Below are positions 1 to 58,765 of a DNA stretch of 58,765 nt, piece by piece. The stretch comes from Candidatus Eiseniibacteriota bacterium. GTDB taxonomy: Bacteria; Eisenbacteria; RBG-16-71-46; DASYSL01. The translations under genes and the position numbers were made by a program. The notes beneath the pieces are model-generated. The model was given only the letters and a program-made list of their open reading frames with translations, was not told where the DNA came from and did no database searches. Numbering within the stretch: position 1 is the first letter of the stretch; each line of letters starts with the position of its first letter. The DNA is taken from positions 1 to 58,765 of the forward strand of contig JANOEH010000089.1 in NCBI GenBank assembly GCA_031413115.1, read 5' to 3'.

Positions 1-33
1 GATGGCGAGCAGCAGGGGTGTGGCGGAACGCAT
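1..33 (-). CDS. 5' end of a gene running off the window (MRSATPLLLAI..., signal-peptide-like)
   Basis: Reverse strand reads GGAGG-TTTCC-ATG CGT TCC GCC ACA CCC CTG CTG CTC GCC ATC: a strong SD followed by a hydrophobic N-terminus. Confidence 0.6.
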   Translation of the reverse strand, partial: MRSATPLLLAI

Positions 34-378
34 GGAAACCTCCGAATGACAACCGTGGGGCACGGCTCAGCGCAGCCCGGGAGCAGGCATGGAGTATGGA
101 GGGGGGAGAAGGCGCAGGGGGATTACGCTTTGGCGATGGCCACTGCAAGAGTTCTGGCCCGCAAGCGTTGATTTGGATGGCGCTGGCCGCGTCTCCCATC
201 CTTCCGACCCGGCCTCAAGGGATTCGCGCCATCCTTGTGGGACAACACTTTAGTGGGCGTTCGGTCCGAGTGCAGCGGCGTTTGCTGATGTGGGGTTTCC
301 TGCGTCGTCTCACGGGTGTACCGTAGGTGCCCCCCCGTTGGGCACGCGTTACAACCCCGCCCGCTCCCGGAGGATTCC

Positions 379-1014
379 ATGGACCTGGTTACGAAGATTC
401 GTTTCCGTAGTGCGCTCGGCATCGTCGCGCTCCTGCTCGTTGCTCCGCGTGTGGAGGCCGAAGAGGTCACGCACCGGTTCACCGGTGCGCTCACGACGGT
501 CACCAACGGCTCCGGCCTCACGGCCGATCTCACCGGCCTGTTCTCGCTGGGCGAGGCGGTGACGTTCGAGTACACGATCGAGCGCAATACGACGGGCGTC
601 CCGCAGGACGCCTACGTCACCGGCTACCAGGACGCGCTCACGGCGTTCGCGTTCTCCATCGGGAGCTATGCGGGCTCCGGTACGCCGACATACTCGCTCA
701 CCACGGTGACCAACAATGCGCCGTACGATCAGTACTCGGCGCAGGTGCAGGGTGGCATCACGACCCCGCCCCTCGGCAACACCATGATGCAGTCGCTGAC
801 GTACACGCTCGACGACGTACAGGGGACGGTGTTCGGGTCGCAGGCGATCCCGCGGGAGTTCCCGGAGCTGAGCGTGTTCGAGGGCAAGACCTTCACGGTC
901 CTGTTCTTCGACTTCACGCAGCTCAGGTCCGGATACGTGATGGCGACGCTCGCGGGGGTGTCGACGCCGGCCGTGCCGTCGACCTGGGGTGGCGTAAAGG
1001 CGCTCTACCGATAG
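379..1014 (+). CDS. Secreted beta-rich hypothetical protein with C-terminal TWG-tail motif
   Basis: GGAGG SD before ATG 379; signal peptide (SALGIVALLLVAPRVEA); T/S/G/F-rich body; ends TPAVPSTWGGVKALYR. Confidence 0.85.
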   Translation: MDLVTKIRFRSALGIVALLLVAPRVEAEEVTHRFTGALTTVTNGSGLTADLTGLFSLGEAVTFEYTIERNTTGVPQDAYVTGYQDALTAFAFSIGSYAGSGTPTYSLTTVTNNAPYDQYSAQVQGGITTPPLGNTMMQSLTYTLDDVQGTVFGSQAIPREFPELSVFEGKTFTVLFFDFTQLRSGYVMATLAGVSTPAVPSTWGGVKALYR

Positions 1015-1022
1015 GTCACGAC

Positions 1023-4000
1023 TCACCACCCCCCGAGCCGCACGAAGCGCGCAGTCTCTTGCTCACCCTCGGCGGCGAGGCGCACGAAGTAAATCCCTGC
1101 GGGCGCTGCGCGCCCGGAGCTATCGCGACCGTCCCAGGCGAGCGTGGTCTCTCCCCCCGCCGCTTCTCCATCGAAGAGCCGGCGTACCCGTGTGCCGCGC
1201 ACGTCGTGGATGTCGAGTCGCACGCGCGCCGCGTGTGGCAGCGAGAACGCGATGCGCGACGCGGTTGTTCCGCCGGCTGGGCTCGGCGCCACGGCACGCA
1301 GGCTCGGCCGATCCCTCCGTGCGGGCTCGAACGGTTCCACCGACACCGCGGTCCCGGCGAAGCGGAAGTCGTGCTCTCCCATGGAGCGTGCGTCGACGGC
1401 GACCCACGGTGAGCGCTGGAAGTAGGGCGAGCGCGTGTACTGCCGCGCACGCACGTGGAACGCGGTCTCCGGCTGCAGAATGTCGAGCTCCTCGACCAAG
1501 GCACCCTGGTCCACCGGATTGCCGGCCTCGAGCGTGTGCGGCCCGGTGATCGTCGGCACGCCGGTGAAGACCTCGTTCTGGGTGCGAACCTCGAACTGGA
1601 GGCCCATGCGCGTGCGACCCATCGGGGCGTGCGGGAAGAGGCCGGCCCGCACCGCGTGATCGCTCGTGTTCCGCGCCGGCGAGTGGAGCACGCGACCGTC
1701 CAGCGGATCGATCAACAGGAGCTGGTGCCGGCGACCGCGCCCTCCGCCGCCGAGCCCGACGAAGACGCGACCCGCGCCGGGCGCGCCGACGATCCAGTCG
1801 GCGAACCCGTCGGCGTTGACGTCGGCCAGCGGCGCGAGGCTCCCTCCCATCTCGGCGCCGAACAGGTTCGGCTCGAGCGTGACGGTCGGCTGCGTTTCGG
1901 GCAGGAGGAGCGCGCCGAAGTACAGGTAGGCGCGGCCCTCGTCGGTCTGCCCGCCGTCGAAGCCCGGCTGGCCGATCGCGAACTCGCCGAAACCGTCGCC
2001 GTCGATGTCGCCGCCGCCCGCCATCGTCTCGCCCATGCGCCCGCCGTCCTGCGTGCCGGCGTAGATCTTGAGCGGAGCGCGGGATTGCGAGCGTCCCAGG
2101 CTCCCGGCGTAGACGCGCGCGACGCCCTTGTTGTCCTCGAGCGGAGCGCCGACGCCGAGATCAGACACGCCGTCGCCGTTGACGTCGCCGAGCGCCGCCA
2201 CGGCCGCGCCGAACGTGACGGTCGTCGAGGTGAGGACGAATCCGGGAGCGTTTGCCGGACCACTCGGGCTGCCGTAGTGGACCTGCACCCTCCCATCGAG
2301 TTGCGGTCCGCCGAATGGCGAGGTCGAGCCGATCGCGACGTCGGTCCAGCCGTCGCCGTCGAAGTCGAGCAGCGCGACGCCGGCGCCCAGACCCTGGCCC
2401 GCCTCGCTGCCCTCGATCGTCCACGGGGCCGGCGGTGTGGGGCCGCCGAAGACGACCCATGCCTTGCCGGCGTTCGACAGCGTCGCCGTGTCCGCCTCGC
2501 GCGCGCCGATCTGCACGTCGTGGTAGCCGTCTCCGTTGACGTCGCCGCGGCCGGCCAGGGCGCTGCCCACACGGTCGAAGTCGCGTGTGCCCGCCAGCAG
2601 CGGGACCGGTGCTGCAGGCGTCGTCTCCGTGCCGCGCACCAGGTCGACGCGCCCGACCTGGGAGATCGGGTTCTGGAACGTTCCCCCATTGATCCCCGGC
2701 GACGACACGACGTAGTCGCCGAAGCCGTCGCCGTCGAAGTCGCCGGCGTCGGCCACGCGGGTTCCCAGGGCCTGCGCGTTCACGTTGCTCGTGACCGCGT
2801 GTCGGATCGTGGTCGAGAGTCCGGCCACGCCACCGCCCTCGTACTCGGTGACGCGTCCGAAGCCGTCGAACTGCGGGTCGCCGATCACGAGCCGCGGCAA
2901 CGCGAGAATGCTGCGGATCTGGACGATCGCCAGCGAGTTGCCGAAGCGCGTCCCGAGCTGCGGTCCGATCAGCGGCCAGCCCGTCGCGGTGCCGAGAACT
3001 CGCTGCAGCCGGCCGCGCAGGTCGATGCGGCCCGCGAAGTCTCCGCCGGCAGTGAAGTCGGAGACGAGGATCTCGCCGATGCCGTCCCCGTCGACGTCGC
3101 CGGATGGGCCGATCGACCCGGCGAATTGGCCCCCGCCCGGTGGCGAGATGAGCTCCCCCAGCTGGACGAACGCGGGGCCGCCGCCGAACACGATGGCGTG
3201 CCCGTTGTTCGTCGGGGGGTTCCGGCCGCTGACCGCGAACTCGGAGTAGCCGTCGCCGTCGGTGTCGCCGAGCGTGGCGACAACGAGCCCGTAGCGTTCC
3301 AGCGCCACGGGGTTCGGGTTGTTCAGTTGCGTGCGCGAGCCGGCTCCGTCCGGGCCCCCGAAGGCGATGTCGGCGCGACCGACCGCCACACCGTTGCCGG
3401 GCGAGCCGAACAGGACATCGGCGTAGCCGTCCCCGTTCACGTCGCCGGCCGTCGACACGGAAACGCCGCAGAACGCATCGATGCTCAGCCCCGGGAACTC
3501 CACGTTCTGGACCGCCTCGATCCCCGTCGCCGAGCCATGGAAGATTCGCACGATCCCGCCGCGGAGAAACGGTGAGTCCGCCTCGGGGGCGCTGATGATG
3601 ACGTCGTCGAAGCCATCGCCATTCACGTCGCCCGCCGTGGCAGCCTTCTCGCCGAACCGGGTCGAGGCCGCCGGGCCGATGAGCGTTCGCGCAGGAGCGG
3701 CCGCCAGGCCCGCCGGACCGCCGTGATAGATGTACGCCGCACCGCGCCGCTGAATGCCGCCCTCCACGTAGAGCGAGGTCGACACGACGACGTCGGCGAA
3801 GCCGTCGCCGTTGACGTCCCCGGCGAAGTCCGCACAGTTGCCGAACAATTGTGTGTCCGCCGGCGACGGCGGGAGGAGCTCGTAGTTCGGCGCCGCCGGG
3901 AGTCCCGCGGGTCCGCCGTGGAAGATCGCGACGCGGCCGGCGCTGGGATGATTGAGGAAGGTCGCGAAAGGGAGGGTCAACAGGATGTCGCCGTAGCCGT

Positions 4001-4367
4001 CGCCGTTGACGTCCCCGGCAGGGCGGACGAAACGCGTGTCCGCGGGGCCGGTGCTGAACGTCCAGGCGGGAACGAGCGAAGGGCCGTTCGGCCCGCCGAG
4101 GTACAACAGGGCCCGAACCTGCGCGGTGTCCTCGGTGGCCGTGCTGGCCACGACGTCCCCGTAGCCATCTCCGTTGACGTCCCCGGCGGGCGCGGCGCTG
4201 TAGCCGAGCCCCTGGCCGGGGCTCGTGCCGGACGGAGACCACGGCAGCGTGGGAAACACGTCGGCCAGTTCGCCGGCCCGGGACTCGCGCAGGCCCGGCA
4301 GTGCCAGGGCGAGGGCGACGCCGAAGGAGAGGAAGCCGGGTGCGATCGACGAGGTGGAACGATTCAT
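1023..4367 (-). CDS. Secreted FG-GAP (integrin-alpha-like) repeat protein with C-terminal FlgD-Ig/T9SS-like domain
   Basis: Many AGDVNGDGYxD repeats forming about two propellers; C-terminus RLDIHDVRGTRVRRL...AWDGRDSSGRAAPAGIYFVRL; GAGGT SD before ATG 4367. Confidence 0.9.
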   Translation of the reverse strand: MNRSTSSIAPGFLSFGVALALALPGLRESRAGELADVFPTLPWSPSGTSPGQGLGYSAAPAGDVNGDGYGDVVASTATEDTAQVRALLYLGGPNGPSLVPAWTFSTGPADTRFVRPAGDVNGDGYGDILLTLPFATFLNHPSAGRVAIFHGGPAGLPAAPNYELLPPSPADTQLFGNCADFAGDVNGDGFADVVVSTSLYVEGGIQRRGAAYIYHGGPAGLAAAPARTLIGPAASTRFGEKAATAGDVNGDGFDDVIISAPEADSPFLRGGIVRIFHGSATGIEAVQNVEFPGLSIDAFCGVSVSTAGDVNGDGYADVLFGSPGNGVAVGRADIAFGGPDGAGSRTQLNNPNPVALERYGLVVATLGDTDGDGYSEFAVSGRNPPTNNGHAIVFGGGPAFVQLGELISPPGGGQFAGSIGPSGDVDGDGIGEILVSDFTAGGDFAGRIDLRGRLQRVLGTATGWPLIGPQLGTRFGNSLAIVQIRSILALPRLVIGDPQFDGFGRVTEYEGGGVAGLSTTIRHAVTSNVNAQALGTRVADAGDFDGDGFGDYVVSSPGINGGTFQNPISQVGRVDLVRGTETTPAAPVPLLAGTRDFDRVGSALAGRGDVNGDGYHDVQIGAREADTATLSNAGKAWVVFGGPTPPAPWTIEGSEAGQGLGAGVALLDFDGDGWTDVAIGSTSPFGGPQLDGRVQVHYGSPSGPANAPGFVLTSTTVTFGAAVAALGDVNGDGVSDLGVGAPLEDNKGVARVYAGSLGRSQSRAPLKIYAGTQDGGRMGETMAGGGDIDGDGFGEFAIGQPGFDGGQTDEGRAYLYFGALLLPETQPTVTLEPNLFGAEMGGSLAPLADVNADGFADWIVGAPGAGRVFVGLGGGGRGRRHQLLLIDPLDGRVLHSPARNTSDHAVRAGLFPHAPMGRTRMGLQFEVRTQNEVFTGVPTITGPHTLEAGNPVDQGALVEELDILQPETAFHVRARQYTRSPYFQRSPWVAVDARSMGEHDFRFAGTAVSVEPFEPARRDRPSLRAVAPSPAGGTTASRIAFSLPHAARVRLDIHDVRGTRVRRLFDGEAAGGETTLAWDGRDSSGRAAPAGIYFVRLAAEGEQETARFVRLGGW

Positions 4368-4559
4368 GGCGACCTCGGAGGGGTCGTGGGGCCGGCAGGG
4401 GGAGGTGGATGAAGTTACACGAGCGGGGCGCCAGGCGCGAGTCATTTCCGGACTTAGGTGGTATGCCGTGATCATCCGCACGCGACGCGCTGGGTCCCAC
4501 GAACACGACGACCACGCCCGCGAGTCGAGCGTGGTCGTCAATCGTTCATGGCCTGTCGA

Positions 4560-5055
4560 CTATCGGTACAGCGACTTGACCGAGCCCCACGTGGTGGTTG
4601 CCGCGGGCACCGGCCCGCAGGCGTCGTCATGGAAACCGACTCCCGCGAACGTGTCGACGGCGAATCCATCCCATTCGATGGTCGGATCGAACACGTTCGA
4701 ACCGTCGATGTCGCCGTCGCAGACCGCGGGCTTCCGGCGCAGCGTGTTGTCCATCGTGCTCTGCAGGCCGGCGCCCCCCTCGGTCCCGGGGTCGAAGCCG
4801 ATCTGGCCGAAGACATCGACGATCGTGTTCGAGACACCCTTCACCAGGACGACGGCGTCGTCGCCGTTGAAGTTGAGACTGGCGCTCGTCAGATCGCCGA
4901 GCCCGAGAAGTGCCGGGGTCGCCGACGAGTGGACGACGACGTACTGGTCGTTGTCGAGCAGGATCCCCGTGAGCAGAATCGTGTCGTGGCCAGGACCGCA
5001 CCGTTGAAGTAGTGCTGGAGCTTGTACCCGCCCGCGGTCAGGTCGGCCGGGCGCC
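4560..5055 (-). pseudogene. 5'-truncated, frameshifted lamin-tail-domain (ExeM N-terminus-like) protein with TWG tail
   Basis: [21 protein letters not shown] in one frame continues as TILLTG...[28 protein letters not shown]...TLRRK...[16 protein letters not shown] in another; 1-nt deletion near 4984; no start codon or signal peptide. Confidence 0.7.
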
Positions 5056-5508
5056 CTACTCGCCGGGCGGCATGATCCGCGTCGAGTGCAGCAACGCCAC
5101 CCTCCACGCCTTCCCCACGCGCCTCAGGATCATGCTCTCGAGCCAATCCTTCTGGCGCACCCCCGCTCGGTCCTTGATCTCGGACTTGAGGAAGTAGACG
5201 GCGTAGGCCACGTCGCCTTGCACCTTCACGGAGCGAAAGTCGCAGGCGTCGGTGCGTCGATAGCTCGAGTCGGGCGGGCCCAACAACGCGATGTCTCCCG
5301 CCGCATCGAGCATGGTGCCGTGCTCGAGGAGCGCGTAGTCCTCGGTGAGCACGGCGCGATACGCCAGCGTGTCGCGCTGGGCATAGCTGGAGTAGTAGGC
5401 CTTCACGGTGGCCTTCACGGCGGCGACCTCATCGCGCGCAAGCGCCGGCTGCGCCTGGACGGGGACCACGAGCACGGCGCCGAGCAGGATCCAGTTTCGC
5501 AGACTCAT
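5056..5508 (-). CDS. Secreted NTF2-like / DUF4440-type protein
   Basis: GGAGG SD; signal peptide; SnoaL/NTF2 pattern (YRAVLTEDY...VQGDVAY...WRVALLHST). Confidence 0.8.
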
Positions 5509-5521
5509 CGTTCCTCCCACC

Positions 5522-8218
5522 TCAGCGCCCACCCTTCGCCACACTCTCCCGCTCCCAGTTCTGGACCAGCACCAGGTGTTGCGTGGACGGATCCCCGCCG
5601 CCGACGGGGCGCGTGAACAGGAGTCGCAGGCCATCCGCGGTCACGTCGAAGTCGGTCAGGTCGCGGCCACGGGTGTCGAACAGCGGCGTGATCGCTCCGA
5701 GCGGCGGATTCTGCGAGGGATCCACCCTCGCAGTGGCAATGCCGCGGTTGGTGGGCCCGCTGCCGGCGAGGAAGAACAGCTCTCCGCTGTCGCGCGCCCA
5801 GCGGGGCCGAAACCCGCCTCCGGAGCCGACCTGCCACTGCCCCTTGCCGTCGGGGAAGCGGGCCAGGAAGACGTCGACCTGGCCCAGGTTGTCGGTCTGG
5901 TACGCGACCAGCCGACCGTCGGGCGAGATGCGCGCGTCGGCGACGTTCGGCGCGGGGACCTGGGGCAGGAGCGGCTCGAGCGATCCGAGGCTACCGTCGG
6001 GGAGCACCGGGCCCAGCTTCAAGCTCCCGTGACCGCGCTCATCGACGATGCGGATCGCCGATCTCCCATCCGGAGCCAGCATCACGTTGCAGTTGAGGGA
6101 TACGATGGAGGCCGGCGGCGCGAACGGTCGCTGGCCGCCGGAGCCGTCGGCGTGAATGGACAACACGCGGCCCTGCATGCCGCCCTGCTCCAGCTCGATG
6201 TAGGCGATCGCGGACGAGGACGCCATCCACTCCGGAGACACTTCGCGGAGTGGGCCGAAGGTGAGGCGCGTCTCGGTGTCACTCGCCACGTCGAGAACCC
6301 AGACGTCCTCGTTGTCGCCATCGCTGGCCGTGAACGCGATGCGCCGGCCGTCGGGCGAAAGCCGGGCGCGACCGAGTCCGCGGTGCGGCTTGCCCAGCGC
6401 CGCGATGTCCTTCCCCGCGCGATCCACCCAGACCAGTTCCCGCGTGACGCTGTTCCCGGACCCTTCGACGTAGAGCAGGGAACCATCGTCGGCGGCGCTG
6501 ATCGTGACGGCCCCCGCCGCTACGAGGATCGGCGGACCGGTGGCGCGATGGTGCGCCAGGTCGAACGGCGCCGACCAGGCCCCCGGCGTCGCCCCGACGC
6601 GAAGGAACAGCAGGCGCCCGCTGGAGGTGAGGGTCGGCATGTCGTCCGGCGAGTTTCCGAACTCCCCTGGAATTCCGATCTGCCGCTTGCCGTCGAAGAT
6701 CGTGAGCGCGCGCTTCACCGTCCCGGCGCTGTCGCGCTCGCTCTTCCAGTGCGTCACGTAGAGCAGGTCCCCGTTCGGGAGCCAGGTCGGACAGTGAAAG
6801 TCGATCTGCGTGTCGGGGTCGATCTCGATCAGCACGCTCGGATTGCCGCCCAGCGCCGGAACCTGGTACATGCGATCCCGCCAGACCGAGAACGCGATCA
6901 CTCCCCGGGCGCTCCACGTCACGCCGATCAGCTTCCCCGTGGCCGGCACTTCGCACACCGCGCTCGGCGCACCGCCGGCCAGGCCGACCCGCCACAGTTG
7001 CTTGCGGTCGCCATACACGAGCTCCTGCGAGTTGGGCGACCACGCGAACGCCATCGGCTCCTGGAGGTCGGCCACCGCACGCGGCGCGAGCTGGTCGAGG
7101 TCGCGCACCCAGAGCTGGTTCGCGGATGCGTAGGCAAAGCGCGAGCCGTCGGGCGACAGGCGCGGCGTCACCGGCCAGTCGAACACCAGGTCCTTCGCCA
7201 GCAGGTCGAGCTTGCGCACCAGGCCGGTCCGCGTGCCGGGGCCCAGGCGCATCGTAGCGAAGACCGCGAGCGCGGCCACGGCCAGGACGGCCGCCGCCGC
7301 AAACCACCACGGCACGCCGCCGCTGCGGGTGCGCGCCGGGGCCGCCGAGTCCTCGGGTTGCGACGGCGCGGCCAGCAGGATGCGCGCCTCGCCGATGTCG
7401 CGCAGGCGCTCGCGCGCGTCCTTGCGCAGGCAGCGCTCGAGCAGCGCGCACACGCGCGCGGGCGTCGCGGCCGGCAGGCGGCTCCAGTCGGGCTCGGTCT
7501 TGAGGATGTGCGCGACCAGGTCCGACGACGTCTCGCCCGCGAACACTCGGCGACCGGTCAGGCACTCGAAGAGCACGCAGCCGAACGACCAGATGTCCGT
7601 GCGCTTGTCGACCGGCCGACCGCGCGCCTGCTCCGGGCTCATGTAGGCCGCGGTGCCCAGGACGATGCCTGCCTGCGTCGGGTTGTAGGTCATCGTGGGC
7701 GAGGCCGATGCCCCCGGATCGACGGCCGTGGGCTCGCTGGCTCCGGACTTGGCGAGACCGAAGTCGAGCACCTTGACCGCGCCCACCGGCGTGAGCATTA
7801 CGTTCGCAGGCTTGAGGTCCCGGTGGACGACCCCGTTCTCGTGCGCCGCCTCGACGCCCGTCGCGATCTGCCGCGCGATGTCGATCGCCTCGTCGACGGG
7901 CAACGGCCCGCGGACGAGCCGATCGGCCAGCGTCTCGCCCTCGACGAGTTCGAGCACGAGGTAGCGCGCGCCGTCAACCTCCTCGAGTCCGTGAATGCCG
8001 GCGATGTTGGGATGCGACAGCGAGGCCAGCAACCGCGCCTCGCGCTCGAAGCGGGCAAGACGCTCGGGGTCGCGCGAGAACTCGGCGGGCAACGCCTTGA
8101 TCGCAACGTCGCGCCCCAGGCGCGGATCGCGGGCGCGATACACCTCGCCCATTCCGCCAGCGCCGAGCGGGGCGACGATCTCGTACGGGCCGACACGGGT
8201 TCCGGCGGAGAGCGGCAT
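5522..8218 (-). CDS. Hanks-type Ser/Thr protein kinase with TM helix and TolB/PD40-like beta-propellers
   Basis: LGAGGMGEVY, VAIK, HRDLKPAN, DFG, GTAAYMSPEQ, DIWSFG; TM VPWWFAAAAVLAVAALAVF; SPDG repeats. Confidence 0.95.
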   Translation of the reverse strand: MPLSAGTRVGPYEIVAPLGAGGMGEVYRARDPRLGRDVAIKALPAEFSRDPERLARFEREARLLASLSHPNIAGIHGLEEVDGARYLVLELVEGETLADRLVRGPLPVDEAIDIARQIATGVEAAHENGVVHRDLKPANVMLTPVGAVKVLDFGLAKSGASEPTAVDPGASASPTMTYNPTQAGIVLGTAAYMSPEQARGRPVDKRTDIWSFGCVLFECLTGRRVFAGETSSDLVAHILKTEPDWSRLPAATPARVCALLERCLRKDARERLRDIGEARILLAAPSQPEDSAAPARTRSGGVPWWFAAAAVLAVAALAVFATMRLGPGTRTGLVRKLDLLAKDLVFDWPVTPRLSPDGSRFAYASANQLWVRDLDQLAPRAVADLQEPMAFAWSPNSQELVYGDRKQLWRVGLAGGAPSAVCEVPATGKLIGVTWSARGVIAFSVWRDRMYQVPALGGNPSVLIEIDPDTQIDFHCPTWLPNGDLLYVTHWKSERDSAGTVKRALTIFDGKRQIGIPGEFGNSPDDMPTLTSSGRLLFLRVGATPGAWSAPFDLAHHRATGPPILVAAGAVTISAADDGSLLYVEGSGNSVTRELVWVDRAGKDIAALGKPHRGLGRARLSPDGRRIAFTASDGDNEDVWVLDVASDTETRLTFGPLREVSPEWMASSSAIAYIELEQGGMQGRVLSIHADGSGGQRPFAPPASIVSLNCNVMLAPDGRSAIRIVDERGHGSLKLGPVLPDGSLGSLEPLLPQVPAPNVADARISPDGRLVAYQTDNLGQVDVFLARFPDGKGQWQVGSGGGFRPRWARDSGELFFLAGSGPTNRGIATARVDPSQNPPLGAITPLFDTRGRDLTDFDVTADGLRLLFTRPVGGGDPSTQHLVLVQNWERESVAKGGR

Positions 8219-8288
8219 GCGGGGAATCTAGCCTATCCGGCGGATCACTGCATGGAGGCGTCGAGTCCTCCTGCGACTCCGACATCAA

Positions 8289-8316
8289 GGGCCGCCTCCC
8301 CGAGGGGAAGCGGCCC
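8289..8316 (-). terminator. Hairpin, putative intrinsic terminator of 8348..9145
   Basis: Minus strand GGGCCGCTTCCCC-TC-GGGGAGGCGGCCC followed by TTGAT. Confidence 0.6.
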
Positions 8317-8347
8317 GTTGTTGAGACGCCTGCGATAATGCGATCGA

Positions 8348-9145
8348 CTAGTTCTTGTACTGCGACTTCACGCGGCCCCAGCTCGTCTGATTGACCGGGA
8401 CCGGCGCATCGACGGTGAACTCCCAGCCGAAGCTGGCCGGCGGGGCGCCGCCCAGGTTGCCCAGGGAACCCGCCGGGTTGGCCAGGTTGAAGAGGCTGCC
8501 AGCGCCCGTCGAGACCCAGAACTGGTCGCCGCTGCTGCCGATATCCGCCGGGTCGAAGATGCCCTGGCCAATCAGGTCGAGCTGCGCCGCCGTGGCCCCG
8601 GTGGCCCCGTTGTTGTTGTCGAACGTGATGCCGGCCCAGAACGGCACACCAGGCATGAAGAACTGGCCGGGAGCGAGGGTGGCGGTGACGACCGTCACGC
8701 CGGGTCCAATGGCGATCGGGTTGAACGAGAAGCCGACTGCCGCGGGCAGGTTGTAGTAGGTGCCCGGCGCACCGCCGGCACCGTCGGCGAACCAGAAGCG
8801 GACGCGCGGACGAGTGCTCACGGTCGTCTGGTTGAAGTTGGCCATGCTGAACTTGAACTGCGTGATCGACAATCCAGCATGGACGCCGGTGGGCGTCACG
8901 TCATCGGCAACGAGGCGGGTGATGGTGTTCGCGCCCTGCAGCGCGGACCCGCCGTTGACGAAACCCTGGCCGAGGAAGCTGCTCACGTTCGAGTAGTCCG
9001 AGACCAACACCGCGGGCTCCATCGTCCCGGGCGTGCCGATCGCGAACTCTTCGACGATCTGAAGATTGCCGCCGAAGAACTCGTCGGCCCGAACCGGGGC
9101 GACGGCGACGGCGGTAAACACGATAGCGAGTAGAAGATTGCGCAC
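8348..9145 (-). CDS. Secreted hypothetical protein with TWG-tail motif
   Basis: GGAGGAGG SD, GTG start; signal peptide ending VRA; G/A/T/F-rich body; ends VPVNQTSWGRVKSQYKN. Confidence 0.85.
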   Translation of the reverse strand: MRNLLLAIVFTAVAVAPVRADEFFGGNLQIVEEFAIGTPGTMEPAVLVSDYSNVSSFLGQGFVNGGSALQGANTITRLVADDVTPTGVHAGLSITQFKFSMANFNQTTVSTRPRVRFWFADGAGGAPGTYYNLPAAVGFSFNPIAIGPGVTVVTATLAPGQFFMPGVPFWAGITFDNNNGATGATAAQLDLIGQGIFDPADIGSSGDQFWVSTGAGSLFNLANPAGSLGNLGGAPPASFGWEFTVDAPVPVNQTSWGRVKSQYKN

Positions 9146-9304
9146 TTGGATGCCTCCTCCATGACGATGGAATGCTTCGGATCAGCGGCTGGTGCGGATC
9201 GGCGTGGACAATCGGGGGCGTGGTGCCTGCCCCTCCGGGAGACGGCCAGTCGCACAGCAGCAGCGATTTTGCGCGCGAATACCCACTCTGGCAAGGGCTT
9301 TCTG

Positions 9305-9682
9305 TCAGACGTGCTGGTCCACCAGCACCGGGTTCCCGTCGGGATCGACCGCGATGAAACTGGCGGGCCCGGTCGTCGTCTCGTCGGCCTCGCTGGTGAA
9401 GGCGATGCCCTGAGCCTTCAGCGTGCGCTGCAGCTCGCGGACGTCGGTGAAAGCGGCGAGCTTCTGCGCGTCCTGGTCCCAGCCGGGATTGAAGGTGAGC
9501 ATGTTCTTCTCGAACATGCCCTGGAACAGGCCGATGATGTGGTCGCCGTTCTTGAGGATCAGCCAGTTCTGTGCGGCGTTCCCAGCGAAGCTCTTGAAGC
9601 CGAACTTCTCGTAGAACGCCCGGGATGCCGCGAGGTCCTTGACGGTGAGGCTGATCGAAAACGCACCGAGTTCCATGCTCAT
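9305..9682 (-). CDS. VOC/glyoxalase family protein
   Basis: [27 protein letters not shown]...[20 protein letters not shown]; GAGGAG SD. Confidence 0.9.
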
Positions 9683-9715
9683 GTCTCCTCTCGCAGGACG
9701 GAAGTGTCGAGCCGC

Positions 9716-9753
9716 GTTGCGGGGGCAGTTGCGGGGGCAGTTGCGGGGGCAGT
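9716..9753. repeat. Tandem repeat (GTTGCGGGGGCA)x3 in a divergent intergenic region
   Basis: Three exact 12-bp units at 9716, 9728 and 9740, plus a trailing GT. Confidence 0.9.
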
Positions 9754-9790
9754 GTAGCCCCCGGCGGAAAATGCGACTACCATGCGGGCC

Positions 9791-10594
9791 ATGAATCCGT
9801 CTTCTCGCCTCCGGGCAGCCCTGGCCCTTCTCCTCCTGGGGACGATCCTGCTCGCCGGCTGCACCGCCTCCAACGAGGAGACCGAGTACCTGCTCAGGAA
9901 GGCGATCCTCGAGCGACAGAACCAGGGCCTGCGCGAGCTGATCGTCGAGGCCGAGCAAGGCACCCTGATCCCCCGCGAGCGCTTCCTCGTCGGCATCGAC
10001 GAGAAGGTCATCGGCGATGCGCTGCGATTCCAGCTCCCGCTGGAGCGCCCGCTGGGGAAGAAGTTCGTGGTGCACCTCGACAGCGCGACGGTGCTGCTGC
10101 GCGACAAGTTCGGCTACATCACGCTCGACGGCGAGATCCACCGGCCGCAGACACCGGAGCGGAAGACCGCACTCCGGGTCCATGGCGGCCTCGGCGGGAT
10201 CACAGTCGACTCGACGACCCACCGTCTGAGCGTGAGCATCTCCGTCGATCGCATCGAGCTGCGCAACGTGGCGCTGCTCGACCGGGTGCTCGGCGTCGGG
10301 GGGAAGAAGTTCCTCTCGGACCGGGGCCGCGAGATGCTGCAGGACCAGCTACCCACGCTCAAGGTCCCCGTGGCGCTGGCGCAGGACATCCGCGTGCCCG
10401 CGATCCAGGAAGGCTCGGTCGCACTCGACTCCCTCGTCGTGCCGCTCGATCTGTCGGTGGAACGGGTTCTCGCGGCGGGCGGGAAGCTGTGGGTGACGCT
10501 TCACGCCGAGGTCGGGCAGGTGCGGGGCGCCGAGAAGGGCATCGGCGTCTCGGTCAACAGGAAGAAGCGCAAGCCGTCCGCAGGGGGTCGCTGA
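9791..10594 (+). CDS. Hypothetical lipoprotein (coiled coil + beta-rich domain)
   Basis: Lipobox LLAG-C; start may be 9782 or 9791; basic C-terminal tail. Confidence 0.8.
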
Positions 10595-11565
10595 TGAGGA
10601 CCGAACGCTTGTGCCTCGTCGTGCTGCTGCTCGCGGCTCTCGTCGGCGGCGCCGGCTGCGCTCGCCGGAGCTCCCCGCAGGAAGTCGCGGCGTGGAAGGC
10701 CGAGATCACGGCGCTCGAGGCGCACCAGGACTCGATGCGGACGTATGCAGCCACCCTGATCTACAAGGACCCGCGCCTGCAGAAACTGCCCGATGGTGAC
10801 GTCGTGATCAGCGTTCCGACGTCGTTCCTGCGCAACGTGATCGAGCGCGTCTTCGCCGACGTCGCCGACAACGCGACCCTGAGCCTGGGAGGCATCAAGG
10901 CCCGCGTCGCCAAGAAGGTGAAGAAGATCATCACCATCGGCGAGTTCGTGGTCGACGTCGACATCGAGGAGGTCGTGGCCAGGCTCGAGCCGGGCCAGCC
11001 AAAGATCGACTTCGGCGACAACGTCGTCGCCATGTCCCTCCCGGTGAAAGTGAGCAAGGGCAACGGCCGGGCCACCGTCCACTTCGTGTGGAACGGCAAG
11101 AACGTCGCCGACCTCGCGTGCGGCGACATGGACATCACTCGTCGCCTGACGGCCGACGTGATCCCGAAGACCTACGCCGTCCGCGGTCGCCTCAAGGTGT
11201 CGATCGACGGCGGCCAGATCGTCTGCAAGCCGGTGTTCCCCGAGACGCGGGTGCGCGTCCACGTCCGGCCATCGAAGGCCTCGTGGGCCGCCATCGACAG
11301 CATCCTCGCCGAGAAGCACGGCGTGTGCGGTTTCGTGCTCGACAAGGTGAACGTCCCCGGGCTGTTGGAGAGCATCGTCCAGGAGAAGGGGTTCAACATC
11401 AAGCTCCCGGTAAACAAGATCCGGCCCTTCATCATTCCGGGCGGCGTCAGCGACAGCCTGACCGTCGACGGCCGCGTGGTCGCGGTGCAGACGCAGCTCA
11501 ACTCGATCAACCTCGATCGCGACGCGATCTGGTATAGCGCCAGCGTGACGATGACGTCGCGGTAG
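10594..11565 (+). CDS. Hypothetical lipoprotein, translationally coupled to the upstream gene
   Basis: TGATG overlap at 10592-10596; hydrophobic N-terminus with GAG-C lipobox; long beta-rich body. Confidence 0.8.
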   Translation: MRTERLCLVVLLLAALVGGAGCARRSSPQEVAAWKAEITALEAHQDSMRTYAATLIYKDPRLQKLPDGDVVISVPTSFLRNVIERVFADVADNATLSLGGIKARVAKKVKKIITIGEFVVDVDIEEVVARLEPGQPKIDFGDNVVAMSLPVKVSKGNGRATVHFVWNGKNVADLACGDMDITRRLTADVIPKTYAVRGRLKVSIDGGQIVCKPVFPETRVRVHVRPSKASWAAIDSILAEKHGVCGFVLDKVNVPGLLESIVQEKGFNIKLPVNKIRPFIIPGGVSDSLTVDGRVVAVQTQLNSINLDRDAIWYSASVTMTSR

Positions 11566-11585
11566 CCCCGGCGAACGCCGACCGC

Positions 11586-11864
11586 TCATCCCGGCAGGAC
11601 CCGCGCCGCCGCCTCGGCGGAAGACAGCACCGGGTGCACCTCGAACTCGACCAGGTCCCGCCAGTTCGCCATCCATTGCTCGAGCAGATCCGGGTCGTCG
11701 GCCTCCATCACCTGCCAGCAACGCGCGAGTGACCCCTCGACCCAGCTCGACACGTAGACGAGCCCGGCGGGCGCCAGGCGCCCCTGTGCGCGGAAGCGCT
11801 CGTAGACGGGCTTCGGATCCCCACCACGAAAGTGTTCGATTACCATGTACGTATAACGGGCCAT
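11586..11864 (-). CDS. DUF3303-like small protein
   Basis: YMVIEHF...VYERF..GRLAP.GL.YVSSWV...CWQVME...W.DLVEFEVHPV; GGAGG SD. Confidence 0.8.
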   Translation of the reverse strand: MARYTYMVIEHFRGGDPKPVYERFRAQGRLAPAGLVYVSSWVEGSLARCWQVMEADDPDLLEQWMANWRDLVEFEVHPVLSSAEAAARVLPG

Positions 11865-11882
11865 GGGGCCTCCGCGAAGACA

Positions 11883-11911
11883 ACGCCCCGGGGGCGAACC
11901 CACCGGGGCGT
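11883..11911 (-). terminator. Hairpin downstream of the sulfatase genes
   Basis: Minus strand ACGCCCCGGTGGG-TTCG-CCCCCGGGGCGT then TGTCTT. Confidence 0.6.
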
Positions 11912-11935
11912 CGTGCTGCCACTTTCCGAATCGTG

Positions 11936-14266
11936 CTAGTCCGCGGCGAAGGCAGCCGCGGCCAACGTCTCGAGGTCGAGGTACTGCGCTTTCTCGTGCG
12001 TGACCGCAACTCCGAGGATCGTTCCGCCCCGGAACGGCGAGGACCCCTTGTATTCCTCGCTGACCGCATCCTCGCTGTCGTATCCGACACAGAGTCCGTC
12101 GCCGCCCAGCGTGAACTTACCCACCTGGGCGCGCATCGGCCCTTCCGCGACGACCTTGTCGTTCACGTAGAGCTTCGTCGTGCCCGTGGACTCCTTGTTC
12201 GGGCCGGCTCCCTCCCGGATGAACTCCATGCCGAGCGTGTACTTGCCGGGCTTGAGCTCGGGTGAGACGAACTTCTGCTCCGGCTTGATGCCGAGGAAGT
12301 TGTAGACGTAGAAGAGCTTCTTGTCCTTGAGGAAGAGCGAGTGGCCGCCGAAGCGTGAACCGGCGGCAAAGATCACGCCCGAGCAGTCCGGATCGGCGAT
12401 CTCGACGTCGGCCAGGATCTTGTACGAACGCCCACGCACGTTGACGGCGACGCTCTCCGGGACCGGAGAGGTGTCCGGAAAGTAGACGTACCGTTCGCGA
12501 GGTGCTTCTTCCTGGGGACGCTCGATGGACACCAGTTCGAGTGCGGTCCGATCGTCGAGCGGCAGCACGTTGTTCTTGTCCGCCTCCTCGAACCATGCCT
12601 TGATGAGTGCCTGGAGCTTCTCGGGATGTTCCTTGGCCAGGTTCTTCGACTCGGCCCGGTCCACATCCACGTGGTAAAGCTCCCACTCGTCCTTGTCGAA
12701 GTGGCCCTTGCCGGAAATCGGGGCGTGGAGGGCCACCGCCTTCCAGCCGTCCTCCCAGATCGCGCGGGTGCCGAGCATGGCAAAGTACTGGCGCTTCTTC
12801 GTGGTCGGCGCATCCGGTTTCGCGTCGAAGCTGTAGCGCATCGAGACACCGGAAAGCGGAACCTGCTCCTCGCCCTTGTAGACCTTGGGCATCTCCAGGC
12901 CACAGGCTTCCAGGATCGTCGGGACGACGTCGGTGGAGTGGTGGTACTGGTTGCGCACCTCGCCGCGCGCCTTCATGCCCCTGGGCCACGAGATCACCAT
13001 CGGGTCGCAGGTGCCGCCCGCGTATTCCGAGTACCGCTTGAACATCTGGAACGGAGCCGAGGTGGCCGTGGCCCATCCGGTCGGATAGTGCTCATAGGTC
13101 TCGGGCCCGCCGAGGACGTCGATGAGCTTCATGTTCTCGGCAAGTTCGTCCGGGTAGCCGTTGAAGAACTTGTTCTCGTTGACCGAGCCATTGGGGGTGC
13201 CTTCCCCGGATGCCCCGTTGTCGGCGGCATAGAGGACAAGCGTGTTGTCGAGCTGGCCGGTTTTCTCGAGGTGGTCGATGATGCGGCCCACTTGCGCGTC
13301 GGTGTACTCCGAGAAGCCGGCGTACACCTCCATCAGGCGCGAGAACAGCTTCTTCTCCTCGGCGTTGAGCGTGGCCCACGGGCGAACGTGGTCTGCGGGG
13401 TTCGCGACACTGTCCGGCAGCGGATTGAGCGGGGTGAGCTGCGTCCCCTTCGGCAGGAGGCCCTTCTCGATCATGCGGGGCAGGACCCACTCGCGGTAGG
13501 CCTCGTAGCCGTCGTCGAACTTGCCCTTGTACTTGTCGATGTAGTCCTTCGGAGCGTGGTGCGGGGCATGGTTGGCGCCGGGGCAGAACCACATGTAGAA
13601 GGGCTTCGAGGGATTGCTCGCCTTCTGGTTGCGGATCATCTTGATGGCCTGATCCGCCAGGTCCTTCGAAAGGTGGTAGCCCTCTTCCGGCGTGTACGGC
13701 TGTTCGACGGCGTGGTTGTCTTCGACCAGCGCGGGATACCACTGGTTGGTCTCGCCACCGATGAACCCGTAGAAGCGGTCGAAGCCCTTCTGCAGCGGCC
13801 ACTGCTTGCGGCTCGCGCCCTCGGCGGAATCGGTCTCGGGGACGTTGTGATTCTTGCCCAGCCAGAACGTGCTCCAGCCGGCGTCCTGAAGAAGCTGCCC
13901 GACCGTCGCGCAGGTGTCGGGGATGCGGGCGTGCGCACCGGGAAATCCGTTCGCACCTTCGGTGATGCACGCATTGCCGGTTAGGTGGTGATTGCGGCCG
14001 GTGAGCAGAGTGGACCGGGTCGGCGAGCAGAGCGCCGTCGTGTGCCACTGCGAGTACATCAGGCCCTGGTCCGCCAGCTTCTGCAGCGTCGGCATGTTGA
14101 TCCGGCCGCCGAACGGCGACCAGGCGGCCAGCCCGGTGTCGTCGTACAGCACGAAGAGGATGTTCGGAGAATCCTTGGGCGCGGACGGCGGGGTGAACGG
14201 ACCCCAATCGGGAACGGAATCACGGACGTCGAGCTTGATGACGCCCTTGAACGGCTGCTTGGCCAT
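11936..14266 (-). CDS. Arylsulfatase (Cys-type, formylglycine-dependent)
   Basis: PNILFVLYDD, CSPTRSTLLTGR, GKNH, DNG motifs; no signal peptide; C-terminal beta domain. Confidence 0.95.
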   Translation of the reverse strand: MAKQPFKGVIKLDVRDSVPDWGPFTPPSAPKDSPNILFVLYDDTGLAAWSPFGGRINMPTLQKLADQGLMYSQWHTTALCSPTRSTLLTGRNHHLTGNACITEGANGFPGAHARIPDTCATVGQLLQDAGWSTFWLGKNHNVPETDSAEGASRKQWPLQKGFDRFYGFIGGETNQWYPALVEDNHAVEQPYTPEEGYHLSKDLADQAIKMIRNQKASNPSKPFYMWFCPGANHAPHHAPKDYIDKYKGKFDDGYEAYREWVLPRMIEKGLLPKGTQLTPLNPLPDSVANPADHVRPWATLNAEEKKLFSRLMEVYAGFSEYTDAQVGRIIDHLEKTGQLDNTLVLYAADNGASGEGTPNGSVNENKFFNGYPDELAENMKLIDVLGGPETYEHYPTGWATATSAPFQMFKRYSEYAGGTCDPMVISWPRGMKARGEVRNQYHHSTDVVPTILEACGLEMPKVYKGEEQVPLSGVSMRYSFDAKPDAPTTKKRQYFAMLGTRAIWEDGWKAVALHAPISGKGHFDKDEWELYHVDVDRAESKNLAKEHPEKLQALIKAWFEEADKNNVLPLDDRTALELVSIERPQEEAPRERYVYFPDTSPVPESVAVNVRGRSYKILADVEIADPDCSGVIFAAGSRFGGHSLFLKDKKLFYVYNFLGIKPEQKFVSPELKPGKYTLGMEFIREGAGPNKESTGTTKLYVNDKVVAEGPMRAQVGKFTLGGDGLCVGYDSEDAVSEEYKGSSPFRGGTILGVAVTHEKAQYLDLETLAAAAFAAD

Positions 14267-14419
14267 GGGATTGCCCCTCGTTCTACAGCGTGGAAGCGAT
14301 GACCGATCCCCTGGTGCGGAGTTCCGGTCCGTGGAGTTGTGATCGAACGCTTGCTGGAAGAATATGGATGACGCTGCAACGACCGGCAACCCTCTCGAGC
14401 TGCCGGCCCTGGATTACGC

Positions 14420-16792
14420 TTACTGCATCCCCATGGCGACCTGCAGGCGCTGCTCCGGGGTGATGAGGTGGTCCAGATCCTCGGCGTCCTTGTCGATGTC
14501 GATCTCGACCCAGTTGACGTCCCCGCTGAACTTCTTCTCGGCCGGGTAGTCCGGCGTCACCGGCGATCCGTACTCGTTCCCGACATCGAGCGTCTCGTCG
14601 GCGGAGAAGACCATCGGCTCGGTCTGCTCCACGCGGCCCTCGCCGGCCATCTTGCCGTCGATGTACAGCGTCACCGTGCCGCCCTTTCCGATGCCGCCAC
14701 CGTCGTACTTGAACTCCATGCGAACCTGATGCGTTCCAGCCGGGACCTTCGCCGTGCCCTCGATCGTGTAGCGGTTCAGGCCGTAGAAGTTGTAGCAGTA
14801 CACCAGCATGCCGCTCTTCGTGTAGAGGCTCCAGCCGCCGATGCTGCCGCCCACCACGACGATCACTCCCTCGGCGCCGGATTCGGGGACGACCACCTCG
14901 GCGGTCACGGCGTGCGACTTGTTCTTGTAGTTGACGATCGAGTTCTCGGTCAGCCGTCCCATGCCGCCGAACAGCAACTGCCGATTGCCCTTGGTCAGTT
15001 GGGGGCGACCGGCGAGGTCTGGGTTGGCACGCTCGGTGAAGCGGTCGTCGAGCGGCAGCACGTTGTACTTGACCGCTTCAATCAACCACAGTCGCTGCAG
15101 CTCACGCAGCTTCTGCGGGTTCGCCTTCGCCAGGTCCTTCGCCTGGCTCCAGTCCGTCGTGGTGTCGTACAGCTCCCACACATCCTCGTCGAAGGGGATT
15201 TGCTTGGCGACGCCAGGGTCCCACGGGGTGCGATGCTTGGTCACCGCCGTCCAGCCCTTGTGGTAGATGCCGCGGTTGCCCGACATCTCGAAGTACTGGG
15301 TCTCGTGGCGCTCGCCCGCCTTGGCATCGTCGAACGAGTACGCCATGCTGACGCCCTCGATCGGCTTCTGCTGGATCCCATTGACGAACACGGGCTCGGG
15401 CAGGCCCGCAACCTCGAGGATCGTCGGCGCGACGTCGATCACGTGGTGAAACTGGTTACGGATCTCGCCCTTCGCCTTGATGCCCTTCGGCCAGTGGACG
15501 ATCGTCCCGTTGCGCGTGCCCCCGAAGTGCGAAGCCACCTGCTTGGTCCACTGGTAGGGCGTGTTCAGGGCGTGCGCCCAGCCCACCGCATAGTGGTTGT
15601 AGGCTTCCACCCCGCCGAACTTGTCGAGATGGGCGTTGAGGAACTCCGGTGTCTCGAGGTGACCGTAGCCGGTGATGGTGACCATCTCGTTGTACGTGCC
15701 CTGGAGCGAGCCCTCGGCGGACGCGCCGTTGTCGCCGATGATCACGTAGACCAGCGTGTCGTCGAGGATCTTCAGGTCCGCCAGGGAGTCGATGAGCTTG
15801 CCGACGTAGTGGTCGGCGTAGCTCAGGTACCCCGCGTACACCTCCATCTGGCGGGCGAGGACCGCGCGCATCTCGGGTGCGGTCTCGTCCCATGCGGGGA
15901 TGCCGGCGGAACGCGTCGTCAGGTTGCTGTCCGCAGCGATCACACCGAGCTTCTTCTGTCGAGCGAAAGTCTCCTCACGCAGCTTGTCCCAGCCCTGGTC
16001 GAACTTGCCCTTGTACTTGTCCGCCCACTCCTTTGGCACGTGATGCGGCGCATGCGTCGCTCCCGGCGCGAAGTAGGAGAAGAACGGCTTGTCGGGCATG
16101 AGCGACTTCTGCTGGCGGATCCACTTGATGGCCTTGTCGGTCATGTCGGCCATGAAGTGGTAGCCCTCCTCGGGCGTCTTCCCGGGCTCGATCGGCGTGG
16201 TGCCTTCGTAGATGGCCGGATACCACTGGTTCGTCTCGCCGCCGATGAATCCGTAGAAGTACTCGAACCCGCCGCCGCCGGTCGGCCAGGCGTCGAACGG
16301 TCCCATCGGGCTCGTTTGCCAGACCGGGATCTCGTGACACTTGCCGAACTGCGATGTCGAATAGCCGTTGAGCTTGAGCGTTCGCGCGATCGGCGAAATC
16401 GTGTTCGGCATGAACGAGCACGATCCGGGCGCCGACGTGGCGAACTCGGTGATCGAGCCCATGCCGGCTGAGTGATGATTGCGGCCGGTGAGCAGCGCCT
16501 GTCGGGTGGGCGAGCACAGCGCCGTCGTGTGGAAGCGGGTGTACTTGAGCCCATTCGTCGCGAGCTTGTCGAAGTTTGGTGTGGCGCACGGACCGCCAAA
16601 GGCGCTGGTGGCGCCGTAACCGACGTCGTCAATCAGGATGACGAGGACATTGGGGGCGCCTGCGGGCGGCCGCAATTCGCGGATCGGCGGGTAGCTGGTG
16701 TCCGGATCCTTGGCGTCGTAGGTCGTCAGGCCCACGTGCGGCTGATCCGGAATCGGAAGGACCGTGCGTTGCACCTTGTCATGCGAACTCAT
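14420..16792 (-). CDS. Arylsulfatase (Cys-type, formylglycine-dependent), paralog
   Basis: PNVLVILIDD, CSPTRQALLTGR, GKCH, DNG motifs; GAGGA SD. Confidence 0.95.
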   Translation of the reverse strand: MSSHDKVQRTVLPIPDQPHVGLTTYDAKDPDTSYPPIRELRPPAGAPNVLVILIDDVGYGATSAFGGPCATPNFDKLATNGLKYTRFHTTALCSPTRQALLTGRNHHSAGMGSITEFATSAPGSCSFMPNTISPIARTLKLNGYSTSQFGKCHEIPVWQTSPMGPFDAWPTGGGGFEYFYGFIGGETNQWYPAIYEGTTPIEPGKTPEEGYHFMADMTDKAIKWIRQQKSLMPDKPFFSYFAPGATHAPHHVPKEWADKYKGKFDQGWDKLREETFARQKKLGVIAADSNLTTRSAGIPAWDETAPEMRAVLARQMEVYAGYLSYADHYVGKLIDSLADLKILDDTLVYVIIGDNGASAEGSLQGTYNEMVTITGYGHLETPEFLNAHLDKFGGVEAYNHYAVGWAHALNTPYQWTKQVASHFGGTRNGTIVHWPKGIKAKGEIRNQFHHVIDVAPTILEVAGLPEPVFVNGIQQKPIEGVSMAYSFDDAKAGERHETQYFEMSGNRGIYHKGWTAVTKHRTPWDPGVAKQIPFDEDVWELYDTTTDWSQAKDLAKANPQKLRELQRLWLIEAVKYNVLPLDDRFTERANPDLAGRPQLTKGNRQLLFGGMGRLTENSIVNYKNKSHAVTAEVVVPESGAEGVIVVVGGSIGGWSLYTKSGMLVYCYNFYGLNRYTIEGTAKVPAGTHQVRMEFKYDGGGIGKGGTVTLYIDGKMAGEGRVEQTEPMVFSADETLDVGNEYGSPVTPDYPAEKKFSGDVNWVEIDIDKDAEDLDHLITPEQRLQVAMGMQ

Positions 16793-16906
16793 GGGTGGTT
16801 GTCCTCGGTTTGGGTGATGAATCCATCGCCGGACCTGATGCACGCGGCGCGCCAAGACCAGCGGCAGGCGAGGTGCGCAAGGAGTCCTCCGGGCCGGGAA
16901 GCGACG

Positions 16907-17950
16907 TCAGGCGCCGGCGACGGGCGCGCGTACGATGCAGCGAAAACTCACGTGCGCCGCTGACGTGTCGACGGGCTCCGGGAAGCGGGCCGCCGGGCGA
17001 TAGCGCCGACAATAGTTGGGAGCGCACAGGTGTGAGCCGCCCTTGAGCACCTTGCGCGGGATCGGAATCTCCGGCTGCCGCGGATCGATGCTGTCCTCGG
17101 CCTTCGGCCCGCGCGGATTGCTCGGAATGCAGCAGGCCTTGGGTTCCTCGGCGGGATGCCCGGGGACATACCAGTCGGTCGACCACTCCCAGACGTTGCC
17201 GATGATGTCGTGCAGCCCGTAGCCGTTCGCCGGGAACGCGCCGACCGGCGACGTGCCCTCGAAGCCGTCCTCGAGCTGGTTGTCCCAGGGGAACTCGCCC
17301 TGCCACGTGTTCGCCATGTGCTTGCCGTCGAGCAGGAGGTCGTCGCCCCACGCGTAGGCCGCGCCGTCGAGCCCGCCGCGCGCGGCGAACTCCCACTCGG
17401 CCTCGGTCGGCAGCTCCTTGCCCTCCCACTTCGCGAACGCCTCGGCGTCGGCGAACGTGATGTGAACGACCGGATGCTGCGCGCGCCCCTCGAGCGAACT
17501 CCCCACACCCTGCGGATGCCGCCAGTCGGCGCCCCTCACGTACTGCCACCAGTTGCCGATATTGCGCCGATCGACGGGGCCTGACGGCTTCACGAACACG
17601 AGCGAGCCGGCGTAGAGCATCTCGGGCAGCGCGCCGGGGTAGTCCTCGGCCTTCGGCGGGATCTCGGCGAACGTGACGTGCCCGGTCGCCTCGACGAACT
17701 TCGCGAAGCGCTCGTTGGTGACCGGGTAGCGGTCCATCCAGAACGCGTCGACCGTGACGCGGTGCACGGGGCGTTCCTCGGCGTAGTGCTCGTCGGATCC
17801 CATGCGAAAGGTCCCGCCGGGGATCCACAGCAGGTTTGGCGTCGGTGCATCGCCGGGGACGGGGCGCGGGCCGACCACTCCCCCGTCCGGATCCGCCACC
17901 GTGAGCGAGATCCCCGGTTTCTTCGCGTCCGCCATGACCGCCTCCGTCAT
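16907..17950 (-). CDS. Formylglycine-generating enzyme (SUMF1/FGE, sulfatase maturase)
   Basis: FRMGS, LPTEAEWEFAARGG, GNVWEW and catalytic KGGSHLCAPNYCRRYRPAAR; start may be 17935. Confidence 0.95.
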   Translation of the reverse strand: MTEAVMADAKKPGISLTVADPDGGVVGPRPVPGDAPTPNLLWIPGGTFRMGSDEHYAEERPVHRVTVDAFWMDRYPVTNERFAKFVEATGHVTFAEIPPKAEDYPGALPEMLYAGSLVFVKPSGPVDRRNIGNWWQYVRGADWRHPQGVGSSLEGRAQHPVVHITFADAEAFAKWEGKELPTEAEWEFAARGGLDGAAYAWGDDLLLDGKHMANTWQGEFPWDNQLEDGFEGTSPVGAFPANGYGLHDIIGNVWEWSTDWYVPGHPAEEPKACCIPSNPRGPKAEDSIDPRQPEIPIPRKVLKGGSHLCAPNYCRRYRPAARFPEPVDTSAAHVSFRCIVRAPVAGA

Positions 17951-18203
17951 TGATTCGATGGGTCGAGAAACGCCTCCGCTCCACTCTAAATGCCTTCGCT
18001 TGATTCGGCAACGCCCCGGACCTCAAAGGCGTGTTCGACGGCGAACAAGGCGGCCCTGCGACGCATCAGCCCTCCGACGGGGCATCTGGCTTCGTCTCTG
18101 GCGGCGCAACCTCTCTCCTCGGGATCGCCTGATCCGATGCCTTGCCATTGGCTGCTGAATGTTGCCGAACCAGCCGAAGGCATCCCGGTGCCGCCACGCG
18201 CGA

Positions 18204-18253
18204 CCGAACAGCCCAATTGACTCGCACTGCTGTGAGTCAATTGGGCTGTTCGG
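18204..18253. repeat. 23-bp near-perfect inverted repeat (4-nt loop)
   Basis: CCGAACAGCCCAATTGACTCGCA-CTGC-TGTGAGTCAATTGGGCTGTTCGG, one G.T mismatch. Confidence 0.9.
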
Positions 18254-18377
18254 CAGTTCTCGACCGGCGTTTCCGCCGGCCGCAGGAGTTCCGTCTCCGA
18301 ATCACGCGAACTCATTTAGCGCAGAATGGAGCGGAGATCGAAGCCCGCACGATCCGCGAAATCGTGCGCTCGGAAGC

Positions 18378-19619
18378 TCAATTCAGCGTGTTCTTGACCA
18401 CCTCGCCGGCCCGCACGATCACGGCCAGCCTCCGTCCGTCGGCCGCCAGGAGCCCGATGTCTGCCAGCGGGTCGCCGTCAACGACCAACAGGTCCGCGTG
18501 CGCCCCGGGCGCGACGCAGCCGATCTGCCCCGTCATCTGCATCATCTCGGCATTGGTCGAGGTGCACTGGCGCAGGATCTCGACCGCCGAGAACACCTCG
18601 CTGCGCAGCGTGAACTCGGTGCACTCGCGCACGTACGTGACGCCCAGCAGGTCCGTGCCGAAGCCGACCTTCACGCCGGCCTGCCGCATGCGGTCCATCC
18701 CGGACAGCGCGCCCTCGTGGGCGACCTTCATCTTCTCCTGGCTCTCGGCCGGGAAGCCGAGCGACTTCCCCAGTTCGATGAGCGCGAAGATCGTCGCCAT
18801 GGTCGGCACGATGAACGCGCCCTTCGCGGCGACGAACCGCGCGGTCTCGTCGTCGATCAGCGTGCCGTGCTCGATCGAGCGCACGCCGAACTCGACGCAG
18901 CGGCGCACCGCGCTCGCGGGGTGACAGTGCGCGGTCACGTAGCTCCGGCGCTCGACCGTCTCCTGCACGATGGCGCGAATCTCGTCCTCGCGATACTGGT
19001 TCATCCAGATCGGATCGGTCGGCGAGGCGACCCCACCCGAGCCCATGATCTTGATGCAGTGCGCGCCCTGGCGCAGCTCCTCGCGCGCGCCGCGGATGCA
19101 CGCGTCGACGCCGTCGGCCATGCGGGCGAACGAGTTCACCTCGCCGCAGGCGCAGCCGCCGTCGTCGTGCGGCCGCTGCTCGGTCAGGCGCATGTCGCCG
19201 TGGCCGCCGGTCATCGAAAGGATCTTGCCCGAATAGAAGTAGCGCGGCGCGCGCACCAGCCCGTCGGCGATCGCGCGCGACAGCGAATGGTCGCCGCCGC
19301 CGACGTCGCGCACCGTGGTGAAGCCGCAATCCAGCGCGTGGCCGAGCATGCGCACGCCGTGCGCGGCGCGGTACGAGGCGCCGTGCCCTTCGATGCGTTG
19401 CACCGACACGTCGCTGGCGTAGGCGTGCACGTGCGCGTCGATCATGCCGGGCATGAGCGTGCGGCCGGCGACGTCGATCGTGCGGGCGCCGGCGGCGGCG
19501 ATGGGCGTGGTCGAGACCTCGGCGATCCTGCCCTCGACGACGAGCACGGACATGCCGGTGGGGCACTCGGCACTCACGCCGTCGAAGACGCGGGCGTTGA
19601 TGAAGAGCAGACGGTTCAA
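18378..19619 (-). CDS. Metal-dependent amidohydrolase (Xaa-Pro dipeptidase-like)
   Basis: MPGMIDAHVH, GFTTVRDVGG, TGGHGD, IKIMGSGGV, SIEHG, GTD; TTG start after GGAGGT. Confidence 0.92.
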   Translation of the reverse strand: MNRLLFINARVFDGVSAECPTGMSVLVVEGRIAEVSTTPIAAAGARTIDVAGRTLMPGMIDAHVHAYASDVSVQRIEGHGASYRAAHGVRMLGHALDCGFTTVRDVGGGDHSLSRAIADGLVRAPRYFYSGKILSMTGGHGDMRLTEQRPHDDGGCACGEVNSFARMADGVDACIRGAREELRQGAHCIKIMGSGGVASPTDPIWMNQYREDEIRAIVQETVERRSYVTAHCHPASAVRRCVEFGVRSIEHGTLIDDETARFVAAKGAFIVPTMATIFALIELGKSLGFPAESQEKMKVAHEGALSGMDRMRQAGVKVGFGTDLLGVTYVRECTEFTLRSEVFSAVEILRQCTSTNAEMMQMTGQIGCVAPGAHADLLVVDGDPLADIGLLAADGRRLAVIVRAGEVVKNTLN

Positions 19620-19663
19620 GGGACGACCTCCCGGGGATGGACTGTCCCGGGCAGGATACCAAA

Positions 19664-19697
19664 ACGCCCCGGCAGGATGCGCCCGCCGGGGCGTCGG
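19664..19697 (-). terminator. Intrinsic terminator of small gene 19721..19912
   Basis: Minus strand ACGCCCCGGCGGG-CGCAT-CCTGCCGGGGCGT followed by TTT. Confidence 0.65.
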
Positions 19698-19720
19698 TCC
19701 GAATCTCGACCGCATGGTCG

Positions 19721-19912
19721 CTACTTCGTCGCGGGCGCGGGATCCGCGGCGGGAGCCTTCGGAACCTCGACCTTCACTTCGACCTTCTTCAGGTCGACGT
19801 TCTGCGAGGAACCGGGCTGGCTGCTGTAGAACCAGTAGCCTGCACCGACGAGGACGACGACGATCGCGACGATTGCCAGGGCGTTGACGCCCGATCCACC
19901 CGAATCACTCAT
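19721..19912 (-). CDS. Small single-pass membrane protein (63 aa)
   Basis: AGGAGG SD; MSDSGGSGVNALAIVAIVVVLVGAGYWFY...; high-GC3 codons; followed by a terminator. Confidence 0.75.
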   Translation of the reverse strand: MSDSGGSGVNALAIVAIVVVLVGAGYWFYSSQPGSSQNVDLKKVEVKVEVPKAPAADPAPATK

Positions 19913-20186
19913 GGCCCATCCTCCTGAAGGAGACCGCCTCGACCGGCGGCGATTCCGCGCACCGGCCATTCGACGGAGAGGTAGAGGGCAAGTTCGGGAC
20001 CAGTCCCGGCGCGCTGGCCGGGCGGAGTCGCAGGTCGTTGCAGCGTCACACGATCGGCGAGGGGACCTCGCGTAACGAGTGCCCCTTCTGCGCCTCCCGG
20101 GGGAGCGTCGGCGGAGCGCGATTCTGGAATTCTCCGCCGGGGACTCCCCGAACGACCATGGCCCGCCCCGGCGGGGCAAGGCGAGG

Positions 20187-23171
20187 TCACGGCAGGATCA
20201 CGACCCGCGTCGAGGTGCGTACGCCATCCAGCGTCACTCGCAGGTAGTACACACCCGCCGCGATCGGCCGGCCGGCCTCGCCACGTGCCGCCCACGTGGC
20301 CGCGTGCACACCGGCGTCGGCGAAGCCGTGCGCCAGCGTCGCCATCCGCCGCCCCACGACCGAGTACAGCGCGGCCTCGAACGCAGCGCCACCCGCGGGG
20401 ATCTCGTAGGCGTACTCCATCGTGCCGCCGCGCGGCAGCGGGTTCGGCGTGATCGCCGCGGCCACTGCGAGAACCACGGCTCCCGGAACGCGCGCGCCAC
20501 CGTCCGCGAGGACGACGCAATCGCTCACCTCGATCATGCGACCGCCACGCAGTCGCGCCTCGAAGGTGACGACGCGTGTCGCGCCACCGGGGGCAGACGC
20601 CAGGCTCGCCGCGATCGCCTGCGCGTCGAACTCGAACACCGCATCGGCGACGCCGTCCGGAGTGCGGCCGTCACACGGACAGCCGGTGCCGCAGGCGTCG
20701 ACCGGCCCGCTCTCGTCGGCCAGCGTGAGCGCGGCGTGCACCGCGCGCACGCCCGCGAGTCGCACCGAGGAGAGGATCAGGTCGGCGAAGTCGAACGCGC
20801 CCGCGCTCACCAGCGCCACGCGCACCGTTCCCTTCGCCGCGGCAGCGAGGACGTTCGGACAGGCGCCGGGCATCACGTCCAGCGTCACGCCGGGTGCGGC
20901 CGGCGTCGAATCCCCCGTGCGGTTGCGCAGCACGCCGATGCGATCGGCGGCGAGACCCGCGCTCAGGAGATCGATGCGACCGTCGCCGTCGAAATCCCCG
21001 GCGACGACCACGTCGGCGGCGGCCGTCGTGCCGAAGGTCAGCGGTGCGCCGAACGACAGCGTCCCCGCGGCACCGCCCGGCAGGATTGTGAGCGTGGACG
21101 CACCCGCGTTCGCCACCGCGAGATCGAGCCCGCCGACGCCATCGAGGTTCGCGACGGCGAGGCCACGCGGGTCGGCCCCCACGCGCGCAGTCGCTGCCGC
21201 GTCGAAGCCGCCGAAGCCGCCGTTGCCATCACCCGGGTAGACGACGACGAGACCGCCGGCCGGATACGCCGCGCCCTGCCCCGACACGACATCGAGATCA
21301 CCGTCCCCGTCGAGGTCGGCGAGCGCGAGCGCGAGCGGGCGCAAACCGGTGCGCCACTCCTGCCCGCGCGTGAAATCCCCACCGCCCGATCCCTTCCACA
21401 CGCTGATCGAATGTGCGCCCTCGGCGGCGACCACGAGATCGGTGCGGGTATCGCCGTCGACGTCGCCCAGCGCGAGCGCGGCGAGTCCGCCCGCAGCGGT
21501 CTCAAGCGTGGCGTGCAGGTGCAGCTTCCCGGTGCCGTCGGCGAGGAACACCGCGACGGTGTTCGTGCCCGCGATCGCCACGATCACGTCCTCGCCGCCC
21601 CCCGCGTCGACCTGCCCGACCACGAGCGCAACCGGGCGACCGCCGACCTCGACCGTGTCGTCGGGCGCGAACGTAAACGCGCCTTCGCCCCCGGGATTGC
21701 GGGCGACCGAGAGGAATCCTCTGGAGGTCGCGTGCGCCACGACGAGGTCGAACGCGCCCCCTGCCAGGAGCCGAGCGCCGCGCACGCGCGTCGGCGCGAA
21801 GCCCACGGGATACGTCACGCGGCCCGACTCGGCAAACCCACCGGCGCCGTCGCCGCGCAGGACGGTGAGCCCATCGGCGAAGAGGTCCGGCGCCGCGAGA
21901 TCGAGCGTGCCGTCGCCGTCGAGGTCGCCGAGCCACAGGTCGGCCGGCCCGAAGTCGAGCCTGAGCGCGGTCGCATCGCCGAAGCTGCCGTCACCGCGAC
22001 CCGCGAGCAACACCGCGCCGCGCCCGCCGGGTTCGAGTCCGACGAGATCGGGGCGCCCGTCGCAGTTCCAGTCGTCGACGGCGAACCGACCCGCGCCCAG
22101 ACGCGCCGCGTGGTGCGGTGCACCGACCAGTCGCCCCGAGCGATCGTTGCGGAACACGCCGATCCCACCGCCGCGACGATCGACGGACAAGAGGTCTGGC
22201 CAGCCGTCGAGGTCGACGTCCCCCACCGCGAGCGCGGCGGGCACGAAGTCGGCGTCGAACGCGAGCGCGGGCTCGAACTTTCCGCTCGCCGTGCCGCGCA
22301 GGATGCGCACGCCGCCGTGCTCCTCCGCCTCGACCACGCTGCCTGCGCCGACCGAGACCACGAGGTCGACGTGGCCGTCGCGATCGACGTCGGCCGCGGC
22401 CAGCCCGGCCGGAACCGCCCCGATCGAGACTTCGTCGACCCGGTGGAAGTGTCCGCTCTGCGTCACCGCGAGGACTTCGATCCTGCCGTCGGCGTCGGCC
22501 ACCGCCAGCCCTTCGTGACGCACCCCGGGCAGGCGCACGACGACCAGTTGCAATGGGCCCGCGCCCGCGCGGATCGTCGTCGGCGCGTCGTACGCGAAGT
22601 CGCCGCGCCCGCGCAGGAACAGCGCCGTGTTGCGCCCGGCGCCGACGATCAACACCAGGTCGAGGATGCCGTCGCCGTCGAGGTCGCCCGCGAGCGCGCC
22701 CGCCGGATCCTCGCCGACACCGAACGCGCGCGGCGAAGCGAACGTCCCGTCGCCCGCGCCACGCAGGATCGAGACGGTTCCCGCCCTGCGATTGACGACC
22801 ACGAGGTCGCTGCGTCCGTCGCCGTCGGCGTCGAGTGCGACGAGGTCGCGCGGGTCCGGCCCCGCCGCGAATCCGATGCGCGAGCGGAATCCACCGCCCG
22901 GTGCGCCGAGCAGGATCGAGATGCCGTCGTCGTCGGGATGCGAGAGCGCGAGATCGCCGAGTCCGTCGCCGTTGAAGTCCGCGTTGACGAGATCATAAGC
23001 AAGACGTCCGCTGTCGAACCAGCGGTAGCCGCCGGTGAAGCGCAGCGCCGATGCCGGCTGCGCGGCCGCAGAGCGCGCTCCGATCGCGAGCAGGAGGCCT
23101 GCAAGCGCGAAAATGAACACGAGTCGGCCGGGGGCCGGGCGATGGAGTTGGATCGAGGGCTCGAAGTGCAT
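20187..23171 (-). CDS. Secreted VCBS/FG-GAP repeat protein with C-terminal FlgD-Ig/T9SS-like domain
   Basis: About 14 DxDGDGxxDL repeats; LDVMPGACPN domain; C-terminus ITPNP...LYSVVGRRMATL...AAGVYYLRV; start uncertain. Confidence 0.85.
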   Translation of the reverse strand: MHFEPSIQLHRPAPGRLVFIFALAGLLLAIGARSAAAQPASALRFTGGYRWFDSGRLAYDLVNADFNGDGLGDLALSHPDDDGISILLGAPGGGFRSRIGFAAGPDPRDLVALDADGDGRSDLVVVNRRAGTVSILRGAGDGTFASPRAFGVGEDPAGALAGDLDGDGILDLVLIVGAGRNTALFLRGRGDFAYDAPTTIRAGAGPLQLVVVRLPGVRHEGLAVADADGRIEVLAVTQSGHFHRVDEVSIGAVPAGLAAADVDRDGHVDLVVSVGAGSVVEAEEHGGVRILRGTASGKFEPALAFDADFVPAALAVGDVDLDGWPDLLSVDRRGGGIGVFRNDRSGRLVGAPHHAARLGAGRFAVDDWNCDGRPDLVGLEPGGRGAVLLAGRGDGSFGDATALRLDFGPADLWLGDLDGDGTLDLAAPDLFADGLTVLRGDGAGGFAESGRVTYPVGFAPTRVRGARLLAGGAFDLVVAHATSRGFLSVARNPGGEGAFTFAPDDTVEVGGRPVALVVGQVDAGGGEDVIVAIAGTNTVAVFLADGTGKLHLHATLETAAGGLAALALGDVDGDTRTDLVVAAEGAHSISVWKGSGGGDFTRGQEWRTGLRPLALALADLDGDGDLDVVSGQGAAYPAGGLVVVYPGDGNGGFGGFDAAATARVGADPRGLAVANLDGVGGLDLAVANAGASTLTILPGGAAGTLSFGAPLTFGTTAAADVVVAGDFDGDGRIDLLSAGLAADRIGVLRNRTGDSTPAAPGVTLDVMPGACPNVLAAAAKGTVRVALVSAGAFDFADLILSSVRLAGVRAVHAALTLADESGPVDACGTGCPCDGRTPDGVADAVFEFDAQAIAASLASAPGGATRVVTFEARLRGGRMIEVSDCVVLADGGARVPGAVVLAVAAAITPNPLPRGGTMEYAYEIPAGGAAFEAALYSVVGRRMATLAHGFADAGVHAATWAARGEAGRPIAAGVYYLRVTLDGVRTSTRVVILP

Positions 23172-23416
23172 ACAGGTCTCGTGCGAAGCGTTATGCGGAT
23201 ACGAGGATCCGGGACCTTGCGGGGGGCCGTCAAGATGATGCGCCAAGACGTGGTGACGGTGGGCGAATTCCTTCTGCGCCCACGATCGTGCGCGGGCCAG
23301 GGGGGGGAATCCGGCCGGCGGGATCATCCGTAACGCATTGGGCCACAATCAGGTGTGTCGCCGGAGAGATGGCCCACACGGGCGAGTGGGCATCACTCCA
23401 GTGCGACGGCCCGGAC

Positions 23417-24097
23417 CTAGCCTCCGGCCGCCTGCCGCTTGGCCGCCTCACGCGCGGCTTCGCTGGCGTAGATGGCGACCTCGACGCGACGGTTGAGATG
23501 ACGACCGGCTTCGGTCTCGTTGGTCGCGATCGGCTCGGTTTCGCCGCGGCCCTTGGTCTCGACGCGTTCGACTTCCCGGCTTCGCAGGTAGCTGGCCGCC
23601 GAGGCGGCTCGGCGTTCGGAGAGTCCCTGGTTGTACGACGCGGTACCGACGCCGTCGGTGTGGCCAACGACGAGCAGGTTCGAGTTGTCGTACTTGTCGA
23701 CGCTGCTCGCGAGCGCATCGAGGTTCGAGCGCGCCTCGCCGCGGACGACATCGGAATCGAAGTCGAACATCAGGCCGGAGTCGAAGACGACCGCGATCCC
23801 CTCGCCCACACGCGACACCGTGGCGCCGGGAATGTTCTGCTGCAGCTCCTTGGCCTGCTGGTCCATCTGGTGGCCGATGATCGCGCCTGCGGCGCCGCCG
23901 ACGACCGCGCCGATGATCGCGCCGCGCGCCGTCGAACCCGTCTGGTTGCCGATCACCGCACCGGCCGCGGCGCCGGTGGCACCACCGATGATGGCGCCCT
24001 TTTCCTTGTTGTTCATGCTGGCGCAACCGACCGCAGTGAGAAGCAACAGCACTGCGAGCGGGGCCTGAACCTGTCTGGATCGTAGCTGGATGGACAT
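23417..24097 (-). CDS. OmpA-family lipoprotein with glycine zipper
   Basis: AVG-C lipobox; GAIIGG repeats; FDFDS, GHTD, NQGLSERRA, NRRVE; AAGGAG SD. Confidence 0.93.
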   Translation of the reverse strand: MSIQLRSRQVQAPLAVLLLLTAVGCASMNNKEKGAIIGGATGAAAGAVIGNQTGSTARGAIIGAVVGGAAGAIIGHQMDQQAKELQQNIPGATVSRVGEGIAVVFDSGLMFDFDSDVVRGEARSNLDALASSVDKYDNSNLLVVGHTDGVGTASYNQGLSERRAASAASYLRSREVERVETKGRGETEPIATNETEAGRHLNRRVEVAIYASEAAREAAKRQAAGG

Positions 24098-24304
24098 CGC
24101 GGACTCCTTCGAGCGAGCGAGCGTCCGGGCCCGTGGGGTCCTCGCAGACGATGGATGCCGCGAGCCGACTTCCGGGTGCACGGACGTCACTCCCTTCAAC
24201 CATAGGGCAGCAATCACACTCCCGAGCACGATCATTGCGCGCGCGCGTCGGAGTCGGCGATGGCCGGACCCGCGCGTCGGGAGAAATCGAGCTGTTTGCC
24301 GCGG

Positions 24305-25138
24305 TTATCGCGCCTGGGCTGTCCGATCCGGGCCCGCGGACGTCTTGCGCAGGATCAGGATGTTCCCGAAGGCCGGTCCGGGGGCGCGCGGGTGGCGGAA
24401 CCAGAAACGGTTCCAGCCGTGGATCGCCGCCGGCGCAGCTCCCAAGTTCGTGCGGCTGTAGAGCTCGGTGAATTGGCCGGCGAAGCGGCAGACCAGGGAG
24501 AATCCGAGCCCCCGGAAGCGCGACACGAGCCAGTCGACGTTCGCGTGGCGAATGAGGAGGACACCGTCGGGAGTCATCAGCTCGTACTCGGCGTTGGCCG
24601 GCGCGAGCCGTGGTCGCCGGCCGCGCAATCGGTTCAATAGGCGGATCAGCCGCCCGTGCGCCGACTTCGCATTGCCCTCGCTCACGACGAGCATGCCGCC
24701 GGGTCGCACGATGCGGGCCAGCTCGGCGATCGCGCGCTCGACCTCGGGCATATGCATGAGCACGCCCCAGCACAGAGCCGCGTCGAACGAGGCGTCGGCG
24801 AACGACAGGTGGAGGAGATCCTCACGCTCCAGCGTGACACGGTCGGACAGGCCCGCCGCGCGGACGTTTGCCGCAGCCGACTCGAGGACGCTGCTCGAGA
24901 AGTCGACCGAGCGCACGTGGAATCCCCGGCGCGCCAGGCGAATCGTATGCGCCCCGACGCCGCAACCGGCATCGAGGATCGTCGCCCCGGCGGGCAGGCC
25001 GAGTTCGCGCACGACGACGTCGAATGCCTCTTTAAAGAAGCGCTCGTTGGCGCCGCTGCGGAACACCGACTCCCAGCCCTGGTGCACGCCAGGGCGGTCG
25101 AGTGTCGCGGCCAGGTCGTCGGATCCGGGTGCGGTCAT
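24305..25138 (-). CDS. Class I SAM-dependent methyltransferase
   Basis: ILDAGCGVG, SFADASFD, LARIVRPGG; GGAGG SD. Confidence 0.9.
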   Translation of the reverse strand: MTAPGSDDLAATLDRPGVHQGWESVFRSGANERFFKEAFDVVVRELGLPAGATILDAGCGVGAHTIRLARRGFHVRSVDFSSSVLESAAANVRAAGLSDRVTLEREDLLHLSFADASFDAALCWGVLMHMPEVERAIAELARIVRPGGMLVVSEGNAKSAHGRLIRLLNRLRGRRPRLAPANAEYELMTPDGVLLIRHANVDWLVSRFRGLGFSLVCRFAGQFTELYSRTNLGAAPAAIHGWNRFWFRHPRAPGPAFGNILILRKTSAGPDRTAQAR

Positions 25139-25223
25139 CGCGGGGTGCGCCTCCTCGGCCCGCCGATCAGGGCGAGCCGAGGCAGGCTAGCACAGGTGCG
25201 ACGGGGTTCCGCCGACGTGCGGG

Positions 25224-26312
25224 TTACACCGTCGGCGGCAGAGGCGGCGGCGTGTGCCCGAACAGCGACGCGACATCCGCGACCGACGAGGCGGCCGTCC
25301 ATGCGGTCATCCCCGGCATCCACACCAGCGTCGCCGGTGTGACCCTCCCCGACGCCGCTTCCTCGGCCAACTGCAGCAGGGAGTACGGACCGGCCGCGCG
25401 TCCACCGGCGGCGATGTGCCACAGGGCCGGAATCGGCGGCGGCTCAGTCGTCGCGGCGGGGGCCGCACCCACCTGCTGCGCGTACGCGAGCCCCATGCCC
25501 AGGCCCACGCCGGCGCCGGCTAAGCCGCCGGCCGGGTTCGCGGCGGCGATCGGCGTCGAGCGTCCGACCTGGTACGCCTGGTACGACGCGAGGTCGGCGA
25601 CGACGCTGATCGACGCGCGCGCATCGAGCGCCTTCTCCACTTCCTCGGGCACCGAGATGTTCACGATGTAGAGCTGCGGGATGTCGAGCCCGTACTCGTC
25701 GTCGACGCGCGCCAGCACCGCGGCCCGCAGCTGCTCCGACAGCGCCCCCGAGTTTGCGGCGAGGTCGCCGAGCCGGATCCCGGCGCGCGCGATCAGGGCG
25801 CCGAACTCGTGGCTCACGATCGAGCGCAGGAGCTCGGTGATCTCCTCGGCCTGGTACGACGCGCCGGTGCCGACGAGCTCGGCGAGGATGCGATTCGGGT
25901 CGCGCGCCTTGAGCGTGTACGAGCCGAAGGCGCGCACGCGCAGCGTCCCCAGGTCGGGATCGTCGACGATCACCGGATTCGGCGTGCCCCACTTGAGGTC
26001 AGTCACCTGGCGCGTGGCGAAGAAATACACCTCGGCCTTGAACGGGCTGTCGAAGCCGTGCTTCCAGCTCTGCAGCGTCGACAGGAGCGGCAGGTTCGAG
26101 GTCTCGAGCGTGTACGTGCCCGGGCCGAACGTGTCGGCGATCTTCCCTTCGTGCACGAACAGCGCGAGCTGGCCCGGGCGCACGATGAGCTGCGCGCCGT
26201 TCTTGACCTGGTTGTGATAGCGCGGAAAGCGCCACACCAGCGTCTGCGGATCGTCCTCGAGCCACTCGACGATGTCGATCAGCTCGCCACGCATCTTGTC
26301 GATCCAGCTCAT
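25224..26312 (-). CDS. SPFH-domain protein (YdjI-like) with C-terminal GYF_2-like domain
   Basis: LIDIVEW...QLIVRPGQ...LKWGTPNP...RAFGSY; C-terminus GPYS...TLVWMPGMTAW. Confidence 0.88.
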   Translation of the reverse strand: MSWIDKMRGELIDIVEWLEDDPQTLVWRFPRYHNQVKNGAQLIVRPGQLALFVHEGKIADTFGPGTYTLETSNLPLLSTLQSWKHGFDSPFKAEVYFFATRQVTDLKWGTPNPVIVDDPDLGTLRVRAFGSYTLKARDPNRILAELVGTGASYQAEEITELLRSIVSHEFGALIARAGIRLGDLAANSGALSEQLRAAVLARVDDEYGLDIPQLYIVNISVPEEVEKALDARASISVVADLASYQAYQVGRSTPIAAANPAGGLAGAGVGLGMGLAYAQQVGAAPAATTEPPPIPALWHIAAGGRAAGPYSLLQLAEEAASGRVTPATLVWMPGMTAWTAASSVADVASLFGHTPPPLPPTV

Positions 26313-26349
26313 GACCGCCCTCCATTCCGTCGGAACCCCGATACGTTCA

Positions 26350-27252
26350 TCACCTCAGCATCTCGCGCAGGAACGCGCCGATCAGCGCGCCTGCCCCCCT
26401 CGTTCCCGTGTCGCGCTGCGCTCGCGTCGACGAGCCGCCGACCAGCGCCGTCTGCGCCAGGATCCACGCTTGGCGTTCATCCGGCTGTGTCGCGCGCGTC
26501 GCCAGCGCAGCGGCCTCGGCGGCCGCCGTCTCGGCATGCGTCCGCTCCGCCTGCTCGAGCGCACCGGACATCACGAACCCGGCCACTCGCTCCAGCTCCT
26601 GGGCGTCGAGCCACGTGCCGTGCTCGCGACACCAGTCGACAATGATTCGTGAGCGGCGGCCGAAGTTCTTGCGATGCATCGGCTGCGCGCACACGGGGCA
26701 GTCGCGGTAGTGCACCGCCCCGTCGGTCGCGGCCTCGCTGGAACGGGCGACGGCGGTGATGCCGCGGGTCGGAGTCGCGCGCGCCGCCTCCATCGCCTTC
26801 TTCACCAGCGCGTCGAAATGCTCACCCGGCACCCACAGCCCGGCGCAGCGCGCACACTCGCGCACCGGCACGCCACCGATCCCCTGCAGCGCCAGCGGCT
26901 CGGCACACACGGGACAGGCCAGCGCGGCCGCGTCGGTCGGCACCGGCTGCGGGCGGAACTCGACGCCGCAGGTCCTGCAGTAGCGGTTGGCCTCGTCGTT
27001 GCGGGTGAAACACTCGGGACAGATGAGCCGCAGGCGCGTCGCGTCGGCGACCAGTCCCGCGCGACAGTATGGACACGTCCGGGCCGCGCCCTCGACCGAC
27101 GCGCCGCACGCGCCGCAGCGACGCGCCTCGACGTCCCGCCCGGCGGCGACCGCGTTGTCGACGGTCGTCCCGCACGAGCACGCGAAGCGCGCGCCCTCGT
27201 GGGCCGTGACGTCGTACTGGATGTGGCAGCGTGGACAGGCGACGAGCCGCAG
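26350..27252 (-). CDS. Multi-zinc-ribbon protein (double zinc ribbon + zf-TFIIB-like), probable CTG start
   Basis: The frame of ORF 26350..26943 stays open upstream: (CTG)RLVACPRCH...CSCG...CGAC...CPYC...CPEC...CRTC then CPVC/CARC and CPVC/CREH. Confidence 0.8.
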   Translation of the reverse strand: MRLVACPRCHIQYDVTAHEGARFACSCGTTVDNAVAAGRDVEARRCGACGASVEGAARTCPYCRAGLVADATRLRLICPECFTRNDEANRYCRTCGVEFRPQPVPTDAAALACPVCAEPLALQGIGGVPVRECARCAGLWVPGEHFDALVKKAMEAARATPTRGITAVARSSEAATDGAVHYRDCPVCAQPMHRKNFGRRSRIIVDWCREHGTWLDAQELERVAGFVMSGALEQAERTHAETAAAEAAALATRATQPDERQAWILAQTALVGGSSTRAQRDTGTRGAGALIGAFLREMLR

Positions 27253-27421
27253 AGTGCACCCCCCGGGCCCGTGGCCGTGCGCGGGACCCCCCGGGAGTGA
27301 TCGGCGGGTTGGGGGATCGGCTGAAGCACGCCGAACGGCGTCGCAAGCCCTTGGGGTTAAATCAGTTGGGACAACGCTTCCGGGCGTCGCGGGGGCAACC
27401 GCGTCCGCTCTTCAGCCGAGG

Positions 27422-28915
27422 CTAGCAACTGTAGTACACGTGCTCGCGATTTCCCGTGTCGATGCCGAGCTCGAGTCGACGGATCCGCCGCCTGAGATCT
27501 CGCGTGCGGGACGCCGCGTCCAGCGTGAATCCGAAGCTCGAGCGCGCGGACTCCGTTCCGACTTCCGGCAGGGGCTCCAACACGAGCAACCGGTAAAGCG
27601 CGAGGGCTCGCTGCCGGTGCTGGTCCGCAGCGACACTACGGCGTGCGGCAGCGGACTCCGCCGCACCAAGACCTGCGCAGTCGAGCGACCAGGCGGTTTC
27701 GTGCGATTGGGCGACGAGCAGCGCGACCTCGCGCCACGCCGCTGATTTGGGGAAGCGGCGCAGGAAGGTCTCCCCGCGCGCAATGATAGAGCGGTAGGCA
27801 TCCCACTCGAACTCACCCGTCCCGCTCGAATCCCAGCCCGACTCCAGGCGATCCGCGAAGGCATGATCCGCTAAGGGGCTCCGGCCTGTGCGCTCCAGCA
27901 ACGGAACGAGCAATGAGCCCTCGTAGGTTCGGTACTCGCCATCCATCCCCTCGTGCAGCGACACGCCGAGCGGCGACAGCGCAGGCTCGATCATCTCCAC
28001 GGCCACCGTGTCAGGCAGCGCTCCGAGGGACACGATCCACAGGTGAGCGGACCAGAGGAGAAGATCGCGGCGCGTCCCGGCGCGCAGCGTGTCCGCTTCG
28101 GCGAGGGCACCGCGCACGACGCTGAGTCCGGCGATCCCGGGCGGATTCGCGGTCAGTGCCGCGTGCAGCCGGGCGTCACGCGGACCGAGCGCCGCGGCGG
28201 CTTCCGCCCTTCGCTCCCGGGTTCGCAGCGCATCGGGATCCTGGTCGCCGTCGGGACCCGCATCCCCGGACCAATCCCTGCGCTCCTCGATGAGCAGCTG
28301 CGGGGACCAGCGGGCGACAAGCAAAGAATCGCCAAACCGTCCGTCCTCGGCGTGGTAGACGCGCACCACTCCCGTCGGGGTGACGAACTCCCGCACGACG
28401 CCCTCCCACGCCAGGTGGAGCCCGTCGAGGCCGGCGCGCGGTTCGAGTGCGCGACCGTCACCGAGGCGTCTGGTGAGTTGGTGGACGAGCGCAGACTCGA
28501 CTTCAGCGAGGCTTGCCGCGTGTGGGGGCAGGAACGACAAGGCGCCGATCGCCCAGAAGGCCAGTCCCCATCGCGGCTCCGGATCATCACCGAGGGGGTA
28601 GACCCTCCGCTCGAACGTCCCGCCCGCGAGCGAGGTCGAGCATCGGTGAACCCAGTTCTCGACCGGCCGGGTGAGATACGGGAGGTCGGCAACGGAACGG
28701 AAGTCCCGACACTCACCTGCCGTTGAGGACGCGACTGTACCTTGCGGTCGCGCCTCCCCAGGCTCGGGCCAGATTCGGCCGAGCGGCGTCGCGAGGATCG
28801 AGTCGCAGACGGTGGTGATGAGAGTGGTCGAGGAATCGGTCGACGCGGTGGATGCATCGGCTGCGAGGAGGAGCGCCGGCGCAAGCGCCGTTGCGATCAG
28901 CAGGGCACGAAACAT
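27422..28915 (-). CDS. Secreted hypothetical protein (helical/TPR-like C-terminus)
   Basis: GGAGG upstream; signal peptide MFRALLIATALAPALLLAADA; FLRRFPKSAAW resembles a TPR/BamD-like helix. Confidence 0.65.
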   Translation of the reverse strand: MFRALLIATALAPALLLAADASTASTDSSTTLITTVCDSILATPLGRIWPEPGEARPQGTVASSTAGECRDFRSVADLPYLTRPVENWVHRCSTSLAGGTFERRVYPLGDDPEPRWGLAFWAIGALSFLPPHAASLAEVESALVHQLTRRLGDGRALEPRAGLDGLHLAWEGVVREFVTPTGVVRVYHAEDGRFGDSLLVARWSPQLLIEERRDWSGDAGPDGDQDPDALRTRERRAEAAAALGPRDARLHAALTANPPGIAGLSVVRGALAEADTLRAGTRRDLLLWSAHLWIVSLGALPDTVAVEMIEPALSPLGVSLHEGMDGEYRTYEGSLLVPLLERTGRSPLADHAFADRLESGWDSSGTGEFEWDAYRSIIARGETFLRRFPKSAAWREVALLVAQSHETAWSLDCAGLGAAESAAARRSVAADQHRQRALALYRLLVLEPLPEVGTESARSSFGFTLDAASRTRDLRRRIRRLELGIDTGNREHVYYSC

Positions 28916-29002
28916 GATCGATGAACCTCCCGCACCGGGCGCCCGGCCGGGCTCCCTGACGTGCGACCCGCGGACACGCCACGGGAGTATCGCAGATCCC
29001 AG

Positions 29003-29725
29003 CTACACCAGGTTGTGGAACACCTTCTGCACGTCCTCGTCCTGCTCGAGCTTGTCGACCATCTTGAGGACGACCTCGGCCTGGTCCTCGGGCAGCGTCG
29101 AGTGCGTCGTCGGGATGTACTCCGAGTCGGCCGACACGGGCGTGATGCCGCGGTCCTCCAGGGCCTTCTGCAGCTTGCCGAAATCGTTGAACGCGCAGCG
29201 GATGACGACCTGGTCCTCGCCCTTCTCGCCGCTGCCTTCGCCCATCTCCTCGAGCCCGTGGTCGATCAGGTCGAGTTCGAGCGATTCCGTGTCGAGGCCC
29301 TCGGGCTTGAGGCGAAACACGCCCATCTTCTTGAACATGAAGCCGACGCTGCCCGCGGCCCCCATGTTCCCGCCGCCCTTCAAGAACGCGTTGCGCACGT
29401 TCGCCACGGTGCGCGTGGGGTTGTCGGTCGCCGCCTCGACGAGCACGGCGACCCCATGCGGCCCGTAGCCCTCGTAGATGATTTCGGCGTAATCGGCGGA
29501 GGTGTGGTCCATGGCCCGCTTGATCGCGGTCTCGACCTTCTCCTTGGGCATGTTGACCGCTCGTGCGTTCTGGAACGCGCGGCGCAGCGCGACGTTGGTC
29601 TCGGGGAGCGGACCGGCGGCCTTGACCGCGATCGTGACCTGCTTGCCGATGCGCGCGAACGCCTTCGACATCTTGTCCCAGCGCGCGAACATCGTCGCCT
29701 TGCGAGTTTCGAAGATGCGACCCAT
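29003..29725 (-). CDS. yebC: YebC/PmpR family protein
   Basis: MGRIFETRK...[14 protein letters not shown]...[23 protein letters not shown]...[10 protein letters not shown]. Confidence 0.95.
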
Positions 29726-29936
29726 CGTGGCTTCGCTCCTGGGTGCGGGAAGGGCGCCGGCGGCGGGCCGGGAAGGCGCGAGGCCGCATGGATCGCGGCC
29801 GACGCGCCATGATGCCACGCAGCGGCGCGCGCGTCCACCCCACGGCCGCCACCAACCCCGTGGCTACCACGCAGCCGCGGCCGCCCCCGAAACAAGCGGG
29901 CGGCCGCGCAGGGCGTGGACAGGCGCGTTTCAACGA

Positions 29937-30728
29937 TTATCGATAGTGCGCCTTCACACCGCCCCAGCTCTTCGGCAGTGCGGCCACGACGCCCGTCTTG
30001 AACGACGGCACGCACAGCCACTTGTCCTCGACCAGCTGGATGGACCAGAACCCGAACTGGTCCTGGGTGACGACCTGCCGGGGCTGCGACGGCGGCGTCT
30101 TCGTGATGTCGTAGCAGACCAGGTGCGCCTCGGGATCCTCGATGGGGTACTGCCCGGTCGGGTCCTGCTTCTCGACGGGATTGCAGAACCAGCGGGCCGA
30201 GTCGACGAACGCCTGGTTGAACCCGAACTGGTCCTCGAGCGTGACGATGCGCCCCGGCCCCGGCGCGATCGCCTCGTAGCACTTGTAGTGATTGCGATGC
30301 GGGATCACCTGCCCGGGCACGGGGAACTTGAGGCTCGGCGCGAGCAGGAAGCGCCCAGGGCCCACCCGCAGCTGCTGCTCGGGACCGAACTGGTTGGTGG
30401 CGAAGACCAGGGCCGCGTGCGGCTGGGGATCGATCCGCCACCAGTCGTAGTGCAGGACCGGGTCGAACATCGCGACGCCGTCCTTCGACACGGGTGTGGC
30501 GAAGTACGGGAACTCGCGCACCAGGTGCGTGGCGATCCCGAACTGGTCGCGCAACACCACGGGCACCTGGTGAAGCGGCGGCGGCAGCACGGCGTAGACC
30601 TTGTAGTGGTCGATACCCGGGGGGCCGCCCGTGCCCTGGGCGTGGGCCGGGGCGGCGGCGGCGAGGAAGCACAGCGCGGCAAGCAACGCGATGCGCGCGC
30701 CGCGGGAGAATTGTTCGCGAGATGGCAT
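29937..30728 (-). CDS. Secreted protein with duplicated HYKxY/DQFG module and TWG tail
   Basis: Signal peptide ending AHA; two copies of HYKxY..V.L.DQFG..PV.K..H....QFG..PS.K; ends VAALPKSWGGVKAHYR. Confidence 0.85.
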   Translation of the reverse strand: MPSREQFSRGARIALLAALCFLAAAAPAHAQGTGGPPGIDHYKVYAVLPPPLHQVPVVLRDQFGIATHLVREFPYFATPVSKDGVAMFDPVLHYDWWRIDPQPHAALVFATNQFGPEQQLRVGPGRFLLAPSLKFPVPGQVIPHRNHYKCYEAIAPGPGRIVTLEDQFGFNQAFVDSARWFCNPVEKQDPTGQYPIEDPEAHLVCYDITKTPPSQPRQVVTQDQFGFWSIQLVEDKWLCVPSFKTGVVAALPKSWGGVKAHYR

Positions 30729-30945
30729 GACGGAACTCCGGAGTGGAGGTCGGTCCGTGCCGCGTCCGATGGTTTCCGGCGACGTGGAGAGGCGACCCCG
30801 CGCGCGGCGGGGAATCGGGACGTCTCTGGGACGGGATGCGGATGGAGGGTTGCGGGTCCCGGGAACCGCCGAGAACAATGCGCCGATTCTCCGCGCCGTC
30901 CAACTCTTTTTCGGCCCGTCGGCAAGACCTTGCAGTGCAGCAGCT

Positions 30946-32412
30946 TCAAGCCACGGGCACGCCCCCCGTCAGCCACGCGAGGACGTCGAGCGTCGAGTAG
31001 TGGTCGCGCCCGGCCAGGAACCCGCCGAGGATCTTGAGGTCGTCTCCGCTGGTCACCAGCGGTGGCTCGACCGCCCCGTCAGCTCGCACCTGCGGGTGCC
31101 CCACGGTGGCGACCAGCGTGTTGCACAGGCAGCGCCGGCCCGCGGTCTCCTCGGCCGCGCCGCCCTTCCACACGAACAGGTCCTCCGGTTCGCTGGCGCA
31201 GCGGAAGCCGACGCGTCCCTCGGGCGTCACGTAGGCCACGCGCAGGTAGCCGAGGTCGCACACGCGCTCGCGCTCGACGCCCTGCGCCGGATCCGCAGGC
31301 CACTTGACGATCTTGAACGGGTAGCCGGTCGGCGACGCCTCGGCATCGGTGAAGACGTCGACCTCGTCGCGCGCAACGGCGGCGAGCACGGAGCGCTTGA
31401 TCGCGGGCGCCATGCCCGACTCGTCGCTGAACGCGAACAGCGTTCCCACCTGGATCCCGGCCGCGCCGTGGGCGAGCGCCTCGCGCAGGCGATCGGGGTG
31501 GCCCGCGCCGCCCGCGAGCCAGAACGGCAGGCCGAGTTCGCGCATCTTCGCCAGGTCGACCTCGTCGCGCGGGCCGTAGACCGGCTCGCCGCGGTCGTTG
31601 CGCGGCACCTCGGTCCGCGGCGGCGCATTGTGGCCGCCCGCGGTCGGACCCTCGATGACGAACCCGTCGACTTGCCCGGTCGCCTTCTTCGCCAGCACGG
31701 TGGCGAGCGAGTGGCTGGCGACGATCGGCAGGAAGCGTGGCCGCGTCAGCGATTCCGGCGCAGCGCCCAGATGATCGGCGGGATCGAAGCGCAGGAGTTC
31801 GAGGCCGGCGGGCGCTTCCCCTTCGATCTCGAGCTTGAGCGTCGCGGGCCGGTGCGCGGCGAGAGCATCGAGCACGCCCGGGATCTCGCGCGGGATGCCC
31901 GCACCCATGAGGATGAAGTCGACGCCCGCGAGCATGGCCCCGTAGAGCAGCGGCAGGTTCGCCAGTTGCACCTTGGTCAGCAGGTTCATGCCGACAACGC
32001 CGTCGTGGCCTTCCTTCGCCAGCCACACCTCGACGAACGCGGCAAGCATCGACATCCGCTGGCGGGCGAGATCGAGCGGCAGGCGCAGGAGCGGCAGCAG
32101 TCGATACGGCGTGCCCGCCAGCAGGCCGCCCTCGACGAAGAACTTCGCGAGCACCTCGCTGGCCACGCCCGGCACGGGGAAGTGCGTCATGGCGCGACGG
32201 AGGTGTCCGCCCTCGTCACCGTCCTGCAGACGCCGTACGACGATGGTCTCGAGACCGGTCCCCGAGACGACGCCGAGCTGCCCGGCGCGGGAGACGGTCC
32301 GGGCGAGGCGCCAGCCGGAGACACCGATCCCCATGCCTCCCTGGATGATGCGAGGAAGCGAACGAGTGGCGTGGTCGGCACGGGAATCTGGGTTGGGGAA
32401 TTCAGGCGGCAT
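30946..32412 (-). CDS. Nitronate monooxygenase / FabK-like flavoenzyme
   Basis: IIQGGMGIGVS, ILMGAGIP, EGPTAGGHNAP, WLAGG, IQVGTLFA; C-terminal Cys residues. Confidence 0.88.
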   Translation of the reverse strand: MPPEFPNPDSRADHATRSLPRIIQGGMGIGVSGWRLARTVSRAGQLGVVSGTGLETIVVRRLQDGDEGGHLRRAMTHFPVPGVASEVLAKFFVEGGLLAGTPYRLLPLLRLPLDLARQRMSMLAAFVEVWLAKEGHDGVVGMNLLTKVQLANLPLLYGAMLAGVDFILMGAGIPREIPGVLDALAAHRPATLKLEIEGEAPAGLELLRFDPADHLGAAPESLTRPRFLPIVASHSLATVLAKKATGQVDGFVIEGPTAGGHNAPPRTEVPRNDRGEPVYGPRDEVDLAKMRELGLPFWLAGGAGHPDRLREALAHGAAGIQVGTLFAFSDESGMAPAIKRSVLAAVARDEVDVFTDAEASPTGYPFKIVKWPADPAQGVERERVCDLGYLRVAYVTPEGRVGFRCASEPEDLFVWKGGAAEETAGRRCLCNTLVATVGHPQVRADGAVEPPLVTSGDDLKILGGFLAGRDHYSTLDVLAWLTGGVPVA

Positions 32413-32477
32413 GGCAGAGCTCTCCCGTTTCGACGGGGTCTGGATCCGCGTGCCGCGTTCGGGGGAACGACCTGAAG

Positions 32478-33653
32478 CTATCCGACTTCCCGGGGTCCGG
32501 GCAAGCCCGGCGTCGGCGAGTCCGCGCCGGCCGCCTGCGGGTACGTCCCGAGCACGCGCAGGTCCCGCACGCGCGGCCCGAGGTCGGCCAGCGCCGCTGC
32601 CACCGCCGCCGAGGCGGCATGCCCCTCGAGATCGAGGTGAAAGCGATAGCGGAACGGCTCGCCGGGCACGGGCCGCGACTCGAGCTTCGTCAGGTTCACG
32701 CCGTGCGCGGCCAGGGTGGTCAGCGCCTCGCCGAGCGCGCCGGGCCGGTGGTCGAGCGTCACCAGCAGCGAGGTCTTGCACAGCGCGTCCGCGGCGCACG
32801 CCACCGGATCGCGGGCGAGCTCGAGGAAGCGCGTGAAGTTCCCCTCCTGCGACTGGATGCCGCGGGCGAGCACGTCGAGTCCCCAGGTGCGCGCCGCCGC
32901 CTCCGAGGCGATCGCGCCGACCGTGCGGTCGCCGCCCTCCTTCACTTTGCGCGCCGCGCCGGCGGTGTCGAAGTCGGCCTCGGCGCGCACGCCGGGCAGG
33001 CCGCGCAGGAACGGCGCGCACTGCGCCAGGGCCTGCGGATGCGAACGCACGACGCGCAGTTCGTCGAGACGCACGCCCGGCAACGCCAGCAGGCAATGCG
33101 CGACGTGGCTCACAACTTCGGCGGTGATCACGAGGCCGCCGTCGGCGAGCAGGTCGTAGACCTCGTGCACGCTGCCAGCGGTCGTGTTCTCGATCGGCAG
33201 GAGCGCACGATCCGCCGCGCCCGAGACGACGGCGTGCGCGGCGGCGGCGAACGACTCGTGCCCCGCGAGCAGGGCCCCGCCCTCGCGTCCACCGTAACGG
33301 GCCTGCGCCGCCAGGTGGCTGTACGAGCCCTCGACTCCCTGGTAGGCGACCCGCAATGGTGCCCTCGCGTGCGCGGCGACCCACGCCTGCTGGTGTGCGA
33401 TCGACATGGCCATGATGCGGCGGTACAGGTCCTCGACGGCGTGGGCGTCGATCCCCTGCTCGCTCGCGAGCGCACGCACGCGGCGGATGACCTGTTCCTC
33501 GCGGACGGGATCGCGGAACGGCGCGGCGGCGTCGAGCTTCCACTGCGACACGCGTTCGACCAGGTCCATGCGCTCGCCCAGCAGGGCGATCAACCGCCCG
33601 TCGAGCCCCTCGATCGCCTCGCGAATCGCCTGGATGTCGTCGGGACCGCTCAC
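32478..33653 (-). CDS. pheA: Chorismate mutase / prephenate dehydratase
   Basis: CM_2 domain (IREAIEGLD...RDPVRE), VAYQGVEGSYS, PIENTTAG, SHPQAL, NFTRF, ACT motif NLTKLESRP; GTGA overlap with the NCS1 stop. Confidence 0.95.
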   Translation of the reverse strand: MSGPDDIQAIREAIEGLDGRLIALLGERMDLVERVSQWKLDAAAPFRDPVREEQVIRRVRALASEQGIDAHAVEDLYRRIMAMSIAHQQAWVAAHARAPLRVAYQGVEGSYSHLAAQARYGGREGGALLAGHESFAAAAHAVVSGAADRALLPIENTTAGSVHEVYDLLADGGLVITAEVVSHVAHCLLALPGVRLDELRVVRSHPQALAQCAPFLRGLPGVRAEADFDTAGAARKVKEGGDRTVGAIASEAAARTWGLDVLARGIQSQEGNFTRFLELARDPVACAADALCKTSLLVTLDHRPGALGEALTTLAAHGVNLTKLESRPVPGEPFRYRFHLDLEGHAASAAVAAALADLGPRVRDLRVLGTYPQAAGADSPTPGLPGPREVG

Positions 33654-35107
33654 CGCCGCCCGCGCATCAGCGCCAGGTAGACAGCACCGGCGAGCCCAAA
33701 GCCGAGGAACCACGCGTAGGCGTAGAGCCCCGTCCACAGCGCCCCGACCCCGCCGAATCGCGCCGGGAACGCCTGCGCGAGGAAGCCCGGCACGTTGGGC
33801 GCGATGCCGGCCGCGAGAGCGATCAACGCCGTCGGGTTGAATCCCTGCGCATACTCGTAGCGCCCCCCGCGGCGGTACAGGTCCCCGAGGTCGAGCCTTC
33901 GGCGGCGCAGCACGAAGTAGTCGGCGATCAGGATGCCACCGATCGGCCCCAGCAGCGCCGAGTACCCGACCAGCCACGTGAAGATGTAGCCCTGCGAACT
34001 CTTGAGCAGGTTCCACGGCATGATCAGCACGCCGATCACCGCCGTGATGATTCCGCCGGTACGGTACGAGATCCGCCGCGGCGCCAGGTTCGAGAAGTCG
34101 TTCGCCGGCGAGACCACGTTCGCCGCCAGGTTCGTCGTCAGCGTCGCGACGGTCAACGCGATCATCGACACGATCACCGCGATCGGCCCCCCGATCTTGG
34201 CCAGCAGCACGACCGGGTCCCAGATCACGCCGCCGCCCGGGAAGATGACCGCCGTCGCCGAGGTCACCGCCACGCCGATGAACGCGTACAGCGTCATCGT
34301 CGTCGGCAGCCCGGCCGCCTGGCCCACGATCTGGTCGCGCTGGCTCTTCGCATAACGCGTGAAGTCGGGGATGTTGAGCGACAGCGTCGCCCAGTAGCCG
34401 ATCATCGCCGTCAGCGCGGGGAAGAAGATGGGGAGGAAGGCCGCCGTCGTCGGAAACTTCGACGGCTGCGACAGCATCGGCCCGAAGCCCCCGGCGCGCA
34501 CCCAGGCCCAGCCCAGCAGCACGAGCCCCATGATGATGAGGAACGGAGCCGCGATCGACTCGAGTCCCTTGATCGACTCGGTCCCGTGCCAGATGAAGTG
34601 CAGGTTCATGAGCCAGAACAGGAGGAAGGCGAGGAACTCGCCGGTCCCCAGCCCGACCCAGCCGGGCAGGATGGCCGGCAGCGTCGCCACCGCGGGCCAG
34701 AGCACCTTGGTCAATTGAAAGATCGCGGCCCCGCCGATCCACGTCTGGATCCCGAACCACCCGCAGGCCACGAGCGCGCGCAACAGGGCGGGCACGTTCG
34801 CGCCGAGCACCCCGAACGAGGCGCGGGCGAACACCGGGAACGGAATGCCGTACTTCGTTCCGGCGTGCGCGTTGAGCAGCATGGGGATCAGCACGATCGA
34901 GTTGCCGAGAAGGATCGTGAAGATCGCCTGCTTCCACGACATTCCCGAGTCGATCAGGCCTGAGGCCAGCGTGTAGGTCGTGATGCACACCGACATGCCG
35001 ATCCACAGCGCGCAGTAGTGCCACCAGTTCCAGGTGCGCGCCGAGGCGGGGACGGGGGCAATGTCGGCGTTGATCAGCGACGGGTCGCTTCCCTCGATCG
35101 CGCTCAT
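33650..35107 (-). CDS. NCS1 nucleobase:cation symporter (uracil/pyrimidine permease)
   Basis: ALWIGM, KYGIPFPVFARASFG, WFGIQTW, WATLSLNIPDFTRY, NLAANVVSP; about 12 TM segments. Confidence 0.95.
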   Translation of the reverse strand: MSAIEGSDPSLINADIAPVPASARTWNWWHYCALWIGMSVCITTYTLASGLIDSGMSWKQAIFTILLGNSIVLIPMLLNAHAGTKYGIPFPVFARASFGVLGANVPALLRALVACGWFGIQTWIGGAAIFQLTKVLWPAVATLPAILPGWVGLGTGEFLAFLLFWLMNLHFIWHGTESIKGLESIAAPFLIIMGLVLLGWAWVRAGGFGPMLSQPSKFPTTAAFLPIFFPALTAMIGYWATLSLNIPDFTRYAKSQRDQIVGQAAGLPTTMTLYAFIGVAVTSATAVIFPGGGVIWDPVVLLAKIGGPIAVIVSMIALTVATLTTNLAANVVSPANDFSNLAPRRISYRTGGIITAVIGVLIMPWNLLKSSQGYIFTWLVGYSALLGPIGGILIADYFVLRRRRLDLGDLYRRGGRYEYAQGFNPTALIALAAGIAPNVPGFLAQAFPARFGGVGALWTGLYAYAWFLGFGLAGAVYLALMRGRR

Positions 35108-36441
35108 CGGTCGTGCAGGCCGCCGGGGACGTGCGCGGTGCCCTTTGCGATGCGGTCGTTCCACGACTCGAACGGCCGATCGCCGGTCACGTCCTTCATG
35201 GTGATGCAGCCGTCGACGGGGCAGACATGCGAGCACAGGTTGCAGCCGATGCACTCGGTCTCGTCCACCCACACGATGTGGGTCTTGCGCTCGGCGCTCC
35301 CGGCGATCGCCGCGTCGCGCGTCGGGGCGAGGTGGCCCGCGGCCAGCGGGTCGTCCGCGTTGTGGATGCAGTGCACGGCGGTGTCGCGGCAGGCGACGTA
35401 GCACAGGTTACAGCCCACGCACTTGTCGGCATCGACGTGGGCGACGACCTTGTAGTTGAGGTCGAGGTCGCCCCACTCGACGTAGGCCGGCAGCGCCTTT
35501 CCGCGCAGCTCGTTCACCGACTTCATGCCCTTGCCGTCGAGATAGGCCGACAGCCCGTCGATCATGTCCTCGACGATGCGGAAGCCGTAGTGCATCGCCG
35601 CCGTGCACACCTGCACCGAGGTGGACCCCAGGGCGATGAACTCGGCCGCGTCGCGCCACGTGGCGATCCCGCCGATGCCCGAGATCGGGATCGTGATCCG
35701 TGGATCGCGCCCCAGGGCGGCGACCATGTGCAGCGCGATCGGCTTGACCGCCGGGCCGCAGTAGCCGCCGTTGGTCGAGCGCATGCCGACGACCGGGTAC
35801 GGCACCAGCTTGTCGAGGTCGACGCCGACGATGCTCTTGATCGTGTTGATGAGCGACAGCCCGTGCGCGCCGGCCTCGACCGCGGCGGCGCCGGGCTCGG
35901 TGACGTCGCCGATGTTCGGCGTCAGCTTGATCAGCACCGGGATGCTCGAGAACTCGACGGCCCAGCCGGCGACGACCTTGAGCACCTCGGGCTCCTGCCC
36001 CACCGCCGAGCCCATGCCGCGCTCGCACATGCCGTGCGGGCAGCCGAAGTTGAGCTCGAGCCCGTCGCAACCGGTGTCGATCGTGCGCTTGATGATCTCC
36101 TTCCAGTCGTCCTTCGACTCGACCATGAGCGAGGCGATCAGCGCGCGATCGGGATAGCGCCGCTTCACTTCCTTGATCTCGCGCAGGTTGGTCTCCAGCG
36201 GGCGGTCGGTGATGAGCTCGATGTTATTGAAGCCCGCCATCTTCACGCCGCCCAGCGCGACAGCGCCGAAGCGACTGGAGGTGTCGACGATGGGCTCGCC
36301 CAGCGTCTTCCACACCGCGCCGCCCCAGCCGGCGTCGAAGGCACGCATCACCTGCTCGCCCGTGTTCGTCGGCGGCGCCGAGGCGAGCCAGAACGGGTTC
36401 GGGGACTTGATCCCCGCAAAGTCGATCGACAGGTCCGCCAT
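35104..36441 (-). CDS. preA: Dihydropyrimidine dehydrogenase subunit PreA
   Basis: NPFWLASAPPT, ELNFGCPHGM, KLTPN, GGYCGPAVKPIA, two C-terminal 4Fe-4S CxxCxxC motifs. Confidence 0.95.
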   Translation of the reverse strand: MADLSIDFAGIKSPNPFWLASAPPTNTGEQVMRAFDAGWGGAVWKTLGEPIVDTSSRFGAVALGGVKMAGFNNIELITDRPLETNLREIKEVKRRYPDRALIASLMVESKDDWKEIIKRTIDTGCDGLELNFGCPHGMCERGMGSAVGQEPEVLKVVAGWAVEFSSIPVLIKLTPNIGDVTEPGAAAVEAGAHGLSLINTIKSIVGVDLDKLVPYPVVGMRSTNGGYCGPAVKPIALHMVAALGRDPRITIPISGIGGIATWRDAAEFIALGSTSVQVCTAAMHYGFRIVEDMIDGLSAYLDGKGMKSVNELRGKALPAYVEWGDLDLNYKVVAHVDADKCVGCNLCYVACRDTAVHCIHNADDPLAAGHLAPTRDAAIAGSAERKTHIVWVDETECIGCNLCSHVCPVDGCITMKDVTGDRPFESWNDRIAKGTAHVPGGLHDR

Positions 36442-36522
36442 GCTGCGCGCTCCTCTCTGGATCCCGGGCCCGGTGTGCCGAAGGTCATTCCTTCCCTGGC
36501 AGACCGGAACATCCATGACCCA

Positions 36523-36547
36523 CAACCTATTATTTGCCAAATACTTA
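36523..36547. promoter_or_regulatory. AT-rich palindromic site between preT and preA
   Basis: CAACCTATTATTTGCCAAATACTTA, containing TATTTG-C-CAAATA; similar to 27344..27368. Confidence 0.45.
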
Positions 36548-36610
36548 CGACCACATGTCCGGAATACCATCCAGAATTCGGTAAATCCACTGGCCCCGGG
36601 GCGAGTCGTC

Positions 36611-37930
36611 TTACACGTGCCCGGCCTGCATCGGCGCATCCGCGTCGACCGTCAGGCCGCACGCCGCGGCGATCGCACGCGCCGCGCGCTTGCCGTCCTG
36701 CACGGCGGTCACGACCAGCTCGCCGACGCCGGTGCTGTCGCCCCCGGCGTAGACTTTCGGGTTCCCGGTCCGGCCGGTGAGCGGGTCGGCTACGATGCCG
36801 CCCTTCGGCCCGCACTTCACGTCGTCGAACCCGGCCACCACCGCGGCATCGGGCTTCGCCTGGCCGATCGCGACCAGAACCAGGTCCGCCTCGAGCTTCC
36901 GGCCGTCAGCCAGCACGAGTGCCGTGAGCGAGCCCGCTGCTCCGCGGGTGAAGATCGCGGGCACCGCGCGCTCGACCAGCCGCACGCCCTCCTCGCGCGC
37001 GTGCAGCAGCTCGTGCGCATACCCGGACATGTCGGCCTCGGTGCGGCGGTAGGCGAGGCTCACTTCGGGCACGCCCAGGTGGGCCAGCTCGCGCACGGCG
37101 TCGATCGCGGTATTGCCGCCGCCGACCACGACCGCCCGCTGGACGGCGCCCAGCGCGAAGCCCAACTCGTTCTTCAGGCGCTCGATCCACGCGGTCGCAC
37201 CGCTCACGCCCGGGCCATCCTCCCCGGGAATGCCCAGCTTCGCGTCGCCGCCCAGGCCCACGCCAAGGAACACGGCGTCGTAATCTTCCAGGAGCCTCGC
37301 TCCTGTGATATCGCGTCCGACCTCGACGCCGGTGCGGATGATCACGCCGAGCTCGCGCACCAGGTCCACCTCGCGCAGCGATCCGTCGACGTGCATCTTG
37401 TACGGTGCCACGCCGGTCGTGTTGAGTCCGCCGGCGAGCGCACGCTTCTCGAAGACGGTGACCGCGACGCCTTCGAGCGCGAGATAGCCCGCGCAGGCCA
37501 GCGACGCCGGCCCGGCGCCGACGCAGGCGACCTTCTTGCCGTTCGCGGGCTTCCTGCGCAGCAGCGTCGCCGCGTCGCCGCGCTCGAACGCTGCCTCCAC
37601 CGCATATCTCTGGAGTCGGCCGATCGCGATCGTCTCGTGGCCCTGGTGCTGGTGGACGCACGCGCCCGCGCACAGCACCTCGACCGGGCAGACCCGCGCA
37701 CACGAGTAGCCGAGCAGGTTCGCCGAGAGGATGGTGCGCGCGGAGCCCTTCAGGTTGTCGGTCGCGATCTTCCTGATGAAACCCGGGATGTCGATGCCCG
37801 TCGGGCACGCCGTGATGCACGGCGCGTCGTGGCAGTAGAGGCAGCGGTTCGCCTCGGCCACGGCCTGGCCCGGCGTGTACGTGGGCTTGAGGTCGGGAAG
37901 CGCGTGCTCCAGCCGATCGTCGTGGGCCAC
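36611..37930 (-). CDS. preT: Dihydropyrimidine dehydrogenase subunit PreT (GltD-like)
   Basis: EANRCLYCHDAPCITACP, CARVCP, VGAGPA, GGGNTAID, YAGGD. Confidence 0.93.
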   Translation of the reverse strand: MAHDDRLEHALPDLKPTYTPGQAVAEANRCLYCHDAPCITACPTGIDIPGFIRKIATDNLKGSARTILSANLLGYSCARVCPVEVLCAGACVHQHQGHETIAIGRLQRYAVEAAFERGDAATLLRRKPANGKKVACVGAGPASLACAGYLALEGVAVTVFEKRALAGGLNTTGVAPYKMHVDGSLREVDLVRELGVIIRTGVEVGRDITGARLLEDYDAVFLGVGLGGDAKLGIPGEDGPGVSGATAWIERLKNELGFALGAVQRAVVVGGGNTAIDAVRELAHLGVPEVSLAYRRTEADMSGYAHELLHAREEGVRLVERAVPAIFTRGAAGSLTALVLADGRKLEADLVLVAIGQAKPDAAVVAGFDDVKCGPKGGIVADPLTGRTGNPKVYAGGDSTGVGELVVTAVQDGKRAARAIAAACGLTVDADAPMQAGHV

Positions 37931-37934
37931 GTGC

Positions 37935-39260
37935 CTACGCCGCCTCGATCGCGGCGAGTCCCTCGCCGAGAATGCGCACCGCCTCGGCCACGTCCGCCTC
38001 GGATGCGATCATCGGCGGCGAGATGCGGGCCACGTTGCCGTAGAAGCCGCCCTTGCCGATCAGGAGGCCGCGCTGCTTCGTCTCCTCGAACAACTTCGCC
38101 AGCGCCTGCGGATTGGGCGTGCGGTCCTGCTTCGTCTCGTCGACGACGAACTCGACGCCGACCATGAGGCCCTTGCCGCGCACGTCGCCTATGATCCGCG
38201 GGTACGTGCGCTGGAGCCCGAGCAGGCCCTCGCGCAGCAGGCCGCCCACCTTCGTGGCGTTCGAGCGCAGGTCATGCTTCTCGATGACGCTGATCGTCGC
38301 GTTGCCCGCGGTGGCCGAGATCGGGTTGCCACCGAACGTCGAGATGGTGAGGGACTGGAGCGCGTCGGCGATCTCGGTCGTGCAGATCGTGGCCGAGAGC
38401 GGATAGCCGTTGGCGATGCCCTTGGCCATCGTCATGATCTCGGGCTCGACGTTCCAGTGTTCGATGCCCCACCACTTGTCGCCGGTGCGGCCGAAGCCGG
38501 TCTGGACCTCGTCGCAGATGAAGACGCCGCCGTACTTGCGGACGATGCCGACGGCGATCTCGAAGTACTCCTTCGGCGGCGTGACGAATCCGCCGACACC
38601 CTGGATCGGCTCGGCGATGAATCCGGCGATCCGGCCGGTCGTCGTCGTGCGGATGACCTCCTCGACGTCCTGCGCGCACCGTACGCCACACGACGGATAG
38701 GTGAGGCCGTACGGGCAGCGGTAGCAGTAGGGCGCGAGCGCGTGCTTGATGCCCGCGACCTGCGTCGGCAGCGCCCGCCAGTTCGAGTGTGCGGTGAGCG
38801 ACTGCGCGAGCATCGAGCGGCCCGAGTAGCCGTTCCGCAGGGCGATGATCTCGGTCCGCCCGGTGTGGAGCTGCGCCATCATCACGCCGGTCTCGTCGGC
38901 CTCGGTGCCCGACGCGGTGAAGTAGCACTTCTCGAGCTTGCCCGGCGTGATCGACGCCAGCTTCTCGGCCAGCTCGACGATGGGCAGCGTGGGGTACAGC
39001 GTCGAGACGTGGCCCAGCCGGTCGATCTGCGCCTTGACCGCGGTGTTCACGTCGTCGTTGCAGTGACCCACGGACACGGTGAGGATGCCGCCGAAGAAGT
39101 CGAGATAGCTCTTCCCGTCGAGGTCGGTCACGCGCATGCCCTTGCCCTCGGAGAGGACGACGGACTCGGCGTAGTAGTTGGTGCAAGCCGGGAACAGGTG
39201 CTTCTTGTGCGCGGCGCGGATGTCGGCCGCGCTGCGTGTCGCCTCGGTCTTCGCGCTCAT
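37935..39260 (-). CDS. Class III aminotransferase (beta-alanine--pyruvate / AGXT2-like)
   Basis: YLDFFGGI, SGTEADE, AEPIQGVGG, DEVQTGFGRTG, MAKGIANG; ATGA overlap with hydA. Confidence 0.92.
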   Translation of the reverse strand: MSAKTEATRSAADIRAAHKKHLFPACTNYYAESVVLSEGKGMRVTDLDGKSYLDFFGGILTVSVGHCNDDVNTAVKAQIDRLGHVSTLYPTLPIVELAEKLASITPGKLEKCYFTASGTEADETGVMMAQLHTGRTEIIALRNGYSGRSMLAQSLTAHSNWRALPTQVAGIKHALAPYCYRCPYGLTYPSCGVRCAQDVEEVIRTTTTGRIAGFIAEPIQGVGGFVTPPKEYFEIAVGIVRKYGGVFICDEVQTGFGRTGDKWWGIEHWNVEPEIMTMAKGIANGYPLSATICTTEIADALQSLTISTFGGNPISATAGNATISVIEKHDLRSNATKVGGLLREGLLGLQRTYPRIIGDVRGKGLMVGVEFVVDETKQDRTPNPQALAKLFEETKQRGLLIGKGGFYGNVARISPPMIASEADVAEAVRILGEGLAAIEAA

Positions 39261-40693
39261 CCCCGTCTCCCGGCGTTGCCCGCGCCCACGAGGGCGGCGG
39301 CATTGGCGCGCGCTCCCGGCTCGCGCCGGAGGAAGCGGCCTGCCCCGCGTTCGACCTTGAGATCCCCGTTCGCGTACTGCACGCGCCCGGCCGCCACGAC
39401 GTACGACGGCGAGCCCGTCACCTTCACGCCCTCGAACATGTTGCGATCCGACTTCGACTGGTGCGTCTTCGCCGAGATCGTGCGCTCGCCCTCGGGGTTC
39501 CACACCACGAGGTCGGCGTCGGCGCCCGCGGCGACCAGGCCCTTGCGTCCCATCAGGCCGAAGATCCGCGCCGGCGCGGCCGAACACAGTTCGACCATGC
39601 GCTCGAGCGAGATGCGCCCGGTCTTCACGCCGAACGTGTACAGGAGCGCCAGCCGTTCCTCGACGCCGGCCGCCCCGTTCGGGATCTTCGTGAAGTCGTC
39701 GATGCCCATGCGCTTCTGCTCCATGGTGAACGGGCAGTGATCCGTCCCCATGGTCGCGAGCAGCCCGTCCTGCACGTGGGCCCACAGCGCGTCCTGGTGG
39801 CCGCCCGCGCGCGGCCGGATCGGCGGCGACATGACGCAGGTCGAGCCCTCGAAGTCGGGCTGCTCGTAGACCGAGTCGTCGAGCAGCAGGTACTGCGGAC
39901 AGGTCTCGCCGTAGCAATGCTGGCCGTCGGCCTTGGCGCGGGCCAGCGCCTCGACCGCCTCGCGCGCCGACATGTGGACGATGTAGACGGTCGCACCCGT
40001 CAGCCGCCCGATCATGAGCGCGCGCCCGGTGGCCTCGCCCTCGACCGACGAGGGCCGCGAGATCGCGTGATACCTGGGCGCGGTGTTCCCCGCGGCGATC
40101 AGCTCGCGCTGGCGGTGGGCGATCGAGTCGCCGTGCTCGGCGTGCACCGTGACGACCGCGCCCAGCTCGCCCGCGCGCTTCATCATGCGGTAGAGCTCGT
40201 CGTCGTCGACCATGATCGCGCCCTTGTAGGCCATGAACAGCTTGAACGAGGTGATGCCCTCGTCCTCGACCACGATGCGCATCTCCTCGGCCGTCCTGTC
40301 GTTCCAGCCGTTGACGCTCATGTGATAGGTGTAATCCGCGACGGCGCGCTTCGACTTCTCGTGCCACTCGGCGAGGCCGACCAGCAGTGAGCGTTCGCGG
40401 CCGGGGATGACGAGGTCGATGACCGTGGTCGTGCCACCGGCCATCGCTGCGGCGGTGCCGTACTCGAAGTCGTCGGACGAGACCGTTCCCATGAACGGCA
40501 GCGCCAGGTGGACGTGCGGGTCGACGCCACCCGGCAGCACGAACTGCCCGCTCGCGTCGATCACCTCGTCCTTGGCCGACGCCTTCTCCAGGTTCATTCC
40601 CAGCGCGACGATCTTCCCGTCCTGGCACAGCACGTCGGACTGCGTGCGGCCGCCCGCGTTGACGACCGTCCCGTTCTTGATCAGCACGCCCAT
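39257..40693 (-). CDS. hydA: Dihydropyrimidinase
   Basis: PGGVDPHVH, SFKLFMAYKG, VHAEHG, SPPIR, GTDHCPF, IPNG. Confidence 0.95.
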   Translation of the reverse strand: MGVLIKNGTVVNAGGRTQSDVLCQDGKIVALGMNLEKASAKDEVIDASGQFVLPGGVDPHVHLALPFMGTVSSDDFEYGTAAAMAGGTTTVIDLVIPGRERSLLVGLAEWHEKSKRAVADYTYHMSVNGWNDRTAEEMRIVVEDEGITSFKLFMAYKGAIMVDDDELYRMMKRAGELGAVVTVHAEHGDSIAHRQRELIAAGNTAPRYHAISRPSSVEGEATGRALMIGRLTGATVYIVHMSAREAVEALARAKADGQHCYGETCPQYLLLDDSVYEQPDFEGSTCVMSPPIRPRAGGHQDALWAHVQDGLLATMGTDHCPFTMEQKRMGIDDFTKIPNGAAGVEERLALLYTFGVKTGRISLERMVELCSAAPARIFGLMGRKGLVAAGADADLVVWNPEGERTISAKTHQSKSDRNMFEGVKVTGSPSYVVAAGRVQYANGDLKVERGAGRFLRREPGARANAAALVGAGNAGRRG

Positions 40694-40725
40694 GGCGATT
40701 CTCTCCCGGGTCCGAAGAACTGCGG

Positions 40726-41592
40726 CTAGATCGCGGTCAGGCCGGCGTACGTCTCGGGCCGGCGATCGCGGTAGAACTGCCAGATGCGACGCACGTCCTC
40801 GATCACGTCGAGGTCCATCGTGGCGACGACCAGTTCGTCCTTGTCCTCGCTCGCCTGCGCGAGAAACGCGCCGCGCGGGTCGACGAAGTACGAGCTGCCG
40901 TAGAACTTGCCGATGTTCCACGGTCCCTCGGTGCCGACGCGGTTGCTGGCGCCCACGTAGTAGCCGTTGGCCACGGCATGCGCCGGCTGTTCCAGCTTCC
41001 ACAGATACTGCGAGAGCCCCGCAACCGTGGCGCTCGGGTTGAACACGATTTCCGCTCCATTCAGACCAAGGAGCCGTGCGCCCTCGGGGAAGTGGCGGTC
41101 ATAGCAGATGTAGACGCCGATCTTCGCATAGCGCGTCTGGAACACCGGGTAGCCCAGGTTGCCGGGACGGAAGTAGTACTTCTCCCAGAAGCCCGACGTC
41201 TGCGGGATGTGGTTCTTCCGGTACTTGCCCAGGTACGTCCCGTCGGCGTCGTACACCGCGGCGGTGTTGTAGTAGACGCCCGCCTGCTCGCGCTCGTAGA
41301 CCGGCACGACGACGGCCATCTCGTACTTCTTCGCCGCGTCGGCGATGATCTGCGTCGTCGGTCCGGGCACGGGCTCGGCCGCCGCGTACCAGCGCGGATC
41401 CTGCCCCGGGCAGAAGTACGGGCCGTTGAAGATCTCCTGCAGGCACAGCACCTGCACGCCCTTCTTGCCGGCCTCCTCGACGAATGCCAGGTGCTTCTCG
41501 AGCGCCGCCTGCTGGATCTTCGCGACCGGCTGCGACTCGTCGTTGATCGGGTTGCTGCACTGGATCAGCCCACCGGTGACCATGCGCGGCAT
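40726..41592 (-). CDS. Beta-ureidopropionase (nitrilase superfamily)
   Basis: Catalytic E-K-C motifs CLQEIF, KYRKNHIP, ICYDRHFPE; operon context. Confidence 0.9.
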   Translation of the reverse strand: MPRMVTGGLIQCSNPINDESQPVAKIQQAALEKHLAFVEEAGKKGVQVLCLQEIFNGPYFCPGQDPRWYAAAEPVPGPTTQIIADAAKKYEMAVVVPVYEREQAGVYYNTAAVYDADGTYLGKYRKNHIPQTSGFWEKYYFRPGNLGYPVFQTRYAKIGVYICYDRHFPEGARLLGLNGAEIVFNPSATVAGLSQYLWKLEQPAHAVANGYYVGASNRVGTEGPWNIGKFYGSSYFVDPRGAFLAQASEDKDELVVATMDLDVIEDVRRIWQFYRDRRPETYAGLTAI

Positions 41593-41634
41593 CGAGCGTT
41601 CTCCCGCGGTGAAAGAAACGTGCCGACTGCGGTT

Positions 41635-43098
41635 CTAGAGCCAGCGGCTGATGACGACCTTCTTGTCGGTGTAGAAATCGACGCACTCGCGGCCGTGGGC
41701 CTTGGTGTCGCCGAAGAACGAAGCCTTCGAACCGCCGAACGGGAACATCGCCATGGGTGCGGCGACGCCGATGTTCACGCCGAGCATCGCCGGCGCGACG
41801 CGGTGCCGGTACTCGCGCGCCCACTTGCCGCTCGAGGTGAAGATGCTCGAGGCGTTGCCCTGCGGATGCGCGTTCACGATCTCGCACGCGGCGTCGAAGT
41901 CCTTCGCCTTGAGCAGGCACAGCACGGGGCCGAAGATCTCCTCGTTGGCGATCGTCATGTCGGGCGTGACCCCGTCGAAGATGCAGGGCCCGATCCAGTT
42001 GCCCCCGTCGTGCCCGGGCACCTTGACGTCGCGCCCGTCGAGGATGAGCTTCGCCCCCTCGGCGATTCCCTTGTCGATGTGGGCGAGGATCCGGTCCCTG
42101 TGCTCGCGCGTGATCACCGGGCCCATGGTCACGCCGGGCTCGAGCCCGTTGCCCACCTTGATCGCCCGGGCGTGGGCGAGCAGCCCCGCGCGCACCCGGT
42201 CATAGGCGTCGCCCACCGCGATCACCGCGCTGTTGGCGAGACAGCGCTCGCCGGCGCAGCCGAACGCCGACTCCGACGAGATCTCGCACGCCGTGTCCAT
42301 CACCGCGTCGGGCATGACCAGCGTGAAATTCTTGGCGCCGCCCAGCGCCTGCACGCGCTTGCCGCGCTCGGCGGCGCGCTTGTAGACGTAGTGCGCCACC
42401 GGCGTCGAGCCGACGAACGACACGCCCGCGATGTCCGGATGATCGAGGATCGCGTCGACGGCCGCATGCCCGCCGTTGACCAGGTTGATGACGCCCGGCG
42501 GCAGGCCGCACTCGGACATCACCTCGAAGATGATCTGCTGCGACAGCGGCACGCGCTCGCTCGGCTTGACCACGAACGTGTTGCCCAGCGCGACGGCATG
42601 CGGCAGGAACCACAGCGGGACCATGGCGGGAAAGTTGAACGGCGCGATCGCGGCAAACACGCCCAGTGGCTGGCGGATGGTCTCGCAATCGATGCCGGTC
42701 GAGATATCCTCGAGCGTGGAGCCCTGCATGGTCACCGGCACGGAGCAGGCCATCTCGATGTTCTCGATGCCGCGGCGCACGCTGCCGCGCGCCTCGTCGA
42801 GCGTCTTGCCGTGTTCGAGCGTGACGATGCGCGCGATGTCGTCGACCCGCGCGTCCATCGCCAGCTTCATCCTGTAGAAGTAGCGGGCGCGCTGGACGAC
42901 CGGCGTGCGGCGCCAGGCCGGGAACGCCTCGCGCGCGGCCTGGACGGCGGCGGCGACCTCGGCCGCCCCGCCCATGGGGACCCGGGCGAGCAGGTCGCCG
43001 GTGGCGGGGTTCCTGACATCGGCGTGGGTGGCGGTGTTCGGCTCCACCCAGCGCCCGCCCACGTAGTCGCGGACGGAATGCAGCGCGGTCGTGGCCAT
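41635..43098 (-). CDS. mmsA: CoA-acylating (methyl)malonate-semialdehyde dehydrogenase
   Basis: PFNFPAMVPLW, SFVGST, GKRVQALGGAKN, FGCAGERC, EEIFGP; AAGGAG SD. Confidence 0.93.
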   Translation of the reverse strand: MATTALHSVRDYVGGRWVEPNTATHADVRNPATGDLLARVPMGGAAEVAAAVQAAREAFPAWRRTPVVQRARYFYRMKLAMDARVDDIARIVTLEHGKTLDEARGSVRRGIENIEMACSVPVTMQGSTLEDISTGIDCETIRQPLGVFAAIAPFNFPAMVPLWFLPHAVALGNTFVVKPSERVPLSQQIIFEVMSECGLPPGVINLVNGGHAAVDAILDHPDIAGVSFVGSTPVAHYVYKRAAERGKRVQALGGAKNFTLVMPDAVMDTACEISSESAFGCAGERCLANSAVIAVGDAYDRVRAGLLAHARAIKVGNGLEPGVTMGPVITREHRDRILAHIDKGIAEGAKLILDGRDVKVPGHDGGNWIGPCIFDGVTPDMTIANEEIFGPVLCLLKAKDFDAACEIVNAHPQGNASSIFTSSGKWAREYRHRVAPAMLGVNIGVAAPMAMFPFGGSKASFFGDTKAHGRECVDFYTDKKVVISRWL

Positions 43099-43197
43099 GC
43101 CTTCTCCTTGCGGTCGATCCAGCAAGTCGGGGCTCACGGGCCACGCATCTCGCGGAGGGTGCGAGCGGACGGCGTTCGGAACGTCGATTCGCGCGGG

Positions 43198-43206
43198 AGC
43201 ATAGCA
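43198..43206 (-). promoter_or_regulatory. Putative extended -10 promoter of the pyrimidine catabolism operon
   Basis: TG-C-TATGCT on the minus strand about 100 bp upstream of mmsA. Confidence 0.4.
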
Positions 43207-43231
43207 CGGGTTGCCGCCGGCGCATCCCCTT

Positions 43232-44611
43232 CTATCGCAGCGCTTTCGCCTCGAGTCGGAGCAGCCGGGGCGGCTCCAGCCGGGCGCCGGGCCGCCGGAC
43301 GCCGTCTTCGCCGTACTTCTCCCACTGCGAGTTGGCGACGTAGATCAGTCCGTCTCCCTGCCGCGCCAGCAGCGTCGGCTCGTCGGCGAGCTCGAAGTTG
43401 CGGTCGACCTCGCGCACGGCGCGGACCCCGATCGGCGCCCCCGCGGCGTCGCGGGACAGCTCGATTCGTACGACGCGCGGCGGCACGATGCCGTTCTGCA
43501 CCGCGACCAGGCCGTCCTCCCAGGCGACGAGCCCATCGAGCCCCAGCGCGGTGCCACCGTCCGTCGGCCCCGGCAGCCATCTCACGCGCCCGCTCGCGCA
43601 ATCGATCGCGGCCAGGCCGTGCGAGTAGTCGGCCACGAACAGGCTCTTCTGGTCGGCCGACATCGCCTGGCCCTGCAGCGAGCGAAAGCCCGGATCGGTC
43701 GCCCAGGCGGTGACCGCGCCGTCGCGCAGACGCCAGATCGCAGGGTGCACGCTGTCCGAGACGTAGACGTCGCCGTCGGCGGCGACGCAGACGTCGCCCG
43801 GCACGTGCCCCTCCGCGGTCGCGGGCAGCTCGTGGCGCGCTCGCGGGGCTCCGCTCGCGAGGTCGAACGCGAGCAGCGCGGCGCGGCCGCTGTCCGCGAT
43901 CGCGTAGCGCGCATGCTGCGGCATCGCCGCGGTCGTGACCCACAGGAGCCCGCGCGGCGCGTCGACGGCGACCGCGAGCGCGGACCACGGCACGTCGACA
44001 CCGGCGCGCACGAAGTCGCCGAACTTGCCGCTGCCGAAAACCACGACGCGCCCGTCGCGCACGCCGGCGATGAACGTGCGCCCCGTCGCCGGATCGAACG
44101 CAATCCCTTCGGGCCACAGCGCCGAGTCCGCCGCCGGGCAGACCAGGGCGACCTGGCTCCGCGGCCGCGACAAGGCGTTCGCCTCGACCCGCGCCAGCGC
44201 CGCGTCGGCGCCGGCGGCGCGTCCCGCGTCCGAGCGGGCGAAGCGGAAGAGCGTGGTGTCCCGCGCCAGGTCCGGCCCCGCCCCCAGGGCCGCGAGCTCT
44301 TCGAGGCCGCGGGCGCACGTCGCACCGTCGCCGGCCAGCGCGGCCATCGAGGCGAGTCCGTAGGCATAGACCCATGGTCCAGGCCAGGCCGCGTGGGCCC
44401 GGGCGGCGAGTGCAGTCGCGTCCGCGTAGCGCTTCTCGGAACGGGCGGCGCGCGCCTCGCGCCAGGCATCGCGCGCCACGGCGGCCGATTCGGCCGGCGC
44501 GTAGGCGGCGGAGGACGCGGCGGAGGCAAGCCTGGAGACGGGAAGTGCGGCGAGCGACACGGCGAACAGGGCGGCGAGAACCGCGGGACGGGGACTCCGG
44601 GGCGGGCGCAT
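43232..44611 (-). CDS. Secreted SMP-30/gluconolactonase-like beta-propeller with N-terminal helical region
   Basis: Signal peptide; WPEGIAFD, GDVYVSDS, RSLQG, LFVADY, GLDGL, VQNG, YVANSQW. Confidence 0.8.
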   Translation of the reverse strand: MRPPRSPRPAVLAALFAVSLAALPVSRLASAASSAAYAPAESAAVARDAWREARAARSEKRYADATALAARAHAAWPGPWVYAYGLASMAALAGDGATCARGLEELAALGAGPDLARDTTLFRFARSDAGRAAGADAALARVEANALSRPRSQVALVCPAADSALWPEGIAFDPATGRTFIAGVRDGRVVVFGSGKFGDFVRAGVDVPWSALAVAVDAPRGLLWVTTAAMPQHARYAIADSGRAALLAFDLASGAPRARHELPATAEGHVPGDVCVAADGDVYVSDSVHPAIWRLRDGAVTAWATDPGFRSLQGQAMSADQKSLFVADYSHGLAAIDCASGRVRWLPGPTDGGTALGLDGLVAWEDGLVAVQNGIVPPRVVRIELSRDAAGAPIGVRAVREVDRNFELADEPTLLARQGDGLIYVANSQWEKYGEDGVRRPGARLEPPRLLRLEAKALR

Positions 44612-44660
44612 GGCCGGAGTCTACCGCTGCGGCGCGCCCGAGGCGAGCGGGCGGAGAAGA

Positions 44661-44692
44661 AGGCGGCCCGGGGATTGCTCCCCGGGCCGCCT
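44661..44692 (-). terminator. Intrinsic terminator of the peptidase operon
   Basis: Perfect 14-bp stem AGGCGGCCCGGGGA-GCAA-TCCCCGGGCCGCCT followed by TCTTCT. Confidence 0.75.
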
Positions 44693-44735
44693 GAATCCGG
44701 ACGCCACGCGGCACGAAGGCCGCGGATGCCCTGCG

Positions 44736-46685
44736 TCAGTCGATCACGACCACCGTCTTCGACACGGACGCCCCGCCCTGCGACAGGCGCAGGAAGTAGG
44801 TGCCGGCCGGGAGCGAGCGATCGCCGTCGAGACTCACGACGTGCCGGCCCGGGGCGAAGCCGGACAGGTCGGCCGAGCGCACAATGCGACCGGCGACGCT
44901 CACCAGGTCGAGGCGCGCACGCGACACGCCCGGCAGGGTGAACGCGACGCTCATGTTGCGACCGACGGCCGGGTTCGGCTGCGCGCCTTCCAGCGCGAGC
45001 GCGACTTCGGCGCCCGGCGTGGTGACCCACACGATGTCCGACGTCGTCGTCTCGCCGTTGCCGCGGCCGACCAGTCGATAGCCGTAATCAACGCCCGGCT
45101 CGACCGTGTCGTCCTCGAGGATGAGCACGCTCTCGCCCAGCAGCACGGGATCCGCGATCGTCGTCCACTGGTCGTCCCGCTCGGTGCGCTCGGCCGTCCA
45201 GGCGAGTTCCGAGGCTCCGGCGGCGAACCACTCGATCCGCACGCCCTCGCTGCCGGCATTGATGTAGCCCGGCGCGATGTCGATCGACGTCGCGGCATCG
45301 AGCCAACCGATGTCCGCGAAGTGGTTGATCGTCAGGTCGACGGTCGACGACAGGTTGCCGTTGATCGCCGGCTCCATCAGGAGGTTGGGCTCGGCGGACG
45401 TGTCCCAGTGCGACACCGACGAGCCACCGACCAGCGTCGTCGGAGCGTACATGAGCACGCGGTTGCCGAATGTGCCGCCGGCGAGTCGCGTCGGGTCGAC
45501 GAGCAGCGTCGCCGTCTGGCCGACCAGGTTCGCCTTGAGCAGGTTGCCGTCCGCCTGGGTGACGCGCACCGCCGGAATGGTGATCGTCGCATCGGCGCCG
45601 CCGAGACCGGCCGGTGGGCAGCCCGCCGCGTTGTCGGCGATGATGACGCCGATCGCGCCGGCATCCTGCGCGTTCTTCACCTTGACGGTGAAGCCGCAGA
45701 GACCGCGGTTGATCAGGGCGATGTTGCCGGCGAGGGCCGCGGCGTTCACCGGGGGAGCCTCGCAGCCGTCGTTGATCGGCACCACGGCGTCCTCGTAGAG
45801 GACGACGTTGCCGGTCACCGATCCGGCGCTGAGCGGCGGGCCGAAGCTCGCCGTGCCGACTTCGTAGTAGCCCGCGACGGCCGGGGGCGACGCCACCAGC
45901 AGCTGTGGCTTCGCGCCAAGCACGAGTCCGGACGACGAGCGCACGCTCGGTCCGTCCCACGACAGCTTCTGGCAGTTGATCGCCGAGGCGACACGCTGCG
46001 GATCCGTCATCTCGTTCCAGTGCAGGCCATTCGAAATGTCGAACAGGAACCGGTCGTAGATGGACGGGAATCCAGCCAGGTAGACGCCCGTCGAGCGGTT
46101 CGTCACGGTGCTGAATCCGAGCCCGTGTCCGAGTTCATGGAGCACGACCGGAAGCAGTTCGATCGCCGCGCCCTCGTTGCCGTCGAGCCCGTAGTACCAG
46201 GTGAACGGGCAGCCGGCGAGCGTTCCCAGGTTCGAGTTGAACTGGGCGTTGATGTCGTTGGTCGTCACGTCCAGATCTGCACCCGCGAGGCGATTGGCGA
46301 GCGCGGTGTGATACCACGTGCCCGCGAACGGCGCGTTGGGGAAATCACGGAAGACCTGGATGGGTCCCGCGCTGCCGAGGACCGCCCCCGACGCCGTGCA
46401 GGTCTGGGGATTGAACGCGGCCTGCACCTGGATGGTGACGGCGCTCGGGACGAGCGAGCCCCAGATGTTCGCCGCGTGCTGGAAGACGATCAGGCGCTGC
46501 TGGCCGAGCGTCACGCCGGCGTTGCCGCCGACCGGGGCGACCACGGTGGGATCGTTGAATCCCTCGCCGGCGCCGTCGGAATTGACGATGACGATCGTCG
46601 CAGCCTGCGCGGGCGCGGCCGCCAGGGCGCCGACCACGGCGACCGCGGCCAGGAGACGGAGGAATCGATCGTTCACGAGGTGCAT
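44736..46685 (-). CDS. Secreted zinc metallopeptidase with inserted PA domain and C-terminal T9SS/FlgD-like domain
   Basis: Signal peptide ending AQA; HELGHGLGF zincin motif; PA domain (IALINRGLCGFTVKVKNAQDAGA); SHWD...LMEP; PNP...GTYFLRL tail. Confidence 0.9.
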   Translation of the reverse strand: MHLVNDRFLRLLAAVAVVGALAAAPAQAATIVIVNSDGAGEGFNDPTVVAPVGGNAGVTLGQQRLIVFQHAANIWGSLVPSAVTIQVQAAFNPQTCTASGAVLGSAGPIQVFRDFPNAPFAGTWYHTALANRLAGADLDVTTNDINAQFNSNLGTLAGCPFTWYYGLDGNEGAAIELLPVVLHELGHGLGFSTVTNRSTGVYLAGFPSIYDRFLFDISNGLHWNEMTDPQRVASAINCQKLSWDGPSVRSSSGLVLGAKPQLLVASPPAVAGYYEVGTASFGPPLSAGSVTGNVVLYEDAVVPINDGCEAPPVNAAALAGNIALINRGLCGFTVKVKNAQDAGAIGVIIADNAAGCPPAGLGGADATITIPAVRVTQADGNLLKANLVGQTATLLVDPTRLAGGTFGNRVLMYAPTTLVGGSSVSHWDTSAEPNLLMEPAINGNLSSTVDLTINHFADIGWLDAATSIDIAPGYINAGSEGVRIEWFAAGASELAWTAERTERDDQWTTIADPVLLGESVLILEDDTVEPGVDYGYRLVGRGNGETTTSDIVWVTTPGAEVALALEGAQPNPAVGRNMSVAFTLPGVSRARLDLVSVAGRIVRSADLSGFAPGRHVVSLDGDRSLPAGTYFLRLSQGGASVSKTVVVID

Positions 46686-46687
46686 GG

Positions 46688-47218
46688 TTATTCCTCCTCG
46701 AGAGCGGTCGGGGCCGTCTGCGCATATTCGAGATCGGCGGGGTGATCGATGCAGCCGAACGTCACCTTGCCGTCGACGGAGCGACGGACGATCGCGTACT
46801 CCTGGAAGCTCTCATCCAGTTCGACGCTGACCGTGCCGTTGGCATGGATGACCGGGACGAGGCCATCCGCAGTGCGCGAGGCGGCGGCACCCTCGTGGAG
46901 CTTGAACTCTTCGAGCTGGGCATCCGTGGGCATACCCACGGATCCGGTTTCGGGATCGATGGCGATGATCATGCCGGCGGAACCCGGAACCACGCCAGGG
47001 GCGGGATCCGCCGCGATCGTCCGCGCGGCGGGTGCGACGGCGAGCGGCGTGGCGACGACAGGCGACGCGATCACGGCCGGAGCCGGCGCGGTCGCGGGAT
47101 CCGGCGTCGCAGCGGCGACGACGGGAGGTGCAGTGGCCGGCGTCTGCGCGAGCGCGAGCGCGAACGCCCCCGCCAGTGCAGCCGTCGAACCAACGGAAAT
47201 CCATCCCTTACGGGTCAT
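46688..47218 (-). CDS. Small secreted partner protein (resembles the 'post-PEP-CTERM-1' family)
   Basis: Signal peptide, P/A linker, GMIIAIDPETG...DGL...NGTVSVEL...DGKVTFGC; ends 2 bp before the peptidase start. Confidence 0.75.
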   Translation of the reverse strand: MTRKGWISVGSTAALAGAFALALAQTPATAPPVVAAATPDPATAPAPAVIASPVVATPLAVAPAARTIAADPAPGVVPGSAGMIIAIDPETGSVGMPTDAQLEEFKLHEGAAASRTADGLVPVIHANGTVSVELDESFQEYAIVRRSVDGKVTFGCIDHPADLEYAQTAPTALEEE

Positions 47219-47352
47219 CAGAATTCCCATTTCGGTGGGCACAGCCGAGAAGGACAGCAGGGTGGAGCCGCCGGGTCGCGTCGCCCCAGAATGCGATCAT
47301 AGAGAGGGCGCCGCGGGGGAGCCCGAATGTCGGGGCAACCGGCGTGCGAAAC

Positions 47353-47380
47353 AGAATAGTCGACCCTTGCGGAAAGTCAA
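47353..47380 (-). promoter_or_regulatory. Putative sigma70 promoter for the partner/peptidase operon
   Basis: TTGACT-N16-TATTCT on the minus strand. Confidence 0.55.
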
Positions 47381-47672
47381 GCGGGAGCCAGCCGATGCGG
47401 ATGCCAGCCGAACGGCGAGGATGTGCGCCCGGGAGCGCGCACCCTTGCGTTTCAATCGAGAACAACGATCCGGTCGTGGAGCACGCGCTCGCACCGGGCA
47501 ACGCCAGCTCGAACGCCGCCCCCGCGGGGCCGGTCGTGCCGCGACCGTCGCCAGCGCCGCGAGAGCCGAGGCGAGAAGGCGGGTGCGATGGAGCGTGGCG
47601 CGGTCTCCCGAATGCTGGACGCCCGCCCGAATTGGACGGGTCCACCGGTGAGATCGGCCGCCCGGCCCGGCA

Positions 47673-47999
47673 TCACACCCGGCGGCGGAGCCTCGCGCGA
47701 TGGGCCTTCAGGTCGACCCGCCCGGCGCGGGTGAAGCGCACGCCCTCGCGCTCGAGCCGCATCCGCTGGGTGAGGGCAGCATGCGCGGCGAAGCGACCGA
47801 CCGAGAGCACGCCCCCCGCCCCGACGACTCGATGCCAGGGAACGATCGCGGCCATCGCCTCGGGGGCATCCCTCAGCACGCGCCCGACCAGCCGGGCCCG
47901 GCCCGGCAGGCCCGCCGCCGTCGCCACGTCACCGTAGGTCGCGACCCGGCCGCGCGGGATCGCGCGCACCGCCGAAAGCACCGCGGCCGCGTGGCACAT
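47673..47999 (-). CDS. atl: Alkyltransferase-like protein (ATL/YbaZ type, MGMT family)
   Basis: IPRGRVATYGDVA...RLVG...PWHRV (Trp replaces the catalytic Cys); TGATG overlap with the ALDH gene. Confidence 0.85.
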   Translation of the reverse strand: MCHAAAVLSAVRAIPRGRVATYGDVATAAGLPGRARLVGRVLRDAPEAMAAIVPWHRVVGAGGVLSVGRFAAHAALTQRMRLEREGVRFTRAGRVDLKAHRARLRRRV

Positions 48000-56189: not shown

Positions 56190-58679
56190 ATGTTCCCATT
56201 CCACCCCGCCCGCATGCTTGGTGCGCTCGTGCCCGCATGCGCGTTGGTTGCCGGGCTCGCATGCGGAGCCCAGCCCGCAGCCGCCCAGCCCGCCCGCCAC
56301 GTCACCGCCGAGCAGGGCGGCCCGGGCGGGCGCTCCCTGCTCATCGAGTCTCGCCTCACCGGCCTCCACCTCGATGCGTTCGTCGACGGGTTTCGCCAGC
56401 CGGGCATGATTGCACCCCAGGGCGCCGTGGCCCCGGCCTTCGACTTCGCCGCCGCCCCTTTCGCGGGGCTTACCGCGGAAGGGCCGTGGAGCCCGTTGCC
56501 GCCGCCGGCACGCTGGGTGCATTCCACGATTTACGACCCCGTGCGCGATCGCCTGATCGTGTTCGGCGGCCAGGGCTACTCCGGCTCGACCAACGAGGTG
56601 TGGGCGCTCAGCCTCTCGGGAATCCCCCGCTGGTCGATGCTCCTCACCTCGGGTACGACGCCGTCGGCACGGGCGTTCCACAGCGCGGCGTATGACTCGC
56701 TGCTCGATCGGATGATCGTCTTCGGCGGCAACGACGGCTCGCCGCGCAACGACGTCTGGGCGCTCTCGTTCGCCGGCAGCCCGACCTGGTCGCAGCTCGA
56801 CCCCACGGGCACGCCGCCGTCCCCGCGCGCGTGGCACGCCGCGGTCGTCGATCGCGCGCGCAATCGCATGATCGTACACGGCGGGCAGGTGAACGGGACC
56901 GGGCTCGCCGACACCTGGGCGCTGTCGCTCGGCGCGACGCCGGCGTGGACGCCGCTCGCGGCCGCCGGCGCCGGCCCGGGCGTGCGCTCGGCGCACGCCG
57001 TGGCGCTCGATGCGCCGGGCGATCGCCTGATCGTGTTCGCCGGTATCGACGCGGCCGGCCAGGCCACGGCGACCGCGTGGACGCTGTCACTCGGGGGGAC
57101 ACCCACCTGGGCCGCACTCACGCCGACCGGGACGCCCCCGGGTGCGCGCTACGGCGCGAGCGGGACGTACGACCGACTGCGACGACGCGCGATCTTCTTC
57201 GGTGGCGGCGTCGGCGCCCCGAACACGAACGAGACGTGGGCGCTCACGCTCGAGGGCACGCCCGCGTGGACGCTGCTCCCCTCGTCGAACGCACCGCAGG
57301 GTCGCCAGTTCCACACCGCCGCCTACGATCCGTTCGGGGATCGACTGCTGGTCTACGGCGGATCGTCCGGTCCCGTGCTCTCGGATACCTGGGCGCTGCC
57401 GCTCTCGTCGCCCGGCTCGGCGTGGATTCCGCTGTCGGGGACGCGGCGCAAGGGCCATACGGCCGTGCTCGACACCGCCCGCCGGCGCATGGTGATCTTC
57501 GGCGGGGAGAACTCGTCGCAGCTCAACGACCTCTGGGAGCTGGGGCTCGGCGCGGGCTCGACGTGGGCGCGACTCAATCCGGCCGGGACGCCGCCGTCGG
57601 CGCGCGCGCTGCACACGGCGATCTACGACGACCGACGGGATCGCATGATGGTTTTCGGCGGACGCGGCGGACCGCCGACCAATGACCTCTGGGAGCTGAC
57701 GCTGTCGGGCTCGCTCGAGTGGCGCCTGGTCGAGGCGGCGGGAACGCCGCCGCCACCGCGCTTCGACCATGTCGCGGTCCTCGATGCGTCGCGCTATCGC
57801 ATTCTGGTTTTCGGCGGGATGGACGCCGGCGGCTCGTTCAACGACGCCTGGGCGCTCTCGCTCGCCGGCACGCCGACGTGGAGCCTGCTCGCGACCACCG
57901 GAAACCGGCCGTCGGCCCGCGGCGGGGCGCAGGCGATCTTCGACACGGTGCGCGACCGGATCGTCGTCTTCGGCGGCTACACGCAGAACTTCACGCCCCT
58001 CGGCGACGTCTGGCAGCTCTCGTTCACCAACGGCTCCGTGTGGTCCGCGCTCACGCCGAGTGGAACGGCCCCGGTCCCCCGCTTCGCGGGCGCGACGTCG
58101 TACGACACCACGCGCGATCGCATGCTGGTCGCCAGCGGAACCGACTTCGTCAACTTCCACGACGAGACGTGGGCGCTGCAGTTCGCGGGTTTCGGCACGT
58201 CGGCGAGCTGGAGCCGCCTGTCGGGGCCCGGCCAGAGACCGACCTCGCGCTCCGACCACAAGTCGGTCTACGACGTGGACTCCGATCGGCTCGTCTCGTT
58301 CGGTGGCTTCAATCTGAACGGCGTGCTGCACGACACGTGGGAGATGGACTTCACGGCGGTGGTCGGCGTGCCGGACGGGGATATGCCGACGGCCGGTGCG
58401 GGCCCGCTGACGCTGGCGCTGACCGGCGCCAACCCGGCGCGCGACGCGGCGCGCTTCCAATGCTCGCTGCCGACGTCGGGACCGATCGCGCTCGAGCTGG
58501 TCGACGCGCGGGGGCGTGCCGTGCGAACCGTGGCCGCGGGGTCGTTCGCGGCCGGGCGGCATGCGTTCGCGTGGGATGGGCGCGACATGGCCGGACGCCG
58601 GGCGGCGGCCGGGATCTACTTCGCGCGCGTGCGGCAGGGCGACGCCGAGGCGCGGACAAGGGTGGTCTGGTTGCCCTAG
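56190..58679 (+). CDS. Secreted kelch-repeat protein with C-terminal FlgD-Ig/T9SS-like domain
   Basis: About 12 repeats of P..R..H...YD..RDR.IVFGG.....ND.W.L.L; C-terminus GANP...DARGRAVRT...AWDGRD.AG...GIYFARV. Confidence 0.9.
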   Translation: MFPFHPARMLGALVPACALVAGLACGAQPAAAQPARHVTAEQGGPGGRSLLIESRLTGLHLDAFVDGFRQPGMIAPQGAVAPAFDFAAAPFAGLTAEGPWSPLPPPARWVHSTIYDPVRDRLIVFGGQGYSGSTNEVWALSLSGIPRWSMLLTSGTTPSARAFHSAAYDSLLDRMIVFGGNDGSPRNDVWALSFAGSPTWSQLDPTGTPPSPRAWHAAVVDRARNRMIVHGGQVNGTGLADTWALSLGATPAWTPLAAAGAGPGVRSAHAVALDAPGDRLIVFAGIDAAGQATATAWTLSLGGTPTWAALTPTGTPPGARYGASGTYDRLRRRAIFFGGGVGAPNTNETWALTLEGTPAWTLLPSSNAPQGRQFHTAAYDPFGDRLLVYGGSSGPVLSDTWALPLSSPGSAWIPLSGTRRKGHTAVLDTARRRMVIFGGENSSQLNDLWELGLGAGSTWARLNPAGTPPSARALHTAIYDDRRDRMMVFGGRGGPPTNDLWELTLSGSLEWRLVEAAGTPPPPRFDHVAVLDASRYRILVFGGMDAGGSFNDAWALSLAGTPTWSLLATTGNRPSARGGAQAIFDTVRDRIVVFGGYTQNFTPLGDVWQLSFTNGSVWSALTPSGTAPVPRFAGATSYDTTRDRMLVASGTDFVNFHDETWALQFAGFGTSASWSRLSGPGQRPTSRSDHKSVYDVDSDRLVSFGGFNLNGVLHDTWEMDFTAVVGVPDGDMPTAGAGPLTLALTGANPARDAARFQCSLPTSGPIALELVDARGRAVRTVAAGSFAAGRHAFAWDGRDMAGRRAAAGIYFARVRQGDAEARTRVVWLP

Positions 58680-58686
58680 CGCCGCG

Positions 58687-58765
58687 TTACAGCATGCCGA
58701 GTTGCAGCCGCGCTGCCTCGGACATCATCTCGCGCTCCCACAAGGGCTCCCACACGATGTTCACC
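58687..58765 (-). CDS. 3' end of a DUF59/SufT-like Fe-S assembly protein (partial)
   Basis: Reverse translation VNIVWEPLWEREMMSEAARLQLGML*. Confidence 0.8.
   Translation of the reverse strand, partial: VNIVWEPLWEREMMSEAARLQLGML

Follow-up and report, generated by a model that had tools for sequence, protein, structure and literature searches.

Exported proteins of this uncultured soil bacterium, a Candidatus Eiseniibacteriota, seem, in the reading we lean towards, to carry two unrelated C-terminal tags: a type IX secretion system (T9SS) C-terminal domain (CTD) on large cargo and, on proteins of ordinary size, the TWG tail, a second tag that no catalogue lists and that would serve sorting or anchoring. 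The CTD half of this finding is ordinary; the TWG tail is the uncatalogued part. Bacterial surface display is determined by C-terminal sorting signals, and to our knowledge every catalogued short one joins a motif to a membrane helix and a basic cluster and is served by a membrane protease of its own. The TWG tail offers a motif and a basic end only, in a genome where no exosortase was found, which implies a way of reading it that is not yet described.

Tagged proteins in the window

The window, meaning the whole 58,765-nucleotide stretch of DNA that was analysed, encodes four large CTD proteins of 649-1114 aa, as an earlier sequence-only reading had described. On the minus strand lie an FG-GAP repeat protein of 1114 aa (1023..4367; FG-GAP, 196 bits) whose ~90-aa CTD occupies about 1026-1295, an FG-GAP/VCBS-like repeat protein of 994 aa (20187..23171) and a PA-domain metalloprotease-like protein of 649 aa (44736..46685; PA, 67 bits). 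On the plus strand, a Kelch β-propeller protein with matches to Kelch families (56160..58679) measures 839 aa when read from the TTG at 56160; the Met start given earlier lies at 56190. All four have a signal-peptide-like N-terminus, judged by eye, and close with a ~90-aa PNP...GR.V...G.YF.R domain.

The window's intact TWG-tail proteins had been put at about 210-310 aa, and indeed there are five of 211-308 aa, together with one apparently broken gene. The first, on the plus strand at 379..1014, is a 211-aa protein without known family that ends in ...TPAVPSTWGGVKALYR. A second, on the minus strand at 8348..9121, is about 257 aa long (its start is uncertain) and ends in ...PVNQTSWGRVKSQYKN. 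The minus-strand gene at 29937..30686 encodes a DUF7450 protein of 249 aa (PF24247, 112 bits); the same protein is listed at 263 aa in a public protein collection. Two plus-strand genes, at 50380..51288 (302 aa) and 51592..52518 (308 aa), are paralogues with 63% identity. The broken gene is probably a single, frameshifted one on the minus strand (4560..5532), split into an ORF with the signal peptide (5056-5532) and an ORF with a lamin-tail/ExeM-like domain, a partial match to NF033680 and the TWG tail (4560-5123), the latter ORF having no in-frame export signal.

The CTD as a probable T9SS signal

Models built elsewhere recognize the window's CTDs unevenly. TIGR04183 exceeds its cut-off of 23 bits in one of the four, the PA-domain protein (26.0 bits), and gives 15.9-17.3 bits for the other three, including 17.3 bits for the 1023..4367 protein. 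PF13860 (FlgD_ig) exceeds its cut-off of 27 bits in two, the 1023..4367 protein (45.5 bits) and the Kelch protein (40.0 bits), gives 17.6 bits for the 20187..23171 protein and finds nothing in the remaining one. A CTD HMM built for the genome matches all of them, with E = 1.8e-30 (1023..4367), 3.0e-21 (20187..23171), 7.3e-21 (44736..46685) and 7.2e-29 (56160..58679).

A structural model of the domain, built from 24 CTDs, is a compact seven-strand Ig-like sandwich (pLDDT 92.6) located at the extreme C-terminus. In Foldseek searches, this model resembles FlgD (3osv and 3c12, TMq 0.57-0.59) and three CTD-bearing P. gingivalis structures, PorU (6za2, TMq 0.61), PorZ (5m11, 0.52) and the RgpB CTD (7pq4, 0.42). 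The secretion genes expected beside such a domain are also encoded: PorU scores 565.8 bits (cut-off 420) and has PorV as the gene immediately after it, SprA is present although split across two contigs, and there are five full PorV-family genes. PorU itself terminates in the same CTD (ORF C92_12743_17104), and the gene after PorV encodes another CTD protein (TIGR04183, 28.3 bits; cut-off 23). Of the PorL/PorM (GldL/GldM) motor, the GldM/PorM part was sought with two models, TIGR03517 and PF12081, and neither matched in this 90%-complete genome; the TIGR03517 control matched nowhere, so the negative from that model is weak.

Judged from its sequence, its predicted fold and the secretion genes encoded in the genome, then, the ~90-aa domain appears to be an ordinary T9SS signal, the type-A-like CTD of its lineage. 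By analogy with Bacteroidota, CTD cargo would be exported by Sec, then cross at the SprA translocon together with PorV, and lose its CTD to the PorU sortase. The domain shares with the type A CTD (TIGR04183 Por_Secre_tail/PF18962) its extreme C-terminal position, its seven-strand Ig-like sandwich, its presence on about 115-123 exported proteins including PorU, the PorU-PorV neighbours and SprA. It differs in lying nearer to Pfam FlgD_ig (PF13860), in a sequence divergent from the Bacteroidota TIGR04183 model, and in a V-x-V-[PGD]-[DE] motif, particular to this lineage, that precedes the domain by about 13 aa.

The TWG tail as a proposed tag

The tail, ~17 aa long, has the consensus [PS][TV]PAxPx[ST]WGx[VIL]KxxYR and is found on 50 proteins, ~1.7% of the 2925 predicted in the genome. 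Its Lys is invariant and its Arg is present in 43 of 50, without an Arg cluster; in 17 of 50 tails, 1-4 additional residues follow YR, giving 7-11 residues after WG (xVKxxYR plus 0-4). Searches with Pfam and NCBIfam models gave no match over the tail, whether in the window proteins (E <= 1) or in 40 others (E <= 0.001). At least 117 stretches in a GTDB-wide scan match it. Our literature search returned nothing on a TWG-like tail and no work pairing Eisenbacteria with type IX secretion. In the predicted structure of the DUF7450-TWG protein, which has pLDDT 90 overall, the tail has pLDDT 45-51 while the body exceeds 90, which suggests a flexible appendix past the last folded element.

The tail could in principle reflect the common descent of a single paralogous family, or an artefact of gene calling or assembly, and 24 of the 50 TWG bodies do have some BLAST match within the genome. 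The other 26 have no such relative, and the bodies match many unrelated families (choice-of-anchor V, L and E, DNRLRE, DUF4394, CHRD, GEVED, DUF7450, PD40 and NHL). Across 121 Eisenbacteria genomes, the back-translated strict TWG pattern matches 1883 times and its reversed control once, and in the 50380..51288 family 117 of the 120 homologues listed retain the tail, down to 48% identity. We regard this explanation as highly improbable. As a tag, the TWG tail would assign to the envelope or surface dozens of proteins in each genome that are now annotated as 'hypothetical'.

Homologues with other C-terminal signals

The sequence-only reading had suggested looking for homologous bodies with different tags, and these exist in DUF7450, NHL and choice-of-anchor L proteins. 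At the same junction, DUF7450 homologues carry a TWG tail, a PEP-CTERM-like tail (13.7-15.7 bits, below the cut-off of 16) or an IPTL-like tail. Among 150 choice-of-anchor L representatives, seven have the TWG tail and nine a CTD of the genome's type; single members that we checked bear IPTL-CTERM (26.6 and 20.5 bits; cut-off 20.5), PEP-CTERM (25.6 bits; cut-off 16), LPXTG or the Bacteroidota-type TIGR04183 domain (38 bits). NHL propellers include 7 TWG and 16 CTD forms among the 120 matches listed, the bodies of the CTD forms being about 317-331 aa. Thus the TWG tail appears to fill the "choice-of-anchor" slot, in which homologues from other organisms carry PEP-CTERM, IPTL-CTERM, VPLPA-CTERM-like, LPXTG or T9SS domains. 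Tripartite signals of the exosortase or sortase type take its place no less readily than CTDs do.

Among the closest catalogued signals is IPTL-CTERM (IPTLxxWG, TIGR04174), a signal linked to exosortase H. In each of the two, a motif with Pro that closes with [ST/E]-W-G comes right after the last folded domain, the end is basic, and choice-of-anchor L and DUF7450 bodies are among the carriers. In a MAFFT alignment the TWG tail falls on the IPTL and PEP signals, with a gap opposite their hydrophobic core, and VPAAPSTWG...RVKAGYR is aligned onto VPS-TSEWG[membrane helix]...K/R. The TWG tail differs in lacking both the hydrophobic helix and the Arg cluster, in having no match to the HMM even at E <= 1, in a Pro one residue farther from the Trp, and in that the TWG genome and three of four relatives in its family, f1, have no exosortase-family gene.

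Tripartite C-terminal signals in general consist of a motif, a membrane segment and an Arg-rich cluster, according to the accessible part of Haft (bioRxiv 10.1101/2023.06.07.544157), which makes no mention of a TWG-like tail. Like PEP-CTERM and its kin, the TWG tail is short, C-terminal, lineage-restricted and interchangeable among homologues, and its signature motif terminates many unrelated exported proteins. In contrast to them, it has no hydrophobic membrane-spanning segment after the motif and no terminal Arg-rich cluster, and no cognate enzyme was found. The tail would accordingly be described as a motif resembling the IPTLxxWG signature followed by a basic end, with no membrane helix between the two.

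Exclusivity and size of tagged proteins

Whole-genome counts were made with our own gene caller (2925 genes), which also supplied the gene starts, and signal peptides were called by a crude rule and by eye, without a predictor. The genome CTD HMM identifies 115 CTD proteins, every match ending <=30 aa from the stop, beside the 50 TWG-tail proteins. None of the 165 tagged proteins has both tags, and no internal TWG motif occurs anywhere in the genome. When 121 Eisenbacteria genomes were searched for a TWG motif followed by 4-24 codons and PNP, there were 25 matches and no real fusion, as all 25 have a stop 0-5 codons past YR.

Sizes differ strongly across the genome. TWG proteins have a median of 240.5 aa (range 92-445) and CTD proteins, among complete genes, a median of 656 aa (range 124-1895); with only signal-peptide-like starts considered (34 versus 74), the length difference gives a Mann-Whitney p = 5e-15. 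Other proteins with such starts have a median of 303 aa. The sizes also overlap: 17 of the 74 CTD proteins with signal-peptide-like starts are <=445 aa, NHL-propeller bodies of equal size bear either tag, and TWG proteins of 429 and 512 aa occur outside this genome. The tags had been proposed to be mutually exclusive and split by cargo size. Exclusivity is borne out, and so is a size trend genome-wide, but the split is a strong, one-sided and overlapping trend rather than a true partition. We attribute it to architecture, since T9SS cargo are large multi-domain surface proteins while TWG proteins are of typical exported size; the latter would be mostly single-domain exported proteins.

Lipoprotein anchoring was considered as an alternative for these proteins and rejected, as lipobox-like starts are too few (3/50 TWG proteins, all three doubtful, and 1/115 CTD proteins).

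The TWG tail and T9SS

Given that both tags occur on like bodies (NHL propellers, choice-of-anchor L) and are never joined, as would befit alternatives, the TWG tail might be a miniature T9SS signal: SprA/PorV would recognize small cargo by it, and PorU might cleave immediately before [ST]WG. We consider this unlikely. TWG genes do adjoin CTD genes more often than in shuffles (10/50 versus about 4, p about 0.009), and five of the 50 TWG bodies are paralogous to domains within CTD proteins. A very short T9SS signal is not absurd in itself, since the accessible part of PMC11285876 maps the signal of HBP35 to the final 22 residues of the CTD, whose last strand has a conserved Lys. The same source gives CTDs as β-sandwiches of 67-108 aa. 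The ~17-aa TWG tail, with its low pLDDT, is no such sandwich and is matched by no CTD model, and it shows no likeness to the CTD in sequence, length or fold, nor to the CTD's last strands.

The junctions also differ. A [VIT]xV[PGDEA][DEGPAS] motif lies ~13 aa before the CTD in 54 of 114 CTD proteins, compared with 4% of background windows and 1 of 50 TWG proteins. The [TV]PA once taken for a linker is part of the TWG tail, with P at -6 in 38/50 and A at -5 in 39/50, and it occurs in 14 of 114 CTD junctions. The two tags thus have different junction motifs, and the similar short linker that had been read before both of them is not real.

T9SS genes occur in nearly every TWG-rich genome that we examined, in line with what the sequence-only reading had anticipated; the exceptions (G126, G069 and G104) are genomes whose candidates were scored only in part. 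TWG-rich genomes with PorU include the source genome (G000), G001, G003 and four of G126-G130. This co-occurrence counts in favour of a miniature T9SS signal but says little, because T9SS is near-universal in the phylum and the association is confounded by phylogeny: among 121 Eisenbacteria genomes the TWG count runs from 0 to 49, and PorU is found in 119 and PorV in all 121 regardless of that count. In the 26 genomes of family f7 there are 0-5 tails, and PorU is present in all 26; two f7 genomes with zero tails have 53 and 73 CTD matches. T9SS and plentiful CTD cargo therefore exist where the tails are missing, which argues against a T9SS role for the tail, as does a PorV copy number independent of tail count. 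Re-tagged orthologues of the DUF7450-TWG protein were also considered for TWG-poor f7 and rejected: the family is in none of the 31 f7 genomes examined, so the cargo is missing, not re-tagged.

The evidence favours a parallel, T9SS-independent TWG pathway, a preference built on these negative results. The tail had been proposed as a miniature alternative CTD using the same or a parallel pathway and the same cleavage-site logic; the parallel pathway is the part that the evidence favours, while a shared pathway and shared cleavage logic gain no support, in view of the differing junctions, the lack of CTD likeness and the f7 genomes that have CTDs without tails.

Search for a reader

A tail without a helix cannot hold a protein in the inner membrane as tripartite signals do, and we therefore infer that its reading takes place in the periplasm or at the outer membrane. 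The reader would be a putative periplasmic or outer-membrane factor, neither an exosortase nor a PorP/SprF barrel. The TWG genome has no match to PF09721 or TIGR04178, the exosortase models searched, and a tblastn search of it with the small exosortase-like protein of a relative yielded no homologue (E > 1). TIGR04178 matches in one of five genomes of the TWG-rich family f1, source genome included, versus 17 of 26 in the TWG-poor family f7. An exosortase or archaeosortase does not co-occur with the tail as it does with tripartite signals and was rejected as the reader, being missing from the source genome and most of f1 and present in f7.

PorV paralogues number 3-9 per genome among the 121 genomes and 4-8 in TWG-poor f7. 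Paralogue number was rejected as a correlate of the reader, as PorV counts do not follow tail counts, and this would argue against an extra PorV paralogue as the TWG reader. Of the 121 genomes, 7 gave a PorP/SprF match, all of them outside f1, f2 and f7, and such a barrel was likewise rejected. Cofolding of the canonical PorV (residues 23-332) with the mature DUF7450-TWG protein (residues 31-263) scored 0.01 against a mark of 0.32, a result that counts neither way.

That no reader emerged among these candidates (exosortase, PorV paralogues, PorP/SprF) would also suit a tail that acts by itself or as a regulatory peptide, be it an amphipathic binder of membrane or LPS, a strand for partner docking or a tag for a periplasmic protease. 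The tail combines Trp, Tyr, Lys and Arg without a membrane helix. Taken as a strand, it has a hydrophobic moment of 0.58, which lies near the 95th percentile for random 10-mers; taken as a helix, it has one of 0.38, where random sequences average 0.25; and AlphaFold gives residues 255-262 of the DUF7450-TWG protein as a low-confidence helix. The residues past YR in a third of the tails (17/50) indicate, moreover, that a fixed free carboxylate is not required. However, the strictly conserved Pro-Ala...[ST]WG looks more like a motif to be recognized than like a surface that binds lipid, the tail stands in several families at the junction where homologues carry enzyme-processed signals, and its count varies by lineage in the manner of sorting systems. 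We hold a self-acting peptide to be improbable, slightly more so than a miniature T9SS signal.

Returning to a separate sorting tag, its origin may be envisaged, speculatively and with low confidence, as a helix-less descendant of IPTLxxWG/PEP-CTERM signals, no longer dependent on inner-membrane exosortases and read beyond that membrane by a periplasmic or outer-membrane transpeptidase or by PorU, in T9SS-bearing FCB-type lineages. If this were true, small single-domain proteins could be attached covalently to the surface without a CTD, and the tail would represent a new bacterial sorting class. Family f7 (0-5 tails) set against f1 and f2 (2-49 tails) provides a clean natural contrast for T9SS biology and makes the search for a reader tractable by comparative genomics. 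Ser/Thr kinases, for which we see no mechanistic link to the tail, are the sole recurrent neighbours of TWG genes, 9 of 41 lying within three genes against 2.9 expected.

Tagged proteins of the window

Because of the high G+C content (~70%), raw ORF lists are useless here, with 146 ORFs of >=150 aa in the window, and we therefore called genes with a codon-usage caller trained on the genome itself. It returned 2925 genes at 89% coding across the assembly that holds the window (contig C89; 3.4 Mb, 271 contigs, 90% complete). One 2-kb stretch of the window, 26943-29003, received no called gene, yet contains a 497-aa ORF at 27422-28915 (-).

Translation of the ORFs showed the four large tagged proteins named in the sequence-only reading to be real. 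Each has a signal-peptide-like start, judged by eye, and ends in the ~90-aa FlgD-Ig/T9SS-type C-terminal domain (CTD): an FG-GAP protein of 1114 aa (1023-4367, -), an FG-GAP-like protein of 994 aa (20187-23171, -), a PA-domain, metalloprotease-like protein of 649 aa (44736-46685, -) and a Kelch propeller of 839 aa (56160-58679, +). The second tag, the ~17-residue TWG tail, ends six window ORFs. Five of these are intact and 211-308 aa long; the remaining one, 4560-5123 (-), lacks an export signal in frame. Because one sits on the overlapping upstream ORF 5056-5532 (-), the interval 4560-5532 (-) is probably a single TWG gene broken by a frameshift, or else an assembly error.

Exclusivity and size of the tagged proteins

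A pattern search of the predicted proteins (W[GS]x[VILM][KR]xx[YFW] in the last 20 residues) recovered 50 TWG proteins from the genome, whose tails give the logo [PS][TV]PAxPx[ST]WGx[VIL]K[AS]xYR. The residue after Tyr is Arg in 43 of them; the stop follows that residue directly in 33 and after 1-4 extra residues in 17. Iterative HMM searching of the proteome, started from the CTDs of the four window proteins and counting domains that lie <=30 aa from the stop, identified 115 CTD proteins, and an independent six-frame search of the genome gave 123 CTD matches. The two tags had been proposed to be mutually exclusive, and genome-wide no protein carries both and no TWG motif is internal. The exclusivity holds across the phylum: all 25 matches for a tail followed by PNP within 4-24 codons have a stop 0-5 codons after the YR.

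The proposed division of the tags by cargo size stands as a strong genome-wide trend and not as a partition. TWG proteins have a median length of 240.5 aa (range 92-445) and CTD proteins, counting complete genes, one of 656 aa (124-1895); among proteins with a signal-peptide-like N-terminus (34 TWG and 74 CTD) the comparison gives a Mann-Whitney p of 5e-15, but 17 of these 74 CTD proteins measure <=445 aa and overlap the TWG range. Since the genome's remaining proteins that begin with a signal-peptide-like segment reach a median of 303 aa, it is the CTD proteins that are unusually large, while TWG proteins are ordinary-sized. Among the matches listed from GTDB genomes, 67 of 79 distinct tail-bearing ORFs have a signal-peptide-like Met start, from which their lengths run from 134 to 402 aa (median 238 aa), none exceeding 450 aa. 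In the choice-of-anchor L family longer TWG proteins occur, at 429 and 512 aa.

A linker common to both tags was not borne out, since the junction motifs differ. The motif [VIT]xV[PGDEA][DEGPAS] (VGVPD, VSVEP and similar) lies ~13 aa upstream of the CTD in 54/114 CTD proteins, compared with 4% of background windows and 1/50 TWG proteins, while [TV]PA is part of the TWG tail itself and is present at only 14/114 CTD junctions. The pre-CTD motif V-x-V-[PGD]-[DE], seen in the window at ~1310-1340 (-) and 58380-58400 (+), may be a lineage-specific motif of the PorU cleavage region or of a hinge.

Identity of the two tags

The CTD is best classed as a divergent T9SS type-A-like CTD and is the ordinary half of the finding. 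Pfam FlgD_ig scores over its cut-off in two of the four window CTD proteins and NCBIfam TIGR04183 in one. A model built from 24 CTDs has seven strands (pLDDT 92.6), and Foldseek matched it with similar scores to FlgD Ig domains and to CTD-bearing P. gingivalis PorU, PorZ and RgpB structures. A review-type paper (PMC11285876) defines the CTD as a seven-strand sandwich of 67-108 residues and states that T9SS may occur in other FCB phyla. The genome encodes SprA, five full PorV-family genes and PorU (565.8 bits; cut-off 420), whose own C-terminus is this same CTD; two models did not find GldM in the 90%-complete genome.

PorU (1453 aa), PorV (332 aa) and a 1127-aa CTD protein are consecutive genes of a T9SS operon (G000:C92:12743-23577, G000 being the window's own genome; loci L005, L013, L239). 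The 1127-aa protein resembles the 'T9SS-dependent M6-like inactivated metalloprotease' at 136 bits, under the cut-off, and its CTD is TIGR04183. The two small proteins that follow it (294 and 253 aa) end in ...F like outer-membrane barrels and gave no family match. Several extra PorV-family barrel genes each adjoin a large variant-CTD protein (with ends such as ...GKFAVIK and ...FLVLKSDREGFK), at G000:C14:3191-7420, C255:7178-11469, C207:18335-21742 and C150:15086-16356, an arrangement that recalls the PorU-PorV and PorZ-PorQ pairs.

As a C-terminal tag the TWG tail is genuine, occupies the anchor slot and has not been catalogued. No Pfam or NCBIfam model covers it, and a literature search found no paper describing it. 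It is borne by mutually unrelated bodies, 26 of the 50 having no BLAST relative in the genome and the remainder matching DUF7450, DUF4394, CHRD, GEVED, DNRLRE, PD40, NHL and the NCBIfam choice-of-anchor V, L and E families. AlphaFold models the window's DUF7450 protein with a confident body, a weak helix at residues 255-262 and a pLDDT of 45-51 over the last 14 residues. In a MAFFT alignment, the TWG tail aligns to IPTL/PEP signals with a gap in place of their hydrophobic core (VPAAPSTWG------RVKAGYR versus VPS-TSEWG[helix]...K/R), and on the strength of this short alignment, which is suggestive and not proof, the tail may resemble a tripartite signal minus its membrane helix.

Tag swapping among homologues

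Exchange of tags between homologous bodies, the principal prediction of the sequence-only reading, was observed in three ways. First, five of the 50 TWG bodies have paralogous domains within larger CTD proteins of the same genome; one TWG DNRLRE domain, for example, shares 46-51% identity with the N-terminus of its neighbour, a CTD protein of 1104 aa. Second, ~40 of 87 DUF7450 homologues end in TWG, while at the same junction six have a PEP-CTERM-like tail and one an IPTL-like tail, all slightly under the cut-offs of the curated models; ~35 have neither export signal nor tail. Third, the 120 NHL-propeller homologues listed include 7 with TWG and 16 with a CTD of the type found here, some of the latter with bodies equal in size to the TWG forms (~317-331 aa), and 150 choice-of-anchor L representatives include 7 TWG and 9 CTD proteins. 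Single choice-of-anchor L members that we checked end in IPTL-CTERM, PEP-CTERM, LPXTG or Bacteroidota-type TIGR04183, and one tail is VPLPA-CTERM-like (23.1 bits, slightly under cut-off).

Distribution and candidate readers of the TWG tail

A strict back-translated TWG pattern gave 1883 matches in 121 genomes of the phylum, against one for the reversed control pattern. Tails occur in 114 of these genomes, and counts over all 121 run from 0 to 49 per genome, with a median of 27.5 in families f1 (TWG-rich, and including G000) and f2 taken together, and of 1 (maximum 5) in the 26 genomes of the TWG-poor family f7. PorU was found in 119/121 genomes, including 26/26 of f7, and was missed in G069 and G104, where only 5 candidates were scored; PorV is present in all 121 at 3-9 copies, a number unlinked to tail count. 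Two zero-tail f7 genomes have 53 and 73 CTD matches. The DUF7450-TWG family was not found in any of 31 f7 genomes searched, so these genomes lack the cargo family and do not carry it under another tag.

Outside the phylum sample, PorU is present in two mislabelled MAGs that carry 27 and 31 tails, and in four of another five genomes searched, whose tails number 9-61. It was not found in three genomes that have 1-3 tails; all their tails lie on contigs of 2.2-3.6 kb, which are probably mis-binned. As the sequence-only reading anticipated, none of the genomes examined clearly combines tails with a lack of T9SS. This co-occurrence says little, because T9SS is universal here. That the TWG tail depends on T9SS, as a miniature CTD might, appears unlikely to us; we lean slightly towards an independent, putative reader.

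Exosortase was rejected as this reader: profile searches found none in G000, and it occurs in one of five f1 genomes (G000 included) versus 17/26 f7 genomes. PorP/SprF was likewise discarded, being nearly absent from the phylum.

TWG genes adjoin CTD genes in 10 of 50 cases, compared with ~4 by shuffling. In the window, an 898-aa Ser/Thr protein kinase (5522-8218, -) stands between two TWG genes. Of the 41 homologous kinases in the genome, 9 lie <=3 genes from a TWG gene, compared with 2.9 expected by random placement (p ~0.008), and no enrichment was seen near CTD genes; no mechanism can be attached to this proximity.

Exosortase/archaeosortase-family genes (TIGR04178) are present in 97/121 Eisenbacteria genomes and look like two kinds, one of ~280-950 aa (60-78 bits) and one of ~170-270 aa (40-65 bits); the f7 matches, among those read, were all of the larger kind. 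At locus L148 of a same-genus relative (G122:C209:13308-16385), a ~194-aa exosortase-like gene, without a homologue in G000, overlaps the end of a gene with an IPTL-CTERM-like tail (...TVSEWG + helix + RRVRR), a tail type likewise not found in G000. Some 600 bases away lies a gene with a TWG-like end, ...VPWGRVKASYR.
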